From positions 19,723 through 83,722 of the forward strand of contig CAZLEF010000020.1 in NCBI GenBank assembly GCA_964558465.1: a DNA stretch of 64,000 nucleotides. Direction: 5' to 3'. This DNA comes from an uncultured Lewinella sp. GTDB taxonomy: Bacteria > Bacteroidota > Bacteroidia > Chitinophagales > Saprospiraceae. The position numbers and the translations under genes are program-made. Positions 1-64,000 of the stretch are shown here, piece after piece; within the stretch, counting starts at the first letter, position 1; every line of letters starts with the position of its first letter. Under the pieces are notes generated by a model. The model was not told the origin of the DNA and did no database searches. It was given only the letters and a program-made list of their open reading frames with translations.

Positions 1-36
1 GGCGGTGGCTTCGTCTTCCACAATGATTACACGCAT
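1..36 (-). CDS. Response regulator, first 12 codons only (gene runs off the left edge)
   Basis: Reverse complement of 1-36 reads MRVIIVEDEATA, a canonical receiver-domain start. It lies 120 nt downstream of a LytS-type kinase on the same strand. Confidence 0.45.
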   Translation of the reverse strand, partial: MRVIIVEDEATA

Positions 37-155
37 TTGGATTATTTGGATTGCTCCGTCCGCCATAGAGCGACTTCGTCGTCCGGAGGCCGTAGCCGCG
101 CCTTAAAGCGTGGAACAGGACGGTTTGAGGTGGTTAAAAATCGAAAACAAGCGGA

Positions 156-1214
156 TCATCTGTTCAATTTCAATATCGGCAATCGCAGGGTGAAGGCGCC
201 GTTCTCATGCCCGACGCCGATGCCTTTTCCCAGTATTTTCAAGAACCTTTCGTCGAGGTTGATCAGGCCGTTCCGGGTCGATTCCCAGGCCGTTCTGCGC
301 GGAGATATCTTATTGGATATCACCAGCGATTCGCCTTCCTGCAAGATGGTCACCCTCAGTTGCCGGCCCGTCGACATTTCGTTGTGTTTGACGGCATTTT
401 CCACCGCCACCATCATGCTCACGGGCGGAATGAGGTAATTGGAACAGGCCGGCTCGTCCACCTCCAGGCTGAGGAGAAAAGCGTCTTCGTGCCGCAATTC
501 AATCAGGGAGACGTAGGATTTCATGAAGGCCACTTCGTCGCGCAACAGCACGAGGTCCTTATCCTTGCTTTTGAGGATATAGCGGTAGACTTCCGAAAGG
601 CGCTGGATGAATTGTTGGGCCTTTGCCGGATTGTGGTCGACGAGGTACGAAATACTGTTCAGGGTGTTGAACATGAAATGGGGGTCGATCTGGCTCTTGA
701 GGGCCTCAAGCTCGGCTTGTACCCTGGCCCGCTCCAGTTGCTCGATCTTCACATTCTCCTGTTCGATCTGTTGGGCGTACAACGCTTTTTCATAAATATT
801 GGTGACAAAGATGACGCATACCACGATCAGGATCACGGTGTTCAGGACCTGGAAACCGGCGACGGTGTCCGCCCCTGCAGCCCATCGCCATCCGAAGAGC
901 AGCAGCAGGGATACGGGGGCCGAATAAAAGATATTCAACCCGATCATGAGCAGGTACTTCTGGAACAGCGAATGGCTGCCGTAGATCACCGGGTAATACC
1001 TGAACAGCAGGAACCGGTTGCCCTGCCAGACGGCAAAGGCTACCCCCGTGAAAAAAACATAATGCAGGGCAATGGCCGAAAAAGAGGCGCCGGACAGATC
1101 AACCAAGCCGGTGGCACTGGGGATCACCAGCCCGAAAAACGGAATGCCGATCGCCCGTACAACCCAATCGTCGAGCGTCACTTTGATCCTGGTATTCCGG
1201 GTTTCGTCGGCCAT
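156..1214 (-). CDS. LytS/YehU-type sensor histidine kinase (multi-TM N-terminus plus His_kinase/HATPase)
   Basis: ORF 156..1319. The motif DPHFMFNTLNSISYLV is typical of LytS-family kinases, and the N-terminal half is hydrophobic. The likely true start is MADETRNT at 1214, because the upstream extension crosses a 16-bp hairpin. Confidence 0.8.
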   Translation of the reverse strand: MADETRNTRIKVTLDDWVVRAIGIPFFGLVIPSATGLVDLSGASFSAIALHYVFFTGVAFAVWQGNRFLLFRYYPVIYGSHSLFQKYLLMIGLNIFYSAPVSLLLLFGWRWAAGADTVAGFQVLNTVILIVVCVIFVTNIYEKALYAQQIEQENVKIEQLERARVQAELEALKSQIDPHFMFNTLNSISYLVDHNPAKAQQFIQRLSEVYRYILKSKDKDLVLLRDEVAFMKSYVSLIELRHEDAFLLSLEVDEPACSNYLIPPVSMMVAVENAVKHNEMSTGRQLRVTILQEGESLVISNKISPRRTAWESTRNGLINLDERFLKILGKGIGVGHENGAFTLRLPILKLNR

Positions 1215-1319
1215 TTTTCGGTTTCGGACTTGAAATTTTCCGTTTGGGTAAATCCGGGTCAAAAAAAAGATTGGGGCGCCTCCTTTTGCCCTATTTTTAG
1301 GTTTTATACTGCGCCGCAA

Positions 1320-1393
1320 TAGGTTTTGTGCATTTATGGGTTTGCGCCGCCTTTAGGGGTAGGGGCGAGCGCGGGCAAATGCACAAAACCTAT
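1320..1393. repeat. Perfect 16-bp inverted repeat with a 42-nt GC-rich loop in a divergent intergenic region
   Basis: TAGGTTTTGTGCATTT (1320-1335) pairs with AAATGCACAAAACCTA (1378-1393). It is followed at once by the 17-mer TATTGCAGTTGAGTATA, which recurs at 34777-34793. Confidence 0.6.
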
Positions 1394-1430
1394 TGCAGTT
1401 GAGTATATATAACCAAATTTACAACAAAAA

Positions 1431-1838
1431 ATGGAATCAGTAAACATCAATCACCTGGCGGTCGTTGTAGCGGCCATTTCCACCTTCGTACTCGGCGGAT
1501 TGTGGTTTTCGCCCATCCTCTTCGGCAAAGCCTGGATGGCGGAAAACAATTTTACGGACGAGGATCTGAAAAAAGGTAATATGGCCAGGATCTTTGGCCT
1601 CTCCCTCATCTGGGCGCTGATCATGGCCTACAACCTGGCATTTTTCCTGGGCGACCCCTCCATTGATGTCAAAATGGGCGCGCTCTACGGCTTCCTCACC
1701 GGTTTCGGCTGGGTGGCGATGGCTATTTTTACGATCGGCTTGTTCGAACGGAAATCCTGGCGGTATATGCTGATCAACGCGGGGTATATGATCGTTTCGT
1801 TTACGATCATGGGGGTTATTCTGGGGGCCTGGAAATGA
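1431..1838 (+). CDS. DUF1761-like small membrane protein
   Basis: 135-aa ORF with four hydrophobic helices. The N-terminus INHLAVVVAAISTFVLGGLWFSPILFGKAW resembles the DUF1761 family. Confidence 0.55.
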   Translation: MESVNINHLAVVVAAISTFVLGGLWFSPILFGKAWMAENNFTDEDLKKGNMARIFGLSLIWALIMAYNLAFFLGDPSIDVKMGALYGFLTGFGWVAMAIFTIGLFERKSWRYMLINAGYMIVSFTIMGVILGAWK

Positions 1839-1844
1839 GTGAAT

Positions 1845-1932
1845 AGTCGATAGTCGATAGTCGTAAGTCGTCAGCCGCACTTACGACTATCAACTTACGA
1901 CTATCAACTTACGACTTACGACTATCCATAAG
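1845..1932. terminator. Long imperfect palindrome built from CGATAGT/ACGACTA words between convergent genes
   Basis: AGTCGATAGTCGATAGTCGTAAGTCGT ... CTTACGACTATCAACTTACGACTATCAACTTACGACTTACGACTAT. It sits between the stop of 1431..1838 (+) and the stop of 1936..3282 (-). Confidence 0.5.
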
Positions 1933-1935
1933 ACC

Positions 1936-3282
1936 CTAAAAATCCCGGTATTTCGAGTCCAGAAATTGATTGGCCTCCGCTTCGGCGAACCTGGCGTTGG
2001 CGCTGTCCCAATGCAGCGTCTTTTTCGGAAAACGCCCGGCAATGACGCCCAGCAGGATGGTTTCCGTGAGCCTGGCCGCATACGAGAACGGTGCGGTGCA
2101 AGTCCCTTTGCCGAGGCAGGCATCCACAAACTGGTGGTAGTGTTTTTTCCCTTCCGTATCGTAATCCCGGACGGGAGGGCCCAGTTTTTCCGATTCACCG
2201 ACCTTTGCAATTTCAGCATCCATGTTTCGGTATTGGCCGCCCACGATCAACCTGGGCAGTTCCATGAAGTGCGGCAGGAGCAGTCTGCCTTTTTCACCGA
2301 TGAACATGGCCCCTTGGTCGGGTAATTTTTCATTGTTGGGCAGTTTCAGATCTTTGTGCATGGCCGGCGCTCCGGAACCGTCGTACCATACCCATTTGAA
2401 ACGTTTGGTGGTATAGGCCGTTCCGGGAAAGGTATAGGTGACGATATTGTGTTCGGGGAAGCCGAATCCCGTCGGTTTCCTGCATTCGTTTTTGATGGTT
2501 TTGGGAACGTCCAGTTCCAGGGCATTGTAGGGCGTATCAAAAATGTGTACGCCCATGTCGCCCAGGGTCCCACAGCCGTAATCCAGCAATTTCCTCCAGT
2601 TTCCCGGGTGGTAGATCCCTTCCTTGTAAGGCCTTTCTGCCGAGGTGCCGAGCCAGAGGTTCCAATCCAGATACGCGGGAACCGGATCCGATCCTTTTGG
2701 CTCCGGGCCGTCAAATCCCCAGTTTTTGGGCGACCATGCCCGTACGCATTTGACCTTGCCGATGATCCCGGAACGGATCAATAGGGTTGCTAATTTATAA
2801 TCATAAAAGGAATGGACCTGGATTCCCATTTGGGTGACCAGCTTTTTTTCATCCGCCAGCTTCCGCATCGCCCTGGCTTCCGTGACATGGTGGGTGAGCG
2901 GCTTCTGGCAGTATACGGGTTTGCCCATATTCATGGCCATCATGGAAGCGGGGGCATGCGTGTGATCAGGCGTGGATACAATCACCGCATCGATACTGCC
3001 GCCCATCTCCTGCAACATTTTCCGATAGTCCGCATAGGTTTTTGCGCCGGGATGAAGTTTTTTAGCCGCAGCCAGATTATTGGCGTCCACATCACACAGG
3101 GCGACCACCTCCACTGACGCATGGGACGAAATGGCTTTTAGGTCTTCAGCGCCCATTCCTCCGACGCCGATATGCGCGGTCCTTAACTGCGCATTTTTGG
3201 CAAAGGCCATAACGGAGGATGGCAAAAGGGCCACAGATGAGCCCAATAAGGCCGCTTTTTTCAGGAATTCTCTTTTGTTCAT
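1936..3282 (-). CDS. Gfo/Idh/MocA family oxidoreductase with TAT-type signal
   Basis: 448 aa. The N-terminus is MNKREFLKKAALLGSSVALLPSSVMAFA, followed by Rossmann motif HIGVGGMGAEDL and the typical Gfo/Idh/MocA core. Confidence 0.85.
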   Translation of the reverse strand: MNKREFLKKAALLGSSVALLPSSVMAFAKNAQLRTAHIGVGGMGAEDLKAISSHASVEVVALCDVDANNLAAAKKLHPGAKTYADYRKMLQEMGGSIDAVIVSTPDHTHAPASMMAMNMGKPVYCQKPLTHHVTEARAMRKLADEKKLVTQMGIQVHSFYDYKLATLLIRSGIIGKVKCVRAWSPKNWGFDGPEPKGSDPVPAYLDWNLWLGTSAERPYKEGIYHPGNWRKLLDYGCGTLGDMGVHIFDTPYNALELDVPKTIKNECRKPTGFGFPEHNIVTYTFPGTAYTTKRFKWVWYDGSGAPAMHKDLKLPNNEKLPDQGAMFIGEKGRLLLPHFMELPRLIVGGQYRNMDAEIAKVGESEKLGPPVRDYDTEGKKHYHQFVDACLGKGTCTAPFSYAARLTETILLGVIAGRFPKKTLHWDSANARFAEAEANQFLDSKYRDF

Positions 3283-3295
3283 ATTTGTTTTTTTA

Positions 3296-3350
3296 TTTTT
3301 GGATAATTATGCCAACTCCAAACTCCAAACTCCAAACTCCAAACCCCCAA
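3296..3350. repeat. Tandem heptamer CTCCAAA-type repeat
   Basis: CCAACTCCAAACTCCAAACTCCAAACTCCAAACCCCCAACTACACC lies between two minus-strand genes. Confidence 0.7.
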
Positions 3351-4799
3351 CTACACCAACACATCCCGGATCACCCGCCCGTGCACATCCGTCAGGCGGA
3401 TATCCCGGCCGCTGAAGCGGTAGGTCTGGATCTCGTGGTCGATGCCCAGCAAATGCAACATGGTGGCGTGAAGGTCGTGAACAGATGTTTTATTTTCTAC
3501 TACCCGGTAGCCATAATCATCCGTCCGGCCATATACCGTGCCGCCTTTGATGCCGGCGCCCGCCATCCAGATGCTGAAGGCGGAGGGATTATGGTCCCGG
3601 CCGTCGTTGCCTTGCGCAAATGGCGTCCGGCCAAATTCGCCGGCAAAAACCACCAGGGTTTGTTCCAGAAGGCCGCGCGCCTTGAGGTCTTTGAGCAAAG
3701 CTGCAATGGGTTGATCCACGGCATGCGCGTTGGCCTCATGCCCGGCTTTCAGGCCGCTGTGCTGATCCCACCGGTCGTGGCCGCTGATGGCCGGGCAGGT
3801 GAGTTCGATGAACCGCACCCCGCGCTCCACCAGCCGGCGCGCCAGCAGGCACTGGGCGGCATAACCGCGGGTGTATTGGTCGTCCGAATCAAAACCGTAC
3901 AGTTTTTTGATGGCCGGCGATTCGTCTGAAAGGTCGGAAAGCTCCGGCACGGAGGCCTGCATTTTGAAGGCCAGTTCGTAATTGGAAATGGTGGATTCGA
4001 TCTGGTCGGCGTGGCCGAGTTTGCCCAGCAGGTTCTGGTCCATTTGCTCCATGTACTGCAGTTTGGACTTTTGCAGCCCTTCCGTCGGCTCCAGCGGCAG
4101 CACGTTGGCCAGGGGGATATCCAGGGCTTTCAGGACGGAAGCCTGGTAGGTGGCCGGCAAAAAGCCATTCTTGAAATTGTCCAGCCCGCCGGGCGGTGTC
4201 AGGCCGCCGTCCAGGACCACGTAGGCGGGCAGGTTCTCGTTTTCGCTGCCCAGGCCGTAAGTCACCCAGGAGCCCATACTCGGCCTTCCCTGGATGCCGA
4301 TGCCCGTGTGCAGGAAATAGTTGGCGTTGGTATGTTCCGGAAAATTGGATACCATCGAGTTGATCATGGCGATATCGTCCACACAGGTGGCGATATGCGG
4401 GAAAAGTTCGCTCATCCACATGCCCGATTCTCCGTGCTGCCTGAATTGCCAGGGGCTTTTCAGGAGTTTGCCGATATTGTTGAACTGGGTGGCGTCCACC
4501 TTGAATTTGTCGTAAGGGCTCAGGCCGTTCTCTTGCTCCAGCCGGGGTTTGTAGTCAAAGGAGTCTACCTGCGAGATCCCGCCGTCCATATACAAAAATA
4601 TAATGCTCCGGGCCTTCGGGACAAAGTGCGGCAGTTTGCCCGCCGTTCCGGCCATCAGGCTTTCTTCCATCCGGTTCGCCGGCCTGCATCCCAACGGCAA
4701 ACCACCCATCAAACCCATGAGCGCAATAGAACCGAATCCGTTGCGGCAGAGCGCCAGCATTTCGCGACGGGTCATTCTGTGTTGGCAATTTTTATGCAT
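3351..4799 (-). CDS. DUF1501 domain protein (sulfatase-fold partner of PSCyt/DUF1553 proteins), TAT signal
   Basis: 482 aa. It has MTRREMLALCRNGFGSIALMGLM and a conserved DUF1501-like body, and lies directly downstream of the DUF1549/DUF1553 gene. Confidence 0.85.
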   Translation of the reverse strand: MHKNCQHRMTRREMLALCRNGFGSIALMGLMGGLPLGCRPANRMEESLMAGTAGKLPHFVPKARSIIFLYMDGGISQVDSFDYKPRLEQENGLSPYDKFKVDATQFNNIGKLLKSPWQFRQHGESGMWMSELFPHIATCVDDIAMINSMVSNFPEHTNANYFLHTGIGIQGRPSMGSWVTYGLGSENENLPAYVVLDGGLTPPGGLDNFKNGFLPATYQASVLKALDIPLANVLPLEPTEGLQKSKLQYMEQMDQNLLGKLGHADQIESTISNYELAFKMQASVPELSDLSDESPAIKKLYGFDSDDQYTRGYAAQCLLARRLVERGVRFIELTCPAISGHDRWDQHSGLKAGHEANAHAVDQPIAALLKDLKARGLLEQTLVVFAGEFGRTPFAQGNDGRDHNPSAFSIWMAGAGIKGGTVYGRTDDYGYRVVENKTSVHDLHATMLHLLGIDHEIQTYRFSGRDIRLTDVHGRVIRDVLV

Positions 4800-4810
4800 C
4801 TTTTTTATTG

Positions 4811-5012
4811 GTTCGATTGATTCGATTGATTCGATTGATTCGATTGATTCGATTGATGCGTCGCATCAACCACGCCTTCCGCGTGGCACGCACATCCTCC
4901 CATCCTCGCATCCTCACATCCTCACATCCTCACATCCTCACATCTTCGCATCCTCGCATCCTCGCATCCTCGCATCCTCGCATCCTCCCATCCTCCCATC
5001 CTCCCATCAACA
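4811..5012. repeat. Composite tandem-repeat spacer: (GATTCGATT)n, core TTCCGCGTGGCACGCA, then (CATCCTCR)n
   Basis: About 6 copies of TTCGATTGA-type octamers come first. The motif GCGTCGCATCAACCACGCCTTCCGCGTGGCACGCA follows, then about 14 octamers CATCCTCG/CATCCTCA/CATCCTCC. Confidence 0.85.
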
Positions 5013-5017
5013 AATGA

Positions 5018-8000
5018 TCAAATCAAATGAATAAACTCCTTCAAATTAAACACCGCATGGCAGTAATCCGCCCAAATCTGCGGGTCATTTTGCATGGCCT
5101 CCACCGAGCTGTTGTGTTCTTTTGCCAGGTTTTCCAGCAGGCTTTTTGCCGCCTGCTGCTCTTCGGGGGATGCCGGCCTTGAAAACGCCCGGATAAAGAT
5201 ATCGTCCACCCGTTCTGAAATGGGTTTATCGCCTTTTTGCAGCAGGTTTTCGGCCCAATACCAGGCTTGCTCATGCACAAATGGGTCGTTCATCAGGGTC
5301 AGCGACTGGCCGGGTACATTCGTGGTATTCCGGCGGCCGAAGGTGGAAAAAGGGATCGGCGTGTCGAATACCAGCATCATCGGCGGTATAAAATTCCGGC
5401 GGACGGCCAGGTAAATGCTCCGGCGGCCGAACCCATCCAATGGGCCGGATTCGGCGGGCCTTCCGCGCCCGGTCATAAAATCCGTCAGGTGGATGGGGAC
5501 AGGCTCCCCGTACATCGTCAGGTCGATGCAACCGGTCGTCGCCATGATGCCGTCGCGGATCGCCTCCGCTTCCAGCCGGCGGATGGGAAAATGATGCAAC
5601 CAGGTATTTTGCGGATCGGCAGACCGGTTGTCCGCCAGCGATTCGGTCGACCGTTGGAAGGTCCGGCTCAGCAACATGTGCCGGATCATGCCTTTGACCG
5701 ACCAACCGTCTTCCACAAACCGGAGGGCCAGGTAATCAAGCAGTTCCGGATGGCTGGGCAGTGTGCCTTGCAAACCAAAGTTGTCGACGGTTTCCACGAT
5801 GCCCCTGCCGAAGAGGTGGAGCCAGAGCCGGTTCACCATCACCCTGGCCGTCAGCGGGTTGGCGGGGTCGGCAACGGATTCCGCCCAGGCCAACCTGCCG
5901 CTGCCGTGTTGGGGCGTGGGGACAGCGCTCAAAAAGCCATGCGGAACGGTTGCCTCCGTGCGCTGGTCGATGCTCCCGCGGATGAATACCGGGCTGAAAA
6001 CGGTCTCCCCTTCCGTCGGGCCGAGAAAATGATCGGGGTCGTAAAGCTTGGCTGCAATGCTGTCGTATGCGGATAAAAGCGCCGGAAAAGCGGTCGGAAA
6101 ACTAACGGGTCTTGCCTTTTTAACCAGGCTGTTGAGTATTTCCACTTGCCCGGGCCGGGTCCGGTCTTGCATCCAGTCGGCAACCGCCTGGCGTTGGTCG
6201 GCAACGGAAAAAACGGGCTCTGGATTTCGCATCGGAAGAGCCATATCCGGCCGTTTCCCGTCAAAAGCGACCGCGTATTCCACTTCAACATAATCTTCCG
6301 GCCGGATTTTATACGTATGCCCCTCATATTTTCCGGGCATGAATTCCAGGTAGGCTTTATGCCCTTGCACCAGTGCGAGATCCAGGATATAGGTTTTCCA
6401 TTCCGGGGTATTGGCCACTTGTTCGAGGCTTCCGTACAGCGGGAAACGGATGACCTGGAAATTATCGACGATGATGCGGATCGTCCCGTTGAGGCCCCTG
6501 GCCCGGACGGCAATGGAATCGTGTTCGATGGTGAAATTGGGAGAACGCAGGGCGCCCATCACGCCGGCGCCGAGGTACCGGCTGGAGGCAAAACCACCGT
6601 TAAAACCCAGGAATTGGCGGGTTTTGGGGTCAAAAACGGGCGCTCCCATCAACGGTTTTTCGCCGAAGGCCAGGCCGTCGGAATACCAGCCTTTCCATTC
6701 TCCGCCCCGGAAATCGCCGATCACTTTGTGGTTTCCGGTAGCGGGGGTCTCCGGCAGGGACTGGATGAACCGTTTTTGCCGGCTGATGAATTCGGGCCCG
6801 GGCTTTTGGGTTGCGGCGAGCAGTTGCCGGCCCAGTTGAGACCGGATCTCGCCGGTTATTTCTTTTAATTTTTTGACCTGCACCAGTTGTTTGGGGTTCA
6901 TTTTGGCCGGTACCGGTCCGATCCGGGCGCTTTCAAACATGCCGTACATGGCATAATAATCGGTGGTGGGGATGGGGTCGAACTTGTGGTCGTGACACCG
7001 GGCGCAGCCGACGGTCAGGGCCTGGAAGGTTTTGGAGGTTACGTCGATCATATTGTCGAAGCGGTCGGCTTCCTCCTGTTTGACGTTGACCGGGCTGTGT
7101 TTGCCTTCTCCCAGGAAAAAATAAGCGGTGCCAAGGCTGGATTCGTTAAAACCTTCTTCCGGGTTGAGGCGCGGCTCGGGCAGCAAGTCGCCGGCCAGGT
7201 GTTCCTTCACAAAAAGATCGTACGGCACATCCTGGTTGAAGGCCCGGATCAGGTAATCCCGGTAATGCCAGGCGCCGCTGATGGGGAAATCAAATTCGTG
7301 CCCCATATATTCCCCGTATCTGACCAGGTCCATCCAATGCCGCGCCCAGCGTTCGCCGTATTGCGGGGATCCGAGGTAACGATCCACCATTTTTTCATAG
7401 GCTGTGGCCGATTCGTCGGCGAGGAAGGTCTGGAGGTCTTCCGGGGTGGGCGGCAGGCCGGTGAGCAGGTAAGCGACCCGGCGGATGAGGCTGTTTTTGC
7501 CGGCGGCCGGCGAAGGCGTCAACCGGTTGGCTTTCAGTTTTTGGCCGATCAGGTAATCGATGGCTTCCGAAGGCGGGGCTTCCTGCAAATCGCGCGGCAG
7601 ATCGGGCGCTTTCGGCGGGATCAACGCCCAATGCGGGGCCCATTTGGCGCCCTGCTGTATCCAGCGTTTCAGCAGCGCGACTTCACGGGCTGTCAGCGTC
7701 TTTTTGGCTTCGGGCGGCGGCATCCTGAACCCCGGGTCGGTGGAAGAGACCCGGTCGAGGAGCAGGCTCTTGTGGGCCTTGCCGGGAACGATGGCGGCCC
7801 CGCCGTTTTTCAGCAGCGCGGTGGCCCCTTCGTACGTGTCCAGGCGCAGGTTGGCTTTCCGGGAGCTTGTATCCGGCCCGTGGCAGACAAAACAGTTCTG
7901 GGCCAGAATGGGGCGGATATCGTAATTGAAGTCTACCTTGTCCGGCAGGTCCTCAACCGCCGGAGAACCCGGTAAAAAGCCGATGACAAAGGTCGCCGGC

Positions 8001-8053
8001 AGGAGTATCGCAAGGGCGATCAGCCATTGTTTCCTGGAAATTTTCCCTCCCAT
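5018..8053 (-). CDS. PSCyt1/DUF1549/DUF1553 (planctomycete-type cytochrome c domain) protein
   Basis: ORF 5018..8182. It has heme motif NCFVCHGPD near the N-terminus and long DUF1549/DUF1553-like regions. The probable start is MGGKISRKQW at 8053, because the upstream part overlaps a repeat. Confidence 0.85.
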   Translation of the reverse strand: MGGKISRKQWLIALAILLPATFVIGFLPGSPAVEDLPDKVDFNYDIRPILAQNCFVCHGPDTSSRKANLRLDTYEGATALLKNGGAAIVPGKAHKSLLLDRVSSTDPGFRMPPPEAKKTLTAREVALLKRWIQQGAKWAPHWALIPPKAPDLPRDLQEAPPSEAIDYLIGQKLKANRLTPSPAAGKNSLIRRVAYLLTGLPPTPEDLQTFLADESATAYEKMVDRYLGSPQYGERWARHWMDLVRYGEYMGHEFDFPISGAWHYRDYLIRAFNQDVPYDLFVKEHLAGDLLPEPRLNPEEGFNESSLGTAYFFLGEGKHSPVNVKQEEADRFDNMIDVTSKTFQALTVGCARCHDHKFDPIPTTDYYAMYGMFESARIGPVPAKMNPKQLVQVKKLKEITGEIRSQLGRQLLAATQKPGPEFISRQKRFIQSLPETPATGNHKVIGDFRGGEWKGWYSDGLAFGEKPLMGAPVFDPKTRQFLGFNGGFASSRYLGAGVMGALRSPNFTIEHDSIAVRARGLNGTIRIIVDNFQVIRFPLYGSLEQVANTPEWKTYILDLALVQGHKAYLEFMPGKYEGHTYKIRPEDYVEVEYAVAFDGKRPDMALPMRNPEPVFSVADQRQAVADWMQDRTRPGQVEILNSLVKKARPVSFPTAFPALLSAYDSIAAKLYDPDHFLGPTEGETVFSPVFIRGSIDQRTEATVPHGFLSAVPTPQHGSGRLAWAESVADPANPLTARVMVNRLWLHLFGRGIVETVDNFGLQGTLPSHPELLDYLALRFVEDGWSVKGMIRHMLLSRTFQRSTESLADNRSADPQNTWLHHFPIRRLEAEAIRDGIMATTGCIDLTMYGEPVPIHLTDFMTGRGRPAESGPLDGFGRRSIYLAVRRNFIPPMMLVFDTPIPFSTFGRRNTTNVPGQSLTLMNDPFVHEQAWYWAENLLQKGDKPISERVDDIFIRAFSRPASPEEQQAAKSLLENLAKEHNSSVEAMQNDPQIWADYCHAVFNLKEFIHLI

Positions 8054-8099
8054 AACTTTAAGATAAAGGACGTTATTACCAGTGGACGATGAATTGAGG

Positions 8100-8165
8100 A
8101 ACTGCCTGCCGCGCAGAAGGCGCGGAGGAAGCGCGTGCCGCGCAGAAGGCGCGGAGGAATCGATA
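8100..8165. repeat. Direct duplication of a 24-nt hairpin unit TGCCGCGCAGAAGGCGCGGAGGAA
   Basis: Copies lie at 8107-8130 and 8136-8159, each containing the CCGCGC/GCGCGG stem. A related unit is at 44755-44790. Confidence 0.8.
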
Positions 8166-8428
8166 TTCGACCTTGCAGTCATTCAATTCATTCAGCACTG
8201 GTACAAGAAATTGCTGCTAAAAGTACAAATCTTTTGGAAAAGCCGGAAGATTTCCAAGGGATTCGTCGAACCAGGGCGGAAAGGAGCGATTCAAAACGGA
8301 GAATGTTTTTGCGACCAACTATAACGCCTCGGAAAGTTCAGGCATCTGGGAGGGCACAAAGGAAAACACGGATTTTACAGACTAAATCCGTAAAATCCGT
8401 GGTTGAAAAATAATTTTACTGGTAAGCT

Positions 8429-8788
8429 TTAACCGACCTCAAACCCCAAAATAGGCACAACGGGCCGCAATTCCACTTTAAAACCGTAGGGAATGGTAGG
8501 CGTTGCGGAAGCGATCTTTTTTGCGTCCTCGTCATCCTCGGCCCGGATCTCGATATAACCCAGAATCAGTTCCTTGGTTTCGGCAAAGGGGCCGTCAATG
8601 ACCTTTCCCTTGCGGGACACGAAGGAAACACCCCGGGTATCGAGCCCGTAACAGCTTTTTACCTTCCCCTGTTCCATCAGACCCTTTACAAATTCTGAAA
8701 TCAGCGCGATACAATCTACCTTTGCGATTTCTTCCGGGAGGGCCTCGCTTTCGCCGTCGAGCATAAAAAACAGCATATAATCTTTCAT
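8429..8788 (-). CDS. YciI-family (YCII-related) protein
   Basis: 119 aa with DGPFAETKELILGYIEI, typical of the YCII domain. It lies in a cluster with a DinB-like gene and a sigma factor. Confidence 0.7.
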   Translation of the reverse strand: MKDYMLFFMLDGESEALPEEIAKVDCIALISEFVKGLMEQGKVKSCYGLDTRGVSFVSRKGKVIDGPFAETKELILGYIEIRAEDDEDAKKIASATPTIPYGFKVELRPVVPILGFEVG

Positions 8789-8807
8789 CTTTCAATTGGG
8801 TTTTTAA

Positions 8808-9287
8808 TCAATTGGATTTCAGAACAGGCAATCCCAAAAATTTCCGGGCGTAGCCGATTTGACCCAGATGGTAGGCCTCGTGATAAATAAAAAAGGCCAG
8901 GAAATCTTTGGGTTTACCGCCTTTGCCCGCGATTTCAGACTCCATTTCCTCCGGCGACAAAGACTCAACCCTTTCGATCAGCAACCTGGATGCTTTTTCC
9001 CAATTTGACCGGATCACATAAAGGTCGGGATAATTTATGTCGTCGGCAATGGCTTTGAAATAAAGATGGAAATAAGGATCGTTTTCATGTCCGCCGATCA
9101 GGTTCAGCAACATGAAACGGCAGGTGACGATATGGCCCAAAAGCCAGTTGATATGGTTTACCCGAGGGCTTGGCCGTTGCATCGCATCCCGATCGTTGAT
9201 GCCGTCAAAGGCATTGTAAAAAATACCGGATTGCAGGTTGAGCATTTCAATGTAGGCTGTAGCTTTAGTTATTGTTGGTGTTTGCAT
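8808..9287 (-). CDS. DinB-family protein
   Basis: 159 aa with a four-helix DinB_2-like pattern (HINWLLGHIV ... FFIYHEAYHLGQIG). Confidence 0.75.
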   Translation of the reverse strand: MQTPTITKATAYIEMLNLQSGIFYNAFDGINDRDAMQRPSPRVNHINWLLGHIVTCRFMLLNLIGGHENDPYFHLYFKAIADDINYPDLYVIRSNWEKASRLLIERVESLSPEEMESEIAGKGGKPKDFLAFFIYHEAYHLGQIGYARKFLGLPVLKSN

Positions 9288-9305
9288 GATATTGTTTTTT
9301 AAGTT

Positions 9306-9776
9306 TTATGAATTTAAAGCCGGAGAAACGGATTCGGCGGGTTGGTTTTTTGGCAAACCCAGGTATAAAAAAAGCACACTGACCGGCCACAAAACCGGGC
9401 CAATAATCCCCTCTTCCAATTTTACGATTCCAGGGATGAGCATAAAAGCGATCAATCCCGCATCGGCCAACCCGATCATAGCAGCGTTCAGGAAGAACCC
9501 TGCCCTGCTGTTTTTCCAATTCAGGGTGAAGGCGATGATCATCACCGCCAACCCCATCCACAGCAGGTTGAAGGAATGGAAAGCCACAACGGCCCGGATA
9601 ACCGGACTGACAGCAACGGGGAATTCCGATTCGGACAAGGCGGAACCCAGGCTTTTCAGCGCGTTTTCCGGGTGGTTCGACAAAGCATCCGCCAGCAACA
9701 GGCCGCCGCCGGCTACATGGATCAGCCCCCATAATCCACAGATCAGGGCGCCGGTTTTGTGATAGGAAATTTTCAT
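9306..9776 (-). CDS. Small integral membrane protein (4 TM), unknown function
   Basis: ORF 9306..9803. The likely start is MKISYHKTGALICGLWGLIHV, and four hydrophobic segments are visible. Confidence 0.5.
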   Translation of the reverse strand: MKISYHKTGALICGLWGLIHVAGGGLLLADALSNHPENALKSLGSALSESEFPVAVSPVIRAVVAFHSFNLLWMGLAVMIIAFTLNWKNSRAGFFLNAAMIGLADAGLIAFMLIPGIVKLEEGIIGPVLWPVSVLFLYLGLPKNQPAESVSPALNS

Positions 9777-9873
9777 GATGTTTGTTGTTTTCCAGGATGA
9801 CAATCACCCGGAAAAAACAGAGACATTTTTGTGGGAAATATTTTTCAGCAAGAGAAAACAACCAGGACCGGCA

Positions 9874-11148
9874 TCAACCGCCCTGTGACCGGCAGACCGC
9901 GATTTTTTTGCCGATCAATTTCAATTCCCCCTTGTTTGAGGTAAAAGACGCAGCCGTCTGGAAACTTTGCCGGGCCTGGTTCCACCTGGACAACTCCATC
10001 AAAATTTCACCTTTTACCGCATGAAAAAGATAATAGTTTTCCAGGGATTCCGAGGTGGAAATCAGATCCAGTTCCTGGAGTGCCTTTTGTTGTCCGTGGA
10101 CTTTGGATAGGGCGACCACCCGGTTCAGTTGTACCACAGGGCTGTGGTCGATCCGGATCAACAGATCGTAAAGCTTGAGAATTTCCTTCCAATCGGTTTG
10201 TTCGTAATCGGGCGCCGTGCAATGGCAGGCGCTGATGGCCGCCTGGATATAATACGTGTTGATCACACCCTCGTCTGCCGCCCTTTGCAGATATTGGATG
10301 CCGGATTGGATCAAAGGCCTGTTCCACAACGACCTGTCCTGTTCGGGCAATAAAACCGGATCGCCGTCCCCGGAGACCCTGGCCCTGAACCGGGCGGCGT
10401 TAAAACACATCAAGGCCAGCAAGGAAAGGGTAGCCGAATTTTTACCCGAAGGGTGTTCGCTTAATATTCTGCAAAGGCGGATTGCTTCGGCGCAAATCTC
10501 CATCCGGACAGGTTGATCGCCCTCTGTGGCGCTGTATCCTTCATTGAATAACAGGTAAATGGTTTCCAGTATGCCGTCCAACCGGGGTAAAAGTTGCGGA
10601 CCGGCCGGCGTTTCAAAGGCAATATTCATTTCCCGAAGGGTTTGCCTGGCCCTGACCAGCCGTTTCGTGATGGTTGCCTCGGTAGTCAGGTAGGCCCTTG
10701 CGATTTCAGCGATGCTGAACCCGCAAAGCGTTTTCAGGATCAAGGTCGTTTGGGCTTCCTTGCCAATCGAGGGGTTGCAACAAACGAACATCATTTTCAG
10801 GAGATCATCCCTGATTTCTTCATCCCTGAAAACCATTTCAACGACAGCGGGCGTATCCTTCCCGTATTGCAGGAGGCGATTGGCAAATTCCGATTGGTAT
10901 TTGCCCCTTTTCAGGATATTGATCGCCTTGTTTTTAGCGGTCTGCATCAACCAGCCTGCCGGATTTTCGGGAATTCCTTTTTCCGGCCAATTTTTCAGGG
11001 CTGCTTCCACTGCGTCCTGCACCACATCTTCGGCAAGTTCGAGGTTGGCCGGACCGAAGATTTTGGTCAGTACGGCGACCAGGCTGCCGGAGTTTTTCCG
11101 GTAGAAGCGCTCGATGGCCCTTTGAGTTTCTTTAAGTTCGTTCATCAA
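9874..11148 (-). CDS. Sigma-70 family (ECF-like) RNA polymerase sigma factor with long C-terminal extension
   Basis: 424 aa. Region 2 (LAEDVVQDAVEAALKNWP) and region 4 (CGFSIAEIARAYLTTEATITKRLVRARQTL) are recognisable. Neighbourhood with a YciI gene is typical for this subgroup. Confidence 0.8.
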   Translation of the reverse strand: MMNELKETQRAIERFYRKNSGSLVAVLTKIFGPANLELAEDVVQDAVEAALKNWPEKGIPENPAGWLMQTAKNKAINILKRGKYQSEFANRLLQYGKDTPAVVEMVFRDEEIRDDLLKMMFVCCNPSIGKEAQTTLILKTLCGFSIAEIARAYLTTEATITKRLVRARQTLREMNIAFETPAGPQLLPRLDGILETIYLLFNEGYSATEGDQPVRMEICAEAIRLCRILSEHPSGKNSATLSLLALMCFNAARFRARVSGDGDPVLLPEQDRSLWNRPLIQSGIQYLQRAADEGVINTYYIQAAISACHCTAPDYEQTDWKEILKLYDLLIRIDHSPVVQLNRVVALSKVHGQQKALQELDLISTSESLENYYLFHAVKGEILMELSRWNQARQSFQTAASFTSNKGELKLIGKKIAVCRSQGG

Positions 11149-11217
11149 CCTGGCAGTGCAAGTGAGCCCTAAAAATACGAAAGACGATTGACAGGCAGAT
11201 AGTTGGTCGGGCTATTC

Positions 11218-11670
11218 TCAATTGGCGGGGCAGTTTATGGTTGCAGCGGATTTTTCCGGTAGGGCGAGTTTGCGTTTCATGTCCTGGGTGGTGCGCCCGC
11301 CGAAGAGCGCTTTGTCGCCTTCAGATCGGATGATCTCCTGTTTCCGGGTTTGTACGGCGAAATACGTCTGGGCAAAGGCAATCTCGGGCTTTTTGGTGGG
11401 GTCTCCGTTTTGGGCGATGAGGTAACAAGCGTAACGGGTGAGGGCAAAATCTTCGATGCGGCGGCGCGTACCGCTTCCGATTTCGACCATTTTCCCGACG
11501 TCGGCAAAATGGCGCCTGATCTTTTCATCGGCGGCTTGGCAGGCGATTTTGGCCTTTTCAACAGCGTTCAGGAAATTGTCCCATTTGGCATAGCCAAGAA
11601 TGGCTTGAAGTTCGCGGGCGCTCCAGCATTCCGTGTTTTCGATGAGATAGCAGGCGTTTTCAATTTTCTG
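11218..11670 (-). pseudogene. DinD-like (DNA-damage-inducible protein D) remnant
   Basis: The in-frame translation is TLQKIENACYLIENTECWSARELQAILGYAKWDNFLNAVEKAKIACQAADEKIRRHFADVGKMVEIGSGTRRRIEDFALTRYACYLIAQNGDPTKKPEIAFAQTYFAVQTRKQEI.. It has no start codon after the upstream TGA. An internal segment and the C-terminal half seem to be missing relative to DinD as I remember it. Confidence 0.55.
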
Positions 11671-11754
11671 AAGCGTTCAAGGATGAAACTTTTTTCCCAC
11701 CTGGAAGGTTAAAGAATTCGCAAAAGGGTTTTACCTTTGCGGCCTTGTCTGAAA

Positions 11755-11842
11755 GGAGGGATGGCAGAGCGGTTGATTGCACCTGTCTTGAAAACAGGCG
11801 TAGGTGATGAGCCTACCGGGGGTTCGAATCCCTCTCCCTCCG
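11755..11842 (+). tRNA. tRNA-Ser (anticodon UGA)
   Basis: Acceptor GGAGGGA/TCCCTCC, anticodon stem CCTGT/ACAGG with loop CTTGAAA, long variable arm CGTAGGTGATGAGCCTACCG, T-loop GGTTCGAATCC. No CCA is encoded. Confidence 0.9.
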
Positions 11843-11904
11843 CAGAATTACACCTTGGGTAAATCGTCTTTCCTGCTCATTGCAGCGATCTTTCTGTCCT
11901 TCCA

Positions 11905-12159
11905 TTAGTGCCTGATAATAATCCATCCTATCGTACTTCCAACGCCCATATTCCCTAAATCTTTTACGCCTTGTGAGTTATCAAAAATGAAGGTAGTAAT
12001 AATTACTCCCAAAAAAGGACCAAGTCCACCAAGGATATGTAACCAATCTGAATGTTCCCAACCAATCTGAAAATTATGGCTCAATACATTAGGCAGCCAG
12101 ATTGACCAGGAAATTCCAAAGCTGATTAGAATGAAAACTATTATTTTTCGGTTGTTCAT
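11905..12159 (-). pseudogene. CPBP (CAAX protease)-family N-terminal fragment
   Basis: 84 aa: FILISFGISWSIWLP...LGGLGPFLGVIITTFIF resembles the N-terminal half of CPBP proteases, but the EExxxR and H motifs are absent. A 38-aa hydrophobic mini-ORF lies just upstream. Confidence 0.35.
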
Positions 12160-12311
12160 TCTTTACCTGTTAAATTCATAAATCATCCAGCCAAAAGTTG
12201 AAATAAACATCAGCCGAAAAGAATGGCAAAACAAACATTATAACAATCAGAGGAATATATGAGGCTATAAATATTTTTACTTCTAATTTCATTCGTGTTT
12301 GTTTTTATGGC

Positions 12312-12329
12312 ACATAACCGGTGTTATGC
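12312..12329 (-). other. Minimal attC-like site (R''-4nt-R')
   Basis: Gene orientation reads TGA-GCATAAC-ACCG-GTTATGT. GCATAAC directly follows the stop of 12330..12989 and is the exact complement of GTTATGC at the 5' edge of that cassette (~12986-12992). Confidence 0.5.
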
Positions 12330-12971
12330 TCAGTTTTGGATTTTTATGTTAATATCATTCAATTTACGAGGAGTCTCTTCTCCAGGTATTATGGCCATAA
12401 TTTTTTCAAATAGAATCTCGTCATTGATTTGAACAATCTGAAGTTTTCTTGAATTCTCAGGTTCAAATCTTCCGCCAGTATTCTTCAATACCAATATCAC
12501 TTCACCGTTTCTGATAATTTTTATTTCATAGGACTTAACCTCGTGATTACCTGACATATCAAATCCTGAAATTCTTGCGACAACACCAGACTGTGCTAAA
12601 AACTCACCTAATGAAATCGTTCCGGAGGTTTTGCGGGCGAATTCAGCCGGCTGATCGGGCCATCGTCTAACGATAATTCTCCGTTTTTCAATGAGTACGG
12701 TGTCATTATTTGTGGTATGGTAGATGAAGAAGTGACTTTCGCCAACTTTCTGTGGGATGTAACTATATCTGCAATCAGTATCTCTGAGTGTAATACTTCC
12801 ATTGTCTGTACTAATGTAAAGGTATTGGCATGCAACTCCTTCGACCACAATAGTTAATGAATTATCAAGACCAGGCCAAGCTGTCGGATAATTTAATTCA
12901 ATTGCTACGTTTTGACCTTGCAGTCTGATGAAAAAGCAGAAAACCAGTATGGCAATTACAAGGTTTTTCAT
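12330..12971 (-). CDS. Secreted hypothetical protein (possibly GldM C-terminal-like)
   Basis: ORF 12330..12989. The probable start is MKNLVIAILVFCFFIRLQGQ (signal peptide). The family assignment is a weak impression only. Confidence 0.45.
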   Translation of the reverse strand: MKNLVIAILVFCFFIRLQGQNVAIELNYPTAWPGLDNSLTIVVEGVACQYLYISTDNGSITLRDTDCRYSYIPQKVGESHFFIYHTTNNDTVLIEKRRIIVRRWPDQPAEFARKTSGTISLGEFLAQSGVVARISGFDMSGNHEVKSYEIKIIRNGEVILVLKNTGGRFEPENSRKLQIVQINDEILFEKIMAIIPGEETPRKLNDINIKIQN

Positions 12972-12986
12972 TGGCATTCCATTGAG

Positions 12987-13215
12987 CATAACGGTTTGCA
13001 GCTTGCCGATGTGGCGGAATTTTAGCTGTAATTCCTAAGGTTGATCAACTGTCCCACAATAAAAAGCAATGTCACTATTAACATTACTTTGTCTTGAAAG
13101 TCAACCGTGTAGTTGGGTGTCATTTGCCATAGCTGTTCGGTTGGCTTGCTGCCGTGCCGCCGTGCATTGGCTTTGCGGGCTGGCTGTTCGGCGGCATGGA
13201 CAGTAAACCGTTGTC
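12987..13215 (-). other. Composite attC-like junction (one E-type palindrome plus remnants of a second site)
   Basis: Gene orientation reads TAA-ATTCACC-GGACAAC-GGTT-TACTGTCCATGCCGCCG...CGGCGGCACGGCAGCA, then AGCCAACCGAAC, then about 120 nt, then CAAACC-GTTATGC. The central CCGCCG...GCTTTGCGGGCTGGCTGTT...CGGCGG block is homologous to sites at 17.8, 19.3 and 25.0 kb. Confidence 0.45.
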
Positions 13216-13223
13216 CGGTGAAT

Positions 13224-14291
13224 TTATTGTTTTATGCGAGTAAGTATTTCTTTACCCGAATCAAAATATTCCGAAATAATATTTTCATACACTATGTCAC
13301 CATTTTCTCCATTTGTAAAAACAATTATCCCTCTTTTTTCCTGTGGCAAAAGAATGATTATTGTGTTTTGCCCTCGGTTTCTTCCAGTATGTGTCAAGGC
13401 ATATCCTCCTTTGGATAAATTTCTTGTCACATTCCACCCTAACCCAAACTCTTTACCATTTTTTAAAACGGCCTGTGTCTTAATCATCTCTAATTGAACA
13501 TCCCCAGACAGGTAATTTCCTTCTAAGATTGCAACTCCAAATCTCCCGTAATCTTTGAGTGTGGAAAGCACCAAATTCGAAGCATTTGCATCATACCATT
13601 TTTCTTTTTCGTATTGAGAACCGTCAGCACGATACCGCTCTGCATAGCGAGTAGTATCCATATTTTTATCCCAGTAAAAGTGAATGTCTTTCATGTCAAG
13701 AGGGCGAAATAAAATAGAATCTACTAATTTTTCTATAGGAATTTGGAATTTACGCTCCAATGCTTTACGAAGGTATTCAAAGCCTTCACCTGAGTATTTC
13801 CATTGAGAGCCGGGCTCAAATGCGAAGGACAATTTTCCATTAGGCTCATTCCCTCTCCAATTAGGCAAGCCTGATTGATGGCAAAGCACATTCCGTGTGG
13901 TTAGTTTTTTATTAAAGGCATCGTTTGCAACGTCAGGATCAGTCCAATAATTACAGAGGGGTTCATCGAGTTGCCATTGTCCGCTGCTGACCAACTTTAA
14001 AGTAGTCGTAGATATTAATGGTTTGGTCAAGGAAGCCAAGTTAAAAAGCGTATTTAAAGGTGCAGGCGAATGATATTCGATATTGCCAAAAATTTTGACT
14101 TGCCGGATTTTGAAATTTTCAATGATACACACCCCGACGGTAGGCACGTTTTCATTTTTCATCCAAGTCAAAATTGGTTCGCTTTTTAAGATTTGTGTGT
14201 GCTTTGGCGAGCACGAATATACCATAAACGCTAATAAGCATATCTGCCAATTTGCAACAGCACACACAAGTTTTATTGATTTTCCTTTCAT
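13224..14291 (-). CDS. Serine hydrolase, beta-lactamase/transpeptidase-like (class C-type fold)
   Basis: 355 aa with a signal peptide, an SxxK motif in FNLASLTKPLIS, and YSGEGFEYL downstream. Confidence 0.8.
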   Translation of the reverse strand: MKGKSIKLVCAVANWQICLLAFMVYSCSPKHTQILKSEPILTWMKNENVPTVGVCIIENFKIRQVKIFGNIEYHSPAPLNTLFNLASLTKPLISTTTLKLVSSGQWQLDEPLCNYWTDPDVANDAFNKKLTTRNVLCHQSGLPNWRGNEPNGKLSFAFEPGSQWKYSGEGFEYLRKALERKFQIPIEKLVDSILFRPLDMKDIHFYWDKNMDTTRYAERYRADGSQYEKEKWYDANASNLVLSTLKDYGRFGVAILEGNYLSGDVQLEMIKTQAVLKNGKEFGLGWNVTRNLSKGGYALTHTGRNRGQNTIIILLPQEKRGIIVFTNGENGDIVYENIISEYFDSGKEILTRIKQ

Positions 14292-14366
14292 TTTTTTAAA
14301 TGTTTAACTCAAAAATGAAAGACACATGTGGCAAATAGAGGTTGCTTTTTTCATTTTTTTAATTTC

Positions 14367-14497
14367 ATCGAACGGTTTGAATATGGGGCGTTTGGCATTT
14401 AAAAACACCAACCTGTCAATCCGCTATATATTTTATTAATTGTTACCATCTTCACATTTAGCACTATCTGCCAAATGCACTATATTTTTTGTTGTGT
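14367..14497 (-). other. attC-like site (131 nt)
   Basis: Gene orientation reads ACACAAC-AAAA-AATATAGTGCATTTGGCA...TGCCAAACGCCCCATATT-CAAACC-GTTCGAT. It starts 8 nt after the stop of 14502..15473. Confidence 0.55.
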
Positions 14498-14501
14498 GTC
14501 G

Positions 14502-15455
14502 TTATTTTATTAATTCTAAGAACCAATTGACCAACTCCTTCTCATCAACAATATTCCAAGTATGAGGGTGTCTGCTCCCATCATTCTGGTAACCTTTATC
14601 TTGAGTGATTATCAATTCCACCTTCTGGTTATCTCGAATTTTAAGTTCATTTATCAAGGCAGCTAAATCAATTGCATTCATGGAGTAAAAGTCCTTTCTT
14701 CTTGTTTCTATCCACCAGGTTACATCTGGTTCAGTATAGCATCTAATGGCTATATTCTTCAATAGATTAAGATTTGAACCTCCATTTGCGCTATAGCAAT
14801 ATGGTGAATAATCTATATATGCTTGTAATGTGTCTGTTGGAGTTCCACCAAGATTTCTCTCAAGATAGCCTGAGACCCACGTGCCCTCGTTTGCTGTAAT
14901 TGGACTGAAGTTAAGCTCCTTCGCTTTTACCATTTCTTTGTGAAAGCGAACCATGTCCAACGGAGAATCACATATGGCAATTGCTTTGGGAACCAATTTA
15001 TGTTTTGACTCAGTACTTTGACCAAACATTGCCAGTTTTATAGCACGTGTTCCTTCTAAAGACATCCCACAATAGAGTAGGTTACTATCGGGTATGTTAT
15101 AAGTTATAAGCACTTCATAGATGTAATTTTCAATTTCATGAACTTTACTATTCTCAAAAAAGAATTCAAGTCTGTTTTCCGTTGTTGCATAAAGTACCGC
15201 AAGTTGTTTCGAAAGGGCATAATCTATGATAAAATCAGCGTTTACTGTATCTCTTCTTGCATGAGTGAAGACAATCAATCCTTTTATTTTTTCGATTTTT
15301 GGCAGCCAGAGCGTGTATCCTCTGTCAACTTTTGGGATGCTAATCCCTTCAGTTAAAAGGATATCGCCTTCTACATGAACTTTCTTGTCAATTACTCTTT
15401 GAGCAAACAAGTTTGACATGCAGAAGATACAGAGTGTTAAAATTGCTGCTTTCAT
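14502..15455 (-). CDS. Secreted hypothetical protein, possible alpha/beta-hydrolase fold
   Basis: ORF 14502..15473 (GTG). The likely start is MKAAILTLCIFCMSNLFAQ. There is a GMSLEG nucleophile-elbow-like segment, but no firm family match by eye. Confidence 0.45.
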   Translation of the reverse strand: MKAAILTLCIFCMSNLFAQRVIDKKVHVEGDILLTEGISIPKVDRGYTLWLPKIEKIKGLIVFTHARRDTVNADFIIDYALSKQLAVLYATTENRLEFFFENSKVHEIENYIYEVLITYNIPDSNLLYCGMSLEGTRAIKLAMFGQSTESKHKLVPKAIAICDSPLDMVRFHKEMVKAKELNFSPITANEGTWVSGYLERNLGGTPTDTLQAYIDYSPYCYSANGGSNLNLLKNIAIRCYTEPDVTWWIETRRKDFYSMNAIDLAALINELKIRDNQKVELIITQDKGYQNDGSRHPHTWNIVDEKELVNWFLELIK

Positions 15456-15474
15456 CCTGTTTTTTAATGACACA

Positions 15475-15625
15475 TCACTCCTTAATGTCTACTGGTATCT
15501 TCTTAGTCGCTTCGCCAATAATTTCTAAGCTGCGAACTATCGCCCGTTTTAGCACTTCGTTATCAATCAAGGCATCTTTGGTCATATCTGGCGATATGCT
15601 GTTATTGATAAATTCACAGTAACTA
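15475..15625 (-). pseudogene. HepT/DUF86 (HEPN toxin) internal fragment
   Basis: The translation ...EFINNSISPDMTKDALIDNEVLKRAIVRSLEIIGEATKKIPVDIKE* carries the RxxxxLEIIGEA signature of DUF86. The N-terminus is cut by MITE copy A, and the C-terminal RxxxxH half is missing. Confidence 0.5.
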
Positions 15626-16104
15626 CCCAGTCCCCCAAAGCTATAAAAAATTGACGGAATAAGGTTAACCTGGCAGGCATAAAATCCAGGGCCTTATGCC
15701 AGGAATTTCCAGCCCATACGCCGGGATGAGAAAGACACGCCTGATCCGCAAGATTGAGGCGCTGGAAAGGTATTGCCGGAGTCTGGAAAAAGCCAACCAG
15801 GCAGGTATTTCGGGAGGTGAAGTTTTGTACATGGACAAGGAGAAAGCCAGGTTGATCGGGGAATTACTGAAGCGGGATCGGCTGGTAGCTTCCCTTTCCA
15901 AATTGGTCAGAAAATAAATGTATTCAATGCACTCAAAAATATTTTTGAAGGAATTATCCCGCCAGTCCAGTATCCGAAATTGGAATAAATAAAAACACTC
16001 CAAAATTATCCGCAAAATATTATGGTTTATTTTTGAAGCCTCCGGAAATCATCTCCGTGAGATTAGGCCCGCTTGTTTTGTTAACTTTTGGACTGGGTAA
16101 TTAC
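15619..16104 (+). mobile_element. MITE-like element, copy A (486 bp) with ~15-20-bp terminal inverted repeats
   Basis: The left end is GTAACTACCCAGTCC and the reverse complement of the right end is GTAATTACCCAGTCC. It is about 90% identical to copy B outside a divergent central segment and carries a coiled-coil ORF remnant (15696..15917). Confidence 0.65.
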
Positions 16105-16139
16105 GATTCTTTTAATCAAAAAATGGACTTTTGATTCTC

Positions 16140-16766
16140 TCATTTGTCGCCAAACTTGACCAGCCCCCAAACTCCTAACAGCCATAGTCCCAAAGCAAGC
16201 GGCCAGAATATTTCCAGATTATAATACAAGGCTTGGGCAGTTATAAGAGATGGGATAGATAATATAAAAGCCAATCCGACCCACCAGGGTGCTATTTTTT
16301 TTCTCATTATCGCTACACCTGCAATGATCCAGGCGAAGAAAAAGCACCAATTATACAGGAAGAGTCCCGACAACCAAATTAAAGTAGCTTCCGATTCTAA
16401 TCCATCATTTATCGCCTTCGGGTCCATCCCTGAAGCCACAAAGCCTGCGGATAAAGCTCGAAAACCAGAAATAAAGGCGATAAACGCTGTACCCAAAACA
16501 CCCAATACCGTTACCACGATTCCTGTGTTAGGAGACCGCTCTGCGATTCGTTGTCCCATGAAAATGAAAGTGGCCACAAAAAAAGGAACACCAATCGTCA
16601 TAATCAGGCCTTCGTATGAACTGACCCAGTAAAGTTCACCCGGAAGCGTTCCAATTCCAAATGCCCTTACTACCGATGCAATAAAAAAGCATAATGGCGC
16701 AACTAACGCCAGCATGGGCAATCGCTTCCGAAAAGTTCTCACCCATTTGTCATTCTGATTTTCCAT
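16140..16766 (-). CDS. Integral membrane protein (about 6 TM), unknown function
   Basis: ORF 16140..16931. The upstream third is encoded by the attC-like palindrome, so the start MENQNDKWVRTFRK at 16766 is more likely. Confidence 0.55.
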   Translation of the reverse strand: MENQNDKWVRTFRKRLPMLALVAPLCFFIASVVRAFGIGTLPGELYWVSSYEGLIMTIGVPFFVATFIFMGQRIAERSPNTGIVVTVLGVLGTAFIAFISGFRALSAGFVASGMDPKAINDGLESEATLIWLSGLFLYNWCFFFAWIIAGVAIMRKKIAPWWVGLAFILSIPSLITAQALYYNLEIFWPLALGLWLLGVWGLVKFGDK

Positions 16767-16811
16767 TTTGTTTTGTTTTAAATTAATTATTCCTGTTTTC
16801 TTCTTATTTAC

Positions 16812-16941
16812 CGCTAACGTTTGTGTTTCTGCAGTGGTGCCTTCCCGAAGCCGCGTCCTGTCCCACGACACCAAGCGTTGAGCGAAGATAAAACTAAAAA
16901 CCAACTCGTCACGGCACCATTGCAGAAACATTTTGTTGTGA
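16812..16941 (-). other. attC-like site (~130 nt)
   Basis: Gene orientation reads TCACAAC-AAAA-TGTTTCTGCAATGGTGCC-(~71 nt)-GGCACCACTGCAGAAACA-CAAAC-GTTAGCG, with an 18-bp stem carrying one mismatch. R'' matches GTTGTGC at 17797-17803 in 6 of 7 positions. Confidence 0.6.
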
Positions 16942-16948
16942 GTAGTTT

Positions 16949-17770
16949 TTACTTGTAGTATTCATATTCAAAAAAATCCGGAATAAATCCACGGACACTT
17001 TTTAGTAGTCCGTTAGGGTAATAGAAGTATGTCAATTTTGCATTCCACGTCCTATCATTCATAAACACCTGATTGATGTCAGAGCTTATGATTTGTCCCC
17101 TTGAATTAAAACTGTTGGCACATACAGTATTGCTGTTAAAGTGTTGAAGGTCTTTGTAGTCGGAATACTGAACTTTGGATGTGTCTTGTCCGACAACCAT
17201 TAGCCCGTCTTTAAGCTTGGGCTCCCAAGTATATCCATACCATCGTTTTGTATAAAAGTCGTTTTCATACTCTGTTGTCATGTGATAAACTATAAGAGTG
17301 TCTCTTCGTTGGGTTTTTATTGATTTAAAGGGCTCGTAATAATAGAGAGTCTCATAATTTGGGGAATCGGGGAATTTCTCTTGGAAGTCCTGAGACTTTG
17401 TCAACCTGCCCAATGAGTCATAGAAGAAAAGTGTGTAGTCAACTCCGAAAGAACCGTCAAAATAAGCAGTAGAGTCAATGATTTGAATCAATCTCATGTT
17501 TGAGTCATATTTGTAATGCTTTGTCCCTTCTATTCTTTTATTTTTTCGAGTTTTCCCATTGTATGATGCGCTGTATCTAATAGAGCGAATTTTACGTCCA
17601 TCTTTGTCCAAGTAAGTTATCTCTGCTAAATCTCTTGGTGAGTTCTCAAATCGAGTGATTTTTCTCACACTCCTATTTTTATAAATGCTGTCTGGTTGGG
17701 AGCTATTTTCGCTTTGTCCGTAAACACTACTTGATAAAGTGAAACATATTAGTATTAAAACTTTATTCAT
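16949..17770 (-). CDS. Secreted protein with YD/RHS-like repeats
   Basis: ORF 16949..17815 (GTG). The likely start is MNKVLILICFTLSSSVYGQ. Repeats are of the form HYKYDSNMRLIQI and FFYDSLGRLTKS (YDxxGRL-like). Confidence 0.5.
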   Translation of the reverse strand: MNKVLILICFTLSSSVYGQSENSSQPDSIYKNRSVRKITRFENSPRDLAEITYLDKDGRKIRSIRYSASYNGKTRKNKRIEGTKHYKYDSNMRLIQIIDSTAYFDGSFGVDYTLFFYDSLGRLTKSQDFQEKFPDSPNYETLYYYEPFKSIKTQRRDTLIVYHMTTEYENDFYTKRWYGYTWEPKLKDGLMVVGQDTSKVQYSDYKDLQHFNSNTVCANSFNSRGQIISSDINQVFMNDRTWNAKLTYFYYPNGLLKSVRGFIPDFFEYEYYK

Positions 17771-17796
17771 CGGTCTGTCCTGTCCGTAAAAATTGC

Positions 17797-17884
17797 GCAC
17801 AACGGTTGCACTCACGCATACCGCCGCCTGCGTTGGCTTTGCGGTTTAGCTTTAGCGGCGGTTGGTGTGAGTGTGGTGTTGGCT
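17797..17884 (-). other. attC-like site (88 nt)
   Basis: Gene orientation reads AGCCAAC-ACCA-CACTCAC-ACCA-ACCGCCGC-(27 nt)-GCGGCGGT-ATGC-GTGAGTG-CAACC-GTTGTGC. It overlaps the last 24 codons of the TIR ORF. R'' is the exact complement of GTTGGCT at 19289-19295. Confidence 0.7.
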
Positions 17885-19269
17885 GCCTTCTTTATTTCTC
17901 TGTGAGCCATAAACAGAATTATCCCCCAAAATAAATGATGAGTTGATGATGAAATCTGTTGTAAGGTCATGCCATTTCCAGCAAATATACTTAAAAAGTC
18001 ATAAACGCCAAACTTTGCATTTGAAATATTTATTATTACAAAAGTCAAAGTCAATATCGCAAGCAATCTTTGCTTTTTTAATATTACAATCAAAATTATT
18101 GAAATGCCTAAAAATATAAATTGAGAAAAATTCCATAACATTTCGTTGATTATCCTTTGCTTGTCAATATCAATATTATCGTATCCAAATTTCCATATAA
18201 ATTCCGAAAACAACGATAAGATAATTTGAAGCATACAAAGTAATTTCCCAAAAAAATTTCCGTATAGGCTAAACAAAACAGAAAAACATAACATTTCAAT
18301 TAACATCGGTAAAGTAATGACTAATGGGTCATAAAACAAAGTAATTATACTGTTATTTTCATTTATATTATCAGCCCAGTATCCGTAATAGACAAAACCA
18401 AGAAACACTAAAATACAACTTATACACCCTATCAATAATAAATTACTTTTACCTTCTAAACTAGTAAAATTAAGTCTTTCCATTGCTCTTGAAAATACAC
18501 CATGCTTTTCAGTAAGATTGTTTTTATGAAAATTTTGGTTAGTGAAGCCTAAAAAAATAAGGAGTTGCTCTTTATCTTCAGCAATTTGAATCCTTTTTAA
18601 TAAATAAGGAATACTTTCAAAACTAAATTCATTACCCTTCAAAATAAATATTTTTCTTTCACCTTTACTGTTAATGTAAGTTTCATTATAAAAAGTCTCA
18701 TATTCTGATTTTACCCATTCTGACTCCATTGAGTTTTTTGATACAATCAACAGGAAATGTGTACTATTCTTTAACGCATTGCTTATATTAGTAAAATAGG
18801 AGTTACCAATATTACTTTTTAAAGACTCATGTGAATAAAAAACCTTGTAACCATGTTGCGTCAGGTGTTTCCATATTTCATCAGCAAAGTGCGTATCAAA
18901 CGACGAATAGCATAAGAAAATATCATATACTTTTTCACCCACTTCTGCAATTAACGTTGTTTTGTTTATTTTTTCGCTTACTGTTTTCTCAATTAAATTG
19001 TTATCCGGTATCGCTTCTATCAGTTGAAGCAATGAATGCCTTATCCTATTTTTTTCAATTGATATACCTCCTTCGCTTATTATTCCAGCATTAATTTGTT
19101 TCTTTAAATCTTTGTGCCTTCCTGAAATTAAAATTAAATTATTATATATATCATTTAAGTCAATGGTGATGCTTTCATCATTATATAGTTTTAATGAAGT
19201 AATCATTTTCTCTATTAACAAATCTATGCTATCTTCTTGGATTAGTATCTTTAAATTTTTCTTATCCAT
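17812..19269 (-). CDS. TIR-domain protein with N-terminal helical adaptor-like module and C-terminal multi-TM region
   Basis: 485 aa. The TIR core is YDIFLCYSSFDTHFADEIWKHLTQHGYKVFYSHESL...LLIVSKNSMESEWVKSEYE. Residues ~275-460 form about 5-6 hydrophobic helices. Confidence 0.8.
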   Translation of the reverse strand: MDKKNLKILIQEDSIDLLIEKMITSLKLYNDESITIDLNDIYNNLILISGRHKDLKKQINAGIISEGGISIEKNRIRHSLLQLIEAIPDNNLIEKTVSEKINKTTLIAEVGEKVYDIFLCYSSFDTHFADEIWKHLTQHGYKVFYSHESLKSNIGNSYFTNISNALKNSTHFLLIVSKNSMESEWVKSEYETFYNETYINSKGERKIFILKGNEFSFESIPYLLKRIQIAEDKEQLLIFLGFTNQNFHKNNLTEKHGVFSRAMERLNFTSLEGKSNLLLIGCISCILVFLGFVYYGYWADNINENNSIITLFYDPLVITLPMLIEMLCFSVLFSLYGNFFGKLLCMLQIILSLFSEFIWKFGYDNIDIDKQRIINEMLWNFSQFIFLGISIILIVILKKQRLLAILTLTFVIINISNAKFGVYDFLSIFAGNGMTLQQISSSTHHLFWGIILFMAHREIKKAANTTLTPTAAKAKPQSQRRRRYA

Positions 19270-19288
19270 ATTTTGTTCTTTTGGTTGC

Positions 19289-19379
19289 AGCCAACGGCTG
19301 CACTCCTGTCAGCCCGCCGCCTGCGTTGGCTTTGTGCGGCTGATTTTGGCGGTGGGTTGGCAGGAGTGCTTTGTTAGCG
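19289..19379 (-). other. attC-like site (91 nt)
   Basis: Gene orientation reads CGCTAAC-AAAG-CACTCCTGCCAACCCACCGCC-(26 nt)-GGCGGCGGGCTGACAGGAGTG-CAGCC-GTTGGCT. R'' is the exact complement of GTTAGCG at 20581-20587. Confidence 0.7.
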
Positions 19380-19390
19380 GATTGTTCAAT

Positions 19391-20548
19391 TCATTCATAC
19401 ACTTGGATGTTTCGGAATTCAACATTATCGCTTCCCGTCCCAGTATGACGCCGATTGATTGTCATTTGCAATTTTGAAATGACCTTTACAGGGATACCGA
19501 CTTGCCCGAATTCAATATTAATATCAACAGGGTATCCTGCAACAATAGTTTTTTTTGTGCCGTAGTAAGCACCTCCACCAGTTTTCCCCCCTATTTCGAT
19601 ACTGATAGGATTAAATTCTTTACCAGAATCCCCGTCAAGAACTCTTGTTTTATCCTTTCCAAAAACACTTAATTCTACATCCATATCCTCGCTTTGAACT
19701 TGACAATTACATCGAATAATTTGCTAAAATTGACTACATTTTTTAAGTTTAAAAGTTAATTCTCCAACTTTTGCTGTCTCTCTTGGGGTTAATTTAGGTG
19801 CTTCTGATCTGGCTTTGCTTACAGTTTCTTTTTGACCTATTCCATTGCCTATAAGGATGTTCCTAAATTCTACCTTATTACTTCCAGTTCCTGTATGGGC
19901 TTGATTAATCGTCATTTCCAGTTTTGAAATATTTTCAACTGGAAAAGTCACGTCTCCAAATTCAATTAATATATCTACTGGGTATCCTTCGACAATAGTT
20001 TTTTTCGTTCCATAGTATGCACCACCTCCGGTTTTTCCACCAATTTTGATACTGATAGGATTGAATTCTTTACCAGAATTTCCATCTATTATTCTCGTTT
20101 TATCCTTCCCGAAAATGCTTAAATCCACATCCCTATCTTCACTCTTTACTTTACAGTGGCAAGAAATGAATTGCTCGGTTTGATTACAACCTACAAGGTT
20201 AAAGGTTAAATTACCGCTTTTTGCCGTACTGGAATTAATTTGTTGAGGTGTTTCGGGTTGAGGTTTAACTATCTCCGGTTCTGGGTAGATTTTTTCTTCA
20301 CTTGAAACTGGCAAGTCTTTTCTTGGTTTTGAATTGGCTTTGGGTTCAGTCGAATTGCCTTCTTCTAATGACGATTGTGTTTGCGAGCCAGTATCTAAAG
20401 AGACACCTCGTGTTTCTTTTTCAGTCATTTGCTGTTTCTCTTGGGCTTCTTGGTATTTTTGATATTTTAAAACTAGAATCCCACCAACAACTGTGATGAA
20501 AAGCCCAATAATTATCTCTTTCAAATAATTTTTCCGTTCAGTTGACAT
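19391..20548 (-). pseudogene. Membrane-anchored protein with two ~95-aa tandem domains, interrupted by one in-frame TAG
   Basis: ORFs 19724..20548 and 19391..19684 are in the same frame. The junction reads ...ELTFKLKKCSQF*QIIRCNCQVQSEDMDVELSVFGKDKTR, which parallels LTFNLVGCNQTEQFISCHCKVKSEDRDVDLSIFGKDKTR in repeat 1. Confidence 0.6.
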
Positions 20549-20580
20549 TTTGTTTTATTTTGTTTGTCAATTTTATTTAC

Positions 20581-20646
20581 CGCTAACGGTGGCACACACG
20601 ATGGAGCGAGCGAATGCGAGCTATGGAAGTGTGTGTTTTGTTCGCT
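20581..20646 (-). other. attC-like site (66 nt)
   Basis: Gene orientation reads AGCGAAC-AAAA-CACACAC-(29 nt)-GTGTGTG-CCACC-GTTAGCG. R'' is the exact complement of GTTCGCT at 21436-21442. Confidence 0.7.
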
Positions 20647-20666
20647 TCCGGTTTCTTTTTTATTCT

Positions 20667-21413
20667 TTACATCCCTCCACATAACGTCATTCTTGTCATA
20701 ATGTGGATACAATAAAAATAGTTTGCTACTTTATATAATGCATCTGAAACATCTTCTAAGACTTTTTCATCTTCTTGAAAAGCGTCCGTTATTTTATCAT
20801 TTTCATCAACCTTCACAAATACTTTTTGCCCAAATTTCCTTTTTTTATCCCCGCTTTGGATTTTCTCCATAAATTTTGTCAATGTATCAGCATCAAATCT
20901 TTTCATAGTGAATTTATGCTTGTCCAAGGAAGTGTCTTTTGTCACAGGATATCTAAAAAAAGAACTATCCCTATCATACTTACAAATGATTGGAAATAGA
21001 TTTGAGATTTTTTTTACCTCTCGCCAATCTCCTTTCGGGGCAATTTTTTCTAATTTTTTTTTATTTTGTTTCAATAACTGGTTAAGCCAATAATCGTAAA
21101 GTTCATCAATCCAATGACAAGTATATAATGGTCTCCAAGCTCCGCCTGTAAAAATTTTGGGGTTATCACTTTCAAATGAATCTTGATCATAGTTAATTTC
21201 TAACTTTTTATGAAAAATCACTATTAGTGACTTCAGATATAATTCAATAGAATGCCTAAATAGAAAATTTTCGGGCATCTCCCTTTGTTGAATGACATCA
21301 TAATGTTCATGATGATTATTTCTTAAATGTTCAGCACTTTTAAAATAGGAATCACCCGTAATCCCAAATCCGAAATCGGGATGTAGTTCAATCCCGGACA
21401 TTGTGTACATCAT
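20667..21413 (-). CDS. Hypothetical alpha-helical protein (weak HEPN-like impression only)
   Basis: 248 aa with an N-terminal helix NFLFRHSIELYLKSLIVIF and a later SSFFRYPVTK. I could not find a canonical Rx4-6H motif. Confidence 0.4.
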   Translation of the reverse strand: MMYTMSGIELHPDFGFGITGDSYFKSAEHLRNNHHEHYDVIQQREMPENFLFRHSIELYLKSLIVIFHKKLEINYDQDSFESDNPKIFTGGAWRPLYTCHWIDELYDYWLNQLLKQNKKKLEKIAPKGDWREVKKISNLFPIICKYDRDSSFFRYPVTKDTSLDKHKFTMKRFDADTLTKFMEKIQSGDKKRKFGQKVFVKVDENDKITDAFQEDEKVLEDVSDALYKVANYFYCIHIMTRMTLCGGM

Positions 21414-21435
21414 ATTATTTCTTTTTTCTAATGGA

Positions 21436-21500
21436 AGCGAACGGGGGCATGGACGACATGGCGACGTTTAGGAGCCATGTGTGACCATGCAATGTTGTCA
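21436..21500 (-). other. attC-like site (65 nt)
   Basis: Gene orientation reads TGACAAC-ATTG-CATGG-TCACA-CATGGC-(11 nt)-GCCATG-TCGT-CCATG-CCCCC-GTTCGCT. The TGA of R'' is the ATPase stop codon. Confidence 0.7.
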
Positions 21501-22673
21501 GATTTTTCCTTGCATGTTTAATAGGACATACGGTTTCATCATTGGATTATAAAATCTGTATCTAATGTTCTTACCATTTCCTAGTTTTTCAAGGAGTAAT
21601 CCCCTTTCTTCATGGCATAATTTACCTAAATTATGGGTAATATTTTCACGAATTGAGTTTTTTCCAGTAATCCGATTAAATTCTTTTAGTATCTCACTTG
21701 TCGTAAAAGAATCAAACTCATCTGTTTTACACATTGCACATGCCTGTACAACAGGTTTCCATTGAGAATTAATAGAAGATGATTGAATTGCTTTTCTATA
21801 GGATTCTCGTAGTTGTTCGCTGGCATTCTCTATTGCTTGTCTAATGGCAGAATCTAATTCAGAATTACCAACTTTGGTATAATTACGGTCAAGTGCCCTT
21901 TGAATTGAGTATTTACATAACAAATGTGTATAATGAGGAAATCCAGAAGAAAATTTTACTATTTTACCAGTTATTGATTTTATTATTTCCATCTCTAAAT
22001 CAGCAAACCCTTTCTCGACAATCTCTGTAAGTTCAACATCTGACATTCTTGGCATCTTTATTTGCATTAAGCATCTTTCTAATGATTGATGATTTCCAAT
22101 CAAATTGCTTACATTTTCAGCGATACCAACAATCATTATTTTTATATTCCTAGAATTGTCCGACAAAGATTTTATCAAATCAGCGAACTGAACCCTAGTA
22201 GGTTGATTTTTTATATTATCAAATTCGTCAAAAATGAATAAAAATTTGTTTGAAGGGAATTGTCGCAAACAATTATATATATCGTAAGGCATTAGATTTT
22301 CAATGCCTGCTATATATTGGTTTAGCGAAATTAATTTTTGTCTGGTTTGTGGATTAAATCCAATTCCCTGGGTAGTTGTCGTGAATTGAACTTCACTTAA
22401 TGCCCGTTCCCATAAGTTCTTAAAATTATCAGAACTTCCACAGGTTACTTTTACGCTATAAAGATTTGTAATCTTTTTTTGAGTTATATTTGCCATTGAT
22501 GTTTTTCCTACTCCCCTTTCGCCAAATAAAATAGCATGTTGCCCCTCTTCATTCATAACTTGAACAATCCTTTTTAACTGCTCAATTCTACCCCGAAAGA
22601 AGTTTTCCTCCTTAATCGGAGACATTGGTGAGAATACTGTACTTAGTTTAAGTTTACGTTCTTCAATGTTCAT
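21498..22673 (-). CDS. AAA+ ATPase, ORC/Cdc6-like with C-terminal winged-helix-like region
   Basis: 391 aa with Walker A GERGVGKTS and Walker B LFIFDEFD, then a helical lid and a C-terminal RYRFYNPMMKPYV segment. Confidence 0.8.
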   Translation of the reverse strand: MNIEERKLKLSTVFSPMSPIKEENFFRGRIEQLKRIVQVMNEEGQHAILFGERGVGKTSMANITQKKITNLYSVKVTCGSSDNFKNLWERALSEVQFTTTTQGIGFNPQTRQKLISLNQYIAGIENLMPYDIYNCLRQFPSNKFLFIFDEFDNIKNQPTRVQFADLIKSLSDNSRNIKIMIVGIAENVSNLIGNHQSLERCLMQIKMPRMSDVELTEIVEKGFADLEMEIIKSITGKIVKFSSGFPHYTHLLCKYSIQRALDRNYTKVGNSELDSAIRQAIENASEQLRESYRKAIQSSSINSQWKPVVQACAMCKTDEFDSFTTSEILKEFNRITGKNSIRENITHNLGKLCHEERGLLLEKLGNGKNIRYRFYNPMMKPYVLLNMQGKI

Positions 22674-22700
22674 TTTTCATTAATTTAAATTTCTGACAAT

Positions 22701-23285
22701 TTATAGCCGTGCATACGCCGCCCCCACCAACACTCCGCCTTACCCGAAGCAGTTAAGCGGGTGGCGGATGAACGAAGTTGAACTATGCCGCTTTACCCGA
22801 AGCAATTATGGGCATCGCATCCACTCCCCTGGTCTAAGACCGTGAAAAACCCAACTGCAAAATACGTCCCTTGCAGCGGAAAAGCAAGGATGGAGGCTTG
22901 AACCATAGAAAAAAATGCCATTTATCAACGATTTATAGGTGAATTGGATGCGTTCGGCAAAAAACCTCCAGCCGGGTATGTTCCCCGGAAATAAAACTGG
23001 ACAATTATCAGGTTTGGAGCTGTCACTAATCACGAAAAGTGTACCAGCAATTTGCACGGAATGCGCATGCGGCGGGCCCGCTGTCTCCATAGGAGTCCTT
23101 TGGACCGGGAGCAAGGCCCTTCTGGCTGGAAATGGATTGACCAAACCGGGGAACCGCCAGGAGCATGGCCGTTCCGTCGATGACTTTTAGCCTGGAGACC
23201 TTGCCCGGATCTTTTTCCACCTTTTGGCGTCAACCAGCCCGCAAGCGGGCGGGTAAAAAGGTGGACCAAAACCGGCGGCTTACGC
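22701..23285 (-). other. GC-rich ORF-less element U, copy 1 (attI-like site or structured RNA candidate)
   Basis: It is homologous to 26590-~27100, near-identical over the first 76 nt and recognisable for about 400 nt. There is no conserved reading frame, and indels break every frame. In gene orientation it ends ...GCACGGCTATAA directly before (A)TTGTCA, the 5' edge of the ATPase cassette. Confidence 0.45.
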
Positions 23286-23405
23286 ATCTTCGGCTAAAAC
23301 AGGAGTTATTTCTTTCGAATCACACGCTAATTTATGTGATAACTTATCTGCAATAAATTTGCAATTTCCAGTTTTTGAGTAAAACAACAATAAGTAAGTT
23401 TTCAT
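23280..23405 (-). pseudogene. Flavodoxin-like N-terminal fragment (41 codons)
   Basis: MKTYLLLFYSKTGNCKFIADKLSHKLACDSKEITPVLAEDA* has the flavodoxin YSxTGNT-like start. The frame ends where element U copy 1 begins. Confidence 0.4.
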
Positions 23406-23465
23406 TTGTTTTAAATTTTTATTACGTTTCTAAATATTATAATTGTGTCGTCACGTTAGCTGTTG

Positions 23466-24395
23466 TTATTCTATTTCAAAATGTTTCATTACTCGTAAAA
23501 CTCTCAATGTATTCCATCTACTTGGTTTGCCTGCTTTCTCCATGTTGACGTGTACCTGACCGGGATGAGCAGCTTGCATATTCCAAGATCCTTCATTGTT
23601 TCGTTTTGACTTCAGTACATCAATCGTTGCTTTCATTCTGTCGTCCCATTCAATTCCGGCATATTGAAAAAAATCCATAGCTCGAAGAATATCATATTTC
23701 CATCTGCATGGATAAGTCAACTTCAAAAAGTCTTTATTAATAATTTGACCTGTTCGGTCAGACAAAAATAGTTGATGTAACAAAATAAATTCAATTGAAC
23801 TTTTTTGAGCGCTGAGAATTGCGTTCTTTCTATAGGTGTATCCGGCTTTTTGAAATTCTGTAAACCCTTCAAGTACGGATATTGTCGAGTGTAAGGAACT
23901 GTGTTTAGCTCCACTTCTTGTTGTCCTGCAGTTAAAACCTCCATCTGGCATTATCTCATTTAATAAACAGTCAATAATGGAATGCATCTTTTTTTCAGAT
24001 GTTTTGAAATACGAAGCGTAATTCAAAAACATTCCATTTACACAAACATCACTATGCTGTGATGTAGATGGCCCCAATTGAATTCCTCCATCATCTGCTT
24101 TGTTGTTTTGTAAAATCATCTCTATAGTTTCTTGTACAATCTCATTGCTTGAAGGGAGATTTAAATTGCGAAGGTCAAGTAAAGTGTAATGAGTGGAAAT
24201 CCATTTTGGTTGATAAAATCTATCGCCCCAATGACCGTCTGATTTTCGTTTGGATAAGTATTCATGACCCCAGCCTTCATTCGATATTCTGGCCTGAAGT
24301 TTCTTTTTTTCAACTCCCAACAAATCACGCCACACTTGGTATTGTATGGACACATCTCCTTCCAGCAGCCAATCGATGATTTGTTGATTGCTCAT
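23466..24395 (-). CDS. Prenyltransferase/terpene-cyclase-like alpha/alpha-toroid repeat protein (hypothetical)
   Basis: ORF 23466..24419 with likely start MSNQQIIDWLLEG. It has recurrent SDGHWGDR, PDGGFNCR and NEGSWNMQ motifs typical of such repeats. Confidence 0.45.
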   Translation of the reverse strand: MSNQQIIDWLLEGDVSIQYQVWRDLLGVEKKKLQARISNEGWGHEYLSKRKSDGHWGDRFYQPKWISTHYTLLDLRNLNLPSSNEIVQETIEMILQNNKADDGGIQLGPSTSQHSDVCVNGMFLNYASYFKTSEKKMHSIIDCLLNEIMPDGGFNCRTTRSGAKHSSLHSTISVLEGFTEFQKAGYTYRKNAILSAQKSSIEFILLHQLFLSDRTGQIINKDFLKLTYPCRWKYDILRAMDFFQYAGIEWDDRMKATIDVLKSKRNNEGSWNMQAAHPGQVHVNMEKAGKPSRWNTLRVLRVMKHFEIE

Positions 24396-24398
24396 TAC

Positions 24399-24912
24399 TG
24401 TAACTATCCAGTCCCCCAAAGCTATAAAAAATTAGCGGAATAAGGTTAACCTGGCAGGCATAAAATCCAGGGTCTTATGCCAGGAATTTCCAGCCCATAC
24501 GCAGGTATGAGAAAGACTCGCCTGATCCACAAGATCGAGGCGCTGGAAAGGTATTGCCGGAGTCTGGAAAAAGCCAATCAGGTAGGTATTTCGGGAGGTG
24601 AAGTTTTGTACATGGACAAGGAGAAAGCCAGGTTGATCGAGGAATTATTGAAGCGGGATCGGCTGGTAGCCTCCCTTTCCGAACTGGTTCGGCAGTTGCA
24701 AACGGAAAACGAAACCCTTGGGGAGCAACTGGAAGAACTGGTCAAAGCCAAACTGAAGGAATTATCCCCCCAATCCAGTATCCGAAATTGGAATAAATAA
24801 AAATACTCCAAAATTATCTGCAAAATATTATGGTTGATTTTTGAAGCCTCCGGAAATCATATCCGTGGGATAAGGCTGGCTTGTTTTGTTAACTTTTGGA
24901 CTGGGTAATTAC
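24399..24912 (+). mobile_element. MITE-like element, copy B (514 bp)
   Basis: It has the same termini as copy A (GTAACTATCCAGTCC ... GGACTGGGTAATTAC). It contains a 107-aa coiled-coil ORF (24477..24800) that is truncated in copy A. Confidence 0.65.
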
Positions 24913-24976
24913 TAAGGTACTTCTGTATGACATTGATTACTTTTTCTTTTATATTTTTTTATTATTTTTCAGTTTC

Positions 24977-25056
24977 AGCGAACTGTGGGCTTGCCGCCAT
25001 GTGTTGCTTTTGCAGGCTGGCTGTTTAGCGGCATGGACAGCCAGTCGGAGTTCTAC
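24977..25056 (-). other. attC-like site (80 nt, E-type)
   Basis: Gene orientation reads GTAGAAC-TCCG-ACTGGCTGTCCATGCCGC-(29 nt)-GGCGGCAAG-CCCACA-GTTCGCT. R'' is the exact complement of GTTCTAC at 26583-26589. Confidence 0.6.
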
Positions 25057-25106
25057 AGTTTTATTTGTTTTCAATGATTTATGCAAGTAGGGCGCCGGAA
25101 CAGGCA

Positions 25107-26561
25107 CTACAAATACTCATCAATCAACTCAATTAGTGCCATTGTAATCCTTGTTCTTTCTCTACTTGCATCATCATAAGATATTGTATTTGAATTCTCT
25201 TTTGTTCTTAATTCAGAAAATTGTGAATTATAAAGGATTGCCTTATTACGAGCTTCGTTATCCTCTACATCTTTAAAGGATGAAAGCAAGAGTGTCAAAG
25301 ATTTACCTATCTTTCCCTTTGAAATTAAATCTTGAATTTCTTTTTTTGAATGATTTGAGCTTAATGAATTGATATCAGATAATGGTTTGTCATGTACTGT
25401 ATCAATTGAAACATTATTTGAATTAACTACAATTGTGCTATTGCTAATATTTTCAAATTTATTGCCCATAACTGTTTCATTGATTTCAAAGTGAAAAAAA
25501 TCTTTGTATTTAAGTAGAGTTTCTTTTGAAATTTTACCATTCGCAATTTCATGAATTGGAAAATCAATTTTATCAAAATGAGTTATGTGCTCATCAAAAT
25601 CGCCCTCAATGACAAGTTCGCTTGAGCGAGAATATCTAAGAGCATAATCTTCTAACCAATTTACTGCCCTTTTCAATCCGTTATCCTTCCGATCTGGGTT
25701 AAAATAGCAAAAACTCATATTTTGATCTAAAATATTATTTCCTCGATAATACAAAATTACAATGCTTGAATACAAATCTTGATTATTTGAAGGTTTAATG
25801 AATTCTAGATTTTCAATATAAATACAATAGCGAGGGATTTCTTTATTAGATTTAATCAAGGAAAGTTCATTGGGAATAATTTTCAATCTGCCAATTAAGT
25901 TAACAATAAACCCTCCATTTTCTTTTATTTTTGAAATACAATCACGATATAAAGACATTTCAACAATTAGTGGTATTCCCTCATGACTTACACCTGTTGA
26001 AGATGCTCCTAAAATATAACATTCTCTACCATAAATAAATTTATTTGCCAATCTTAATGAACCAATACCTCCTTTTATCATATTCTCTTTGCCCTCTGGT
26101 GTATATTCTATTAACTGTTTTTGGGTATATCCTTCCTCACCAAGAGAATTTAAAATACTTTGAAACTCTTCAGAAGAATTTCGAAGGTTGTAACTTATCT
26201 GAGCATGAATTTTTTTTTCAAAAGCATCTTTATTGTAGAATAATGCTAGCCTTTGTGCATATCGTCTGCTATATATAGATTCATAGGTATAAAATAAGCC
26301 AGGAGATGTTGGTATCCATTCAGTCAAATGAAATTTTTCAAGCCTTATTATTTGCTCATTGTGACATTCATTCTCCAAGATAGATTTCCAAAAATCAAAA
26401 TTACTATTGAATATCTTGTCTGGGTTGTTTCTATTTTGAGTTTTGTTTTCAATATGAGAATACATATAAACATTTAGTTGATTTTTAATAAAATCAACTA
26501 AGTCACTTCTTACTATGTAAGCTTGATGACCTTTATCTATTAGAATATCATCTGCATTCAT
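25107..26561 (-). CDS. Large hypothetical protein with C-terminal helical adaptor-like module shared with the TIR protein
   Basis: ORF 25107..26690. The first 43 codons are encoded by element U, so the start MNADDILIDKG at 26561 is more likely. The C-terminus AILYNSQFSELRTKENSNTISYDDASRERTRITMALIELIDEY aligns with LILISGRHKDLKKQINAGIISEGGISIEKNRIRHSLLQLIEAI of the TIR protein. Confidence 0.55.
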   Translation of the reverse strand: MNADDILIDKGHQAYIVRSDLVDFIKNQLNVYMYSHIENKTQNRNNPDKIFNSNFDFWKSILENECHNEQIIRLEKFHLTEWIPTSPGLFYTYESIYSRRYAQRLALFYNKDAFEKKIHAQISYNLRNSSEEFQSILNSLGEEGYTQKQLIEYTPEGKENMIKGGIGSLRLANKFIYGRECYILGASSTGVSHEGIPLIVEMSLYRDCISKIKENGGFIVNLIGRLKIIPNELSLIKSNKEIPRYCIYIENLEFIKPSNNQDLYSSIVILYYRGNNILDQNMSFCYFNPDRKDNGLKRAVNWLEDYALRYSRSSELVIEGDFDEHITHFDKIDFPIHEIANGKISKETLLKYKDFFHFEINETVMGNKFENISNSTIVVNSNNVSIDTVHDKPLSDINSLSSNHSKKEIQDLISKGKIGKSLTLLLSSFKDVEDNEARNKAILYNSQFSELRTKENSNTISYDDASRERTRITMALIELIDEYL

Positions 26562-26589
26562 CTTTTTTATATTTTTCGTTTCGTAGAAC

Positions 26590-27100
26590 TTATAGCCGTG
26601 CATACGCCGCCCCCAACAACACTCCGCCTTACCCGAAGCAGTTAAGCGGGTGGCGGATGAACGAACCCCGCTACAAGGGGGCCGATGCAATTATGGGCAT
26701 CGCATCCAACTCCTTGATCTAAAGGCATAAAAACTAAGGTGCAAAATACACTTGTTGCGGCTGAAAAGCAAGCTTTTGGACTCAAACGTATGAGAAAGAA
26801 CGTCATCAATCAATGATTTATCCATGAATGGGTTGCGTCAGGCAAAAACATCTCCTGCCGGGCATATTCCCCGGAATTAAAAATACAACATGATAAGGCT
26901 TGAGGCAATGGATGAGCATGCGGCGGGGCCCGTTGCCTTGGTTCAACGGGGTTTTAACCAGAAATAGAAAGGCGAATCCGGATAACTGGCTGGAGCGTCC
27001 AGACGCCACCCCGGCGGCCCCGGCTTCATCACACCCACAAATAAAATTACCATTGTTGCCCAAAACCGGACATACCCTGTCCAATATCGGACAGAAGACG
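26590..27100 (-). other. GC-rich ORF-less element U, copy 2, at the array/core junction
   Basis: In gene orientation it ends ...GCACGGCTATAA directly before GTTCTAC, the 5' edge of cassette 25107..26561. The outer boundary toward 27.1 kb is fuzzy. Confidence 0.45.
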
Positions 27101-27204
27101 GTATCCGGAATTTAATTAAGTTATTGATAATTAATATATTACAACAAAGGCATGTTTTTTGATCGCTTCTTTCAAAAGACCGTTAACCAAATCCTCTTTC
27201 AACC

Positions 27205-29592
27205 ATGTGGCGTACCGCTTTCAAAACTTCCTGGCGCAACCTGTTTCGCAACAAGGTCTATTCGCTGATCAATATTTCGGGGCTGGCCATCGGTATGACT
27301 TGCTGCGTATTGATCCTGTTGTTTGTGTACAACGAACTGAGTTTTGACCGGCATTTTGAACAGGCAGACCGGATCTTCCGGGTGGCCGAGGTTTTCCGGG
27401 AGAACGGCGCTATCGTAGAGGAATCCGCGTCCATTCCCTTCCCGGTGGGGCCAACCATCAGCCAGGCGTTTCCCGGGGTCAGGACCGCGCGGTTTTATAA
27501 AACCTTTGAAAAAATCCCGTTATTGGCCTACGGTGAAAAACGCTTTTACGAAGACCGGCTGTTGTTTGCCGATTCCACCGTTTTTGAAATATTCAGTTTT
27601 CCGATGTTGCGGGGCGACCGGCAAAAGGCACTGGCGAGCCCCTTTTCCATTGTGCTCACCGAATCGATGGCCAGGAAGTATTTCGATGCGGAAGACCCGG
27701 TGGGCAAGACCCTCCGGTTTGAAAACCAACTGGACTTTACGGTGACCGGCGTGATGGCCGACCTGCACACGAATACCCACCTGCGGTTTGATTTCCTGGC
27801 TTCCCTGTTGAATATCGGCGATCTGTTCCGGGCCAGCGGCACTACCTTCGGATGGCGCGGTTGGTACTGGAACCCCTGCCATACCTTTATGACGCTGCCG
27901 CCGGAATACACGGAGGCGGAATTTGAAGCCCTGCTTCCCGAATTTACGCAAACCCATGCCCCTGAAAATATGCGGGAAAACCTGTCGTTTTACCTCCAAC
28001 CCCTGCCGGATATCCACCTGAAGTCGAATCTGTACCAGGAAATGAGCCCGCCGGGCAACGCGCGCACGGTGTACCTGTTCCTGGCCATTGCCGCTTTTGT
28101 GCTGCTGATCGCCTGCATCAATTTTATGAACCTGGCCACCGCGCGCTCCGTGACGCGCGCCCGGGAGATCGCTGTGCGCAAGGTGAACGGGGCGTTGCGC
28201 GGACAACTGATCCGGCAGTTTATCGGTGAATCGGTGGCGATCAGCCTGATCGCTGCGGTGGCGGCATTTTTGCTGGTCCACCTGCTGGCCCCGGTTTTCA
28301 CCCGGATCTCAGGAACCCAACTGGATCTGCACCTGATCGGTTACGCCCGGATACTGGGCGGCATGGCGGTACTGGCCCTGTTCACCGGGCTGGTAGCGGG
28401 CAGTTATCCCGCCTTTTTCCTGTCGGCGTACAAACCCGTGGAAGGCCTCAACCTGCAGGGCGGCGCACGACCGGGGTCGCTATCGGTTTTTTTCCGGAAG
28501 GGACTGGTGGTGTTCCAGTTCGGCATTTCCATTGCCCTGCTGGCAAGCACGGCCGTCATATACCAGCAGCATCATTTTCTGCTGGACAAGGAACTTGGTT
28601 TTGACAAGGAGCAAATGGTGATGATCCCCATTCGCGGCACATCGGTGAAACAGCGGGTTGAGTCGTTCAAGGAGCGGCTCAGGCAGGAACCGGGGGTGAT
28701 AAACGCGTCGGCCATTTCCAATATCCTGGGCCGGGACGTGCAGGTTTGCCCGTTCACGGTAGAGGGAAAAACCGAAACCCAGCAGTTGCCCGGGCTGTTT
28801 GTGGACCATGATTTTCTGTCCACGTTCCAGGTGAAAATCCTGGAAGGCCGGGGATTCGACCGGAATTTTCCCACCGATTCGTCGGCTTTTCTGATCAATG
28901 AAGCGGCCCAAAAAATGTTCGGCTGGGACGAGGCCCTGGGAAAACGCATCGATTTCGGCCGCGACGGTCATGTGGTGGGCAAGGTCGACAATTTCCATTT
29001 TTGTTCGTTGCAGGAGCGCGTCCGGCCACTGGCCATCACCATCCGGCCGGGCTGGTTTTCCTATGTGGCGGCGCGTTTGTCGGGCGGCGACATCGACCAT
29101 ACCCTGAGCCGGATGAAAACCGCCTGGGCGGAATTTGAACCCGAACGCCCCTTCGAGCCTTTTTTCCTCGACGACAACCTCAACCGGCTTTACGAGCGGG
29201 AAGGCCGCCTGAGCCGGATCTTCAGCGCTTTTTCCCTGCTTGCTGTTTTTATCGGTTGCCTGGGTTTGTTCGGTCTCGCCGCGTTTGCAGCCGAACAGCG
29301 CACCCGCGAGATCGGCATCCGGCGGGTGCTGGGCGCCTCGGTAGGCGGCATTATCGGGATGCTTTCCAGAGACTTTCTGAAGCTGGTATTTCTGGCCATC
29401 GGGATCGCATCGCCGGTGGCGTGGTACCTGCTGGAGCAATGGCTGCAAAACTTCCCCTACCGCGTCGGGATCGGATGGCCGGTATTTGTCATGGCAGGCC
29501 TTGCGGCGGTTTTGCTGGCGGGTTTGACGGTGAGTTTTCAGAGTTTGCGCGTCGCTTATGCAAACCCGGTCGAAAGCTTGAGGTCTGAATAA
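27205..29592 (+). CDS. ABC transporter permease, MacB/FtsX-like (two FtsX domains)
   Basis: 795 aa. The N-terminus is WRNLFRNKVYSLINISGLAIGMTCCVLI, followed by a MacB-type periplasmic domain and a C-terminal REIGIRRVLGAS motif. Confidence 0.85.
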   Translation: MWRTAFKTSWRNLFRNKVYSLINISGLAIGMTCCVLILLFVYNELSFDRHFEQADRIFRVAEVFRENGAIVEESASIPFPVGPTISQAFPGVRTARFYKTFEKIPLLAYGEKRFYEDRLLFADSTVFEIFSFPMLRGDRQKALASPFSIVLTESMARKYFDAEDPVGKTLRFENQLDFTVTGVMADLHTNTHLRFDFLASLLNIGDLFRASGTTFGWRGWYWNPCHTFMTLPPEYTEAEFEALLPEFTQTHAPENMRENLSFYLQPLPDIHLKSNLYQEMSPPGNARTVYLFLAIAAFVLLIACINFMNLATARSVTRAREIAVRKVNGALRGQLIRQFIGESVAISLIAAVAAFLLVHLLAPVFTRISGTQLDLHLIGYARILGGMAVLALFTGLVAGSYPAFFLSAYKPVEGLNLQGGARPGSLSVFFRKGLVVFQFGISIALLASTAVIYQQHHFLLDKELGFDKEQMVMIPIRGTSVKQRVESFKERLRQEPGVINASAISNILGRDVQVCPFTVEGKTETQQLPGLFVDHDFLSTFQVKILEGRGFDRNFPTDSSAFLINEAAQKMFGWDEALGKRIDFGRDGHVVGKVDNFHFCSLQERVRPLAITIRPGWFSYVAARLSGGDIDHTLSRMKTAWAEFEPERPFEPFFLDDNLNRLYEREGRLSRIFSAFSLLAVFIGCLGLFGLAAFAAEQRTREIGIRRVLGASVGGIIGMLSRDFLKLVFLAIGIASPVAWYLLEQWLQNFPYRVGIGWPVFVMAGLAAVLLAGLTVSFQSLRVAYANPVESLRSE

Positions 29593-29697
29593 GCCCCCAT
29601 GATCAGGCGCTTCGGCAAACTGTTTGAGCTTTGGAGGAACAAACGAAAGATGCTGATCCTGTAAGGTATTCACTCATCTGTTAAAATCAGGCCTTTC

Positions 29698-31395
29698 ATG
29701 AAATTCATCTGCTTTTTTCCGGGATTATTATTTGCCGTTTACACCTTTGCCCAACCCGGGTTATCTGCCGGACAATGGATGGAAGACCTGACCGAACTGG
29801 CCGGCCTCCTGGAGAGGGAGCATCCCGATCCCTATGCCCATATTTCCAAACCGGAATTTGACAGTTTAAAAAAGGAAGTGGAAAAAATGATCCGGCTGAA
29901 TGCAGGTAAAAAACCCGGCGAGATCAGCATCGTGACCGGCATGATGAAACTGGTCTCTTCCCTTCGCGACGGCCATACCGCGCTTTTCCCCAATGATCCC
30001 AATGGATTCAATCATTGGTTCCCTGTTGGTTTTTACCGGTTCAACGACGGAATTTACGTTACATCGGCCCATAATGATTATGCGGGTCTGATCGGAAAGA
30101 AAGTCCTCCGGTTTGGAGAAACCCCCGCCGGCCGCGCATTTGAGCTGACGGCGGATCTGTTGAGTTCGGACAATGCGTTCGGCAGGTTTTGGAACACCTT
30201 TTACCTCAGCAGCGGGGAGGCTTTGCAGGCTGTGAATATCCTCGGCGACCCTGCCGAATTGAAACTGACCGTCGCCGTCCCGGACGGAAAACCGGAAGAA
30301 ACAACCGTCCGGGCGGTGGAAACCAATTTTTCCCTTGAACACCGGTTTTGGGGCGAAATGTACGGCCCGGGCAAAACGCCGGACGATCAGTACCGGATGT
30401 CGGGAAACAGGGATATCGCCCGTTACAGGCAGGGGCCGGAAGCTAACCCCGATCTGCCGCTTCACCTGCGGTCGAGGCGGGCTTACTGGCATGCCTACCT
30501 GCCCGAATACAAGACGATGTACCTTCATATGACCCATGTCACGGAGGCCGGACGGGGGAATTTCCCTTCTTTCGAAGCCTTTTACAACCAGGTGTTTGAA
30601 GAAGTGGAAAACAAGGACGTAGAAAAATTCATTCTGGATATCCGCTACAATTCGGGCGGCGACGGGTCGGTGCTGATCCCGTTTGTCCATAAATTCATTT
30701 GTGCCGGTAAAATCAACCAGCCAGGCAAACTTTTCACCATCACCGGCCGTAAAGTGTACAGCGCGGGCATTATGTTGTACGACCTGATGCTGAAACATAC
30801 CCATACCCTTTTGGCAGGGGAGCCGGCAGGCGGCGGCCGGAATCATTATGGCGACGCGGGTTCTTTCTATTTAAAAAACAGCGGCTTGCAACTGGATATT
30901 TCCTCCACCTACTGGCAACTGACCTCCTCTAAAGACACCGCTTCCTATGATCCGGTGGATATTCCGGGCGAATTGTCCGGCAGCAACTACTTTACAGGCA
31001 ATGACCCGGTGCTGGATTATATCCTTTCCCTTGAAGGGCCCTACCGGTCCATCCCCGAAATTTTGCGGCATCAGGACGGCCAGGCAGCCAAAGCCGAATT
31101 CAGCAAAAGAAAAGCGGATTTTGGCAAATACCCCTGGTGGAACGCTTTTGAAGAAAACGAAATGCGTTATGCTGCAAGGGAACATTTTGGAGCGGGCCGA
31201 CCCGGGGACGGAGCTATCGGTTTCGAAATCCTGCTGGAAGTTTATCCGGGCTCGTGGAGAGCCTGGCGCGACCTGGGCGACGGCCACCTGAAAACCGGAG
31301 ATGCTTCGCGGGCCCTGGAATGTTACAAAAAGGGACTGGAACTGAACCCGGGGTATGAAGAATTCCGGGAGAAAATCAGGGTGCTCGGAGGGTAA
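29698..31395 (+). CDS. S41-like peptidase family protein with C-terminal TPR
   Basis: 565 aa with a signal peptide, LDIRYNSGGDGS (DxRxNxGG-like) and C-terminal TPR-like helices. Confidence 0.55.
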   Translation: MKFICFFPGLLFAVYTFAQPGLSAGQWMEDLTELAGLLEREHPDPYAHISKPEFDSLKKEVEKMIRLNAGKKPGEISIVTGMMKLVSSLRDGHTALFPNDPNGFNHWFPVGFYRFNDGIYVTSAHNDYAGLIGKKVLRFGETPAGRAFELTADLLSSDNAFGRFWNTFYLSSGEALQAVNILGDPAELKLTVAVPDGKPEETTVRAVETNFSLEHRFWGEMYGPGKTPDDQYRMSGNRDIARYRQGPEANPDLPLHLRSRRAYWHAYLPEYKTMYLHMTHVTEAGRGNFPSFEAFYNQVFEEVENKDVEKFILDIRYNSGGDGSVLIPFVHKFICAGKINQPGKLFTITGRKVYSAGIMLYDLMLKHTHTLLAGEPAGGGRNHYGDAGSFYLKNSGLQLDISSTYWQLTSSKDTASYDPVDIPGELSGSNYFTGNDPVLDYILSLEGPYRSIPEILRHQDGQAAKAEFSKRKADFGKYPWWNAFEENEMRYAAREHFGAGRPGDGAIGFEILLEVYPGSWRAWRDLGDGHLKTGDASRALECYKKGLELNPGYEEFREKIRVLGG

Positions 31396-31413
31396 AAGCT
31401 GTTGCGGATCTAT

Positions 31414-31569
31414 TCAATCCACAAACAGATCATCCACGGCTGTAGTCACCAGAAAAGTTTTGCCTACCCGTCGCCGACCAAGAACAGCCACCATTTCCGC
31501 TTCTTTTGAGTCCAGCGCTTCGTGTAAAACAGCCAGCTCCTTTTTTCGCCCAATAATCTCTGACTCCAT
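31414..31569 (-). pseudogene. ATP-binding protein (AAA, DUF234-type) N-terminal fragment
   Basis: MESEIIGRKKELAVLHEALDSKEAEMVAVLGRRRVGKTFLVTTAVDDLFVD* has only 51 codons including Walker A. The rest of the gene is absent. Confidence 0.5.
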
Positions 31570-31720
31570 ATAAATGGGTTTATTTATCGCCATAAGTGGG
31601 TAAAGAACTGAACTCCGATATGTACCTGGATGCCCATAATCTTTCAGACGGGTCCGAAACCATTTCCAACCTTCAAAAACTTTCCCTATCTTACGCAGCC
31701 AAAGACCATACCTGTCCGTC

Positions 31721-33232
31721 ATGAAATCCAAACACCCCCTCAACCGCCGCGAATTCATCAACCTGGCCGCCACAGCCGCCGCGGTCACCATCGTGCCCAG
31801 GCATGTGCTCGGCGGGCCCGGTTTCATTCCGCCCTCCGATAAAATTACCATCGCCAATATCGGCTGCGGCACCCAGGGCCTGCGCGAAATGGGCAGCCTG
31901 CTGGAAAACCCGCAGATCCAGGTGGTTTCCGTCTGCGATCCCAACCGGTTTTCGATGGATTACCTCGACTGGTCGGCCAACGGCATCCTCAACGGCATGC
32001 GGGAGGTGCTGGGCGATAAAACCTGGGGAGGCGATATCAAAGGTATCCCCGGCGGCCGGGAAATGGGCCAGGCTTACGTGGAGAAATATTACGGGGGGCG
32101 CCAACCCTCCGGCCAGTACAAAGGCTGTTCGGCCTACGAAGACTTCCGGGAATTGCTGGAAAAAGAACAGGACCTCGACGCGATCAAGATCATGACCCCC
32201 GACCACCTCCACGCGCCGATCGCGATCGCAGCCATGAAAAAGGGCAAACATATCATTACCCATAAACCAATTGCCAACCGGATCAGGGAGGGCAAAATAA
32301 CCATCGAAACGGCCCGCCAGACCGGGGTGGTCACCCACCTGCTGGCCTGGAGCCGCCGGCCCGAATACGACCTGATCAAACAATGGCTCGACGACGGAGT
32401 GATCGGAACCCTGAAGGAGATCCACAACTGGTCGTACCGCCCGGTATGGCCGCAATGGACCGCCGCACCCGCCGATACGCCGCCCGTGCCGGAAGGTTTT
32501 AACTGGGACCTCTGGCTGGGGTCCGTACCCGACCGGCCTTACCACCCCAACTACACGCACAACGTCTTCCGCGGATGGTACGACTTCGGCGGCGGCAGCA
32601 TCGCCGATATGGGGCATTACAGCCTGTTCCCGCTGTTCATTACCCTGGGCATCGACAAAGCGCCGGTCAGCGCAAAGGCGTTCGGCACGATCACGCGCAC
32701 CGCCATCGACGGGGTTTGCCGGGCAGTGGTCAACAAAGTCGCTTTCCCCTACTCCTGTACGATCCAGCTCAAATTTCCGGCGCAATCGACACTCCCTGCA
32801 TTTGATCTTTACTGGTACGACGGCGGCATCAAACCGTTTGCTCCTCCTGAACTGGAAGAGGACGGGCGCGATACGCCGGAAGAGGGGCTGATGTTGGTCG
32901 GCACGGAAGGCAAGATCCTGGGCGGGTTCCGGGGCGAAAAACCGGAGATCATTCCGGCCCGGCGGATGAAAGCTTATACCGGGCAAAAAGAACTGGCCGA
33001 AAAAGAACCCGAACGCGGGCGGGATGTCTGGGTCAGGTCCATCCTGGATAAAAAGGAAGCCCCCGGCAGTTTCCTTAAAGCGGGCGCACTGACGGAAGCC
33101 ATCAACCTGGCTGCCGTGGCATTGCGCGCAGGCAAGCGTGTGGAGTATGATTCCGCCAACACGCGGATCACCAATGACGAGGAAGCCAATCAATACCTTA
33201 CGCGGGAATACCGGGCAGGGTGGGAGATTTGA
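31721..33232 (+). CDS. Gfo/Idh/MocA family oxidoreductase with TAT signal
   Basis: 503 aa with NRREFINLAATAAAVTIVPRHV, Rossmann motif NIGCGTQG, and a conserved C-terminal domain. Confidence 0.85.
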   Translation: MKSKHPLNRREFINLAATAAAVTIVPRHVLGGPGFIPPSDKITIANIGCGTQGLREMGSLLENPQIQVVSVCDPNRFSMDYLDWSANGILNGMREVLGDKTWGGDIKGIPGGREMGQAYVEKYYGGRQPSGQYKGCSAYEDFRELLEKEQDLDAIKIMTPDHLHAPIAIAAMKKGKHIITHKPIANRIREGKITIETARQTGVVTHLLAWSRRPEYDLIKQWLDDGVIGTLKEIHNWSYRPVWPQWTAAPADTPPVPEGFNWDLWLGSVPDRPYHPNYTHNVFRGWYDFGGGSIADMGHYSLFPLFITLGIDKAPVSAKAFGTITRTAIDGVCRAVVNKVAFPYSCTIQLKFPAQSTLPAFDLYWYDGGIKPFAPPELEEDGRDTPEEGLMLVGTEGKILGGFRGEKPEIIPARRMKAYTGQKELAEKEPERGRDVWVRSILDKKEAPGSFLKAGALTEAINLAAVALRAGKRVEYDSANTRITNDEEANQYLTREYRAGWEI

Positions 33233-33385
33233 TAGTGGTGGACGGCAGATGGCCTACGGTGGACGGTGGACGGCCTATGGTAGACGGCCTATGGTAGATT
33301 TATCCGCCTGGCGCGAGGTACGAGCATTGGGCGGACGGTAGACGGTCTATGGCAGACGGTCTGCGGTAGGGGGTGGACGGGTGAT
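33230..33385. repeat. Degenerate tandem repeats of GGACGGT/GGCCTATGGTAGAC words
   Basis: The sequence reads GTGGACGGCAGATGGCCTACGGTGGACGGTGGACGGCCTATGGTAGACGGCCTATGGTAGA...GGACGGTAGACGGTCTATGGCAGACGGTCTGCGGTAGGGGGTGGACGG. Confidence 0.75.
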
Positions 33386-33499
33386 GAAACTGTCTTGCAA
33401 AGTTGGCGCCATCGGTAACCCCTTAACGGAATCCTTCAGAGGGTAACAATACCTTCCGTTTTACCACATAGATGGATATGCGAATCAAGGGTTCAATAT

Positions 33500-33590
33500 A
33501 GTTCCAACCCCAAACCACCCCAAACGCGAAGCACCAAACAACCCAAACAACCCCAAACCACCCCAAACCTTCAAATTCAACCTCTATCCA
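33500..33590. repeat. Degenerate CCCCAAAC-type tandem repeats upstream of 33610
   Basis: The sequence reads CCAACCCCAAACCACCCCAAACGCGAAGCACCAAACAACCCAAACAACCCCAAACCACCCCAAACC. Confidence 0.7.
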
Positions 33591-33609
33591 CCATCAAATA
33601 ATTTTCAAA

Positions 33610-34566
33610 ATGAGCAATAAAAAAATACACCGCAGGGAGTTTATCCGGAAAACGGCGCTGGCGACGGCGGCATTAGGGGTATCCGGGCTCGCGGCCCGCG
33701 CTGCCGGCACGTTCAAGGACCCCCTGTTCAAGATCTCGCTGGCCGAATGGTCCATCAACAAACCGTTGTTTGCCGGCCAGATCGACCACCTCGATTTTCC
33801 GGTCCTGGCCAAAAAACACGGCATCGATGCGATCGAGTACGTCAACCAGTTTTTTATGGACAAGGCGCAGGATCAGGCCTACCTCAGGGAAATGAAAACC
33901 CGGGCCGACGGCGAGGGGGTGCGTTCCGTTCTGATCATGTGCGACCGCGAAGGCCTCCTGGGCGACGCGGACCCCGCCAAACGCAGCCAAACGGTGGACA
34001 ACCACAAAAAATGGGTGGACGCTGCCAAATTCCTGGGCTGCCATTCCATCCGGGTCAATGCGTTCTCCTCCGTTCCCTGGAGCGATACGGAGGCTGCATT
34101 CGGGGAGTCCCAAAAACTGGTGGCCGAGGGATTGCACCTGTTGTGCGACTATGGCAAAAGCGCCGATATCCATGTGATCATCGAGAACCACGGCGGATTC
34201 ACCAGCAACGGCAAATGGCTGGCCGGCCTCATGAAGATGGTGGACCATCCTTACGCGGGCACCCTTCCCGATTTTGGCAATTTCCGGATCAGCGGTGGAG
34301 AAAACGCCCCCACCGTGTCTTACGACGCCTACCGGGGTGTACAGGAACTGATGCCTTATGCCAAGGGTGTCAGCGTTAAAACGACGGTTTGGGACGACGC
34401 CGGCAACCGCCATCCGCTGGACTACAACCGGATGCTAAAAATTGTCGTCGACGCCGGTTACCACGGCTACTGCGGCATCGAACACGGCGAAACCGGCCGG
34501 GAATGGGAGAGCATTTTGGAGGTAAGGGATGCCTTGTTGAAGGCTCGGGAAGCGTTAGCGGGGTAG
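33610..34566 (+). CDS. Sugar phosphate isomerase/epimerase (xylose isomerase-like TIM barrel), TAT signal
   Basis: 318 aa with HRREFIRKTALATAALGVSGLAARA and IIENHGGF, typical of the family. Confidence 0.85.
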   Translation: MSNKKIHRREFIRKTALATAALGVSGLAARAAGTFKDPLFKISLAEWSINKPLFAGQIDHLDFPVLAKKHGIDAIEYVNQFFMDKAQDQAYLREMKTRADGEGVRSVLIMCDREGLLGDADPAKRSQTVDNHKKWVDAAKFLGCHSIRVNAFSSVPWSDTEAAFGESQKLVAEGLHLLCDYGKSADIHVIIENHGGFTSNGKWLAGLMKMVDHPYAGTLPDFGNFRISGGENAPTVSYDAYRGVQELMPYAKGVSVKTTVWDDAGNRHPLDYNRMLKIVVDAGYHGYCGIEHGETGREWESILEVRDALLKAREALAG

Positions 34567-34930
34567 TATCCGCCAAATTTATTTGGCCGGATCCCTCGAA
34601 CGGAGTGAGAGAGGTGAGAGAGGTGAGAGAGGTGAGAGATTCACAACTGCTTGAATTGTAATGTCTACTGTAGGCCCATTAGAGCCGTAATAAATTTTCA
34701 GCGACGAAAGTTTCAATCATTTGTAATAGTAGATGTCTCTAACCCGAGTCGAGCAGGGCAGTTCAAAACCCGGTTATATTGCAGTTGAGTATAAAAGCCC
34801 CTATCCAGGATACGTATGAAAGGCTCAAAAAAGCGTTTTTCTCAGGCGGTATCCTATTCGAGGGTTCGATGAATTTCGATCGCCACCCCTCTCACCTTTC
34901 ACCCGACGTAGCTTCAGCGTAGGCGGGCTC

Positions 34931-35704
34931 TCACCCCTCCCTCACCCCAGAAACCACCCAACCAGCCCGCTTCAGCCCCCTCAACACCCCCTTGCCGCCG
35001 CCAAGCCGGGAGGCCTCGATCAGGAAAAAAGCAGGGGACGGAGTAGTCAGCTCCTGAATCCTGCCGGTTAATATGGTGTTGTAAGCGAGGAAGGATTTTC
35101 GTTCGGCGCCGGTCAGTTTTACGCGGGTTTTGCGCCAGATCAGGACGGGGTCTTCCAAAAGCATTTCCCCGATCTTTTTGTTTATTTTTTGCCGGAACCT
35201 GGCGGGGTTTTTGCCCAGGAGGCGCAATTGCCGGAGTTGGAAATCCAGGGGAATGGAAGCGTAGAACCGGTCGGCGTAATCAGGATCGAGGGGCTGGAGG
35301 ACAGCGGATCCGGCCGGCAGGTTTTCCCGGACAACTGCGGCAGTATTCTGATGCCCGTTTTCCTCCATGATCCGGGATGCCAGGCTATCTCTGACAGCCA
35401 ACGGATATTGCCGGTTGTGGGCCTGAATATCTGTTTGAAAAGCCTTCCTGAATATGGCAGTCAATCTGGCAAAATGCCGGGAGGAAAAACATTGATCCAG
35501 GGTAAGGCCCGGCGGCAATTCGCCAGGAAACGGAGCCAGGGTCTGGATAAACCAGGAAGCGCAATCGGATCTTGAACGCAGTTTTTTTTCAAAAAGCGGC
35601 AAGGCATCGGGGGAAATCGTTTCCCGGATACCCAGCAAAAAGGCAATTTTCCCGGAAACAGGATGTTGTATCCGCCAGAAAAGGGTTGCTTTTTTTTTGT
35701 GCAT
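34931..35704 (-). CDS. Hypothetical protein, possibly TraB/GumN family
   Basis: 257 aa. The N-terminal LFWRIQHPVSGKIAFLLGIRE resembles the GumN start, but the conserved His is not evident. Confidence 0.35.
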   Translation of the reverse strand: MHKKKATLFWRIQHPVSGKIAFLLGIRETISPDALPLFEKKLRSRSDCASWFIQTLAPFPGELPPGLTLDQCFSSRHFARLTAIFRKAFQTDIQAHNRQYPLAVRDSLASRIMEENGHQNTAAVVRENLPAGSAVLQPLDPDYADRFYASIPLDFQLRQLRLLGKNPARFRQKINKKIGEMLLEDPVLIWRKTRVKLTGAERKSFLAYNTILTGRIQELTTPSPAFFLIEASRLGGGKGVLRGLKRAGWVVSGVREG

Positions 35705-35729
35705 ACCGGAATCCCGGGCAGGCCCGGAC

Positions 35730-36206
35730 CTAATCGTATTTATAGGGCAGAACTTTGCTGTCTTTGACGGTGGAAAGCGTCATCAAGGTTTTAAGGCGTT
35801 CGATCTCTTCAATCTGGGAAAGGGTTTTGAACAGCAGTTTTTCGTAGGTAGGGATATCCTTGCAAACAATTTTGATGAGAAAATCGGCTTCGCCCGTGAT
35901 GATATAACACTCCACGATCTCTTCAATTTCCTTGATCTTTTCCAGGAAATTGTTCAGTGCGTTTTCTTTTTGCCAGGCCAGGGAAACCTGTACAAAGGTC
36001 TTGACATTCAATCCGATAGCTTGCGGACTGACCTGGGCGTGATAGCTCTCGATAATGCCGGTTTGCTCCAGTTTTTTAACCCGTTCCAGGGTAGGCGCGG
36101 GTGAAAGTCCGATTTTTTTTGAAAGGTCAAGGTTGGTGATCTTGCTGCTTTCCTGCAAAATCTTGAGAATTTTAAGGTCAATCTTGTCGAGTTTGTCGGA
36201 CATCAC
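35730..36206 (-). CDS. Lrp/AsnC family transcriptional regulator
   Basis: 158 aa with HTH DKIDLKILKILQESSKITNLDLSKKIGLSPAPTLERVKKLEQTGII plus an AsnC-type C-terminal domain. It is divergent from no gene and lies upstream of a Glu dehydrogenase-like gene on the same strand. Confidence 0.9.
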   Translation of the reverse strand: MMSDKLDKIDLKILKILQESSKITNLDLSKKIGLSPAPTLERVKKLEQTGIIESYHAQVSPQAIGLNVKTFVQVSLAWQKENALNNFLEKIKEIEEIVECYIITGEADFLIKIVCKDIPTYEKLLFKTLSQIEEIERLKTLMTLSTVKDSKVLPYKYD

Positions 36207-36521
36207 GGAAGGTTTTTAGTTGAATTGTTGGTTCGTTTTGAATGAATTTAATTTGGAAAACGGCCTTTAAATATTGGCCGATTTGCAAAAAAACAAAATA
36301 TATACAAAATATTGTAGCTTTTGGTGAAATTTTTTTTGTTGAGCGGGCGCCTGAAGGCAAAGGGACGGAATGGCGTTCCAAAGCGGAGGAGTTTGCAGTC
36401 TGTCAGTTTGCAGTTGGCAGTTCCGGATCCGGGTAACAACAGATATTGGTACTCCAAAACTGACGAACTGCAAACTGACCGAGTGCCGAACCGGAAGACT
36501 GCCGAACTGGCAAACATTTCA

Positions 36522-37949
36522 TTACGGGAAAATCCCCAGGTTCTGGTAGTCGTTGCTGATTTTTTTAATGGCATTTACAAAAGCGGCCGTCCGGAGACTG
36601 TCGATTTCCGGATTTTCTTTCCAGATCCTGCGGATCTCATGGTAAGCGGCCACCATGGTTTCCTCGAGGCCCGAGCGGATGAGGTCGATCTCGTCGGCGC
36701 CGCGGGCGATCAATCCCCTTTCTTTTTGGCTGACGGGCCTGCTGGTATTCGATTCGATCACGTCCAGTATCTGGGAATGGATATTCTGGTTGAACCGTTT
36801 GTCCATCCTGCCGAAGCGGATATGAGAAAGGTTTTTCAGCCATTCGAAATAGGACACCGTCACACCACCCGCATTGAGGTAGACATCCGGGATGATGAGG
36901 ATATTTTTGCGCAGCAAAATTTCTTCGGCTGCGGAGGTGATCGGTCCGTTGGCGGCTTCGGCGATGATCTTGGCCTTTACCTTTTCTGCATTTTTGTAAG
37001 TGATCTCGTTTTCGAGTGCGGCAGGTACCAGGATGTCGCAATCAAATTCCATGATCTTGCGCCGGTCTTCTTTGCCATAACTGGTTGCGCCGGGGTAATT
37101 GAGGATGCTGCCGGTATCTTTCCGGAATTGAAGCAGGTGGTGGATATCGATCCCATCCGCTTTATAGATGCAGCCTTCCACTTCAGCCACGCCGACGATG
37201 ATCACACCGCCTTCGTCCTGTGATATTTTGGCGGCGAAAGAGCCCACGTTGCCGAGCCCCTGAACGGCCATGGTTTTGCCTTTGACGCCGGTGGTAAGGC
37301 CCAGCGCTTTCATGTCTTCTTCAATGCTGCAGGCTTCCCGGATGCCGTAAAAAACGCCCCGCCCGGTGGCCTCTTCGCGGCCGCGGACGCCGTGTTGCGC
37401 AACCGGTTTGCCGGTGACGCAGCCCGCAGCGTCGATCTCGTCTCCGCGGAAGGTCCGGTACGTATCATATATCCAGGCCATCTCCCGGCCGCCCGTTCCG
37501 TAGTCGGGCGCAGGCACATCGATAGACGGGCCGATGAGGTTCCGTTTGATCAGTTCGGTGGTATACCGGCGGGTGATCTTTTCCAGTTGATCGGGCGTAT
37601 ATTCCCAGGGATTGATCTTGACCCCGCCTTTTGCTCCCCCAAACGGCACATCGACAATCGCGCATTTGATGGACATCAGTGTGGCCAGGGCCATCACCTC
37701 TTCCTGGTTGACGTGATTGCTGTAACGGATGCCGCCTTTGGTGGGCGTCCGGTGGTGACTGTGCTGAACGCGGTAGGCTTCGATGACTTTTACTTCGTTT
37801 CCGATTTTGACCGGGAACTGCATCTGAAACACGGCATTGCACACTTTGATTTGTTCGAGGATTCCCTGGTCAATTCCGGTATGGGCTCCAGCTTTATCAA
37901 AGAAATCGATTACGCTTTGATAAAAACTTTTTTCCTGCTTATCAATCAT
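36522..37949 (-). CDS. Glu/Leu/Phe/Val dehydrogenase family (glutamate dehydrogenase-like)
   Basis: 475 aa with the motif VPFGGAKGGVKINP and the NAD(P) motif GLGNVGS. Confidence 0.9.
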   Translation of the reverse strand: MIDKQEKSFYQSVIDFFDKAGAHTGIDQGILEQIKVCNAVFQMQFPVKIGNEVKVIEAYRVQHSHHRTPTKGGIRYSNHVNQEEVMALATLMSIKCAIVDVPFGGAKGGVKINPWEYTPDQLEKITRRYTTELIKRNLIGPSIDVPAPDYGTGGREMAWIYDTYRTFRGDEIDAAGCVTGKPVAQHGVRGREEATGRGVFYGIREACSIEEDMKALGLTTGVKGKTMAVQGLGNVGSFAAKISQDEGGVIIVGVAEVEGCIYKADGIDIHHLLQFRKDTGSILNYPGATSYGKEDRRKIMEFDCDILVPAALENEITYKNAEKVKAKIIAEAANGPITSAAEEILLRKNILIIPDVYLNAGGVTVSYFEWLKNLSHIRFGRMDKRFNQNIHSQILDVIESNTSRPVSQKERGLIARGADEIDLIRSGLEETMVAAYHEIRRIWKENPEIDSLRTAAFVNAIKKISNDYQNLGIFP

Positions 37950-38151
37950 GGTCTTTTATTTGGTTTTCAATTTTGGTCAGGCGCCTGTCGAGGTACATTA
38001 AAAAAATGCCGATGCCGAGCAGTACCGTGACAATAACGGCGACCACCACGTAGATCTTCCCAATGCTTCGGAAAAAATCAGGCCCGCCGGATTGGGCGTG
38101 CACCTGGAGGGTAAACAGAAGGAGGCCCAAAAGAGCCGGGCATTTTTTCAT
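37942..38151 (-). CDS. CcmD-like small membrane protein
   Basis: ORF 37942..38196 with likely start MKKCPALLGLL. It has a signal-like segment and then GKIYVVVAVIVTVLLGIGIFLMYLDRRLTKIE. It lies directly downstream of the ccmB and ccmC-like genes and overlaps the next start by 8 nt. Confidence 0.5.
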   Translation of the reverse strand: MKKCPALLGLLLFTLQVHAQSGGPDFFRSIGKIYVVVAVIVTVLLGIGIFLMYLDRRLTKIENQIKDHD

Positions 38152-38299
38152 GAACAGACTTGATTCGCCGCCGCAAAAGTCGCGTAAATTTTTCATATCT
38201 GCAATCTGTTTTCAAGCCAAAATTTTGTTTAAATATACCTTCGCCAAATTTTTTTATCAACATTCCGTCTTTTTATTAAAAAACGGTATTCTATCTATG

Positions 38300-38560
38300 G
38301 GACAGTCTGCAGTCAGGGAACTGAGCGGAGCCGAAGTTCAGTCTGCAGTCCTCAGCTTGCAGTTTGCAGCCCCTCACCGCCTACCGTCAGCCGTCTCCTT
38401 CGACTTCGCTCAGGCGCCTAACCGCCCACTCCAAAGGAGTCCTATGGACCGTCCACCGTGAGCCGTGAGCCGTGAGCCATCCACCGTCTATCGTCCGCCG
38501 TCTTCCGTGAGCAGTGAGTTGTGAGCCGTGAGCCGTCTACCGTCCACCGTCCACTATCCT
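38300..38560. repeat. Mosaic of short repeat words (CAGTCTGCAGTC, GTGAGCC, CCACCGTC) with the dispersed motif CCTTCGACTTCGCTCAGG
   Basis: The region contains CAGTCTGCAGTC x2, GCAGTTTGCAG, TCTCCTTCGACTTCGCTCAGGCGCCTAACCG, (GTGAGCC)n and CCGTCCACCGTCCAC. The right part overlaps the 3' end of 38537..39607. Confidence 0.75.
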
Positions 38561-39607
38561 CTCCAGTACCCTCTGATGCAGCCGTTCCACGCGGTACCAA
38601 AGGGTTGCCATCCAGGCGCCGACCAGGGTCCAGCCGATGACCGCCGGATAAAACACCATACGCATGGTATTGTCGAGATCCTGCGAACCGAAAGCGGGGT
38701 TGCCGCCCGCTCCGGGGTGAAGGCTGTCGGTCAATCTGGGTACGACATAGATCAGCGGGATCAGCGCAACAAAAGCAAAAATATTGTAAACTGCAGAAAG
38801 CCTGCCGCGTTTTTCCGGGTCTTCAAAGGCTGCGCGCAGCACAAAATAGGCCAGGTAAATGAACAGGGCGATCAGGGTCATGGTCTGTTTGACGTCCCAA
38901 CTCCAGGGCGAGCCCCAGGCGCTGGTTGCCCAGATGGCGCCTGTTACAAGGCCCAGTACGCCGTAGATCAACCCGACGATGGTAAATGCGGCAGCCCACC
39001 GGTCGTGGTCCAGCCCGCCCCGTTTCAAGTAAAGGATGCTGTGGTAAACGGAAACGATGAACAGGGATACCATCGCCAGCCAGAGGGCTACATGGAAATA
39101 GGTGTTGCGGATGGTCTCCTGGAGGATGTTGCGGAAAGGGTAGGTCAGTTTTTTCAGGTAATGCAATCCCTCGATCGGGGTGTTCTTCCACACCTGTACC
39201 CCCATGGAAGGATCAATGGAATCCTGCCGGACAAAAACCGCCGACGGCAAAAGGGAAACGCCGTCCACGTGGTTGTCCAGTACCAGGGTGAAATCCTGGG
39301 TGCGTTTGTCCACCGGCAAATGGGAAGGAATGGAAAACCTGGCTTCCAGTTCGGTCTCGCTGGCCGGGTTTAATGCTACTGCGCCCAGCGCCTGTTCGTC
39401 GTCGAGCTTGAGCCATGCCCGCAGGCTGTCGGCGCCTTTCATGAAATGGGAATTGTATCCTTCGACCTTCAAAATGAGTTCCTCGCCCGTTTCGACGGTT
39501 TGCGGAGCCACCCGGATGATGCCGGGTTTTAACGGGCCGAGCATGCCGGCTACGAAGACATAGACGAGGATCAGGATTCCGGAAATTTTCCACCAGTTTT
39601 TTTTCAT
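38537..39607 (-). CDS. Cytochrome c biogenesis protein, CcmC/CcsA family with N-terminal extension
   Basis: 356 aa with the Trp-rich heme-handling motif WGSPWSWDVKQT and multiple TM helices. Confidence 0.8.
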   Translation of the reverse strand: MKKNWWKISGILILVYVFVAGMLGPLKPGIIRVAPQTVETGEELILKVEGYNSHFMKGADSLRAWLKLDDEQALGAVALNPASETELEARFSIPSHLPVDKRTQDFTLVLDNHVDGVSLLPSAVFVRQDSIDPSMGVQVWKNTPIEGLHYLKKLTYPFRNILQETIRNTYFHVALWLAMVSLFIVSVYHSILYLKRGGLDHDRWAAAFTIVGLIYGVLGLVTGAIWATSAWGSPWSWDVKQTMTLIALFIYLAYFVLRAAFEDPEKRGRLSAVYNIFAFVALIPLIYVVPRLTDSLHPGAGGNPAFGSQDLDNTMRMVFYPAVIGWTLVGAWMATLWYRVERLHQRVLERIVDGGR

Positions 39608-39624
39608 AACCCAGAAGTTATAAT

Positions 39625-39810
39625 TTTTCGATTGATCCGATTGGTTCGATTGATTGGCAGCCCTCGAATCAACAAATCAACGCATCAACAAATCAACAAT
39701 TGATTGAATTGATCCGATTGATTGGATTGATTGGATTGGTTCGATTGATTGGCAGCCCTCGAATCAACAAATCAACGCATCAACAAATCAACAATTGATC
39801 GGATCATTCT
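39625..39810. repeat. Tandem duplication (period 95 nt) of a palindromic GATTGATT/AATCAAC spacer
   Basis: There are exact 62-nt copies at 39643-39704 and 39738-39799: GGTTCGATTGATTGGCAGCCCTCGAATCAACAAATCAACGCATCAACAAATCAACAATTGAT. Confidence 0.85.
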
Positions 39811-39831
39811 AAACATTCGAATCAATTAAAT

Positions 39832-40491
39832 TCAATCTCTCCACAAAAACGGGAACAGCAAAATTGCCATGCCCAGGGAAACCATATCGATCGCCACAAG
39901 GACGAGCATATCCTGGTCAATATTTGTATCCTGCAACAGTCGCAGCGCGTTGGCCGAAATTTTGGTCAGCGTCATCACGATGGGGATCACCAGCGGGAAA
40001 CTCATGATCGCCATCAGGGTGGCGCTGTTGTCGGCCTTTGCAGCTATAGCTGAAATAAACGTGAAGGTAATGGAAAAACCGGCGCTGCCCAAAAACAGGG
40101 CAAGTATGAACTGGCCGTAGCTCTTCACGGGGTTGCCGGTCAGCCAGGCCATGGCGCCCCAGGTGAGCAGGCTGATGAGGGCCAGCAACCCGATGTTGTA
40201 AATGATCTTGGCTGCCAGTACATTAAGCGGATGGGCCATCTGGTAATAATACAATTGCCGGGCGCTGTTTTCCCGGATAAAACTTTTGGTAACGGCATTC
40301 ACGGCTGCAAACAGCAGGATGACCCAAAAAATGGTGTTCCAGGTCTTTGCATCTACCTGGACAAAAGCCGCATACACAATGAATACCGTGGAGATGACAT
40401 ACAGCAAAATGCCTCCGATGGCATAACGGGTACGCCATTCCAGCAACAACTCCTTGCGGAGCAGGTGGAGAATCTCGCCAAGGGTATTCAT
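39832..40491 (-). CDS. ccmB: Heme exporter protein CcmB
   Basis: ORF 39832..40542 with probable start MNTLGEILHLLRKELLLEWR. It has six hydrophobic helices and a CcmB-like N-terminal motif. Confidence 0.7.
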   Translation of the reverse strand: MNTLGEILHLLRKELLLEWRTRYAIGGILLYVISTVFIVYAAFVQVDAKTWNTIFWVILLFAAVNAVTKSFIRENSARQLYYYQMAHPLNVLAAKIIYNIGLLALISLLTWGAMAWLTGNPVKSYGQFILALFLGSAGFSITFTFISAIAAKADNSATLMAIMSFPLVIPIVMTLTKISANALRLLQDTNIDQDMLVLVAIDMVSLGMAILLFPFLWRD

Positions 40492-40686
40492 GGGTACAAA
40501 TGTAATGATTACCGTATAATGCGCCTGGCAATTCCGCGTCATAATTCTGTGAAATGTTTTCTTTCGTGACCGGATAACGCCGGCGTATGTTTGTGCAGGC
40601 GGCGCTTTTCATTTTTGGTCGGGCCGGAATCACAAAAAATGCCAAAGAATCCTTAAATTTGAACCAGATTGGATCATTAAAGGATT

Positions 40687-41892
40687 ATGAAAGGTTTTCT
40701 ATTAAGCTTGCTCGCCTGGAGCATGACAGGAATGACCAGTTTGGCTGCCCCGGACTACTTACAGGTTACAGCTATGTCCGGCGACGGTATCTTTTCGCTG
40801 TTGCGCCGGTATCAACTGGAGCAGCATGCCTGCAATTTCGACCAGTTCTATGCACTGAACAAGCTGAAAAAAAATGCCCACCTGCGCACCGGCAAACCGT
40901 ACACTTTGCCCATCCAGTTGTACGAATTCAACGGCAAAACGATCCGTTCCAGCATCGGTATCAATGACTGGGACCTCGCCGTGAAGATACAGGAGTACAA
41001 CGAAGCCATGCTGGAAAAAGCGGTGCGTACGGCTTCCTATAAAGAAGACAAACAACTCTGGGTACCCCACCATATCCAGAACTGTCCGGATGAAAAAACG
41101 GCAGTTGCCACCCCCGTCTCCTCGCCGGATCCGGTTACGGCCGGGCAGGTTGAGCCCATGAAAGGTGACCGGATTTTCCCCATTTTTGGCCCGGATTACG
41201 CTAAAACTCCGCTCAGCAGCAACAAACTCAAAGGCAAGGTCTTTTATATTTCAAGCGGCCACGGCGGACCCGACCCCGGCGCGATCGGCAAACGGGCAGG
41301 GCATGACCTTTGTGAAGACGAATACGCCTATGATGTGTGTCTGCGTTTGTGCCGCCACCTGATCGCCCACGGCGCTACGGCCTACATGATCAACCGTGAC
41401 CCCAACGACGGCATCCGCGACGATGATTTTTTCAAATGCGATGAAGATGAAGTATTGTGGGGCGGCGTGAAAATGAACTACGGCCAGAAAAGCCGGCTGT
41501 TCCAGCGATCGGATATCATCAATGACCTCTACGAAAAACACCTTCAGCAAGGTGTCACCGAACAAACCGCTATAGAAGTGCATGTGGATTCCAGGAGCCG
41601 CAGCCAGCGCACCGACCTGTATTTTTACCATTACCCCGGCAGCGAGTCCGGCGAAAAACTGGCCAATAAGATGTTGGCTACCATGCAGGAAAAATACGGA
41701 AAATACCGCAAGGAAGGGCAATACGAAGGTACGGTCAAAGGCCGCGACCTGCACATGCTGCGTGAACTGAAGCCGCTTTCTGTTTACGTGGAAATGGCCA
41801 ATATCCGCAATTACAGCGACCAGCAACGGCTTGTGCTGAAGAAAAACCGGCAGTTGCTGGCAGATTGGCTTTTTGAAGGCCTGACGCGCTAA
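40687..41892 (+). CDS. N-acetylmuramoyl-L-alanine amidase (Amidase_3) with N-terminal LysM-like segment
   Basis: 401 aa with a signal peptide, ISSGHGGPDPGAIG, and EVHVDS...ANIRN, typical of Amidase_3. Confidence 0.8.
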   Translation: MKGFLLSLLAWSMTGMTSLAAPDYLQVTAMSGDGIFSLLRRYQLEQHACNFDQFYALNKLKKNAHLRTGKPYTLPIQLYEFNGKTIRSSIGINDWDLAVKIQEYNEAMLEKAVRTASYKEDKQLWVPHHIQNCPDEKTAVATPVSSPDPVTAGQVEPMKGDRIFPIFGPDYAKTPLSSNKLKGKVFYISSGHGGPDPGAIGKRAGHDLCEDEYAYDVCLRLCRHLIAHGATAYMINRDPNDGIRDDDFFKCDEDEVLWGGVKMNYGQKSRLFQRSDIINDLYEKHLQQGVTEQTAIEVHVDSRSRSQRTDLYFYHYPGSESGEKLANKMLATMQEKYGKYRKEGQYEGTVKGRDLHMLRELKPLSVYVEMANIRNYSDQQRLVLKKNRQLLADWLFEGLTR

Positions 41893-41915
41893 AGTTTAAT
41901 GATAAAGGCAGGTTT

Positions 41916-42461
41916 ATGGTACAAGCAAAATCTCTCCTCTCCGTCAGTATTCACACCCAGCGGCTGGTACTCCATCCCGTATCAGACCGGCACAAATTCG
42001 AGATCTACATGACATTCGACGAGGAAATCACCCGTTATATGCACCCCAAACCGCCTGAAAAACTGGAAGACACCCTGGAATTTATCAAAACGGTTCGCGC
42101 CGATATGGAGATCGGAAAATGCCTGAATATGGTGATACTCGACACCGTAACCCAGGAATTTTACGGGTGCGCCGGTTTGCACAACGTCGATACCCGGACG
42201 CCTGAATTTGGCATCTGGATCAAAAAATACGCACATGGACACGGGTTCGGCCGCGAAGCAGTCGACGGATTGATGACCTGGGCAAATGAAAATCTGGATT
42301 ACGACTGGCTCGTTTACCCCGTCGACCGGCGAAATGCAGCCAGCCGGAAAATCCCGGAGAAATTCGGAGGCATCATTGCCGGAAGGTACGAAACCGTGAG
42401 CCTCGACGGCATCTGGCTGGATATTGTGGAATACCGGATTTTGAGAAGTTCGTTGGTTTGA
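41916..42461 (+). CDS. GNAT family N-acetyltransferase (RimJ/RimL-like)
   Basis: 181 aa with LVLHPVSDRHKFEIYMTF and a GHGFGREAV acetyl-CoA binding-like motif. Confidence 0.8.
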   Translation: MVQAKSLLSVSIHTQRLVLHPVSDRHKFEIYMTFDEEITRYMHPKPPEKLEDTLEFIKTVRADMEIGKCLNMVILDTVTQEFYGCAGLHNVDTRTPEFGIWIKKYAHGHGFGREAVDGLMTWANENLDYDWLVYPVDRRNAASRKIPEKFGGIIAGRYETVSLDGIWLDIVEYRILRSSLV

Positions 42462-42541
42462 AAGTATTCAGTCCACAGTCTCCTTCGACTCCGCTCAGGA
42501 GCCTAACCGTCTACCGTGGGCCGTCTACCGTAGGCCGTCCG

Positions 42542-43744
42542 TTACTTCAATCTGCTCACCGCCTCCCCAATCCGTTCAATCGCTTCTTTCAATTGTTCCT
42601 CGCTGGCTGCATAGGAGAGCCTGAGGCAATTGTTATCGCCGAAGCCGGCGCCGGAAACGGTGGCTACATGGGCTTTATCCAGGAGGTACATGCTGAAGTC
42701 ATCGGCATTTTTCACAACGGTATGTCCGTCTGAAAGGCCGAAGTAGTTGCGGATATCAGGGAACACGTAAAAGGCGCCTTGCGGCAAATTGACCTTCATG
42801 CCGGGCACTTGCTCCAACAGGCTGATCACCAGGTCGCGCCGGCGGAGGAAGGCGTCGCGCATGGCCCAGGTGGGCGACATATCGGAGAGCAGGGCGTGGG
42901 CCGCCGCCTTCTGACCGAAGGAGGTTGCGCCGGAGGTGAACTGGCCCTGGATCTTGTCGCAAGCCTGCGCCAGCCATTCGGGCGCGCCGATATAACCCAG
43001 GCGCCAGCCGGTCATGGCAAAACCTTTGGCAAAGCCGTTGACGGTAATGGTGCGGTCGCGGACAGGCTCAAGTGTTCCGATGCTGGCGTGTTTACCCGTG
43101 AAGTTGATGTATTCATAAATTTCATCGGAGACGATATGGACATGTTCATATTTGCCCAGCATATGCGCCATGGCAACGAGTTCGTCGAATGTAAATACAG
43201 AACCCGTGGGGTTGCAGGGGGAGGAAAAAATAAGGAGTTTGGTGCGGTCGGTGATCGCCGCTTCGACCTGTTCCACAGAGGGTTTGTAATCCTGTTCGAT
43301 ACCTGCATGGACAACCACGGGGACGCCGCCGGCGAATTTTACGATCTCAAAATATGAAACCCAGTACGGAGCGAGAATGACGGCTTCGTCGCCTTCGTCG
43401 AGCAGGGACAGGCAGATATTGGCGATGGATTGTTTGGCCCCGTTGGACACGACGATCTGGTTGGTGGTGAATTCCAGTCCGTTATCGCGTTTGAACTTGG
43501 TGCAGATCGCTTCCCGGAGTACCGGCAGGCCCGATACGGGGGTATACTTGGTATAACCTTGGTCCAGGGCTTCTTTAGCCGCCGTTTTGATGTGCTCGGG
43601 GGTATCAAAATCGGGTTCGCCCAGGCTCAGGCTGATCACTTTATGGCCCTGAGCGGCGAGGTTGCGCGCCAGTTTTGCCATTAACAAGGTGGAGGATTCC
43701 TCCATTTCCAATACTTTTCTGGAAAGCGGCAAAGTGCTTAACAT
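42542..43744 (-). CDS. Class I/II PLP-dependent aminotransferase (aspartate aminotransferase-like)
   Basis: 400 aa with LSLGEPDFDTP, NPTG and NGFAKGFAMTGWRLGY (PLP lysine). Confidence 0.9.
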   Translation of the reverse strand: MLSTLPLSRKVLEMEESSTLLMAKLARNLAAQGHKVISLSLGEPDFDTPEHIKTAAKEALDQGYTKYTPVSGLPVLREAICTKFKRDNGLEFTTNQIVVSNGAKQSIANICLSLLDEGDEAVILAPYWVSYFEIVKFAGGVPVVVHAGIEQDYKPSVEQVEAAITDRTKLLIFSSPCNPTGSVFTFDELVAMAHMLGKYEHVHIVSDEIYEYINFTGKHASIGTLEPVRDRTITVNGFAKGFAMTGWRLGYIGAPEWLAQACDKIQGQFTSGATSFGQKAAAHALLSDMSPTWAMRDAFLRRRDLVISLLEQVPGMKVNLPQGAFYVFPDIRNYFGLSDGHTVVKNADDFSMYLLDKAHVATVSGAGFGDNNCLRLSYAASEEQLKEAIERIGEAVSRLK

Positions 43745-43813
43745 GGTCTTATAATTGAAGAAATTTTCGGCAAAATTAAACTATTATCGTGTAGTATTGC
43801 GTAAATTTTTGGC

Positions 43814-44716
43814 ATGAACTACGATTCCCAACCCGAAAACAGCGGCCCTTTAAGGAGCGATTGGGTCTCGCAAGGTATGATCCTGATCTTTTGTTTGCTG
43901 ATCGGCTGGTTTTTGGGGTCTATGTTGAATAGTCTTTGGACAAAGATGGCGGGTGTGGATATCCAGGCGCTGGTGCGCGATTTCAGCAGAGAAAGCCCGT
44001 TGGACGCCCGCAACCGGGTGCGTCTGCTCAGCCTTGTCGCCCATTTTTGCACTTTTACCCTGTCGTCAGTACTGATCGCTGCATTTTTGTTCCGCCGGAC
44101 CTGGCGGGAAGAACTCGGTGTGCGTCCCTTGCCGCCGGTTTCCTGGCTGGCTGCCGGTTTGCTGGCCCTGACGGCTTTTCCGCTTGCACAGGCGGCGTAT
44201 TGGCTCAACCAGCGCCTTCCGCTGCCGGAAGCCTTGCTCCGGCAGGAATCCCAGGCCAATCAGATGATCGCCGGCATCATGGTGATGGACGGCGGGTGGG
44301 AACTGGCCTTCAACCTGCTGCTAACCGCCCTGGCGCCGGCCATCGGCGAAGAGTTATTGTTCAGGGGTATCCTCCAAAACCAGTTGGAAAAACGAACTGG
44401 AAAGACCGCCCTGGCGGTTTGGATCACGGCAGCCTGTTTCAGCGCCATTCACTTCCAGTTTGCCGGATTTTTGCCCCGCTTCCTGTTGGGGGGACTCCTG
44501 GGGTACACCCTGGTCTGGACCCGCAGTTTATGGGCGCCAATTGCCACACATTTTGTTTTTAACGGGGTGCAGGTAGCCGGCGCCTGGTTCATGGGACAAC
44601 AAGCGGCGACGCCCGATCCGGAAAAAATCCCCGCTCCGTTTGTTCCGCTCATCATCCTCTCACTTTTATTTACCTTTGCGCTGGCCCGGGTTTTACGACG
44701 ACAGGGACGGGCATGA
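43814..44716 (+). CDS. CPBP family intramembrane glutamic endopeptidase
   Basis: 300 aa with EELLFRG, SAIHF and HFVFN motifs. Confidence 0.8.
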   Translation: MNYDSQPENSGPLRSDWVSQGMILIFCLLIGWFLGSMLNSLWTKMAGVDIQALVRDFSRESPLDARNRVRLLSLVAHFCTFTLSSVLIAAFLFRRTWREELGVRPLPPVSWLAAGLLALTAFPLAQAAYWLNQRLPLPEALLRQESQANQMIAGIMVMDGGWELAFNLLLTALAPAIGEELLFRGILQNQLEKRTGKTALAVWITAACFSAIHFQFAGFLPRFLLGGLLGYTLVWTRSLWAPIATHFVFNGVQVAGAWFMGQQAATPDPEKIPAPFVPLIILSLLFTFALARVLRRQGRA

Positions 44717-44800
44717 GGATGCGAGGAAGTGCGTGCCACGCCACCACGCCACGGCGTGGTGGAGGATGCGCGTGCCGCGCAGAAAACGTGGAGGAATTGA
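44715..44800. repeat. Hairpin-rich spacer related to the 8.1-kb and 4.87-kb motifs
   Basis: The sequence reads GTGCGTGCCACGCCACCACGCCACGGCGTGGTGGAGGATGCGCGTGCCGCGCAGAAAACGTGGAGGAAT. It contains the reverse complement of GCGTGGCACGCA and a CCACGCC/GGCGTGG stem. Confidence 0.7.
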
Positions 44801-44891
44801 AAATTTGCAGACAAACGAACCAAAAATCAGTTCCTCAGTTCCTCAAGATCAATAACCATCAGGGCAAATGCAAAATGACGACTAATTCCAT

Positions 44892-45728
44892 ATGGAGGGT
44901 TTAATAAAAAGGATGATCACCGCCGCCATTTTTGTCGGGGTAATGCTGGCGGGTTTGTACGGCGGTCGCATCTCTTTTGTGGCGCTCTTTGGCCTGATTG
45001 CCGCTTTATGCCTCTGGGAGTATTTCGACATTGTGCTGGATAAAGTTTTCAATCGCGACCGGGTGCGCAAATTCCTCGGCATGGCCCTGGGGTTGATGCC
45101 GATCGTGATGGCTACGATCATGCAGCTCGAACTGGCCGGCAGCCGGGAAGGTTTTATCGCGGTGGCCTCGTTGTTGTTTGCGCCGGCGATTTTTCTTTCT
45201 TTTGTTTATGAACTGTACACCCAATCGGAAAAACCGTTTGTCAATATCGCTTTTGTGGTGTTGGGCATGGTGTACATCGGTGTGCCGTTCGCATTGCTGG
45301 AATTCATCGCTTTCAACGGCGAACATTTTTATGCCGATACGGTGCTGGGACTGCTGATGCTGAGCTGGGCCAACGATACCGGGGCTTACCTGGTCGGTTC
45401 CCAATGGGGGAAAACCCCGCTATTCCCGCGAATATCCCCCAAAAAAACATGGGAAGGGTCTGTCGGCGGAGCATTGATCACCTTCGGCATCGCCGTCTTG
45501 CTGGCTTATTTTTTTGACGACCTCACCCTGTCCGAATGGCTGATCCTGGCCGCCATCATTGTTGTATTCGGTTCCCTGGGCGACCTGGTAGAATCGATGC
45601 TCAAACGCAGCAGGCATATCAAAGATTCCGGAAGCATCATGCCCGGTCACGGCGGTTTGCTCGACCGGTTCGACGGGTTTATTTTTATGCTGCCTTATGC
45701 GGCGGCTTATTTGTTGCTGATCCGGTAG
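44892..45728 (+). CDS. cdsA: Phosphatidate cytidylyltransferase
   Basis: 278 aa, multi-TM, with the C-terminal signature KRSRHIKDSGSIMPGHGGLLDRFDG. Confidence 0.9.
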   Translation: MEGLIKRMITAAIFVGVMLAGLYGGRISFVALFGLIAALCLWEYFDIVLDKVFNRDRVRKFLGMALGLMPIVMATIMQLELAGSREGFIAVASLLFAPAIFLSFVYELYTQSEKPFVNIAFVVLGMVYIGVPFALLEFIAFNGEHFYADTVLGLLMLSWANDTGAYLVGSQWGKTPLFPRISPKKTWEGSVGGALITFGIAVLLAYFFDDLTLSEWLILAAIIVVFGSLGDLVESMLKRSRHIKDSGSIMPGHGGLLDRFDGFIFMLPYAAAYLLLIR

Positions 45729-45803
45729 AAATGCCCAGGGCCTTGGGGCATCGATAAATCATTGTAATCGAAATCAACCTCACTTTCCCGGTGTTGATCA
45801 ACC

Positions 45804-46307
45804 TTATTTGGGGATAAACCTGATTTGATCAATTAAATAAGCAGAAATCGTTAAATGAATGAAATTGACATTAAAAAACCTGGGTTCCTCACTATAAGTA
45901 AATGAGTTTAAGTCCATTCGAAAAATCTCTTTGATTCCCAGGCCAAAGGTCCAGTCGAATACATTGATTTGGAAATATGGGCCGAATAAAACCTGATATT
46001 CATATTGACCAAGGTCGAAATTAATTATCTGGAGTCCATTGAGAATGATCAAAGCCAGAATGGCATATCTATTTGCTTTTTTTGCTTTGATGCCCAGGTA
46101 AATGAACAAAGCGCCAATAAGGATTCGTGGAAAGACAAAAACAAAATCTATTATGTTGTCGGAAGTAGTCATTCCTGCAATTTCAATGGAAGCCATGTTT
46201 CCAATTTTGATAAAGTAAAAAGCAATTGCAAAAGCAAACAGGATTCCCAGGATCCCAATGGCGATGTGATAAATGCCGGTTGTCTTAAATTCTGTTTTGA
46301 CGTACAT
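45804..46307 (-). CDS. Hypothetical membrane protein in a short AT-rich islet
   Basis: 167 aa with four hydrophobic helices. The local composition is clearly AT-rich relative to the flanks. Confidence 0.4.
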   Translation of the reverse strand: MYVKTEFKTTGIYHIAIGILGILFAFAIAFYFIKIGNMASIEIAGMTTSDNIIDFVFVFPRILIGALFIYLGIKAKKANRYAILALIILNGLQIINFDLGQYEYQVLFGPYFQINVFDWTFGLGIKEIFRMDLNSFTYSEEPRFFNVNFIHLTISAYLIDQIRFIPK

Positions 46308-46599
46308 GGTGTTTTTTTAAATTTATAGGATTGGTCTAATTGATGCGAGATAACCGTCACCTGATTTCCAGAGTTTATAATCAACCGATGCCAATCTTTT
46401 TGCGCCCCGGATTTGAAAGGAAATCTAAGGAGAAGCAGATTTTGTTACCCTGCCAGATCAATAACCTTCATACCCCTGAGTGATCACATTCTCAATTCGT
46501 CAATGGCATTGTATTACGGTGCGCTGCACCTGCAGGCCCCAATGGGCCTCCAGATATTTTGTACGGGTTTAAAGGACAATCGTGGCTTCGGCAAAAATT

Positions 46600-46700
46600 C
46601 AAATTTCCTCCACGTGCATCCTCGCATCAACGCATCAACGAATCAACAAATCAACGAATCAACCATGCATTCCGCGTGGCACGCAAATCAACAAATCACT
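46600..46700. repeat. Octamer-word spacer (CATCCTCG, CATCAACG, AATCAAC) with core TTCCGCGTGGCACGCA
   Basis: The sequence reads GCATCCTCGCATCAACGCATCAACGAATCAACAAATCAACGAATCAACCATGCATTCCGCGTGGCACGCAAATCAACAAATCAC. Confidence 0.8.
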
Positions 46701-46772
46701 GACAAATATCTCACCCCCCCCTGACGGATGTCATCCCCCATGATCCCAAAGGCCGGTAGGTTTGCCTCCGAT

Positions 46773-47891
46773 ATGAAAAATGAATTTAACATAAACTACC
46801 TTGCGCTGATCATCGCCCTTTTGGGAGTCGCTCCGGCCCTCGCGCAAAACGCCGAAACAGCGCCGCCGCCCAAAGGCAGGATCTGGGGGTACTCCTTCGG
46901 CGACCTGATCTACAAGGCCCAGGGCGATACCCTTGATTGGGGCAAAACCGAATACGCCGGAGTGGAAAAACAGACCGTCGGCGCCAACCTGAGGCGGTTG
47001 TTCCTGGGGTACGACTACAAGATCACGGATCATTTCACCGCCAAGGTGCTTGTGGAGGGTGCGGCAAAGACCACCACCCCGGACGGAAGGTTCAGCCTGG
47101 CCATCATCACAGGGTATCTGGAATGGAATGACGTCCTTCCGTTCATTCCCAACTCTTCCGCAAAGATCGGACTGATCCCCACACCCCTTTTACCCTTCCC
47201 GGAAAAGTCATGGGGTTACCGCTCCGTCGAAAAAGAAGCGCTGGACCTGCGAGGGTTGGGCAAGGTGGTCGACCAGGGCGCCTCCCTTTCCGGTGATTTC
47301 AACAACCACAAAAGCGCAGGTTTTACCCTGATGGTCAGCAACGGCACCGGCAACAAACCCGGCATCGACAAATACCTGGAGTACCAGGGCGCCCTGTATA
47401 AAAAATTCTGGAAAAACCAGATCACACTGGAGATCATGGGGGATTACACCCGGAAGAACGGAGATCTGCGCCAGGCCTTCCTCCGGGGTTTTTTCTCGGT
47501 TGAAAGACCGGCCTGGACGTTCGGCGCCGAGCTCGCAAAGGTCTACGTGCAGGAGCCGGTGTCCGGCGCCGTTACAGACGTGAATCCGTTTGCCGTTTCT
47601 GTATTTTTCTCCAACAGACTGCCCGTATTGGGTGATAACTGGCGCAGCTTCTTCCGGTACGATTTTTACAACCCGGTTACCCGGTACGACGCGGAAGGTA
47701 TCTACGGCAGTCCTGCGCAACATTACAACGAACATACCTTCTGGGTCGGGTTGCACTATAAACTGAAAGACAGGATCAACATCATGCCCAATATCATCGT
47801 CAATCACTACGAAGGCAAAAACGACCGGGTGGCCGGGCGCATCCGGGATATTGTGCCAAGGGTGACGGTTTATTTTGTGTTTGGAGATTGA
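46773..47891 (+). CDS. Outer-membrane beta-barrel (porin-like) protein
   Basis: ORF 46728..47891 with likely start MKNEFNINYLALIIALLGVAPALAQ. It shows an alternating beta-strand pattern and a terminal aromatic residue (VYFVFGD). Confidence 0.45.
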   Translation: MKNEFNINYLALIIALLGVAPALAQNAETAPPPKGRIWGYSFGDLIYKAQGDTLDWGKTEYAGVEKQTVGANLRRLFLGYDYKITDHFTAKVLVEGAAKTTTPDGRFSLAIITGYLEWNDVLPFIPNSSAKIGLIPTPLLPFPEKSWGYRSVEKEALDLRGLGKVVDQGASLSGDFNNHKSAGFTLMVSNGTGNKPGIDKYLEYQGALYKKFWKNQITLEIMGDYTRKNGDLRQAFLRGFFSVERPAWTFGAELAKVYVQEPVSGAVTDVNPFAVSVFFSNRLPVLGDNWRSFFRYDFYNPVTRYDAEGIYGSPAQHYNEHTFWVGLHYKLKDRINIMPNIIVNHYEGKNDRVAGRIRDIVPRVTVYFVFGD

Positions 47892-47934
47892 GCGGAGGGC
47901 GGTGAAGGGATCTGACCAGATGGCTGAAGTCGGA

Positions 47935-48900
47935 CTAAACCACAATCACCACATTTCCTTTTTTCCGGCCGGTATCCACATAGGCATGCGCTTCGGCAAT
48001 TTGGTCCAGCCTGTATTTTTTATCAATCACCGGTTTCAGGTGGCCTTCCTCTGCCAGTTTTTTTAAAAAATTGACCGCCGCCGCCGTTTCGACAGCCACG
48101 CCGGAGATCACTTTTTTGGTTCCGGTCAAAGATGCCCATGCGCCCCGGAGCATCGCAGAGAGCATGGCGGCGCCCAATATCAAGGTTCCCTTTTCATGGA
48201 GTGCAGCGAGGCACAACGAGACCGGAGTTTTGTTCACCGTTTCATAAACGACGTCGTACTGACCGCCGTTTTTCGAAAAATCGGTTTGGGCATAATCAAT
48301 CACATGGTCTGCGCCCAGGGATTTCACCAATCCGATATTTGAGGTACTGCAAACGCCCGTGACCTCGGCTCCGAAATATTTGGCAATCTGCACCGCCGCC
48401 GTACCAACCGCTCCGGAAGCTCCGTAGATGAGCACTTTTTGTCCGGGCCGGACATCGGCTTTCCGGAGAAAATGCAAGGCAGTCATGCCGCCAAAAGGCA
48501 AGGCGGCTGCTTCTTCGTGGCTCATGTTTCCGGGTTTTATCGCCAGTGTACCGGTTTCGGGAAGGCAAATATATTCGGCGTAAGCCCCGAAACCCGGATA
48601 AGAAGACCCAAAAACCTGGTCGCCTGTCTTAAATTTTGTCACATTTTTGCCCACCGCTTCAACCGTACCGGACAGCACGCCGCCCAAAACGGGTTTTCCG
48701 GGTTTGAACAGACCGAAGAAAAACCGAACTGCAAACGGGTCGGCTTTCCGCAGTCGGCTATCCGCGGATGTGGCAGCGGTTGCATGGATTTTAACCAGAA
48801 TCTCGTTGTCCTTGGGAATGGGTTTGTTTAAGGTTTGGATTTGGAGTACCGCCGGAGAACCATATTGCGTATAGACGGCCGCTTTCATGCTGATGGTCAT
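47935..48900 (-). CDS. Zinc-type/MDR-family NAD(P)-dependent oxidoreductase (quinone oxidoreductase-like)
   Basis: 321 aa with a GroES-like N-domain and Rossmann motif VLIYGASGAVGTAAVQIAK. Confidence 0.85.
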   Translation of the reverse strand: MTISMKAAVYTQYGSPAVLQIQTLNKPIPKDNEILVKIHATAATSADSRLRKADPFAVRFFFGLFKPGKPVLGGVLSGTVEAVGKNVTKFKTGDQVFGSSYPGFGAYAEYICLPETGTLAIKPGNMSHEEAAALPFGGMTALHFLRKADVRPGQKVLIYGASGAVGTAAVQIAKYFGAEVTGVCSTSNIGLVKSLGADHVIDYAQTDFSKNGGQYDVVYETVNKTPVSLCLAALHEKGTLILGAAMLSAMLRGAWASLTGTKKVISGVAVETAAAVNFLKKLAEEGHLKPVIDKKYRLDQIAEAHAYVDTGRKKGNVVIVV

Positions 48901-49007
48901 TTTTTTGTGGTTTTAATATTTTCAGAAATGGATCTTATTTCCTTTCACACCACAAAGTTAGGGGGATAGAGGGGGCAAATCGTTCGGATTTGAAAATCGG
49001 AACCTCA

Positions 49008-51344
49008 TTATTTTACCACTTCCTTCCAGTAAGCCTTTGGCGTTTGGCCCGTCATCTTTTTGAAGTAGGTGTTAAAAACTGTTTTGGAATTGAACCCGCT
49101 TTCGAAGGCAAGGCCGAGAAGGGTGAGGTGATGAAAGGCCGGGTCGGCGACTTTTGATTTGAACGTTTCCAGGCGGTAAGCGTTGACGAACTCCGCAAAG
49201 TTCTGATCAAAACCTTCATTGAGCAATTGGGACAAATGATTGGGAGGGATTTTCAACAATTGAGCCAACGCCGTGAGCGTCAGGTTGGGATCAAGATGAG
49301 GTTTACCGGTCGCCATCAATTGTTCCAACTGTTGTTTGTAAGTTTTTAATTCCCCTTTTTTGAAAAGGGTTTTTTTATACTTTCTTTTTGAAAATTCAAA
49401 ATCCGTTTTTTCGCCCAGTATTTGCCGCATCAGCTCCTGGAATCGCGGAACCGGGCGCAGCGGTTTGAGTATGGGTTCGACCGGCAGATATACCATCATG
49501 GGCAACCGGTAAACAATTCCCTGTTCAATGAGTTGGAGAACCACCTCCTGCCGTCCCAGCATGGCATGGCAAAGGATCAGCAGATTCATAGCGCGTTCCG
49601 ACAGTTCGGTTTGCAGCGCTGTTTCCAGCTTTGCGATACCCGCTTCCGCCCGGAAGGCGTCGCCCAAAGCAGCGTAAGCAAGGGTGGTTCCTCCCAGTTT
49701 GAGCAGGTCTCCCGGCTCGTCTTCGGGCAATTTTTGAAAGAAATCCAAGGCGTCGGCCGCCCGCCTCATACACACCAACGCCTGCCCCAGGTACAAGGTA
49801 GATATGGAGAAATTTGCCCTCAATTGAATACTCTTCTCAAACGATTCAATGGCTTTTTCAAATTCTTCCTGCCCGTAAAAAATAAAACCTTTCAAATGAT
49901 AATTGATCTCGGAAAACGGGTCGAGTTGAAAGGCGGTTTCCAGGTAGTGCAGGGCGGCCGAAAATTTACCCTCAGCTACCAGCGTTGAGGCCATCGACTG
50001 ATAAAAGTCTACTACCGGACGGCTTTCCAAAGCTTTGTTCAATCGCCGGTAAGTGGCAGGCAGATCCCAGTCTTGCAAAAAACTGACCCAGGACAGATGA
50101 AGCTGGCATTCGGGCAAGTCGGGGTTTAATGCGATAGCTTTGTCCAGAAATGGTTTGCCGACGGCAAAGGCTTTGGCTGCAGGCATCAACCCAATAGTGC
50201 CGAGCAGGGTATAACCCAGCTGTATTGCCAGATGAGCCAACGCAAACCCGGGCTGTTCCCTGATGATTTCCTGTAAAACCGACAGACCCAGATCAATATC
50301 CGGCTTACTCATTTTGAGCAAATGATAGCGGGCTTTCAGGTAACGTTTATAGGTTTCCACCGGGATGTCCGGCGTGTCGACGAGGTGGTCTTCTATTTCA
50401 AAATGGCCGATTTGTTCCCGTAATTTTTCGGCGATCAACAAGCTGATCTCGTCCTGTACCGCAAAAATGTCATCAAAAGAGCGGTCAAAAGTCTTCGACC
50501 AGAAATGAAAATCATCCGCCACGTCGATCAACTGCGCTGTTATGCGCATCTTGTTTCCCGACAAACGGATGCTGCCCTCCAGGATGGTAGAAACATTCAG
50601 TTCCCGGCCGATCTGAGTGATGGGGATATTTTTGTTTTTAAAAAAGAAGGAAGACGTTCTGGAGGTAACTTTCAGGTTTTTGATTTTGGTTAAAGCATTG
50701 ATGATCTCTTCCGTCATCCCATCGCTGAAATACTCATTGTCTTCGTTGGCGCTCATGTTGACGAAGGGGAGTACTGCAATGGATTTTGTCTGATTTTTTT
50801 GTTTGCCCTTCAGTTCCGAACGAGCCGGCAAGTTGATACCTTCATTGGTTACAGCAAAAACTTCCACCGGGTTGCCGATATTTTTCAATTCGAAATACCC
50901 AAGCGAAGCGGTTGATATCTGGGGATGATTTTTGAGTTCGTTATTCAGGTTTCCGGACAGCAGTATGGCGCCTGCAACGCCCATACTTTCGATGCGGGAA
51001 GCCAGGTTGACGCCGTCGCCGTAAATTTCGGTCCCGTCAAAAACGATATCTCCGATATGCAACCCGATGCGCAGGGGAATGGGTTCGCCTGCATTCAATT
51101 CCTTCTGGATGGCGATGGCGCATTCCACCGCCTCCACCCCGCTTTGAAAAACGCTGAGGGTACCGTCGCCGAAATATTGCAGTATTTTTCCGTTAAAGCG
51201 TTCATGTTCCCGGTCAAATATCAGGCGGTGGCGGGCTCTGACGGCGGCGGCCATCGCTTCATTTTGCTGCATTAAAGCCGTATATCCGACGATATCGGTG
51301 AACATGACGGCAGCGAGGCGCCGGGTTTTGTCTTTTTTGATCAT
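49008..51344 (-). CDS. Class III adenylate/guanylate cyclase domain, TPR-like central region and C-terminal AraC-type HTH
   Basis: 778 aa. The N-terminus is AAVMFTDIVGYTALM...GDGTLSVF...LRIGLHIGDIV. The central region is helical repeats. The C-terminus LTALAQLLKIPPNHLSQLLNEGF...LGLAFESGFNSKTVFNTYFKKMTGQTPKAY is AraC-like. Confidence 0.8.
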   Translation of the reverse strand: MIKKDKTRRLAAVMFTDIVGYTALMQQNEAMAAAVRARHRLIFDREHERFNGKILQYFGDGTLSVFQSGVEAVECAIAIQKELNAGEPIPLRIGLHIGDIVFDGTEIYGDGVNLASRIESMGVAGAILLSGNLNNELKNHPQISTASLGYFELKNIGNPVEVFAVTNEGINLPARSELKGKQKNQTKSIAVLPFVNMSANEDNEYFSDGMTEEIINALTKIKNLKVTSRTSSFFFKNKNIPITQIGRELNVSTILEGSIRLSGNKMRITAQLIDVADDFHFWSKTFDRSFDDIFAVQDEISLLIAEKLREQIGHFEIEDHLVDTPDIPVETYKRYLKARYHLLKMSKPDIDLGLSVLQEIIREQPGFALAHLAIQLGYTLLGTIGLMPAAKAFAVGKPFLDKAIALNPDLPECQLHLSWVSFLQDWDLPATYRRLNKALESRPVVDFYQSMASTLVAEGKFSAALHYLETAFQLDPFSEINYHLKGFIFYGQEEFEKAIESFEKSIQLRANFSISTLYLGQALVCMRRAADALDFFQKLPEDEPGDLLKLGGTTLAYAALGDAFRAEAGIAKLETALQTELSERAMNLLILCHAMLGRQEVVLQLIEQGIVYRLPMMVYLPVEPILKPLRPVPRFQELMRQILGEKTDFEFSKRKYKKTLFKKGELKTYKQQLEQLMATGKPHLDPNLTLTALAQLLKIPPNHLSQLLNEGFDQNFAEFVNAYRLETFKSKVADPAFHHLTLLGLAFESGFNSKTVFNTYFKKMTGQTPKAYWKEVVK

Positions 51345-51371
51345 CTGATATGTATATTGTATCCGTATCCT

Positions 51372-51677
51372 CTAATTGCAATCAAAGTCTTCAGGCGTCA
51401 AAATGTATTCAAATGAAAAATCAGGAAGATCCAAAGGGGCATTATTCGAAAAGCAGTCGGTGAAGCCGGGGGTCAAACACATCCTTGCATCGTAGAACTC
51501 GTACACTACGGTATCTCCTGCCGCAAAGGTTATTGGTCTCGGGTCATTCCATTGTTTTTTTCTTCTTTTGAACAACTCAAAATGAAGACCGCAACTGAGG
51601 CAATTAAAATGAATTTTTTTGACAAGGAAATCATAGATTATCTGATTTTGATTGTTGGAGACTTTTGCATTTTGCAT
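51372..51677 (-). CDS. Hypothetical small protein
   Basis: 101-aa ORF in an AT-richer stretch, with Cys pairs (FNCLSC ... FDCN) and no family recognised. Confidence 0.3.
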   Translation of the reverse strand: MQNAKVSNNQNQIIYDFLVKKIHFNCLSCGLHFELFKRRKKQWNDPRPITFAAGDTVVYEFYDARMCLTPGFTDCFSNNAPLDLPDFSFEYILTPEDFDCN

Positions 51678-51746
51678 TTTGCATTTAGACTTTTACATTT
51701 TGCATTATGCAAAAGTAAGGGCTGCTGTTAGCTTGATGACCCGAGG

Positions 51747-53273
51747 CTAACCCCCTGAATCCCGCCGCACTGTATCCACCTTCACGGTATCCCTCCGGAC
51801 GGAATCCCGCTTCAGCGAGTCCCGTTTTAACGAATCCGGCGCTCGCGGCGGCTTCGGCTTTTGGGCCGTCGAATCCACCTTCGGGATCAGCGGGATGATG
51901 GCGGGTTCTGGCCAGTCTTCCTCCAGTTTCGCCAACCGGCGCTCATACAGGCGGGCCATGCGGATGGCTTCCAGGCTGTCGGTCAGCAGGGGGTCGAAAT
52001 AGATGAGGTATCCCTTGCGGGCGTCCTTGAAACAGTCCATCGACATGGCGTTGACGATGAACCCTCGGTCGGTCAGATAACGGATCAACCCCAGGGTGGT
52101 CTTCCACTCCTCCACGCTCAAGGCCTGGATCATGTAGTGCGGGGTGTCGATGGTGAGGAGGAATTTGCAGTCGAAGGCGACCACGGAGTCCCGAAGGGGG
52201 TCAAAAAAGAAGGTGTTGCCACCCGAGGAACTCAACTCGCCGTACAGGGAGTCGCCCATCTTGAACAGCGGGACGCTGTCTACCTGACCGAACGGAATGA
52301 TGGGCGCATCGACATACAGGATCCTCGACTCGGGTTCCAGGGTGTCTTTCATGCGCTCCATGCGGCGGTTGTACGACCATTCGTCGACGTACCGCATGGG
52401 CAGGCGGTTCCATTCCTGGGCAAAGAGGATGGAGAAGGCCACCGCGCCGGTCAGGGTCACCGCCCACTGGTGGTAATACATGCGGTTGAACCGGAAATAG
52501 GTATCCCGGATATAGGGCCGCAACCAGTTCCACAGCCGGTAGTCTTCCATTTTTTTGCCGGACTCGCCTCTGCCGAACCGGAACCGCTTGCCCAATCCGC
52601 TCAGGGTATCCAGCAGGATGATCTTGCGTTTTTCTTTGAAATGGTCCAGCATCGAAGGGGCGATCACGGCCTTGGCGCGTTTATTCTCGCCTACCACGAT
52701 CATGCCGAACCCATGTAAAATGCACTGCCGGCGGAGTTCCCTGAAACCGGGGTCGGTCACGGGGTCCTCAAAAACATCCCAGCCTATGGAGACCCATTGC
52801 TCGTCGGCATGGTAGTGTTTGAATTGCTCGACGGCGTAGATATAACGGTAGCGCCTGAATTTGCGCCCCGCCAGACGGTAGATCCAGAATACCGCCAGGC
52901 CGAACAACATGATGGTGACGATCCGGGTGATCAGACTGATATCGGGTACGGCAAATACGCGGGTGAGGTAGGAAAGGGTATAAACGACCGTCACAACGAT
53001 GGCGGTGGTAGCGACGGCATCCCAACCCAGCAATTCTTCGTTGATCCGGTACCGGACCTCCTCCTGCACGTCAGCCGAAGTGGCCTCGAAGGTGATGGTG
53101 TAGGTGCTGCCGTCGTCGCGCTCGAAAGAAAGCAAGCCGTCGGCCACAACGCCCCCGCCGCGCAGGTCGAGGGCGTGTTGCAGGTCCCGTTTGCGGCGGA
53201 AGAATTTGTAATAATCCCGCAAAAAACGGAGCGTGATGACTTTAATGTCGTCTTCGCTGAGCTTGTTTTCCAT
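51747..53273 (-). CDS. Hypothetical membrane protein with C-terminal RDS(L/V)(K/R) repeats
   Basis: 508 aa with several TM helices. The C-terminus is PDSLKRDSLKRDSVRRDTVKVDTVRRDSGG. The start abuts the folP stop (53273/53274). Confidence 0.5.
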   Translation of the reverse strand: MENKLSEDDIKVITLRFLRDYYKFFRRKRDLQHALDLRGGGVVADGLLSFERDDGSTYTITFEATSADVQEEVRYRINEELLGWDAVATTAIVVTVVYTLSYLTRVFAVPDISLITRIVTIMLFGLAVFWIYRLAGRKFRRYRYIYAVEQFKHYHADEQWVSIGWDVFEDPVTDPGFRELRRQCILHGFGMIVVGENKRAKAVIAPSMLDHFKEKRKIILLDTLSGLGKRFRFGRGESGKKMEDYRLWNWLRPYIRDTYFRFNRMYYHQWAVTLTGAVAFSILFAQEWNRLPMRYVDEWSYNRRMERMKDTLEPESRILYVDAPIIPFGQVDSVPLFKMGDSLYGELSSSGGNTFFFDPLRDSVVAFDCKFLLTIDTPHYMIQALSVEEWKTTLGLIRYLTDRGFIVNAMSMDCFKDARKGYLIYFDPLLTDSLEAIRMARLYERRLAKLEEDWPEPAIIPLIPKVDSTAQKPKPPRAPDSLKRDSLKRDSVRRDTVKVDTVRRDSGG

Positions 53274-54116
53274 TTATGCCGATTCCATTGCCTGAAATAT
53301 ACGGATCACTTCCACCGCCGCTTTTACATCGTGCACCCTCAGGATCCGGCTGCCTTGCTGCAAGGCGGCCAGGTGGAGGGCCGAAGCGCCGTTAAGCGCC
53401 TCTTCAGGGCTAACGCCCAGCGTGCGGTAGATCATGGATTTGCGGGAAATGCCCGCCATTACCGGAAAATCCAGCATACCCAAAATATGCAGGTTTTTCA
53501 ACAACTGAAAATTGTGGCGGATGGTTTTTCCGAACCCGAAACCGGGGTCGAGGATGATATCCTTCAGCCCGAGATCGGTCAGCTCCCGGGTTTCCGCGAT
53601 AAAAAAATCCAGCACTTCCTGCACCACGTCTTCATACCGGGCAGCCTGCTGCATATTGGCCGGCTCGCCTTTCATGTGCATCAACACATAGGGCACGCCC
53701 AGCCGGGCGACGGTGGGGTACATCTTCGGGTCGAGCCTGCCGGCGGAAATATCGTTGACGATGCTTGCGCCGGCCTCCACGGCAGTCCTTGCCACGGCAG
53801 CCCGGATCGTGTCGACTGAAACCACCGCCCCGGGAAAAGCCTTCTTGATCGCAGTGATCAGGGGGATCACCCGGGCCAGTTCTTCCGCCGCCTCAATGAT
53901 GACCGCCCCCGGGCGCGACGACATGCCGCCGATGTCCAGTATCGCGGCGCCTTCCGCCAGCATTTGTTCCGCCTTGCGCAAACCTTCCTCCAGGGAGGCC
54001 ACCCGGCTGCCCGCGTAAAAACTGTCCGGCGTGGCATTGATGATGCCCATGACCACCGGGGGGTCGAGCAGCAGCAGTTTGCCGGCGCAGTTGAGGGTGG
54101 TGCGTGGGTTGAGCAT
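53274..54116 (-). CDS. folP: Dihydropteroate synthase
   Basis: ORF 53274..54158 with probable start MLNPRTTLNC. Motifs are MGIINATPDSFY, ILDIGG, VSVDT, NDISAG and GFGFGK. Confidence 0.9.
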   Translation of the reverse strand: MLNPRTTLNCAGKLLLLDPPVVMGIINATPDSFYAGSRVASLEEGLRKAEQMLAEGAAILDIGGMSSRPGAVIIEAAEELARVIPLITAIKKAFPGAVVSVDTIRAAVARTAVEAGASIVNDISAGRLDPKMYPTVARLGVPYVLMHMKGEPANMQQAARYEDVVQEVLDFFIAETRELTDLGLKDIILDPGFGFGKTIRHNFQLLKNLHILGMLDFPVMAGISRKSMIYRTLGVSPEEALNGASALHLAALQQGSRILRVHDVKAAVEVIRIFQAMESA

Positions 54117-54164
54117 GCGATAAAGATACGGCCTTTGACGGAATTTTGGATGGGACATGTTTTT

Positions 54165-54260
54165 TTGGTGGACGGCGGATGGTGGATGGCAGACGGCAGA
54201 CGGTGGACGGTGGACGGTGGACGGCTAGGCTCCTGAGCGAAGTCGAAGGAGACGGTGATG
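54165..54260. repeat. GGTGGACGG-type tandem words plus the dispersed motif CCTGAGCGAAGTCGAAGG
   Basis: The sequence reads GGTGGACGGCGGATGGTGGATGGCAGACGGCAGACGGTGGACGGTGGACGGTGGACGGCTAGGCTCCTGAGCGAAGTCGAAGGAGACGG. It is the reverse-complement orientation of the 38.4-kb and 42.5-kb copies. Confidence 0.8.
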
Positions 54261-54742
54261 CCTGCCTGCGCTCCGTCGCGGCTTATGCGCATAGGTGACA
54301 AAAGGCTATGGGTGCGCCAACGGCATGCCTGGAAAAGGCCCCTTATTGCCGTAATATCTGTAGCCCCGATAGGGGCGAGAGGAAGCAGTGCAGCGCTCCA
54401 AAATAAAGAGGAGCAAAACCTTTCGGGCAATGGAATTCTTAACGAATTGATTGCAACAAGTTGCAGCTATAACCGTATTCTTATAGAAAGAAACCAAGGA
54501 AAAATCAGCTTCCATGAATCTGATGCGATGATCAACCTCATCGTTCACAGACTTTTGCAGGTTTAAGGTAATTTGAGTTAAAAATCTGTATTTCAGTATT
54601 TTATGGAAAACAATTCATCCCTCCAGGTGTTATATCGAAAAGATGTTGCCAAATTGATCCACTTGATGTGACCCTGTTCATCCAATTCGTCCTAATATGT
54701 TGTTTCAGATTCGTATATTTGACAAATTTTTAATGTAAAACC

Positions 54743-55978
54743 ATGTCCAGAAGTCCAGGTTCACCAGCCCCCGCCTCCAGGATCGGCGTTGCCAAAATGA
54801 TGATCATCATGCTCTTGCTGAGCATCGTGGGCGTTGCAGGTTACCGCTATTTGCGAAACGTAGGCGGCTGGGGCGCCGATTTTACCAATATCCCCAAAGA
54901 ATATACCCTGAATTATATCCCCGCCGATTTTAAAATGGATATCGACGAGGAAGACGCCCTGGCCATCCTCTCCAACCCGCAGCGGTACCGGAAGGAATTT
55001 GACCAGTTGGTCTACCAGGTCAATGTATCCCTGCTCGAACACGTTGCGCGCAGGATGGGGCTGCCCGATACGGCCCTGACCAAGATCCGGGCGGAATATG
55101 AAAACCAGCATCCCTATATCCGCACGTTGTATTATAACGACTTTATCGCCGCCCAGGATACCAATTCGCAGTTGTACCAGACCTGGTACGAAAACGGCGG
55201 CGGCAGCGCGGTGGCGGCCCTCAATCAGGTGGCTTCGAAATACACCTGTTTCCTGGTCACGCAGATCATTTCCTCTGTTGTCAAAACCAAGGAAGGCAGC
55301 TTTTTTGCCCGCGGGCGGGGGGTCGATAATCCCTGCACCATCGCCTCCAACGAAGCGCTCCAGCCTTTTCTGCGCAACCTGGAAGACCGTGCCAAGATCG
55401 AAGACTTCGCCCGCTCCAAAAACCTGCTCCAGGAGAAGATCGAACGGGTGATCGCCGAATTGGCCACCCTGGAAGTCCAGGATAAAAAGGGCATCACCAA
55501 ACAGATGCAGACCAAGTTCTGGGGGATGAACGTCTCTTCCTCCGACCTGGAGATCACGGCCATCAGCATCCTGAAAGTCGGGTTCAAACTGAACGAATAT
55601 TTCGACATCAGCCTCAACAGCAAGGCAGGTATCGTAACGGTTACCCTGCCCGAACCGGTTATCCTCTCACACGAAGTGTACCCTAAGATCGACAAACTGG
55701 ATATCGGCTGGCTGCGGGAGGTGAAAAGCGTCAACTTCAACGAAAGTTTCAATACCCTCCGCGAAGAATTCCGCCGCGAAGCCATTTACGAGGACAACGT
55801 CTACGAAAAGGCCAAACGCCAGGCCACCGAACTGATGAATACCATGTTCTCCCCGCTGATCTCTTCCATGAGCAGCAAATACCAGCTCCGGGTGAAATTC
55901 AAGGAAGGGCAGAAGGAACAAATGCCTGCCTGGGAAGACGAGGAACAAGAGGTTGAACAGGCTAGTTTGAAAAACTGA
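54743..55978 (+). CDS. Hypothetical membrane-anchored protein
   Basis: 411 aa with one N-terminal TM (MMIIMLLLSIVGVAGY) and an acidic C-terminus. No family recognised. Confidence 0.5.
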   Translation: MSRSPGSPAPASRIGVAKMMIIMLLLSIVGVAGYRYLRNVGGWGADFTNIPKEYTLNYIPADFKMDIDEEDALAILSNPQRYRKEFDQLVYQVNVSLLEHVARRMGLPDTALTKIRAEYENQHPYIRTLYYNDFIAAQDTNSQLYQTWYENGGGSAVAALNQVASKYTCFLVTQIISSVVKTKEGSFFARGRGVDNPCTIASNEALQPFLRNLEDRAKIEDFARSKNLLQEKIERVIAELATLEVQDKKGITKQMQTKFWGMNVSSSDLEITAISILKVGFKLNEYFDISLNSKAGIVTVTLPEPVILSHEVYPKIDKLDIGWLREVKSVNFNESFNTLREEFRREAIYEDNVYEKAKRQATELMNTMFSPLISSMSSKYQLRVKFKEGQKEQMPAWEDEEQEVEQASLKN

Positions 55979-55984
55979 TAGCAG

Positions 55985-56036
55985 TGGCCGGTTGTCAGGT
56001 CCCTGAGCGTAGTCGAAGAGGCCTGACAACCGGCCA
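55985..56036. terminator. 15-bp stem hairpin between convergent genes, with the loop carrying the dispersed motif
   Basis: TGGCCGGTTGTCAGG (55985-55999) pairs with CCTGACAACCGGCCA (56022-56036). The loop is TCCCTGAGCGTAGTCGAAGAGG. Confidence 0.65.
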
Positions 56037-56040
56037 TGTT

Positions 56041-58146
56041 CTACAGTTTCAAAAACTTTCCGGAACCTACCCCCTCCACCCGGATGAAATACCACCCGGA
56101 AGGAAGGTGTTCCACAGACAGTTCCGCGGCTTGGCTCCCCGGCAAAATTTCGGTTCTTTCCAGTATTTTCCCCATTGGATTACAGAGTATAACGGCGGTT
56201 TTTTTTAACCGGACCCGATCCAATACCAGGGTCAGGCGGGTTGTTGCCAGCGTTGGGAACAGGCTAAAGCTTTCCTCGCCGGAATCATGGTATTGTACCG
56301 CAATGACGGCGGAAAGCGAACTTTGGCCATCCAGGTCCACCTGGCGCAAACGATACCAGGCCAGGCCTTGAAAGGGATCGGGGTCTTGCCAGGTATAAAC
56401 AACCGGCACGCTGGAATTTCCTGCGCCGGGTACTTCGGCAAGTTGTTCGAAATCGCGGCCGCCGGCGTTTCGCTCCACCGCAAAATAGAGGTTGTTTTTT
56501 TCGGCAGCGGTTTCCCACTTCAACACGACGCCTTCCGGTCCGGCCTTGCCCCAAAAACGGGTGAATACAACAGGCAACACACCCTGACTGCCCACTGCAA
56601 ACGGCGAAAGGTTTTGGATGCCAGTCCGGGTGCGGGTATAGGGGCCGCTGCCGCCGGCCGGCGCTTCCGTGTCCTGGGCCCAGCCGCCGTCGTAATGGGC
56701 CAGGTAACAGGCGAAACGGTTAAATCCGCTCATTTCATCCAATCCGTTCCATTGCACCGTCATATTGAGGTTGCTGCCGCCGGGGGTGGTCTCTTCTGCA
56801 AACCAGGTTTTGTCAACCACCCCGGACGTCATCAAATTCCCGGAAAACCCGTGTTCGAATACGCCGTCGGCCACCCGGACGGCATAGGTGTCGGCGGTTC
56901 CTGCATTAGTCAGGTTAACCGGATTGTACCCGGTAGGGGTCCCGACAGGGTATGTAACCGGCACAACACTCACCCGCCGCCTGAGGCTGCCTGTGCCATC
57001 CGTTAAAATGTAGGCTGAAGGGGAACCACCCGATATCGATCCGGCGATGCCAATGTTCAGATCGTGGTTGCCGGTGAACAACAACCCGTCAAACAACCCG
57101 AGTATGCCGTTGACCTGGGTGGGGCCGGTCAGGGTTTTAGCGCCGCCGCCGCTGATGTTCAGCCGGGCATAAATGAAGCCGTCTTCGATGATTTGGTCAG
57201 CCGTACCGGCATAATCAACGAGGGCGCCGCTGTTGAAACTGACCGTTTCCCGGCTGCCGCCGAAGGCCGTGAATACCTGGCCTTCGCCCTGAAGTTCGAG
57301 CGCTCCGCCGGCCTGTACACTGAGTGTGGCGACGGCCGCTCCGCCGCTGCCGGCATTTCCGGTTACCTGGTTGCGGGCGATGATCCGGCCCGATCCGCCG
57401 ATGACATAATTGATGTTGCCGCCGGCGGGGTTGGCAGTGTTGACGAACAGGTTCCCGGAGATGTCCAGGACGCCGTTGACGGTGAAGGTACCGTCGTTCC
57501 AGGAGTTGTTGGTGGCGCCGTTGATCCCGTCGATGGAGACGTCGCCGGCCGCCGAAACGGTTGCGCCGGCACTGATGGTGACATTGAACGTGCGCCGGGC
57601 TGAATTGGAAGGGCTGGCCTGATTGAGCAGGCATGCCGACCCTGACCAGGAGAGGAAAACGTCGGCATGGATGGTCAGGTTGGAGGTATTCGCGGCTCCT
57701 GCGTCGAGGTCTTTCCTCAGCCGGGAAAGGGCGATATAACCCGAACCGGAGAGGGTGCAGGTTGGGCCGTTGATGTCGAGGCTGAGGCCGTCGCCGCCCA
57801 GGGTCCCGTCGACCAGGATGCCCGTGCCGTAAACCTGGATGTAGCGGTTGTCTGCGGAGCCGGCTTGCAAAACTGCGCCGTTTTCTACCGTCAGGTTGAA
57901 AACCGAGAAGTCGGCGCTGCCCGGCAAGACGACGGTATGGCCGCTTTGCACCACCACATTCAGGGCGGGGTTGTTGGGATTGGTTACGGGTGTGCCCAGT
58001 CCGTCGGACTGCGTGTTCCAGAGGTTGGGGGCGTTCCAAACCCCGCTTGCTGCGGAGTAAACGGTTTGAGCATGGATGGAAAATTGGAAAAAAAGATAAA
58101 ACAGCGAAAGGGCGACCTGTATGGTCGCGGTGTTGAAAGAGCGCAT
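56041..58146 (-). CDS. T9SS type A sorting-domain protein with beta-helix-like Gly/Asn-rich repeats
   Basis: ORF 56041..58254 with likely start MRSFNTATIQVALSLFYLFFQFSIHAQ. The C-terminal ~80 aa ending ...LPSGWYFIRVEGVGSGKFLKL look like a Por/T9SS C-terminal domain. Confidence 0.7.
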   Translation of the reverse strand: MRSFNTATIQVALSLFYLFFQFSIHAQTVYSAASGVWNAPNLWNTQSDGLGTPVTNPNNPALNVVVQSGHTVVLPGSADFSVFNLTVENGAVLQAGSADNRYIQVYGTGILVDGTLGGDGLSLDINGPTCTLSGSGYIALSRLRKDLDAGAANTSNLTIHADVFLSWSGSACLLNQASPSNSARRTFNVTISAGATVSAAGDVSIDGINGATNNSWNDGTFTVNGVLDISGNLFVNTANPAGGNINYVIGGSGRIIARNQVTGNAGSGGAAVATLSVQAGGALELQGEGQVFTAFGGSRETVSFNSGALVDYAGTADQIIEDGFIYARLNISGGGAKTLTGPTQVNGILGLFDGLLFTGNHDLNIGIAGSISGGSPSAYILTDGTGSLRRRVSVVPVTYPVGTPTGYNPVNLTNAGTADTYAVRVADGVFEHGFSGNLMTSGVVDKTWFAEETTPGGSNLNMTVQWNGLDEMSGFNRFACYLAHYDGGWAQDTEAPAGGSGPYTRTRTGIQNLSPFAVGSQGVLPVVFTRFWGKAGPEGVVLKWETAAEKNNLYFAVERNAGGRDFEQLAEVPGAGNSSVPVVYTWQDPDPFQGLAWYRLRQVDLDGQSSLSAVIAVQYHDSGEESFSLFPTLATTRLTLVLDRVRLKKTAVILCNPMGKILERTEILPGSQAAELSVEHLPSGWYFIRVEGVGSGKFLKL

Positions 58147-58375
58147 GATGTAGGTTTTAAGTGTTAAAAATCTACTTGCAAAATAACGATAAAACGTTTC
58201 TTTTCCAACTATTATCAACAAAATTTTCAAACCGGCGGAACGCCTGGGCAACACCGGCCGGCCTGAAAGGTGAATTTACCCATGTTAGTGCAAATTCCAA
58301 TGCTCAATGATTATCCGCTGAAAAACAATTAATTAGATTACCTGTTCGTTATCACCTAAACCAAAAACCTGTACT

Positions 58376-58720
58376 ATGAAAAACATCCTCTTATTATTTT
58401 TGGCAGTTCTGCTGCTTTCGGTTGCGTGCAAAAAAGACCGGGAAAAGAACCTTCCGGCCTGCATAAAGACCCAACTGGATGCCTTTAAACAGGGTTCACA
58501 AACCTGCGCGGCCGGCAGCGCCAGCCTGAAAACCTACCAATTCCAGAACCAGACTGTCTACGTTTTCGACGACGGCCCCTGCATCAGCGACGGCGCCAAA
58601 CGTGTTTTGGACAAAGACTGCAACCAGCTTTGCACCCTCGGGGGTATCGGCGGATTGACGGAGTGTAACGGGCAGGATTTTGCGGCCAACGCCACCGGGG
58701 AATTCCAGGTCTGGCCCTGA
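58376..58720 (+). CDS. Small lipoprotein, unknown function
   Basis: 114 aa with lipobox LLLSVAC and six further Cys residues. Confidence 0.5.
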   Translation: MKNILLLFLAVLLLSVACKKDREKNLPACIKTQLDAFKQGSQTCAAGSASLKTYQFQNQTVYVFDDGPCISDGAKRVLDKDCNQLCTLGGIGGLTECNGQDFAANATGEFQVWP

Positions 58721-58793
58721 TTTTTTATGGTTTCACGGTTTCATTGTTAACCATGAAGCACTGCAACCGTGAAACCATTCATCCCTGAAACCC

Positions 58794-59231
58794 TCAATAA
58801 GAAATGGTGATCGTATACGTTATCCCTTTTTTTTCTCCTTTTTTGGGCGCAACGGCGGGCTTGCTAACAATTTCATAACTCACCGCTCCGGGAGAGACCG
58901 GTTTTTGTTTGGGCAACCGGAAACGGATATGTATTTTTTGGTGGAAAAGGACCCGCATACCGCGGTGTTTGGCCACATGAAATTTTAACGATTTCACCAG
59001 CCGGATCGCCTCTTCGTCGCATCCGTGACCCAGACTCGAGAGCACTTTTGTTTCTACCACATTGCCTTTATAATCGATATCGTACGTTATATAGACGGCG
59101 CCTTCAATTTTGTTTTTGAGGGCCTCCGGAGGGTATTTCAGGTTCTGCCGGATGAATTGCTGCATCGCCTTGGGGCCGCCCGGGTACTCGGGGCGATGGA
59201 CAAAATTTTTATCTGTCTTTTCTTTTTTCAT
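58794..59231 (-). CDS. TonB C-terminal domain protein
   Basis: 145 aa with PEYPGGPKAMQQFIRQNLKYPPEALKNKIEGAVYITYDIDYKGNV, typical of the TonB_C fold. Confidence 0.7.
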   Translation of the reverse strand: MKKEKTDKNFVHRPEYPGGPKAMQQFIRQNLKYPPEALKNKIEGAVYITYDIDYKGNVVETKVLSSLGHGCDEEAIRLVKSLKFHVAKHRGMRVLFHQKIHIRFRLPKQKPVSPGAVSYEIVSKPAVAPKKGEKKGITYTITISY

Positions 59232-59392
59232 ATATAAAGGTCTCCTTGTTCATGGAAGTAATTTTTATCACCTTCCAGCCAACAAAGTAAACGGAAAACC
59301 TGATTTTTATCAAACCCTATTGACAAATACACACCTTTTTTGTACATTTAGTGCGATTACAGGATTTGGATTCAAAAGCGGCGATTTGTATG

Positions 59393-60286
59393 TCATCAGT
59401 TGAGCGATTTATTCAATATCTTCAATTTGAGAAACGAAGTTCTTCGCATACAGTCGACGCATACCGGACGGACCTGGGGCAGTTTCAAAGTTTCATCTCC
59501 GCCACCTACCAATTGGAAGCCCTCGAAGAAGTCAGCCATTTTTACATCCGTTCCTGGGTGGTTTCCATGCTGGATGCAGGTTTGAGCGCGGCCTCCGTCC
59601 GCCGCAAATTATCTACCCTCAAGTCCTTTTTCCGGTTCCTTCTGCAGCGGAAAATCATCAGCAAAAACCCCATGCGGCAGGTTTCCATTCCCAAAACAGG
59701 CAAACGGCTCCCCGTTACCACCCTGGCAAAGGATATGGAACAACTGTTGGATCATACCGGGTTTTCCGATGATTATAACGGCTGGCGCGACCGGCTGGTC
59801 CTCGAAATGTTATACGGCCTGGGTTTGCGCCGGTCGGAATTGCTGCAACTCCGGCTCGCCGATGTGGACTGGCAAAGCCGGCTGGTCAAAATTACGGGTA
59901 AAGGGAATAAACAACGCCTTGTGCCGTTCGGTCCTTCCCTGCACCGCTTGCTTGAAAATTATATGGAAGTCAGAAAACAATACTTTCCGGTCGCCGGAAA
60001 TCCTTGCGTTTTTTTGACAGAAAAAGGTGAACCCATGTACCCCAAACTGGTTTATAATATTGTAAAACGATATTTGTTGCTTATACCTGCATTGGATAAA
60101 AGGAGTCCGCATGTACTGCGGCATTCTTTTGCTACGCATTTATCCGAAAACGGGGCAGATTTGAACGCCATCAAAGGTTTGCTCGGCCATGCCAACCTGG
60201 CGGCTACCCAGGTCTATACCCACAATTCGATTGAAAAACTGAAGAAAGTATACCGGCAGGCACACCCCAAAGCCGGAGAGGGCTAA
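59393..60286 (+). CDS. Tyrosine site-specific recombinase, XerC/XerD family
   Basis: ORF 59351..60286 with likely start MSSVERFIQYLQFEKRSSSHTVDAY. It has RDRLVLEMLYGLGLRRSEL, HVLRHSFATHL and LLGHANLAATQVYTH (R-H-R-Y residues). Confidence 0.85.
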   Translation, partial: SSVERFIQYLQFEKRSSSHTVDAYRTDLGQFQSFISATYQLEALEEVSHFYIRSWVVSMLDAGLSAASVRRKLSTLKSFFRFLLQRKIISKNPMRQVSIPKTGKRLPVTTLAKDMEQLLDHTGFSDDYNGWRDRLVLEMLYGLGLRRSELLQLRLADVDWQSRLVKITGKGNKQRLVPFGPSLHRLLENYMEVRKQYFPVAGNPCVFLTEKGEPMYPKLVYNIVKRYLLLIPALDKRSPHVLRHSFATHLSENGADLNAIKGLLGHANLAATQVYTHNSIEKLKKVYRQAHPKAGEG

Positions 60287-60376
60287 CAGACAGCTGGCCG
60301 CCGGCTGACTTCGGTTGGCGGTCCACACTGACTTAAAGCCCAGGATTTTATTGCTTAACCGAAAAAAAAATGCCTT

Positions 60377-60676
60377 ATGAAAGTTTACACAGAAACAGTC
60401 CAGTTTAAAGCGGATCAGAAATTAATTGATTTCATCCAAGGTAAACTGGAAAAGATCGACCATTATTACGACCGGGTCATCGACGCGCACGTTACCCTGA
60501 AACTGGAAAATGCCGGCCAGGTTAAAGACAAAATAGCCGAGGTCCGGCTAAACGTTCCGGGAGAAACGCTGGTGGTCAAGGAAACGCAAAAAACCTTCGA
60601 AGCTTCCGTCAACCGCGCAGTTGACGGTCTCAAACGCCAACTCATCAAATATAAAGAAAGACTAAGGCAGAATTAA
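60377..60676 (+). CDS. hpf: Ribosome hibernation promoting factor (HPF/RaiA family)
   Basis: 99 aa with a short-HPF pattern: MKVYTETVQFKADQKLIDFIQGKLEKIDHYYDRVIDAHVTLK. Confidence 0.9.
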   Translation: MKVYTETVQFKADQKLIDFIQGKLEKIDHYYDRVIDAHVTLKLENAGQVKDKIAEVRLNVPGETLVVKETQKTFEASVNRAVDGLKRQLIKYKERLRQN

Positions 60677-60700
60677 TCGGGTGATGCATTGTAAAAAGCC

Positions 60701-60739
60701 GAGCCGCTCCGGAAACATCCGGAGCGGCTCTTCTTTTTT
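60701..60739 (+). terminator. Rho-independent terminator (usable from both directions)
   Basis: GAGCCGCTCCGG-AAACAT-CCGGAGCGGCTC is followed by TTCTTTTTT and preceded by AAAAA. It lies between hpf (+) and the convergent adhesin gene (-). Confidence 0.8.
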
Positions 60740-60783
60740 GAGGAATTGAAGAATCAAAATCAGTTCCTCAATTCCTCAATTCC

Positions 60784-63700
60784 TCATCCCCCCTTCACCA
60801 CCCTCAATGTCTTCACATGGGTCTTCCCGAATTTCAAACGGATCACGTAAGCTCCCGAGGGGTAGGGGCTGAGATCCAGCTCCATCCACTCCACATCTTT
60901 TCCGGCAGTTTGTTTTTGAAGCACGATTCCATTGATGCCGATCAATTCCACCTGCACCGGCTCGTCGAATGTTTCAAACAGTTCCAGGATCATTTTGTCC
61001 TTTACCGGGTTGGGATAGACCACCGCCAGTTTGGAATCGCTGTAAAGGATCGCCGACCCGGTTTCCGACAATGCCGTATGGCCAAAACCATCCCGGATTC
61101 GCACCCGGTAGTAGTTGCGGCCCATTTTGGAACTCTGGTGTTCAAAGTTGTATTTCCGGTTCCCGCCCGATATCGCAGATGGGGTGTTGACCAGGCCGAT
61201 ATCCCTGAAGTTTACCCCGTCTGCCGCGTGTTGTACCGTGAAATCAAGGGGTAATCCGTCGGCGCGGACTTCCCATGAAACCTGGATCGTCCGGGCTTCC
61301 TGGTCGGTTACTGCTACGTCGATGCCCATCACATCCGGACAGGCAGTCGGGCTGTTGGTCACCACCACAACGCTGATATCTGTTGAGGTACAGCCGTTTT
61401 CAGTTACCGTCAGCGTGATCTGGAACGTTCCGAACGAACTGTAGGCCACTTGCGCGGTATGCCCGGTCGCTGTTTGCGGAATTGCGCCGTTGCCGAAATG
61501 CCACTGAATGACGGCGTTCTGTCCGGCGCCCACAGCAGTATAAGTATGGGTTTCGCCCTGACAAATGAAATCGGGCCCGCCGATATTGGCCACCGCCTGA
61601 TCGTCCACCTCTACCACCAGAATATTGGATTCGAGGTAGGCCGTACAATCCTCTCGTCTTGCGCAGCGCACAAAATAAGTGGTCGCGAACAGCGGTCCGG
61701 AATCATATGCCGGCGAATTGGAATTGGGGATCGGAACCCACGATCCGTCATTGAAATGACCTCCCGAAGCGCTCATCATCCATAAATATTCGATCTGGCC
61801 TTCTCCGCCGGAGGCGCCGGTGATGCTGACAAACGGCGCCGGATCATTGCCCGGGCCGCAAAGTACCTGGTTGTAACCGATCTGTCCGGGTTGTGTGATG
61901 TTTTCGCACAAAGTGTAAAAACCCGCGTCAATGGTCAGGTTCATTTCGTCCGGCCCCAGCGTAACCGGCGGCGCCATAAAGCTCAGCGGGTCCATGTCAC
62001 TGTCCGTCGCGTCATTGCCGGCTGCATTGGGGATGGTCGGTATCAGGCCCTCAGGCTGCCCGAAAGTCACCTTATAGGTCCCCGGCGGCACCAGGAACAT
62101 GTACATGCCGGTGTTGTCAGTGGTGGTCATGTCCATATAGTTGTTTCCCACGCCGTTGACGGTGACTTTAACATTGGGCAAACCCGGCTCGCCCGGTTCC
62201 TGCCGGCCGTCGTGGTCAAGGTCCAGCCAGACATAATCACCTAATTTGGCCAGACAATCCTCAGTAATCAGGATTTCTGTTATGATCCTGGTTTCGCACA
62301 TTTCCGGCGAATCCGGTATGAAAACAGTTGTGAATTCGATCAAACCCGGTTGTAAAACCTGGGGATTGAGCATAGGAACTTCAACACCGTTCACGTAGTA
62401 GTGCGTGACGCCTGGCATTTCCGGGTTGACCGTTGGGGTGAAAGGGGCATCGGAAATACAAAGCTCTGCCGGCAAATCGGCCAGATTGACTACCGGATAC
62501 CCGCAGGTATTGGAGATGCTGAGGGTGTCAAAACCATTGGTCACGACCGCGGTATAGGTTACCCAATCGACAAGCCTGAAAGGGAGTACGTATTCCCCGG
62601 GGGCAGTTTCCTGGATGATCGTGTTCAAGGGTATCTGGATGGGCGCCGCCGGCGGTTCGGGGCTGTTGAACTGGTACATGCCTTCGTTTCCGATCAGCCG
62701 CCAGGTTTCGCCCGGATAACTGTGGACGGTAAATTCCTCGGTAAATTGCCCGTTATCCTCGGTGGTTGAATTATTCAGGCAATTGCAGGGGTCTCCGATC
62801 GCAGGCGTCGGTATGAGGTATATGCCGGCGTCTAGTGTCAGATCCATTTCATCTGTCATGAGGGAAGTGGTATGCGACATACCCATCATACTCATATCGG
62901 CGTCGTTGTCGAGGGTATCGTCATTGCCGGCGTTGCGCACCGTGAACCGGTAGCCGTAGGGCAGGACAAACCAGACGGAATAAGTAGCCGGCGGTAGCGA
63001 GTCGAACAGGTAATAGCCGCCGGCATCGGTCAGGGTGGAATCGATGACCGTACCCTGAGCGTTTTTCAGCCTCACGGTCACATCGGGTACGCCGGGTTCG
63101 GCATCGTCCTGGATACCGTCCCGGTCCAGGTCTTCCCACACATAATCCCCCAGTTGAGCAAAACAATTGTTGACAATGGAGAGCATGCTGACGATCCTGG
63201 CCTGGCATTCGTTTGGATTGATGGGCGTGAGCAGGGCGACAAATTCAAAAAGCCCGATGCCCAGGTCGGCAGGGTCGATATGGTCTACCTGTTCCCCATT
63301 GATGAAATAGGTTATTTGGCCGGGTACGCCCGGATTGGCCGTCGGAACAAAAGGCGGGTCATAAATGCACATTTCAGCAGGAATCCCGGATAAATTGACG
63401 GTAGGGTAAGTGCAATTGTTTCCGATCATCAGAATATCAGTCCCGTTCGACAACCTGGCGCTGTAGGGGATGGCGTCAATCAGTTTGAATGGCAAAACGT
63501 AAACGCCCGGCGAAGTTTCGGTAAAAAAGGCGCCGACCCCGAATGGAACCGGGATTCCCGGCGGTTCCGGGCTGTTCGGATCCCACATCCCCGTGGCTTC
63601 GATCACCTGCCAGGTTTCACCCGGGTAGCTGATAATGGTGATTTGTTCGCCGAATTGCCCGTTATGTTCCGTGGTTGCATTGTTGAGGCAATGGCAGGGG

Positions 63701-64000
63701 TCTTCCAATGAATTGGAAGGCGACCTGTAAATGCCTGCATCGAGCGTGGGGTTGAAGGTATTGAGGGCCAGGGATACCAGCGGCGTCATTTCCAGGGTAG
63801 CAAGATCGACGTCGCTGTCCAATGAATCGTTGAGGGTCGCGTCGATCAGGGTATAGTGAAATCCTTCCGGCAGCGTGAACATGACGGAGTAGGAACCTGC
63901 CTGAAGGCCGGTAAACTCGTAATAACCGGTGTTATCGGTCTGGGTAGCGCCGATGACCTGGCCGCTGCCGTCCTTTAATTTGACCATAACGCCCTCCACA
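60784..64000 (-). CDS. Very large T9SS-sorted surface protein with SdrD B-like (Cna-B type) and PKD-like modules; N-terminus beyond the window
   Basis: More than 1071 aa. It has repeated [28 protein letters not shown]...[16 protein letters not shown] modules, repeated DPC(H/N)CLNN(A/S)TTE(H/D)NGQF modules, and a C-terminal T9SS-like domain ending [24 protein letters not shown]. Confidence 0.75.
   Translation of the reverse strand, partial: [1071 protein letters not shown]

Follow-up and report, generated by a model that had tools for sequence, protein, structure and literature searches.

An AT-rich array of cassette-like units with an integron-type closure rule in a Saprospirales (Bacteroidota) chromosome

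Introduction

In the chromosome of a Lewinellaceae/Saprospiraceae-like bacterium (Saprospirales, Bacteroidota), an AT-rich island of about 15 kb is located between a tRNA-Ser gene and an ABC permease gene, and its minus-strand genes are set apart by imperfect palindromes. The window analyzed here comprises 64 kb of a 97.6-kb contig, with the island at 11.9-27.1 kb. The locus raises the question whether the palindromes are the recombination sites of an integron-type cassette array, as proposed in an earlier note, and which kind of recombinase could have assembled it.

Organization of the island

Between 12 and 27 kb the GC content is 0.27-0.42, compared to 0.47-0.61 outside. Every sizeable ORF of the island is carried on the minus strand, except for a 107-aa ORF within a MITE-like insert. 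About 12 cassettes can be counted (Table 1), and the array is decayed: it has taken up two MITE-like insertions and undergone several deletions, with the loss of some sites. The earlier note had overlooked these events, the presence of IS91-family remnants at the head of two cassettes, and the non-canonical nature of the sites described below. A search against Rfam gave no group II intron signal in the array.

Table 1. Features of the island and its flanks from array head to tail. Palindromes a-g are given in minus orientation, closure as opening 7-mer/closing AAC box; L022 is a contig of another genome.
Feature	Position	Strand	Content	Site and closure
MacB/FtsX-type ABC permease	27205-29592	+	chromosomal flank	
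IS91-family 3'-end remnant, copy 1	26590-27110 (clear homology 26930-26590)	-	array head, abuts chromosome	
Cassette 1	24977-26589	-	484-aa protein gene 25107-26561, C-terminal EAD11 (Pfam 2.5e-16)	weak site a (25056-24977); GTTCTAC/GTAGAAC
Cassette 2, eroded	23281-24983	-	MITE-like copy 1 (24912-24400); 309-aa ORFan (23466-24395); 41-codon ORF interrupted by IS91 remnant	opens GTTCGCT (24983-24977); no own site
IS91-family 3'-end remnant, copy 2	22701-23285 (clear homology 23079-22701)	-	inside array; terminus ...GGCGGCGTATGCACGGCTATAA	internal GTTCAAC box kept
Cassette 3	21436-22700	-	nSTAND/AAA ATPase gene 21498-22673 (Pfam nSTAND1 7e-7)	site b (21500-21436); opens ATTGTCA (22700-22694), R'' TGACAAC
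Cassette 4	20581-21442	-	ORFan 20667-21413	site c (20646-20581); GTTCGCT/AGCGAAC
Cassette 5	19289-20587	-	274-aa gene 19724-20548; partial tandem duplicate ORF 19391-19684	site d (19379-19289); GTTAGCG/CGCTAAC
Cassette 6	17797-19295	-	EAD11-TIR-transmembrane protein gene 17812-19269 (Pfam TIR_2 1.5e-15, EAD11 1.2e-12; PADLOC ThsB-like); ORF extends into site e	site e (17884-17797); GTTGGCT/AGCCAAC
Cassette 7	16812-17803	-	lipoprotein-like ORFan 16949-17770	site f (16941-16812, 130 nt); GTTGTGC/TCACAAC, 3/4 free positions
Cassette 8	16140-16818	-	membrane-protein gene 16140-16766	opens GTTAGCG (16818-16812); own site lost (MITE and deletion)
MITE-like insert, copy 2	15616-16104	-	terminal inverted repeats GTAAYTAYCCAGTCC; internal deletion	
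Truncated HepT-like (DUF86) toxin gene fragment	15478-15588 (approximate)	-	36 codons; Pfam PF01934, E = 9e-6, profile positions 15-47 of 120	
Cassette 9	14367-15480	-	ORFan 14502-15473	site g (14497-14367, 131 nt; R'' ACACAAC); 5' junction degenerate (GTGATGT), start GTTGTGT in L022
Cassette 10	13224-14373	-	beta-lactamase-fold serine hydrolase gene 13224-14291 (Pfam PF00144, E = 4e-42)	opens GTTCGAT (14373-14367); no closure on R'' box of h1
Tandem degenerate sites h1 and h2	12986-13219	-		h1 (13219-13134): conserved core kept, GTT lost, repeat shared with 25.0-kb site; h2 (13118-12986)
Last complete cassette	12312-12992	-	GldM-C-terminal-like gene 12330-12989	opens GTTATGC (12992-12986); 18-nt R''-ACCG-R' hairpin GCATAAC/GTTATGT (12329-12312), 4/4 free positions
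AT-rich tail	11850-12311	-	ORF 11905-12159, 84-aa membrane-protein fragment	no site after
tRNA-Ser(tga)	11755-11843	+	chromosomal flank at distal end of array (ARAGORN; Rfam tRNA 57 bits)	

Recombination sites and closure

Sites b-f fold as R''(xxxxAAC)-4 nt-stem...stem-5 nt-R'(GTTxxxx), and the opening 7-mer of a unit is complementary to its closing AAC box. At the consecutive junctions b>c>d>e>f (n = 4), with the site positions set from structure alone, 15 of the 16 free positions are complementary (P = 1.1e-8 at p = 0.25; P = 1.6e-6 at p = 0.35), whereas R'' and R' inside one physical site match at 0-2 of 4 positions. This is the pattern expected for cassettes and not for hairpin terminators. 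Composition, folds and closure confirm the minus-strand cassette array described in the earlier note; its seven R'/R'' pairs were all recovered, and the palindromes lie where it had put them. The conserved core that it had described for the 13.2, 17.8, 19.3 and 25.0 kb sites is present as well (GCAAAGCCAAYGCA.GGCGGC) and is also found in a site of a Lewinellaceae MAG (L002, 6909-6822).

The reading of all palindromes as attC sites holds only in part. The layout applies to b-f; with the site model R1, a (E = 0.3) and g (E = 1.2e-3) are both weak, the 13.2-kb site has no GTT (h1, E = 1.3e-4; h2, E = 0.66), and the supposed site at 12.3 kb is only an 18-nt hairpin. Within the window, matches to R1 are confined to the island and to the minus strand. 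The strict attC status of the sites could not be shown: the spacers are 4/5 nt long instead of 5/6 nt as in canonical attC, and in the folded island sites no extrahelical base is conserved, the canonical one of the L-box being missing. A covariance model built from the island sites found none of the class-1 attC sites. Conversely, a model of seven class-1 attCs (about 5 effective sequences), which stood in for the IntegronFinder attC model and whose failure is weak evidence, found no island site.

Cassettes and recombinases in other genomes

Cassette 9 (15474-14371, 1105 nt) is 97% identical to sequences on contigs L022-L026 of an unrelated low-GC genome, and the homology stops exactly at ...CCGTT|. 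One cassette is precisely shared with another genome, so that the comparison proposed in the earlier note gave a positive result. The closure rule was also found in L002 (GTTGTGT/ACACAAC), L003/L006 (GTTGCAGGC/GCCTGCAAC), L028 (GTTATAGCC/GGCTATAAC), L031 (GTTAGCATC/GATGCTAAC) and L016 (GTTATAGGG/CCCTATAAC).

An integrase search of the 64-kb window found none, in agreement with the earlier note. The sole tyrosine recombinase gene in the window (59324-60283) is XerC/D-like, with 316 bits to XerC and 113 bits to TIGR02249. The genes found at the head of sister arrays encode XerA/IntI-like recombinases without the IntI-specific insertion; those beside arrays score 168-216 bits to TIGR02249, compared to the family cutoff of 265 bits, and are equally close to XerA and VchIntIA in the PDB comparison. 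Most of these genes are truncated remnants (all 42 matches are 51-153 aa long), and only that in L017 is intact. In L017, L022, L027, L028 and L031, the gene or its remnant points to the array, the first cassette of which starts a few tens to about 400 nt past the recombinase stop codon. The arrays of related loci share a conserved starting motif, GCGKA...TATAA|GTT, which precedes the crossover point. It lies either shortly after a XerA/IntI-like recombinase gene that is co-oriented and lacks the IntI insertion, or at the 3' terminus of an IS91-family element carrying such a recombinase, its presence at both IS91 ends and platform sites having been spotted by eye in 11 junctions, with no statistics.

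IS91-family element

An IS91-family element has left remnants of its 3' end at two cassette heads, one of them the head of the array. The two copies align with each other, and copy 2 is 83% identical to the intact element in L003 across the last 125 nt. The L003 transposase matches NF033538 with 455 bits, and the terminus of the remnants in the window also follows an IS91 transposase ORF in L005, L002 and L003. Intact copies encode a tyrosine recombinase in addition to the Y2 transposase. The GC-rich sequences ahead of GTTCTAC (26589) and ATTGTCA (22700) were considered as attC sites and rejected, as they are the 3' ends of this element.

In L002 and L003, the element is located exactly between a complete site and the GTT of the following cassette, and in L016, as in the window, between chromosome and array. 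According to the junction table it always abuts GTT, at at least 5 junctions with different downstream cassettes. The outline of the intact element is cassette-like: it starts with GTTGAAC and contains an internal GTTCAAC-4 nt-hairpin-spacer followed by |GTT, the spacer being 9 nt long as opposed to 5 nt in cassettes. The pairing of GTTGAAC with GTTCAAC is equally readable as ordinary insertion-sequence inverted repeats.

Discussion

The units of the island were very probably mobile cassettes recombined at G|TT. Each would have come in as a circle, with a tyrosine recombinase cutting the folded, imperfectly palindromic site xxxxAAC-4 nt-stem...stem-5 nt-G|TT at its 3' edge, after the G of the GTT; following such a crossover, the partner that the AAC box of a cassette has lost would be found in the first six bases of the same cassette. 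The sites unlike canonical attC, the conserved array-start motif and its place beside a recombinase gene or an IS91 end suggest a Bacteroidota variant of the integron principle, in which the motif GCGKA...TATAA|GTT may have an attI-like role. Taken as a whole, including a non-canonical recombinase, the reading as a sedentary, integrase-less and eroded array of this kind is given a probability of roughly 0.55. It describes an integron-type array of a new variant, whose place among integrons proper is unproven.

It is possible, with the odds against it, that the island is an ordinary chromosomal integron remnant (CALIN) with a divergent but true attC family, its canonical IntI being encoded elsewhere in the genome or deleted on arrival of the IS91 element, and the Xer-like recombinases being incidental. 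In architecture and closure rule the units match integron cassettes exactly, a recombinase remnant, that of L022, is closer to the IntI1 C-terminus (43% identity, E = 2e-16) than to the IS91-borne recombinase, and a canonical IntI could be located outside the 64-kb window. As attC families are lineage-specific, the failure of the small class-1 model is unsurprising. Against this explanation, no IntI is encoded in the window, and all recombinases found directly upstream of such arrays stay under the family cutoff and lack the IntI insertion, which in canonical integrons reportedly contacts the extrahelical bases, according to structural work on VchIntIA-VCR. The sites differ as well, with spacers one nt shorter on both sides and no L-box extrahelical base. 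Bacteroidota and related groups are reported to contain integrons, In0 elements and CALINs (PMC9024848, PMC8618304, PMC9668308; the latter two for integrons in Bacteroidota), and chromosomal integrons are known to carry defence cassettes (bioRxiv 10.1101/2024.07.02.601686). Host phylum and cargo are therefore less surprising than assumed in the earlier note, which took such arrays to be mostly proteobacterial.

That the IS91-family element carried the units as non-autonomous passengers is improbable; on this reading, its Y2 (HUH) transposase would build the array through repeated insertion 5' of a resident GTT, with no need for a tyrosine recombinase. Such a transposase would cut single-stranded DNA beside hairpins and insert beside GTTS. 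IS91 prefers GTTC/CTTG as a target, in line with the constant junction to GTT, and the cassette-like shape of the intact element and its position at the array head in the window and in L016 also fit. However, the closure rule also holds for cassettes in L022, L028 and L031, which have no IS91 element in their vicinity and adjoin a tyrosine-recombinase remnant instead, and the spacer at the IS91 end differs in length. In addition, the four variable bases of the AAC box find their complement at the 5' end of the same cassette, which is more in line with the restoration of a site in a circle than with a fixed target of the transposase.

Integration of a conventional genomic island at tRNA-Ser, with the palindromes as transcription terminators or REP-like repeats, would account for the AT-richness directly beside a tRNA gene and for palindromes just past stop codons, but is effectively refuted by the closure statistic and the lone shared cassette: terminators cannot give complementarity of start and end together with non-complementarity within a site, one unit moves between genomes on its own, T-runs are absent from the hairpins, no island integrase was found, and the far end of the island contains no direct repeat of the tRNA-Ser 3' end, so that nothing ties the array to this gene.

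Among known systems, sedentary chromosomal integrons and CALINs in the IntegronFinder definition share with the island the tandem, co-oriented, tightly packed and mostly ORFan cassettes, each ended by an imperfect palindrome with AAC/GTT boxes, the crossover at G|TT, the complementarity of cassette start and own R'' box, a conserved core in some sites, toxin/defence-like cargo (here HepT fragment, TIR and STAND ATPase) and the absence of an integrase nearby. The array differs from them in its R-L spacers, the missing conserved L-box extrahelical base, the failure of covariance models in both directions, a host phylum with very few described integrons, and the sister-array recombinases without IntI insertion. 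In the 'inverted-integrase' integrons of Treponema denticola, Chlorobi, Planctomycetes and Cyanobacteria, intI is transcribed towards the cassettes, as are the recombinase genes or remnants of the five sister loci; theirs, however, is a bona fide IntI with the extra domain, in contrast to the proteins found here.

Y2 transposase elements with an attC-like 3' end within cassette arrays are also represented by ISCR1 in complex class 1 integrons and by ISCR28, which has attC sites at or just after its gene (PMC12772301). In contrast to these, the present element carries its own tyrosine recombinase, occupies exact cassette positions with G|TT on both sides and heads arrays at the chromosome boundary (window and L016), whereas ISCR1 lies past the 3'-conserved segment rather than at the boundary of a cassette. 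Repeated and precise occurrence of a mobile element at the recombination sites of cassettes is likewise known for IS1111-attC insertion sequences and group IIC-attC introns, but the element here belongs to another transposase family and inserts at the crossover point instead of inside the site.

For the preferred Bacteroidota variant of the integron principle, the platform would have decayed to the IS91 3' remnant of about 350 nt at the array head, with the second remnant inside the array. Since MITE-like inserts and deletions have removed sites, most cassettes can probably no longer move unless a recombinase is supplied in trans.

Recombination sites and cassette boundaries

A cluster of attC sites without an integrase (CALIN) was defined by at least two attC-like sites in the same orientation, with less than 4 kb between them and a promoterless ORF in front of each. 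The island contains seven structured, co-oriented sites (a to g) from 14.3 to 25.1 kb, at intervals of 0.8-3.5 kb, each located behind a minus-strand ORF. The coordinates of all features are listed in the table. Sites b to f share a common layout consisting of xxxxAAC, 4 nt, a stem, a variable centre, a stem, 5 nt and GTTxxxx.

Features of the cassette array and of related loci from public genomes and metagenomes (L numbers)
Feature	Locus	Position	Strand	Remark
Site a	window	25056-24977	minus	GC-rich imperfect palindrome
Site b	window	21500-21436	minus	GC-rich imperfect palindrome
Site c	window	20646-20581	minus	GC-rich imperfect palindrome
Site d	window	19379-19289	minus	GC-rich imperfect palindrome
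Site e	window	17884-17797	minus	GC-rich imperfect palindrome
Site f	window	16941-16812	minus	GC-rich imperfect palindrome
Site g	window	14497-14367	minus	GC-rich imperfect palindrome
Degenerate sites	window	13219-13134 and 13118-12986	minus	
18-nt hairpin	window	12329-12312	minus	
EAD11 protein	window	25107-26561	minus	
nSTAND/AAA ATPase	window	21498-22673	minus	
EAD11-TIR-membrane protein	window	17812-19269	minus	ThsB-like matches in PADLOC
MITE-like element copies, ~500 nt	window	24912-24400 and 16104-15616		terminal inverted repeats GTAAYTAYCCAGTCC
MacB/FtsX-type ABC permease gene	window	start 27205	plus	
IS91-family element	L002	947-5431		
IS91-family element	L003	4450-6950		
IS91-family element	L016	9860-12320		
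IS91-family element	L017	9880-12375		
Recombinase remnant	L022	5437-5700		
Recombinase remnant	L028	10001-10462		
Recombinase remnant	L029	10001-10270		
Recombinase remnant	L031	4721-4993		

In an integron, the 7-mer opening a cassette is the reverse complement of the AAC box (R'') that closes the same cassette. For the count of this closure, the site positions were taken from structure alone. Over the four consecutive junctions b>c>d>e>f, 15 of 16 free positions are complementary (P = 1.1e-8, or 1.6e-6 under a generous per-base match probability of 0.35), whereas the two boxes within one physical site match at just 0-2 of 4 positions. Closure between sites together with mismatch within sites points to units derived from circular forms with an opening between G and TT; such an asymmetry would not result from terminators or repeats of the REP type. 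The pairs GTTCTAC/GTAGAAC, ATTGTCA/TGACAAC and GTTATGC/GCATAAC, also listed in the earlier note, are likewise present in the window. No closure was found for cassette 10 (13224-14291), and the site at 13.2 kb has lost its GTT. In total, the array comprises about 12 cassettes and obeys the integron closure rule.

Closure was also found in the arrays of other loci (sister arrays), namely GTTGTGT/ACACAAC in L002, GTTGCAGGC/GCCTGCAAC in L003 and L006, GTTATAGGG/CCCTATAAC in L016, GTTATAGCC/GGCTATAAC in L028 and GTTAGCATC/GATGCTAAC in L031, where the pair flanks a five-gene cassette. In predicted folds, the bottom strand is more stable than the top strand in five of six sites (by 0.6-5.5 kcal/mol), with site f reversed.

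Model R1, a covariance model trained on nine such sites, gave no match at E < 0.01 elsewhere in the 64-kb window or on its plus strand, and it recovered two sites that were not used for training, the one at 13.2 kb (E = 1e-4) and site g (E = 1e-3). No match to R1 was obtained in L016, L017 and L022-L028, though cassettes obeying closure are present there; R1 covers one site subfamily only. A second subfamily with the shared core GTGGTTAATTGARCATTCTACCTYGYATCAACTTTTGTG, undetected by R1, was observed on two unrelated contigs (L016, 14558-14700; L029, 12195-12330). A scan for the grammar AAC-spacer-stem...stem-spacer-GTT, carried out with or without a folding-energy threshold, resulted in 70 and 39 matches that did not discriminate, and it was rejected because it is too permissive in the GC-rich flanks.

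Genomic context of the array

The G + C content is 0.27-0.42 across 12-27 kb compared to 0.47-0.61 in both flanks, and all sizeable ORFs of the island are closely packed on the minus strand. A single tRNA gene, tRNA-Ser(tga), was detected in the window by ARAGORN (11755-11843, plus strand), and the search of the window against Rfam returned this tRNA alone.

The best named relatives of the ABC permease at the other border belong to Saprospiraceae and Lewinellaceae MAGs (64-65% identity), and one further relative reaches 78%. They point to a Saprospirales-like member of the Bacteroidota, in agreement with the host suggested in the earlier note. The synteny of the permease was discarded as a comparison, as many paralogues exist in this family and the gene neighbourhood of the closest relative (78% amino acid identity) is not the same.

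Two further observations concern the flanks. Between the upstream GC-rich repeat and the permease start, a weak match to the site model in opposite orientation was found at 27139-27188 on the plus strand (TTACAAC AAAG ... AGACC GTTAACC; 13.5 bits, E = 0.07), which may be a chance match or a target-site relic. A 35-nt repeat at 39664-39698 and 39759-39793 (95 nt apart) has 91% identity to positions 4892-4926 of L018 and may represent a small dispersed repeat of this lineage.

A cassette shared between genomes

For most cassette proteins of the window, an exact look-up gave no entry in the protein collection searched. The protein encoded at 14502-15473 falls into a 90%-identity cluster, the representative of which is located on the Logan contigs L022-L026. 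Their source genome has a G + C content of ~0.35 and a gene neighbourhood different from that of the window. Between window positions 15474-14371 and these contigs, 1105 nt match with 97% identity. The match breaks exactly behind ...CAAACCGTT, the GTT of site g (CCGTT|), beyond which the window continues with CGATG and L022 with ATGGC. In L022, the copy of the cassette opens with GTTGTGT, the exact complement of its ACACAAC box.

At least one cassette has been exchanged with another genome, and the shared copy is direct evidence of exchange between genomes of ~0.35 and ~0.53 G + C. Variation of single cassettes at GTT boundaries, named in the earlier note as a check of the array, is provided by the break behind CCGTT, and the alignment indicates that this cassette has been mobile as an individual unit. 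No blastn match to the window was obtained for L002 and L003. L007 was dismissed as a related locus, being a chance match in a GC-rich genome.

Remnants of an IS91-family element

Two diverged copies of one GC-rich element are located at ~27110-26590, upstream of cassette 1, and at ~23285-22701, upstream of cassette 3. Their last 75 nt are nearly identical and end in GGCGGCGTATGCACGGCTATAA, followed by GTT or ATT. Public genomes and metagenomes were scanned for this terminus, which was found in a Lewinellaceae MAG (L002, L003), a Lewinella MAG (L004) and the metagenome contigs L005 and L006. There it forms the 3′ end of a 2.5-kb element consisting of a 283-aa tyrosine recombinase, a 413-aa IS91-family Y2 transposase (NF033538, 455 bits) and a non-coding part of ~300 nt. 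The Y2 HUH transposase is encoded by intact relatives from L002, L003 and L016. The window copies retain just the last 350-400 nt and a transposase trace of 12 aa (tblastn); as they contain no transposase gene, they are remnants rather than elements. One IS91-family remnant is located at the head of the array and the other inside it.

The IS91-borne tyrosine recombinase (276-283 aa) is encoded upstream of the transposase. It has more than 7800 homologues at E < 1e-20, mostly on short contigs, and this pattern suggests that the element is a very abundant repeat. In L002 and L003, the element directly adjoins a complete site (…spacer|GTTGAAC) on one side and the GTT of the following cassette on the other, and in L016 and the window it is positioned between ordinary chromosome and the first cassette. 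It begins with GTTGAAC (GTTGCAC in L017), and GTTCAAC (GTGCAAC in L017) is found ~85 nt before its right end; from there, the sequence runs through 4 nt and an imperfect hairpin to CGGCTATRA|GTT. The element is thereby outlined like a cassette with a site of its own, but plain inverted repeats would account for the pattern as well. A published precedent is ISCR28, for which attC sites were found at the gene or immediately behind it (PMC12772301).

The left end, GTTGMAC TAAACCGC, is the inverse of the box ~85 nt from the right end. In L002, one IS91-type copy has its recombinase gene broken by an insertion of three ORFs (3149-5346) which by eye has the gene layout of the IS66 family. In L003, a 445-aa ORF (1028-2365), by eye a transposase, lies within the central loop of a cassette site.

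Other explanations were considered for the GC-rich repeats. Group II introns, ribozymes and other structured RNAs gave nothing in Rfam at the gathering score or at E <= 5, and these candidates were later superseded by the assignment of the repeats to IS91 3′ ends. Remnants of intI and attI were rejected, as similarity to tyrosine recombinases was not found in the repeats.

Recombinases of the window and the sister arrays

The 64-kb window was searched by phmmer with an IntI1 query that is 100% identical to plasmid copies. Only a XerC/D-like gene (59324-60283) was detected and no intI beside the array, so that the absence of an integrase from the window, claimed before from the sequence, is borne out. 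This sole tyrosine recombinase scores 316 bits with the XerC model TIGR02224, just below the cutoff of 335 bits, and 113 bits with the integron-integrase model TIGR02249. The gene is likely to encode the chromosome dimer resolvase and to have no connection with the array.

In L022, the shared cassette starts 35 nt past the stop codon of a C-terminal tyrosine-recombinase remnant with 43% identity to IntI1 residues 262-330 and the tail ...SPLD..., a C-terminal feature common to the recombinases of L017, L022, L027 and L028. The search with this remnant returned 42 proteins, all of them C-terminal fragments of 51-153 aa with 50-100% identity, several on long contigs. In L028 and L031, the order is remnant, conserved motif, G|TT and a cassette obeying closure. 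In L029, the remnant is followed by cassettes without motif and GTT (closure 7/9). L027 contains a full-length but frameshifted gene (~630 aa). In L017, the gene is intact (343 aa), and the IS91-type element takes the position of the first cassette behind it.

As integron integrases, proteins were accepted that score above the TIGR02249 cutoff (265) and carry an insertion of ~40 aa in the catalytic domain. The 343-aa protein of L017 reaches 216 bits and the IS91-borne recombinases 161-170 bits, and the insertion is absent from all sister-array and IS91-borne recombinases aligned (alignment A4). Among PDB structures, they are about equally close to archaeal XerA (4a8e) and VchIntIA (2a3v), with XerD much further away. 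According to a published classification, the insertion 'is not fully conserved' within an 'integron-like' subgroup of tyrosine recombinases (PMC8138268).

A motif GCGKA...TATAA|GTT in the 20-25 nt before the crossover is, as judged by eye, common to the platform sites and to the IS91 ends.

Comparison with class 1 attC sites

Class 1 integrons were taken from eight plasmids, seven of which have cassettes beside intI1, and seven attC sites were extracted. In all seven, the spacers measure 5 and 6 nt, and the L box pairs as 3 bp and then 6 bp on either side of a single unpaired base. In contrast, sites b to f and those of L002 and L003 have spacers of 4 and 5 nt. They keep one extra nucleotide on the R' side, like class 1 attC, and open with 5-8 uninterrupted pairs lacking a common bulge position in the predicted folds. 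The site geometry is therefore non-canonical. The attC organisation described in the earlier note does not, as far as modelled folds indicate, extend to the canonical 5- and 5/6-nt spacers and the extrahelical base of the L box.

No class 1 attC was matched significantly by R1, with aadA1 as the best (8.6 bits, E = 6.5, filters off). As Rfam holds no attC family, a second model (R2) was built from the seven class 1 sites as a small stand-in for the attC model of IntegronFinder. With filters off, R2 matched none of the sites b to g in the window, its sole island match being the 18-nt hairpin (E = 1.9), and gave no match in the Lewinella-type loci. Copies of its class 1 sites in other plasmids were matched at E ~1e-11. 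The failure of R2 is a weak result given the small model. Clearly, the island sites belong to a different family from class 1 attC.

Cassette content and erosion

The cargo is typical cassette content. Besides the EAD11, TIR and ATPase proteins, it includes a beta-lactamase-fold hydrolase, a GldM-C-terminal-like protein and a HepT fragment, the remainder being ORFans. Defence cassettes in chromosomal integrons have been described already (bioRxiv 10.1101/2024.07.02.601686).

Cassettes 2 and 8 have lost their sites, and 36 codons are left of the HepT-like toxin gene. The two MITE-like copies are ~94% identical and both located within cassettes; the first contains a 107-aa coiled-coil ORF without a family match (24477-24800, plus strand) and the second an internal deletion. 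A 41-codon ORF (23406-23281) was rejected as a flavodoxin for lack of Pfam support.

Furthermore, the ORF of the TIR protein runs through most of site e, so that its last ~24 residues are encoded by the recombination site. In cassette 5, a tandem partial duplication (19391-20154; 19405-19704 and 19855-20154 being 75% identical) results in a second, 97-aa ORF behind the stop codon of the 274-aa gene.

Interpretation

What defines an integron is IntI, which recognises folded attC sites by their structure, and nearly all that has been learned about integrons comes from Proteobacteria. In the array described here, a tyrosine recombinase would have cut folded sites at G|TT and thereby integrated circular cassettes. 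The responsible enzyme would be of the XerA/IntI-like group encoded beside the sister arrays and not IntI proper. The platform may have been an IS91-type element that has since decayed, in which case the cassettes would no longer move without a recombinase supplied in trans.

A parallel integron-like system in Saprospirales and other Bacteroidota, with insertion-less recombinases related to XerA and IntI and an IS91-borne mobile platform, has a probability of roughly 0.35. Under this tentative reading, cassettes with shortened, bulge-free attC-like sites would be captured at GCGKA...TATAA|GTT. One carrier would be the IS91-family element with recombinase and Y2 transposase, which would itself move as a cassette. 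Its 3′ end would serve as the equivalent of attI, and the window would hold a fossil of such a platform at the array head.

The strongest competing reading, given about one chance in three, is an ordinary CALIN served by a canonical IntI encoded outside the 64 kb. Assembly of the array by the Y2 transposase alone is unlikely, because L022, L028 and L031 have arrays but no IS91 element. The closure pattern and the 97% identical cassette of L022-L026 exclude an island targeted to the tRNA with hairpins as terminators, and neither an island integrase nor a direct repeat matching the tRNA 3′ end at the opposite border was found.

The phylum alone, which the earlier note had considered unusual, is not new, since published reports of integrons, In0 elements and CALINs exist for Bacteroidota and relatives (PMC9024848, PMC8618304, PMC9668308). 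In the searchable literature, no description was found of the combination of shortened and bulge-free sites, of array heads with recombinases devoid of the IntI insertion, or of an IS91-family element with its own recombinase at exact cassette positions.

Read conservatively, the window adds a well-documented cassette array to the few that have been described in this phylum. If the parallel system with insertion-less recombinases and sites without extrahelical bases is real, cassette capture would predate the IntI family or extend beyond it, and surveys based on IntI and attC models would miss such arrays. A second experimentally tractable pair of recombinase and site would then be available, and an IS91-type element with its own recombinase and an end acting as docking site would represent a new route to a mobile cassette platform.

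Follow-up and report, generated by a model that had tools for sequence, protein, structure and literature searches.

The window analysed here is a stretch of DNA of 64 kb. Within it a low-GC island at 11850-27100 has 36.8% GC against about 53% in its flanks, and all of its ORFs are on the minus strand. The island is bordered by a tRNA-Ser (11755-11843) and by a MacB/FtsX gene (27205-29592), and at least six attC-like sites separate its same-strand ORFs. These sites were identified by folding the intergenic regions as ssDNA; an ad-hoc pattern scan recovered one site only. The gene we focus on is a 485-aa ORF at 17812-19269. The site 3' of it (17797-17884) consists of an R'' box (GCACAAC), a spacer, an imperfect stem of 19-20 nt, another spacer and an R' box (GTTGGCT). 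The site 5' of it (19289-19379) is the 3' end of the preceding cassette, with R'' AGCCAAC, a 22-nt stem and R' GTTAGCG. These two palindromes have an exact 21-mer in common, which did not recur in any shuffle of the window. The site at 17797-17884 also resembles the attC 3' of an X-EAD11 gene in loci L003/L004, with 81% identity over 53 nt. In the window the X-EAD11 gene, discussed below, has its own 3' site at 24978-25056, whose boundaries are less certain than those of the others. Further attC-like sites fold at about 13100-13216, 14368-14497, 16813-16941, 20582-20646 and 21437-21500. In two of the sites (e and f) the arms appear to pair with no indels, and we see no clear sign of the canonical extrahelical bases there.

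The array has the marks of integron cassettes: R''(..AAC) and R'(GTT..) boxes, imperfect palindromes and one ORF between consecutive attCs. The first-pass annotation had called our target an integron-type cassette. This holds as far as the attC-like sites on both sides of the gene are concerned, but there is no integrase to go with them. Neither an integron integrase nor a tyrosine recombinase is found among the scanned ORFs of the island and its flanks in the window. Since there is no integrase and the array is bounded by the tRNA-Ser and the MacB/FtsX gene, it resembles a CALIN (an integrase-less cassette array) and not a complete integron. There is no obvious promoter at the cassette. With neither a promoter nor an integrase identified, the target may not be expressed. 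Rfam has no match in the island besides the tRNA. Non-defence cassettes are part of the island too, among them one for a beta-lactamase-family protein and one for a protein with a GldM-like domain, and there are duplicated gene fragments within the array (D5). Clustered at 90% identity, most proteins of the window are singletons.

The EAD11-TIR membrane protein and its relatives

The target gene is on the minus strand, has an ATG start and ends in a stop codon at 17812-17814. It reads as EAD11, TIR, a six-TM module and a tail encoded by the attC. A three-part architecture of 485 aa had been proposed before, and our searches bear it out: Pfam finds EAD11 and TIR_2, and these are followed by a region of about six TM helices according to Kyte-Doolittle windows and AF2. 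The public gene call starts at Met22 and gives 464 aa. The 485-aa start is more likely, because the EAD11 match begins at aa 2 and the homologs align from the N-terminus. GC and GC3 are even across the EAD11, TIR and TM segments (26-29%). The AlphaFold2 model of the target has a mean pLDDT of 51.5, and its TM region stays under 50.

What had been described as a helical, adaptor-like N-terminus can now be named as Pfam EAD11 (PF19964), an effector-associated domain. It covers aa 2-87 (19009-19266, minus strand), at the terminus of the protein, with an E of 1.2e-12 and 48.1 bits against a gathering cut-off of 26 in the Pfam profile scan. AlphaFold2 models it as a four-helix bundle with helices at 3-11, 15-29, 36-61 and 66-86.

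The TIR domain spans aa 115-235 (18565-18927, minus strand). The first-pass annotation had recognised it and its W-x-x-x-E glutamate by eye, and both are confirmed. TIR_2 matches aa 117-209 with an E of 1.5e-15 (58.2 bits, cut-off 28), and the Pfam TIR family also matches above its cut-off (E 1.6e-8, 35 bits against 21.3). The motif 'SEWVKSEYE', with Trp185 (codon 18715-18717) and Glu189 (codon 18703-18705), aligns column-for-column with 'DWTNYELD' of AbTIR (7uwg, 8g83), which places Glu189 on the catalytic Glu of that enzyme. It aligns likewise with 'QWPARELD' of the 4lzp TIR. E189 is invariant in all members of the clade, as part of the clade-invariant motif SEWVKxEYETFYNE. We take its position to be that of the catalytic Glu208 of AbTIR, going by our own residue numbering of the construct. 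The best PDB sequence matches of the target TIR are 4lzp and AbTIR, its PADLOC matches are ThsB models, and its other TIR matches are to the defence families PDC-S66, ThsB and retron-TIR. Against NCBIfam equivalog models it scores 43 bits, far under the cut-off of 600. We argue that the target is probably an NAD-cleaving, immune-type, membrane-anchored enzyme, with the NADase activity predicted from these alignments.

The membrane module is an orphan. It occupies aa 271-461 (17887-18459, minus strand), and Kyte-Doolittle windows and AF2 secondary structure place about six TM helices within aa 271-466. When the C-terminal 245 aa were searched exhaustively with phmmer, no homolog turned up among 1.84e9 representative proteins, the self-match being the only return. 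The segment is nevertheless real coding sequence, since 216 codons without a stop at 27% GC are improbable under a composition model (P about 3e-9) and none of 20,000 shuffles was stop-free. The predicted topology would be N-in/C-in, which fits the loop charges under the positive-inside rule. The last 24 residues (AANTTLTPTAAKAKPQSQRRRRYA; 17815-17886, minus strand) are encoded by the attC-like site. The first-pass annotation had said as much of the final 24 codons, and rightly, as they lie within the palindrome at 17797-17884 and have 60% GC against 27% for the remaining gene.

The EAD11-TIR architecture is already present in public proteins. In five close relatives a single TM helix and then an OmpA, FKBP or unknown domain takes the same position after the TIR. 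A membrane segment after the TIR is the rule in the clade. The membrane part of the target had been read as membrane-disrupting. As these relatives keep other membrane tethers at the same position, that reading has no advantage over one as an anchor or sensor, and the TM region may be either of these instead. EAD11 is kept across the clade, but a TIR relative in locus L050 is TIR-TM without EAD11, which implies that the adaptor is dispensable for a TIR-TM core to exist. Sites resembling attC also flank the EAD11-TIR relatives in loci L002, L047 and L048. The relative in L002 (P0004) appears to be frameshifted. No EAD11-TIR relatives were found by a scan of viral contigs.

The second EAD11 and the domain X family

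One other EAD11 is present in the window. It forms the C-terminus of the ORF at 25107-26561, which shares the strand and the low-GC island of the target and lies about 5.8 kb from its start codon. This putative partner (minus strand, 484 aa, 51 homologs) is made up of domain X, a NISNSTI motif with a linker, and the EAD11. Its EAD11 (aa 405-482; 25116-25349, minus strand) matches the Pfam family with an E of 2.8e-16 and 59.7 bits. BLAST of the target EAD11 against the window gave no second copy because it is too insensitive at 28% identity; it was the profile scan that found one. The first-pass annotation had considered the target a self-contained one-gene system. With a second EAD11 on another gene of the same island, it is probably not self-sufficient.

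It is worth considering what a second copy implies. EADs are proposed to act as adaptors for coupling, linking effectors with core components by homotypic contacts, and the genes of a pair may be adjacent or separated (PMC7159879). The same paper defines the EAD class by paired occurrence. The bridging, which would be like that of Death-fold domains, is a prediction in both the 2020 and 2021 papers. It came from comparative genomics in 2020, and we found no experimental test of EAD coupling in the literature. The window does contain a second EAD11 on another gene, whose domain X is at most a candidate 'core' in the sense of those authors.

The two EAD11s of the window are not obviously a co-evolved pair, since 28% identity is barely above the 20-26% between the target EAD11 and other X-EAD11 copies. 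An EAD11 HMM run over about 125 other loci hit the genes the loci were fetched for, one frameshifted fragment of one of these, and nothing else. EAD11-TIR and an X gene occur together in no other available locus, many of the contigs being short. A partner gene is also absent from the fetched flanks of X-EAD11 (L003/L004) and of EAD11-TIR (L001, L002, L046-L048). A word-indexed search of 5.8e9 sequences with an EAD11-only alignment returned nothing, the 80-aa domain being too short for significance.

Domain X covers aa 1-370 (25452-26561, minus strand) and represents an unannotated family with no match in Pfam, NCBIfam, PADLOC, PDB or BFVD. The AF2 model of the partner has a pLDDT of 81.6. Neither Foldseek (PDB and BFVD) nor a profile search against the sequences of PDB turned up a significant match; there were just weak OB-fold or SSB-like ones with an E of 0.01 or worse and TM-scores of about 0.1-0.2. 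No NTPase, sensor or enzymatic fold is recognisable in domain X by structure and profile searches. We assume a sensor role, with domain X as the sensing or regulatory part. The family spans many phyla and occurs as X-EAD11, X-CHAT, X-HEAT, caspase-X and X-multiTM fusions. As X is fused elsewhere to caspase or CHAT proteases, HEAT repeats or TM modules, it would be the constant part and the C-terminal position the output. In loci L007, L010, L024 and L027 a neighbouring ORF carries the same C-terminal tail module as X, which amounts to adaptor-style coupling via a different module. We considered the common tail as a divergent EAD11 and rejected this (hhalign probability 0.07%, no Pfam family match). 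An impression that the X neighbour in L010 is TIR-like was dropped, as Pfam does not bear it out. The X gene of L005 lies in a defence island, that of L007 in the accessory region of a prophage and that of L008 close to an integrase, and an attC-like site follows the X-EAD11 gene in the window and in L003/L004. An nSTAND1-like ATPase at 21498-22673 was considered as the NTPase core and set aside, as it has no EAD11. It has a repeated leader of about 450 nt in common with the X-EAD11 gene.

Known systems and rival explanations

The EAD-coupled conflict systems (Kaur, Burroughs, Iyer & Aravind 2020, eLife 9:e52696) are like the target pair in having a small, helical, non-enzymatic terminal domain. 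They also have one copy on an effector (TIR is a listed type) and another on a non-effector component of the same genome. However, their core is a VMAP, iSTAND or GAP1 NTPase component where we have the unannotated domain X, and their pair is in one operon where ours is on separate integron-type cassettes. There are no MoxR/vWA genes among the scanned island ORFs, and the ternary system of Kaur et al. (VMAP/iSTAND/GAP1) was not found. The name 'EAD11' is absent from the text of the 2020 and 2021 papers and was found only in Pfam.

Bacterial TIR NADases (AbTIR, the Brucella TIR protein 4lzp, Thoeris ThsB and retron-TIR) have the TIR_2 fold and W-x3-E of the target, which differs from them by its N-terminal EAD and its C-terminal polytopic membrane module. 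Nor does it come with a ThsA-type partner (SIR2/SLOG or Macro-TM), with a reverse transcriptase or with any other partner domain. Thoeris does not apply: ThsB_TIR scores 19 bits, below the Pfam cut-off of 21.2, and the island has no ThsA-like match. The two outputs seen most often in abortive infection are NAD+ depletion by TIR domains and membrane effectors. In CBASS and Pycsar, TIR and TM are alternative effectors, whereas the target fuses them in one protein. A cyclase gene is lacking, and neither the target nor its neighbours have a SAVED, cNMP-binding or STING domain. As an analogy only, Toll-like/IL-1 receptors resemble the clade taken as a whole in combining an extracytoplasmic domain, a TM and a cytoplasmic TIR and in being assembled through adaptors. 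Their polarity is opposite, since the target TIR is N-terminal to the TM. A further difference is that the target TIR is probably enzymatic, and we imply no homology beyond the TIR.

The first-pass annotation had considered the arrangement undescribed. This was too strong, as EAD11-TIR is in public proteins and integrons are already known to carry a TIR-domain cassette (Brc236) and many TM-containing defence cassettes (Kieffer et al., bioRxiv 10.1101/2024.07.02.601719). BRiCs (Kieffer et al. 2025; Darracq et al. 2025; Getz et al. 2025) are like the target in being compact defence-type genes between attC sites. They are self-contained in one cassette, whereas the predicted partner here is in a different one. 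Their hosts are Vibrio and Enterobacteria, while the host of our locus appears to be high-GC and Bacteroidota-like, going by a GldM-like domain and the taxa of relatives, and there is no integrase within 64 kb.

Since the only other EAD11 of the window is on a putative sensor in a nearby cassette, the locus points to a defence system in two parts that are carried on separate mobile cassettes. We put at about an even chance that the target supplies the effector in a conflict system of two proteins coupled by adaptors, with each half on its own integron-type cassette. The conflict would probably be abortive infection. One can imagine instead an autonomous, single-gene membrane TIR defence protein. 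Its EAD11 would self-associate or be vestigial, its TM region would sense envelope perturbation or phage entry or damage the membrane, and its TIR would deplete NAD+. Integron cassettes carry self-contained functions as a rule. Single-gene TIR and TM defence cassettes such as Brc236 are known, most EAD11-TIR relatives have no partner nearby, and the L050 relative does without the adaptor altogether. On the other hand, this does not explain why EAD11 is conserved across the clade, or why the window's only other copy is on a modular, sensor-like protein of the same island. It also goes against the paired occurrence that defines the class (PMC7159879). We consider an autonomous protein unlikely.

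A scenario where the protein has no part in anti-phage defence seems improbable to us. It would be an envelope signalling or scaffolding protein whose membrane or periplasmic C-terminus (OmpA, FKBP, multi-TM) is the business end, and the TIR would be an interaction or low-level signalling module in envelope or social-conflict processes. The catalytic Glu and its surrounding motif are invariant in the clade, the closest family matches are defence TIRs, and X relatives are found in defence islands and prophage, all of which argue against it. The recurrence of a membrane tether with a periplasmic OmpA or FKBP_C in the relatives does fit. So do the non-defence cassettes of the island, and Kaur et al. 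tie EAD systems to multicellular or social bacteria and not to phage defence alone. Finally, the cassette could be decaying or silent, with the orphan TM and attC read-through marking a lost native C-terminus and stop codon, and the encoded protein non-functional. An ORF that ends only inside the attC, a TM module without any homolog, the lack of an integrase or obvious promoter, a seemingly frameshifted relative and the duplicated fragments of the array can all be read this way. Against this, the segment is stop-free over 216 codons at 27% GC, it matches the codon composition of the rest of the gene, its helices and loop charges obey the positive-inside rule, and it follows the clade norm of a membrane segment at this position. 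We think decay very improbable.

Proposed mechanism and its meaning

For the adaptor-coupled pair, the domain architecture, the conserved catalytic Glu, the second EAD11 of the island, the modular X family and the cassettes are observed. We infer that the two EAD11s interact, how the protein is oriented in the membrane, that it is an NADase, that a trigger sets it off and that it serves in defence. The target would sit in the inner membrane via its six-helix C-terminal module, with EAD11 and TIR on the cytoplasmic side, and the X-EAD11 protein would be the sensing or regulatory component. A trigger would bring about homotypic EAD11-EAD11 contact and so cluster the membrane-bound TIR domains. 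Their self-association would complete the NADase active site around Glu189. Cleavage of NAD+, which would either deplete it or yield a signalling nucleotide, would then cause the infected cell to arrest or die.

The locus is a minimal two-gene pair (485 and 484 aa), small enough for synthesis, with which EAD coupling could be tested. The domain X family is a candidate for a new sensor class, given its many phyla, a confident predicted structure, no known structural relative and its fusions to caspase/CHAT and other outputs. We tentatively propose, while regarding it as rather doubtful, that adaptors let multi-component immune systems persist as separately shuffled cassettes. X would then be a new multi-phylum sensor family with swappable outputs (caspase/CHAT, TM modules or adaptor-recruited effectors), whose EAD11 here docks a separately encoded membrane TIR NADase. 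A genuine pairing would mean that integron cassette arrays are able to carry split systems, and unknown cassettes should then be screened in combinations and not only singly. If the proposal on adaptors is true, the integron could recombine sensors and effectors combinatorially, and so escape the one-ORF size limit of its cassettes.

EAD11, TIR and membrane parts of one protein

The minus-strand ORF at 17812-19269 is confirmed, with an ATG start and a 485-aa product. The first-pass annotation had read it as an N-terminal module, a TIR domain and a hydrophobic C-terminus, and an HMM search against Pfam bears out the first two parts above their cut-offs. EAD11, an effector-associated domain (PF19964), covers aa 2-87 (E 1.2e-12, 48 bits vs a cut-off of 26), and TIR_2 covers aa 117-209 (E 1.5e-15, 58 bits vs 28). 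Pfam gives a second match to TIR and a sub-threshold one to ThsB_TIR. PADLOC and NCBIfam matches (PDC-S66, ThsB models, retron-TIR) are confined to the TIR part and all far under equivalog cut-offs. Among PDB sequences, AbTIR (8g83, 7uwg) and the Brucella TIR protein 4lzp match best. Aligned to these, 'SEWVKSEYE' places W185 and E189 at the W and E of 'DWTNYELD' and 'QWPARELD', and with the 7uwg construct numbered by us, E189 corresponds to the catalytic Glu208 of AbTIR. Alignment and numbering together argue that the TIR keeps its catalytic Glu in the W-x-x-x-E motif, as had been claimed. The public gene call starts at Met22. Since the homologs align, and EAD11 matches, from the first residues on, the ATG at 19269 looks like the better start.

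The C-terminal ~200 aa do hold several hydrophobic helices. As judged from hydropathy windows and from the secondary structure in the AlphaFold2 model, aa 271-466 contain about six TM helices, and the loop charges, as we read them under the positive-inside rule, fit an N-in/C-in topology. This segment is genuine coding sequence. It has 216 codons without a stop at 27% GC (P about 3e-9), none of 20,000 shuffles was stop-free, and its GC and GC3 match those of the EAD11 and TIR parts. At 60% GC, the final 24 codons (17815-17886) lie within an attC-like palindrome at 17797-17884, as first described. When 1.84 billion representatives were searched exhaustively for homologs of the six-helix module, the protein itself was the only match.

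Relatives of the EAD11-TIR protein number only four among 5.8 billion clusters, with five more from a metagenome scan, and 'SEWVK(S/T)EYETFYNE' is common to all of them. After the TIR, the homologs P0002 and P0004 have an acidic soluble tail and those at loci L046 and L047 coiled-coil repeats, to which L046 adds a single TM helix and a ~225-aa domain without family assignment. A single TM helix is joined to OmpA in P0003, to FKBP_C in L049 and to a domain without family assignment in L048 and L050. Judging by these C-termini, the TIR of this clade is as a rule followed by a membrane tether; our six-helix module, which matched nothing but itself, is unique. For that reason an anchor or envelope-sensing role is favoured over the dedicated membrane-disrupting effector first suggested. 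In the P0004 gene (L002:6156-7314) the start of EAD11 is split off into a 59-aa ORF of its own, through a frameshift or an assembly error. The gene belongs to a run of short ORFs on one strand that resembles an array and has attC-like sites.

A cassette array in a low-GC island

The gene lies in an island at about 11.85-27.1 kb with 36.8% GC vs about 53% in the flanks, bounded by tRNA-Ser(TGA) (11755-11843) on the left and a MacB/FtsX gene on the right. Given the tRNA at its edge, the array may occupy a tRNA-associated integration hotspot. The island ORFs are all on the minus strand, and between them are imperfect palindromes of attC architecture (R'' box ending AAC, 4-6 nt spacer, stem, spacer, R' box starting GTT). 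Clear sites are at 14368-14497, 16813-16941, 17797-17884, 19289-19379, 20582-20646 and 21437-21500; probable ones are at 13100-13216 and 24978-25056. Both sites flanking the gene have an exact 21-mer in common that no window shuffle reproduced. The same kind of site flanks EAD11-TIR relatives on the independent contigs L002, L047 and L048, and this comparison supports the original reading of the gene as an integron-type cassette. The island and flanking ORFs scanned include no tyrosine recombinase, so the array looks like attC sites clustered without an integrase rather than a complete integron.

Other cassettes surround it. A 391-aa P-loop ATPase (21498-22673, minus) lacks EAD11. Its nSTAND1/AAA_22 matches are marginal, and those to PADLOC PDC-S59 and to an anti-phage protein of NCBIfam are weak. 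This cassette, too, is probably of a defence type. A beta-lactamase-family serine hydrolase (13224-14291, minus; AmpH/class C-like) scores well under equivalog cut-offs. Adjoining the upstream attC, a 97-aa ORF (19391-19684, minus) partially duplicates the 274-aa ORF beside it (19724-20548, minus), matching its C-terminal half at 75% identity, and neither has a family match. A ~490-nt repeat (15616-16104 and 24397-24912, 94% identical) holds a 73-aa coiled-coil-like ORF (15696-15917, plus) with no Pfam match and may be a small mobile element or remnant. The high-GC flanks have short tandem repeats of 7-9 nt units (such as CATCCTCN, ATTGATTCG and CCGTGAG/GGTGGAC) recurring in intergenic stretches, at 4789-5036, 33220-33380, 38449-38567, 39613-39809, 46612-46680 and 54148-54231.

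A second EAD11 and domain X

BLAST found no second EAD11 in the window, since the two copies are just 28% identical. Scanning the remaining island ORFs with profiles then revealed one at the C-terminus of the ORF at 25107-26690 (minus; E 2.8e-16). Its likely start is Met44 at 26561, giving 484 aa, and the region 5' of this ATG is homologous to that 5' of the ATPase gene's ATG. This is a GC-richer 'leader' of ~450 nt (22674-23130 and 26562-27000, about 80% identical overall) directly upstream of both genes, with a nearly identical ~100-nt core of hairpin potential just 5' of the start codons. It has no Rfam match and may serve both genes as a promoter or regulatory element. Our own EAD11 HMM found no further EAD11 in the window or about 125 fetched loci besides the genes they were fetched for and the frameshifted fragment of the P0004 gene.

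The N-terminal ~370 aa of the partner (25452-26561), here domain X, match nothing in Pfam, NCBIfam or PADLOC. The AlphaFold2 model of the partner is confident (pLDDT 81.6, pTM 0.71), and neither model nor sequence has a significant relative in PDB or BFVD. Domain X is a family, with 51 homologs in the protein collection and 36 loci in GTDB genomes, the latter from Bacteroidota, Chlorobiota, Chloroflexota, Acidobacteriota, Planctomycetota, Cyanobacteria, Verrucomicrobiota, Actinomycetota and Proteobacteria. It is modular at the position that EAD11 holds here. About ten proteins are X-EAD11; others are X-CHAT (P0016, P0022, P0034), X-HEAT (P0050), Caspase-X (L033), X with a multi-TM region (L021) or with a TM helix and outer domain (L042), and X with a ~105-115-aa helical tail of two kinds. 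The commoner tail ('MGDxFxNIxNSTIVNRS...W.GL..LP', hydrophobic helix at the end) also forms the C-terminal ~105 aa of a neighbouring ORF in four loci (L007:7205-7861, L010:11116-12363, L024:9513-9878 and, minus, L027:8366-10057). It is unrelated to EAD11 and has no Pfam match. This has the look of adaptor coupling by a module other than EAD11, and the tail could be a new adaptor or membrane-inserting module.

The surroundings of X genes vary. L005 is a defence island with an MmeI-type methyltransferase, PLD, PIN and SNF2, and L007 the accessory region of a prophage; in L008 an integrase is close by, and in L003/L004 the X gene stands alone with housekeeping genes as neighbours. Downstream of the X-EAD11 gene of L003/L004 lies an attC-like site that matches our attC at 81% identity over 53 nt and is oriented alike with respect to the gene. 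Judged by this resemblance, both partners circulate as cassettes with related attC sites.

Proposed adaptor coupling and its rivals

EADs, as defined by Kaur et al. (PMC7159879), are small, lack enzymatic activity and lie at protein termini. One copy sits on a core component and another on effector or signalling proteins, whose genes may be neighbours or lie apart in the genome; homotypic contacts like those of Death-fold domains are proposed to bridge the two. We argue that a two-cassette, adaptor-coupled model is the best-supported one here. X-EAD11 would be the sensing or regulatory part, and EAD11-EAD11 contact would recruit and cluster the membrane-anchored TIR. TIR NADases require self-association, as in SARM1, plant TIRs and bacterial TIR effectors, and this would activate Glu189-dependent NAD+ cleavage. 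The 28% identity of the EAD11 copies counts against the model, and no other locus examined has conserved linkage of EAD11-TIR and X genes. The rivals are that the TIR protein defends autonomously as a single gene, that it has a non-defence envelope role, or that the cassette is decaying.

By their membership tests the locus falls outside Thoeris, CBASS/Pycsar and the VMAP/iSTAND/GAP1 ternary systems. The first claim that the arrangement was undescribed holds only in part. EAD-TIR effectors are an already published prediction (PMC7159879), and so are TIR and TM-containing defence cassettes in integrons, as with Brc236 (Kieffer et al., bioRxiv 10.1101/2024.07.02.601719). The novelty lies in the combination. 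An EAD11-TIR protein carries an orphan polytopic membrane module, a cognate EAD11 sits on the uncharacterised, widespread domain X, and the two genes occupy separate cassettes. The more valuable lead may lie in domain X and in the idea that cassette arrays hold split systems coupled by adaptors.

Follow-up and report, generated by a model that had tools for sequence, protein, structure and literature searches.

The two GC-rich segments U1 (22701-~23296) and U2 (26590-~27055) are, in all probability, 3′-terminal remnants of an IS91-family insertion sequence present in two copies, of the subgroup that carries a tyrosine recombinase (TR) gene, occupying cassette slots in an integron-type array. 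Since the 64-kb window (the whole stretch of DNA analysed) holds no intact copy, this identity, read from sequence comparison, depends on relatives found elsewhere. It removes from the window a candidate new attI site or new RNA: the two GC-rich blocks would be IS relics that mark former mobile-element sites in an array with defence-type genes and no intI. The IS identification is in itself ordinary. What is of interest is that this IS91 subgroup is built like a cassette: the relatives form a lineage that has integron core sites for ends and was met with in cassette slots only, which the literature consulted touches on just in passing.

The cassette array and the two U segments

Both GC-rich U segments are held in an AT-rich stretch at 11.9-27.1 kb, within a window of ~53% GC, and tRNA-Ser(tga) (11755-11843) adjoins this island. 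An attC site consists of an R″ box (RYYYAAC) and an R′ box (GTTRRRY) around a bulged L″/L′ palindrome with an asymmetric spacer, 57-141 nt in total. Minus-strand intergenic hairpins of the island follow the integron rule that the first 7 nt of a cassette are the complement of its own R″: a cassette starting with GTTCGCT at 21442 has AGCGAAC at 20646, another starting with GTTAGCG at 20587 has CGCTAAC at 19379 (both minus strand), and the R′ box GTTGGCT (19295) closes the final attC of this chain. The two cassettes that directly follow U on the same strand do likewise. Directly after U2, the EAD11 cassette opens with GTTCTAC (26589-26583) and has R″ GTAGAAC (25056-25050); directly after U1, the nSTAND ATPase cassette opens with ATTGTCA (22700-22694) and has R″ TGACAAC (21500-21494), complementary at 6/7 positions. 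The sequence-only reading had placed the 3′ ends of U at cassette 5′ boundaries, matched the adjoining 6-7-mers with those R″ boxes and regarded the island as an integron-type array, all of which is borne out, the U terminus lying at the recombination crossover beside GTT.

The minus strand of 11900-27100 is an integron-type cassette array without integron integrase, a CALIN. A search of the 64-kb window for an integron integrase or its remnant returned none, the sole tyrosine recombinase gene being Xer-like (59351-60286). Among the array cassettes, all on the minus strand, are those for three conflict-system proteins, a TIR+EAD11 protein (17812-19269), an nSTAND1 ATPase (21498-22673) and an EAD11 protein (25107-26561); a beta-lactamase-fold protein (13224-14291, minus strand) is also encoded there. 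The alternative of an island integrated at tRNA-Ser, with U as a duplicated att region, found no support, the island being a cassette chain.

Two further repeats were seen in the array. A second two-copy repeat of ~490 nt (15616-16104 and 24397-24912; 94% identity) is GC-richer than its surroundings, and one of its copies contains a 107-aa ORF (24477-24800, plus strand, opposite to the cassettes) without a Pfam match; this repeat could represent one more cassette, mobile or duplicated. The attC hairpins at 13155-13203 and 24992-25040 share 84% identity across 11.8 kb, and a locus in a Lewinellaceae MAG (L012:6828-6915) resembles them (80% over 90 nt), which suggests a lineage-specific attC type.

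Alignment shows U1 and U2 to be real homologues, GC-rich, on the minus strand and each abutting a cassette start, as had been proposed. In cassette orientation their final 76 nt differ by one mismatch (99% identity), and this block starts immediately after the R″ position. For the ~250 nt before it identity falls to ~75%, with frame-breaking indels, and DNA farther upstream is barely alignable. Simple decay does not explain such a step from 99% to ~75% (the spacer), which counts against the IS-relic explanation. Both copies end in GGCGGCGTATGCACGGCTATAA, a 22-mer present in the window solely at 22701-22722 and 26590-26611, where none is expected by chance, and an nhmmer profile built on the 3′ regions of five relatives matches U1 and U2 alone within the window. 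No ORF is common to the two copies, and the internal 85- and 112-aa ORFs of U1 have no Pfam matches.

The outer limits of both copies had to be moved. U1, formerly ended at ~23285, extends to ~23296; a 41-aa N-terminal fragment of a flavodoxin-like ORF (23280-23405, minus strand) does run into the relic, as had been described, the flavodoxin assignment itself being weak (PF12641, E = 0.064). U2 had been carried to ~27100 and ends at ~27055. The GC-rich hairpin at 27060-27102 lies outside it, upstream of an FtsX-like (FtsX/MacB-type) permease gene, and is core DNA: it is kept in another genome (L023) upstream of a 78%-identical permease orthologue, the alignment with which sets the U2/core boundary, and U2 and the cassette array start immediately beside it. 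A mini-element reading, in which this hairpin would be a terIS or common 5′ boundary of U, was rejected on the same L023 conservation and on the differing truncation points of U1 and U2.

Relatives of U and the probable IS91-family identity

A scan of metagenomes for the exact terminal 19-mer pattern gave two true homologues, L002 and L003. A scan of genomes detected the U lineage in a Lewinellaceae MAG, where a single contig has two copies (L012 and L016), and in a Lewinella MAG with one copy (L019); over the terminal 54-127 nt these share 81-87% identity with U. Contig JACJYC010000013.1 is, judging by its sequence, from a genome different from that of the window and carries the same element lineage. 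The other matches to the 18-19-mer pattern (L001, L004, L005, L011, L013-L015, L017, L018 and L020) were set aside as chance, L001 by direct reading, L004 and L005 for a blastn match of only ~20 nt, and the other seven by their unrelated organisms. Searching with the recombinase protein added a sister lineage (L026-L030), whose transposase is 60-70% identical to that of L002. L006 and L022, truncated beside core genes, gave no information on the ends.

In L002, ~330 nt of U-like DNA, collinear with U1 and U2, lie directly 3′ of an ORF matching Y2_Tnp (PF04986, E = 4e-31). L016 is an intact element, with genes for a 283-aa Xer/IntI-like recombinase and a 413-aa IS91-family transposase followed by a ~330-nt tail; its transposase scores 455 bits against the NCBIfam IS91-family model NF033538 (transpos_IS91; cutoff 125). 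The transposase of the relatives, L006/L007 included, has Zn_Tnp_IS91 and Y2_Tnp domains. A TR gene stands 5′ of the transposase gene in L006, L007/L008, L016 and L026-L030, and the terminus lies ~330 nt past the tnpA stop in L002, L016, L021 and L026-L030. In every relative with upstream sequence, U comes after the transposase gene and never after intI. The sister element is a 2493-nt unit that is 100% identical in four contexts and was therefore recently mobile; the transposase gene is intact in these copies.

Against this background U1 (22701-23296, minus strand; nhmmer 23015-22704, E = 3.8e-25), collinear with L002, divides into three parts. Its attC-like terminus on the oriIS side (22701-22783) has R″ GTTCAAC at 22783-22777, an imperfect L″/L′ palindrome and the spacer CTATAA, and folds as single-stranded DNA. 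A non-coding spacer (22784-23015), conserved in alignment and nhmmer, runs from the former tnpA stop to this attC-like end. The remainder (23016-23296) is made up of decayed, frameshifted C-terminal codons of the transposase: with tblastn the transposase tails score better here than in 100/100 shuffles. U2 (26590-27055, minus strand; nhmmer 26933-26589, E = 2.2e-21) is a second relic, which borders on core DNA and whose truncation lies deeper in the transposase tail. Its terminus (26590-26665), the 76-nt block 99% identical to U1, is attC-like without R″; a U2-specific hairpin region, CCCCGCTACAAGGGGG (26666-26695), stands in for the R″-bearing segment, and the decayed tail (26934-27055) keeps QRAPPHAHP. 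The earlier suggestion that different hairpins replace each other in the two copies thus holds in a narrower form, since what CCCCGCTACAAGGGGG replaces is the segment that holds GTTCAAC in U1 and in the relatives.

The coding origin of the upstream parts is visible at the protein level, where no shuffle (0/100) reaches the observed tblastn score, and a three-frame reading of the upstream part of U1 shows LAxxxxxxG(F/Y)xPP, PACG and (A/G)PPHAH motifs collinear with L002. Decayed coding sequence had been named at the outset as an outcome that would overturn the idea of a recombination site; for the upstream part of U that is what was found, namely the 3′ end of an IS91-family transposase gene. 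Both U copies are immobile relics: the TR gene is gone, and of the transposase gene no more than the last ~40-95 codons persist, in decayed form. Some points do speak against the explanation by IS91 relics. The relatives that support it are 81-86% identical over the terminal ~125 nt only and more diverged elsewhere. The GTTCAAC box retained in U1 is gone from U2, and U1 itself deviates from the attC plan by a degenerate helix (GGTGGGGGCGG) and by A, not G, before TT.

The possibility raised first, that U is an attI-type primary site left from a platform that lost its intI, now appears very improbable. An attI is found once per array, next to intI where the array begins. U2 does sit at the array head beside core DNA with a cassette starting at its end, and the direct repeat in U1, GCTTCGGGTAA(A/G)GCGG, could represent integrase-binding sites; its two occurrences (22803 and 22750) are 53 nt apart and not 51 as given before. 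This repeat of 17 nt, whose first U1 copy (22803-22788) is inside the spacer, flanks R″-L″ and is conserved across element lineages, as is the ~230-nt spacer. What weighs against an attI is that the homologues follow a transposase gene and not intI, that they can occur twice in an array and in mid-array positions, and that the window has no integron-integrase remnant. The next cassette starts right after U because the element fills a cassette slot and ends like an attC. Likewise, the correct observation that unrelated cassettes follow the same position of the same element is a consequence of array structure and needs no attI.

Little probability is also left for U as a structured non-coding RNA, or as a module, be it 5′ leader or promoter, that serves conflict-system operons (nSTAND ATPase, EAD11). 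The segments are GC-rich within an AT-rich array, a UUCG-type loop lies in the repeat, both copies precede promoterless cassettes, and outward promoters near oriIS are described for ISCR1 (PMC6218425). Yet the sole supported helix is the attC-like one, and the homologues are tied to transposase genes with unrelated cassettes downstream. Rfam 15, applied at gathering thresholds and down to E <= 10, returned the tRNA-Ser and two chance matches, with no family matching U. Minimum free energy folding of U gave z-scores of -1.74 and +0.22 and was not significant on either strand, and a sigma-70-type scan of U1 showed no excess of promoters. Of the proposed unusual attC carried on a structured RNA, the attC-like character of the last ~85-90 nt remains and the RNA does not. 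A blastn comparison of U with plasmids gave no match. Two further candidates were rejected: an ORF-less group IIC-attC intron, for want of a domain V/VI signal, and an IS1111-type MITE or bridge RNA; in both cases the homologues follow a transposase gene.

Ends, insertion points and proposed mobility of intact elements

Intact elements of ~2.5 kb read, from left to right, GTTGAACTAAACCGCAAGCGG as left end, TR gene, transposase gene, ~230-nt non-coding spacer and a ~90-nt imperfect palindrome. GTTGAAC opens all left ends that multi-copy alignment defines (L026-L030, the more distant L007/L008, and L012/L016 of the U lineage). The left end reads GTTG-AACTAAACCGCAAGCGG and is distinct from the right end, which in the sister copies is ...GGCGTATGCAAGGCTAATA followed by GTT and aligns as a homologue of the U terminus; the flanks have no repeats other than GTT. 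In intact elements a GTTCAAC box, which U1 keeps as well, lies ~85-100 nt before the right end (the sister lineage and L007; GTCCAAC in L016), and GTTGAAC is its complement, exactly in L026-L030 and L007 and with one mismatch in L016. The left GTTGAAC fits GTTRRRY and the internal GTTCAAC fits RYYYAAC. Joining the ends gives a sequence that on either strand can adopt a hairpin of 90-107 nt, in which the core sites pair, the L″/L′ helix is bulged and the spacer asymmetric. The terminal attC-like section by itself (~85-90 nt) comprises R″, the L″/L′ helix, a 6-nt spacer and the GTT of the next unit, and the helix is conserved between lineages with 2 compensatory pairs. GTTGAAC and GTTCAAC are absent from two proteobacterial plasmid elements of the IS91+recombinase type (L031 and L032), which are single copies whose ends are undefinable. 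One sub-lineage (L021:1300-1345 and L026:12325-12365) shows a 14-nt tandem duplication at the terminus that includes GTT (CAAGGCAAATAGTT x2), which looks like a footprint of recombination or transposition at the crossover.

All insertions seen are at integron recombination points, and intact elements stand within arrays, with ordinary attC sites on both sides. In L027, L028, L007, L012 and L016, the element is preceded by a resident attC that is present through its L′ arm and a 5-nt spacer, with GTTGAAC replacing R′. In L026 and L029 it follows an attI-like region, where a gene for a 472-aa IntI/XerA-like integrase ends and two GGCACCnnGGGTGC palindromic motifs come next. In this integrase (L026:8362-10000, L029:9-564; lineages 75% identical) the N-terminus is extended by ~190 aa and the IntI-specific insertion is missing; it shares 40% identity with the recombinase of the element itself. 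Its gene runs in the direction of the cassettes, and the locus may represent an integron platform of an unconventional type or belong to some larger element.

Downstream, the cassette after the terminus differs at each copy (VIT1-like, DUF6602, MerT and others). The 7-mer after the terminus in L003 and L016, GTTGCAG, is the complement of the cassette's own R″ CTGCAAC; in L012 the post-terminus GTTCTCT pairs with the R″ AGAGAAC in the attC that precedes the L016 copy; and in L019 the cassette start GTTGATG is complementary to AATCAAC at 6/7 positions. The VIT1-like cassette of L019 ends in that AATCAAC without an attC hairpin (L019:4718-4745), and ~20 nt farther on lies the stop of a GC-rich, convergent core gene: here the attC is truncated or the cassette boundary atypical. 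Across 11 right-hand junctions TT is invariant, the preceding base is G in 10/11 (A at U1), and the fourth base is A in four, C in three and G in four. Arrays with two copies of the element are the one in this window, that of L012/L016 on a single contig and that of L027 (1-127 and 4715-7207), with one or few cassettes between the copies in the latter two; the L012 copy is interrupted by a ~2.3-kb insertion with a 504-aa ORF (L012:3816-5330).

How such an element might move can be envisaged in three steps. The HUH enzyme would cut one strand at the terminus, setting free a circle of single-stranded DNA; the circle's joined ends would fold into a complete attC; and the element's own IntI-like recombinase, or a host integron integrase, would recombine this folded attC into an attC or attI site at G\|TT. 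We prefer such two-enzyme mobility, by an HUH enzyme plus a tyrosine recombinase, as an inferred model, because the junctions share only TT, the ends are exact core sites and the recombinase belongs to the IntI subgroup; its own recombinase, the HUH enzyme and a host integrase are the candidate movers. Its strongest form, that the recombinase-carrying IS91 subgroup is a self-mobilising integron cassette with a bona fide attC at the oriIS-terIS junction, an HUH-generated circle of the single-stranded kind required for integron-type recombination, and integration at attC or attI by its own recombinase, one of the closest known relatives of IntI, is put forward only tentatively.

A serious rival accepts the same IS91 relics and treats them as those of an ordinary rolling-circle IS, in which Y2 alone inserts the single-stranded circle on the 5′ side of GTT in a folded attC, the palindrome is oriIS and the recombinase is accessory; this too we hold to be a possibility short of an even chance. 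Much is in its favour: in classical IS91 a palindromic oriIS, with subterminal palindromes, abuts a GTTC/CTTG target, terIS opens with a related tetranucleotide plus palindrome, no target duplication is made and the intermediate is a bottom-strand ssDNA circle (PMC13181058). With terminal palindromes and a GTTC target in classical IS91 as well, the attC-likeness could be an IS91 trait, which also counts against our own explanation. Moreover, the transposase is intact in the 100%-identical active copies, abortive rolling-circle events would account for truncated copies in which the oriIS end is kept, and IS1111-attC elements and group IIC-attC introns likewise target attC. Yet the fourth base at the 11 junctions (A4/C3/G4) is unlike the IS91 tetranucleotide, and the left 7-mer, a GTTRRRY exactly complementary to RYYYAAC at attC distance, is something a nick-site model does not need. 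Further, L027 and L029 have the DNA beyond the right (oriIS) end in common and different upstream DNA, the opposite of what one-ended transposition would give, a pattern that recombination between IS copies could also produce.

Should the mechanism be the one that the anatomy suggests, the result would bear on how cassette arrays come to be invaded and rearranged, perhaps even founded, and on the origin of integron integrases. A self-mobilising cassette, if true, would link rolling-circle transposons to the origin of integrons and would provide a vehicle for seeding or remodelling intI-less arrays such as this one.

Comparison with known systems

In the literature, coverage of which was incomplete, neither the attC-like build of the terminus nor its complementarity to the left end turned up, leaving novelty unproven. 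An IS91 subgroup with a recombinase gene is already known: for IS91 members with an upstream recombinase, such as ISShvi3, the recombinases fall in an 'Integron-like' subgroup together with IntI (bioRxiv 10.1101/542381). The elements described here agree with the ISShvi3 type in gene content and order and in a recombinase without the IntI-specific insertion, and differ from it in coming from Bacteroidota lineages, represented in this window by relics only.

With the IS91 family at large (IS91, IS801 and IS1294, rolling-circle elements with a Y2 HUH enzyme) they share the transposase family with its Zn_Tnp_IS91 and Y2_Tnp domains, functionally different ends, a palindromic end 3′ of tnpA abutting a GTT-containing target, a left end made of a GTT tetranucleotide followed by a palindrome, and the lack of target duplication. 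The target of IS1294b is GTCC. Unlike IS91, the element has an additional tyrosine recombinase gene, its observed specificity is for GTT only, and its GTTGAAC and GTTCAAC are exact inverse core sites whose joining forms an attC.

ISCR elements (ISCR1; ISCR20/28 with sul4) resemble it in their IS91-related HUH transposases, their linkage with integrons and the oriIS remnants beside captured genes, and attC sites have been reported at the ISCR28 end (PMC12772301). They belong, however, to another transposase clade (the ISCR model gives only 21 bits), lack a recombinase gene and are not bounded as cassettes.

Insertion in fixed orientation inside array attC sites is shared with the IS1111-attC group and group IIC-attC introns. 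Their enzymes are of unrelated kinds (a DEDD transposase in the one, a ribozyme with a reverse transcriptase in the other), and they interrupt attC without recreating complete core sites at both junctions. There is a parallel in architecture with integron cassettes themselves, whose RYYYAAC/GTTRRRY core sites, bulged L″/L′ helix and length of ~90 nt are reproduced, along with a first 7 nt complementary to the element's own R″ and an occurrence both in arrays and at an attI-like junction. From ordinary cassettes the element is set apart by its cargo, a 2.4-kb transposase-plus-recombinase module, by the conserved 230-nt spacer before the site, and by a left 7-mer that is invariant across lineages where that of each cassette is its own.

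Follow-up and report, generated by a model that had tools for sequence, protein, structure and literature searches.

Effector-associated domains (EADs) are small, helical, non-catalytic domains at protein termini that act by homotypic recruitment, and neighbouring EADs tend to be closest relatives (Kaur et al. 2020, PMC7159879). For the EAD11 family, the nearest described proteins are of ROCO type: the entries considered here from the fig. 6 source data of Kaur, Iyer, Burroughs & Aravind (2021, PMC8195603) include an LRR-AP-GTPase-COR-EAD11 protein of Haliscomenobacter and an LRR-AP-GTPase-COR-EAD11-TIR protein of a Saprospiraceae bacterium, with TIR, TM+TM, TCAD2, EAD8 and EAD11 as the outputs on such cores. 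An analogy with metazoan Death-fold/TIR adaptor signalling is drawn in the same work. As far as we found, EAD/Death-like coupling in the immunity of prokaryotes is a prediction from comparative genomics that has hardly been tested.

The locus described here lies in a 64-kb stretch of DNA, analysed as a whole and called the window below, and places EAD11 on two separate proteins. In one (body-EAD11; 25107..26561, minus strand; 484 aa plus stop) the domain follows a conserved region of about 365 residues, which we call the body; in the other (EAD11-TIR-TM; 17812..19269, minus strand; 485 aa), the proposed partner and effector, Pfam finds EAD11 and TIR_2. The likeness to the ROCO entries cited above is that EAD11 stands at the C-terminus of a core that is not itself an effector and immediately precedes a TIR domain, in the same bacterial lineage; the outputs on those ROCO-EAD11 cores also overlap those attached to the body. 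The differences are that the core in the window is a previously undescribed ~365-aa domain with no P-loop rather than a GTPase with LRRs, that core and TIR are made as two polypeptides and that the TIR protein has a multi-TM tail. We suggest, at a probability of about 45%, that the two proteins together make up an immune module, split in two and coupled by its adaptors, in a horizontally acquired low-GC island.

The initial annotation had proposed that the C-terminus of the first protein and the N-terminus of the second share a helical module and that this resembles effector-associated domains. Both observations hold, and the family can now be specified: residues 405-482 of body-EAD11 (25116..25349, minus strand; E 2.5e-16, 59.8 bits) and residues 2-87 of EAD11-TIR-TM (19009..19266, minus strand; E 1.2e-12, 48.1 bits) match Pfam EAD11 (PF19964), each by more than 20 bits above the gathering cutoff of 26 bits. 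An independent HMM, built solely from nine orthologous C-terminal tails of the body type, picks the N-terminus of EAD11-TIR-TM (E 3.9e-5) as its sole other match when the window is searched in six frames as 816 pieces. BLASTP run directly between the two proteins gives no significant match, and in a multiple alignment the domains are ~27-30% identical with one 7-aa insertion. As judged from sequence profiles, their similarity is significant and beyond chance, which settles the significance that the earlier reading had made its own test. AlphaFold2 (AF2) predicts four helices at the C-terminus of body-EAD11 (400-414, 418-430, 435-456 and 462-483; pLDDT ~84-92). The modelled domain is compact and terminal, not a long coiled coil, and the concern that the resemblance was of low-complexity coiled coil can largely be set aside.

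Both EAD11 copies lie on one strand with 5.8 kb between them, and scanning the window with the HMM in all six frames reveals no further copy. As in EAD-coupled systems, two different proteins of one locus carry the same EAD, and one copy is fused to an effector (TIR); no EAD11 was found in the 64-kb window on a recognised NTPase or GTPase core (VMAP, iSTAND, GAP1 or AP-GTPase-COR). By pairwise score the window copies are not most closely related to one another, the one on the TIR protein scoring 108-113 against those of P0192, P0193 and P0102 and 83 against that of body-EAD11. The TIR domain itself (aa 115-209; 18643..18927, minus strand; TIR_2 at aa 117-209, E 1.5e-15) has the motifs DIFLCYS (116-122) and SEWVKSEYE (183-191), the latter holding candidate catalytic-site glutamates. 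It is followed by a hydrophobic region (aa ~277-420; 18010..18441, minus strand) with about five TM segments predicted by a Kyte-Doolittle scan. The protein matches the PADLOC PDC-S66 and ThsB-like TIR models, and only four homologs of it were found among 5.8 billion clusters.

The reading frame of body-EAD11 is intact from ATG 26561, the likely start because orthologs begin at the same Met and because the longer TTG/ATG starts fall inside a repeat (repeat 'B') that lies upstream of another gene too; in the other copy of that repeat the corresponding upstream start codons are out of frame. The conserved body spans residues ~15-365 (25467..26519, minus strand), with AF2 pLDDT mostly >90. A linker with a MGNKFENISNSTIV motif (aa 366-400; 25362..25466, minus strand), modelled at low confidence (pLDDT <50), joins it to EAD11, and in the family alignment this motif follows the body across the family. 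The initial annotation had called the N-terminal part unrecognisable, and rightly so: it has no match in Pfam, NCBIfam, PADLOC, PHROG or PDB sequence profiles. The family is nevertheless large. A word-indexed search finds 51 relatives, and the body profile reaches 1405 cluster representatives (50% identity) at E ≤ 1e-3 and 454 at E ≤ 1e-30. Loci in GTDB come from Bacteroidota, Acidobacteriota, Chloroflexota, Cyanobacteria, Planctomycetota, Verrucomicrobiota, Proteobacteria, Actinomycetota, Armatimonadota and two archaeal lineages, so that the family spans at least ten phyla, archaea included.

Four motifs mark the body: EWIPxSPGLF (81-91), GKxxMxxGGIGSLRL (157-171), GASSTGVSHEGIP (185-197) and GDFDExxxHF (320-329). 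Among 158 full-length representatives, K158, R170, D323, W82, G165 and G195, together with E81, R99, S188, H193, D321 and E324, are 90-100% conserved, and the window ORF retains every family-invariant residue. A metagenome scan for orthologs found only two short loci (L049/L050; ~70% protein identity), which share a frameshift and have both lost H193/E194. The 484-aa protein has no Walker A motif (GxxxxGK[ST]) and no NTPase family match, and thus shows no P-loop of the STAND/nSTAND kind. AF2 models are confident for the window protein (pLDDT 83.7) and for a homolog consisting of the body only (P0015; pLDDT 81.1). Foldseek searches of PDB with these two models, and of BFVD, return nothing at E ≤ 1e-3; for both models the top matches are nucleic-acid-binding OB folds of ~90-100 aa (AsnRS/AspRS N-domains, SSB, RPA70 and MCM), at probabilities up to 0.97 and weak E values (0.018-0.4, all >0.01). 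The models thus suggest that the body likely contains an OB-fold-like beta subdomain, and as a whole it has no known counterpart. We also considered whether GASSTGVSHEGIP could be a SIR2 GAGxS...GIP motif and rejected this, as the segment has a predicted strand-loop-strand structure and neither Rossmann nor SIR2 folds appear among the Foldseek matches.

Across the family, the body is the constant part and known effectors are the variable part. TIR is C-terminal to it in P0129, P0138, P0083 and P0113, N-terminal in P0132 and present as TIR-WD40 in P0100; CHAT is fused to it in P0011, P0017 and P0029, an N-terminal caspase in L029 and TM tails in P0092, P0094 and P0089. Other extensions are XRE-type HTH, TPR and HEAT. 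EAD1 is found at either end (P0098, P0140 and P0151), EAD7 in P0185 and EAD11 both in the subfamily of the window protein and in two distant members, P0102 and P0144, and these three EADs take the same terminal positions of the body as the effectors do. Body-EAD11 proteins form about a dozen clusters, and orthologs of the window protein (47-60% identity) have the same architecture. The dominant extension (110 of 147) is a conserved linker (MGDKFxNIxNSTIxNRS) plus a helical tail of ~100 aa; a likeness of this tail to EAD11 was tried and dropped (hhalign probability 0.1%).

Body-family genes are overwhelmingly solo, and among 35 GTDB loci neither all-versus-all BLASTP nor a Pfam tally finds a conserved neighbour. 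Individual loci lie beside RM or PIN genes, at a prophage edge or near transposases, some contexts being rich in RM and TA genes. In two genomes a TIR gene is adjacent. One of these is L030, where a TIR-TCAD2 gene stops 10 nt ahead of the body gene and the two genes have in common a Gly-rich linker of 31 aa (77% identity, E 2e-12), which is related to the linker after the body in the window protein. The other is L034, with a TIR-TPR gene 130 nt upstream of the body gene. At a third locus, L044, an EAD1-body gene has a metallopeptidase, an EAD1-trypsin and an NB-ARC/TPR fragment as neighbours, a position that is usually that of an EAD-tagged effector or signalling enzyme. The expectation that the two families of the window would co-occur elsewhere was not borne out: in a check that rests on a handful of loci with usable flanks, neither the body-EAD11 orthologs L001/L002 (for an EAD11 partner) nor the EAD11-TIR homologs L042 and L043 have a partner within 10 kb.

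In the window, both genes belong to a 15-kb island (~11.9-27.1 kb) of GC 0.37, against 0.53-0.54 on either side, which adjoins a tRNA-Ser gene (11755-11843) and in which every gene is on the minus strand. A flanking MacB-like gene has its nearest counterpart in a Saprospiraceae MAG (65% aa identity), from which the host is probably one of the Saprospiria (Bacteroidota); synteny with the nearest relative (L051) is uninformative, as that locus contains tandem MacB paralogs only. Of the island's genes, body-EAD11 is the poorest in GC (0.288) and EAD11-TIR-TM comes next (0.292). Repeat 'B' (~500-600 nt, with a 43-nt core identical between both copies) precedes the transcription units of both: copy 2 (26563..27069, minus strand), which is GC-richer and aligns with 22674-23275, abuts the start codon of body-EAD11 upstream, and copy 1 (22674..23275, minus strand) lies directly upstream of an NTPase gene, the first in the string of genes that includes EAD11-TIR-TM. 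The common upstream repeat and the low GC of both genes are minor support for a pair. The NTPase (21498-22673), located between the two EAD11 genes, matches nSTAND1/AAA, phrog_6841 and PDC-S59, and neither Pfam nor the six-frame HMM scan finds EAD11 on it.

As to the nature of the repeats, riboswitch, group II intron, attC and integron were each considered and rejected, Rfam giving no match either at the gathering threshold or at E ≤ 1. The repeat cores do not reach significance in their folding z-scores, and no copies occur in the GTDB genomes and plasmids searched. No integrase was found among the window ORFs scanned, which argues against an integron cassette array. A 49-nt inverted-repeat element downstream of body-EAD11 likewise does not fit the RYYYAAC...GTTRRRY boxes, and it folds with z-scores of -0.5 and -1.6.

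We propose that the 484-aa protein is the upstream component of the pair, sensing or switching. Its body, with the OB-fold-like subdomain and a conserved polar pocket, would detect a trigger, possibly nucleic acid or a nucleotide-like ligand. The EAD11 at the C-terminus of the protein would then dock homotypically on the N-terminal EAD11 of EAD11-TIR-TM. Docking would gather TIR domains at the membrane and so turn on a suicide activity, presumably NAD+-consuming or membrane-damaging. In other lineages the same logic may be hard-wired as body-TIR, body-caspase/CHAT or body-TM fusions, and judged by its domains the window pair resembles such a body-TIR fusion divided over two genes. Because fusion, adjacency and shared adaptor converge, a functional connection between body and TIR is indicated (a Rosetta-stone argument); as the polarity also matches that of the published ROCO proteins, the body is favoured as the sensing or switching core, and we infer that body-EAD11 is the sensor of the pair. 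The OB folds among the top Foldseek matches of both models also speak for this reading, as do the solitary body genes and the RM/TA-rich or prophage contexts of some of them. On the other side, the pairing is weakened by the divergence of the two EAD11 copies, that of EAD11-TIR-TM being nearer to EAD11 of other genomes, by the lack of a partner within 10 kb at related loci and by L044, where an EAD1-body sits in the place of EAD-tagged effectors. The sensor/effector pair split across cassettes that the initial annotation had envisaged is therefore upheld in part: body-TIR fusions, TIR adjacency in two genomes and polarity speak for it, while co-occurrence, the kinship of the EAD11 copies and the NTPase devoid of EAD11 do not.

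The most searching alternative makes both proteins EAD11-tagged cargo of a third EAD11 core elsewhere in the genome, likely a ROCO-type LRR-AP-GTPase-COR-EAD11 protein; the body would then be an enzymatic or signalling effector and EAD11-TIR-TM a parallel one. This accords with the published EAD principle, by which one copy is on an NTPase or GTPase core and further copies are on effectors, and the sole EAD11 cores in the published entries considered are ROCO-like proteins of Saprospiria, the lineage of the window. L044, with its EAD1-tagged body and trypsin and its NB-ARC/TPR protein, would be a parallel, and the absence of special kinship between the window's two copies would be expected. 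The body could moreover be an enzyme as well as a sensor, since K158, R170, D323 and other polar residues are invariant, a constellation typical of enzymes. We nevertheless regard this alternative as doubtful. The 64-kb window holds no EAD11-bearing NTPase or GTPase; a mere effector would hardly be found fused to TIR, CHAT, caspase and TM and yet be mostly solo; and in the same published entries C-terminal EAD11 is seen on cores, not on TIR effectors.

The solitary habit of body genes, the missing partners of orthologs and EAD11-TIR homologs and the divergence of the EAD11 copies would equally suit two independent single-gene systems brought into one island by chance, each using EAD11, popular in this lineage, only for self-assembly (homo-oligomerisation). 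The internal position of EAD11 in the published ROCO-EAD11-TIR entry would also agree with such a use. However, EAD11 is rare, which makes two copies within 6 kb by chance improbable, and the separate body-TIR fusions and adjacencies indicate a functional link; we judge this explanation unlikely. Much less probable again, and by now largely refuted, is the idea that the similarity is spurious, a matter of low-complexity helices, or that body-EAD11 is a decaying, functionless pseudogene. The failure of pairwise BLASTP and the frameshift with loss of H193/E194 in the closest metagenomic orthologs would fit it, but both domains lie far above the curated Pfam cutoff, the independent HMM links them, and the window ORF is intact with all family-invariant residues in place. 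We thus retain the adaptor-coupled pair of body-EAD11 and EAD11-TIR-TM as the preferred reading.

A broader proposal goes beyond the pair, and we offer it tentatively, as possible rather than probable: the body may define a class of innate immune receptors, new and independent of NTPases, in bacteria and archaea, an OB-fold-containing sensor with a conserved ligand pocket and with TIR, caspase/CHAT or membrane effectors either fused to it or recruited through the Death-like adaptors EAD1, EAD7 or EAD11. Were this true, the window would present a naturally split version in which receptor-adaptor-effector logic is directly testable. In any case the analysis brings to light a large family that Pfam, NCBIfam and PADLOC all lack and that is joined time and again to effectors of the TIR, caspase/CHAT and TM kinds. 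A sensing body would define a new receptor class, one that needs neither a STAND nor a ROCO NTPase as its switch; an enzymatic body would bring new effector chemistry.

Compared with the EAD-coupled ternary systems (vWA-MoxR/VMAP, iSTAND and GAP1), the window pair is alike in having an EAD on two proteins of the locus, one of them an enzymatic effector. It differs in that MoxR, vWA, VMAP, iSTAND and GAP1 cores are absent, the intervening NTPase bears no EAD and the two neighbouring EADs are not nearest kin. TIR-SAVED, TIR-STING and the ThsB-like TIRs of Thoeris share with the body family a constant sensing module and variable TIR, protease or TM outputs; unlike them, the body has no detectable SAVED, STING or SLOG similarity and no conserved cyclase or ThsA partner nearby. 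MyD88 (Death domain plus TIR) is alike in concept, a helical homotypic adaptor linking receptor and TIR modules. In the published network, however, EAD11 matched only itself and showed no Death-like profile link, which makes this an analogy and not membership. EAD11 and the EAD principle are already published; what is new is a widespread core free of NTPase and the split, two-gene form. With one adaptor on each protein, the locus is a minimal two-gene case in which homotypic recruitment can be tested directly.

Repeat 'B', which is GC-richer (~0.49-0.51), lies on the minus strand immediately 5' of the gene for a P-loop NTPase (copy 1, 22674-23275) and immediately 5' of the body-EAD11 gene, which encodes the N-terminal body with its C-terminal EAD11 adaptor (copy 2, 26563-27069). 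The copies are near-identical over the final ~80 nt preceding an AT-rich leader, share an exact 43-nt core (22728-22770 and 26617-26659) and, by eye, are an estimated 75-80% identical farther upstream. Rfam gave no match for this repeat, the GTDB genomes searched gave no copy, and fold prediction returned nothing significant; possible identities are a promoter/leader common to the two genes and a mobile-element end. Repeat 'A', of ~490 nt, is also present twice (15616-16104 and 24397-24912, 94% identical), had no match in a plasmid search and carries in its second copy a plus-strand 107-aa ORF (24477-24800) whose product resembles a coiled coil or leucine zipper. Because one copy of 'A' comes after each of two gene blocks, each block is bracketed B...A, which suggests two tandem cargo units sharing common ends. 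A 49-nt imperfect inverted-repeat element (13155-13203 and 24992-25040, 84% identical) is found 3' of the beta-lactamase-like gene and 3' of the body-EAD11 gene, respectively. It does not fit a canonical attC, and its predicted folding is not significant.

The 391-aa NTPase (21498-22673, minus strand) matches phrog_6841 strongly (E 6e-55), nSTAND1/AAA_22 weakly, and the PADLOC candidate PDC-S59. With the next gene, whose 248-aa product matches no family (20667-21413, minus strand), it may form a separate two-gene defence candidate, situated between the two EAD11 genes. There is also an internal 300-nt duplication (19405-19704 vs 19855-20154, 75% identity), and the C-terminal domain of a 274-aa protein (19724-20548) is repeated in a 97-aa ORF (19391-19684); neither has a family match. 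Between the two bracketed units, a 317-aa protein (23466-24419, minus strand) has only faint squalene-hopene-cyclase-repeat matches, a hint of an alpha/alpha-toroid-like fold. Next to the gene of the TIR-TM effector, and overlapping it by 4 nt, is that of a probably secreted 288-aa protein (16949-17815, minus strand) with a weak RHS-repeat hint, followed by that of a 263-aa multi-TM protein (16140-16931, minus strand); both products may be co-translated partners of the effector.

The closest metagenomic orthologs of the body-EAD11 gene (L049, 1-1405; L050, 34-1496) come from two different samples and are ~70% identical to it in protein. Both have the same frameshift near residue 100, and in both the conserved H193-E194 is replaced by DA; they are probably decaying copies. 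Among body-family loci from GTDB genomes, adjoining genes in L030 (7196-9478) encode a TIR-TCAD2 protein and a body protein that have in common a 31-aa segment, NTGGGAYIxGxxNTGGGDFxGRDxN (77% identity). A similar Gly-rich linker is present in the caspase-body fusion of L029, and the segment may recur in the body family as a linker or recognition element.
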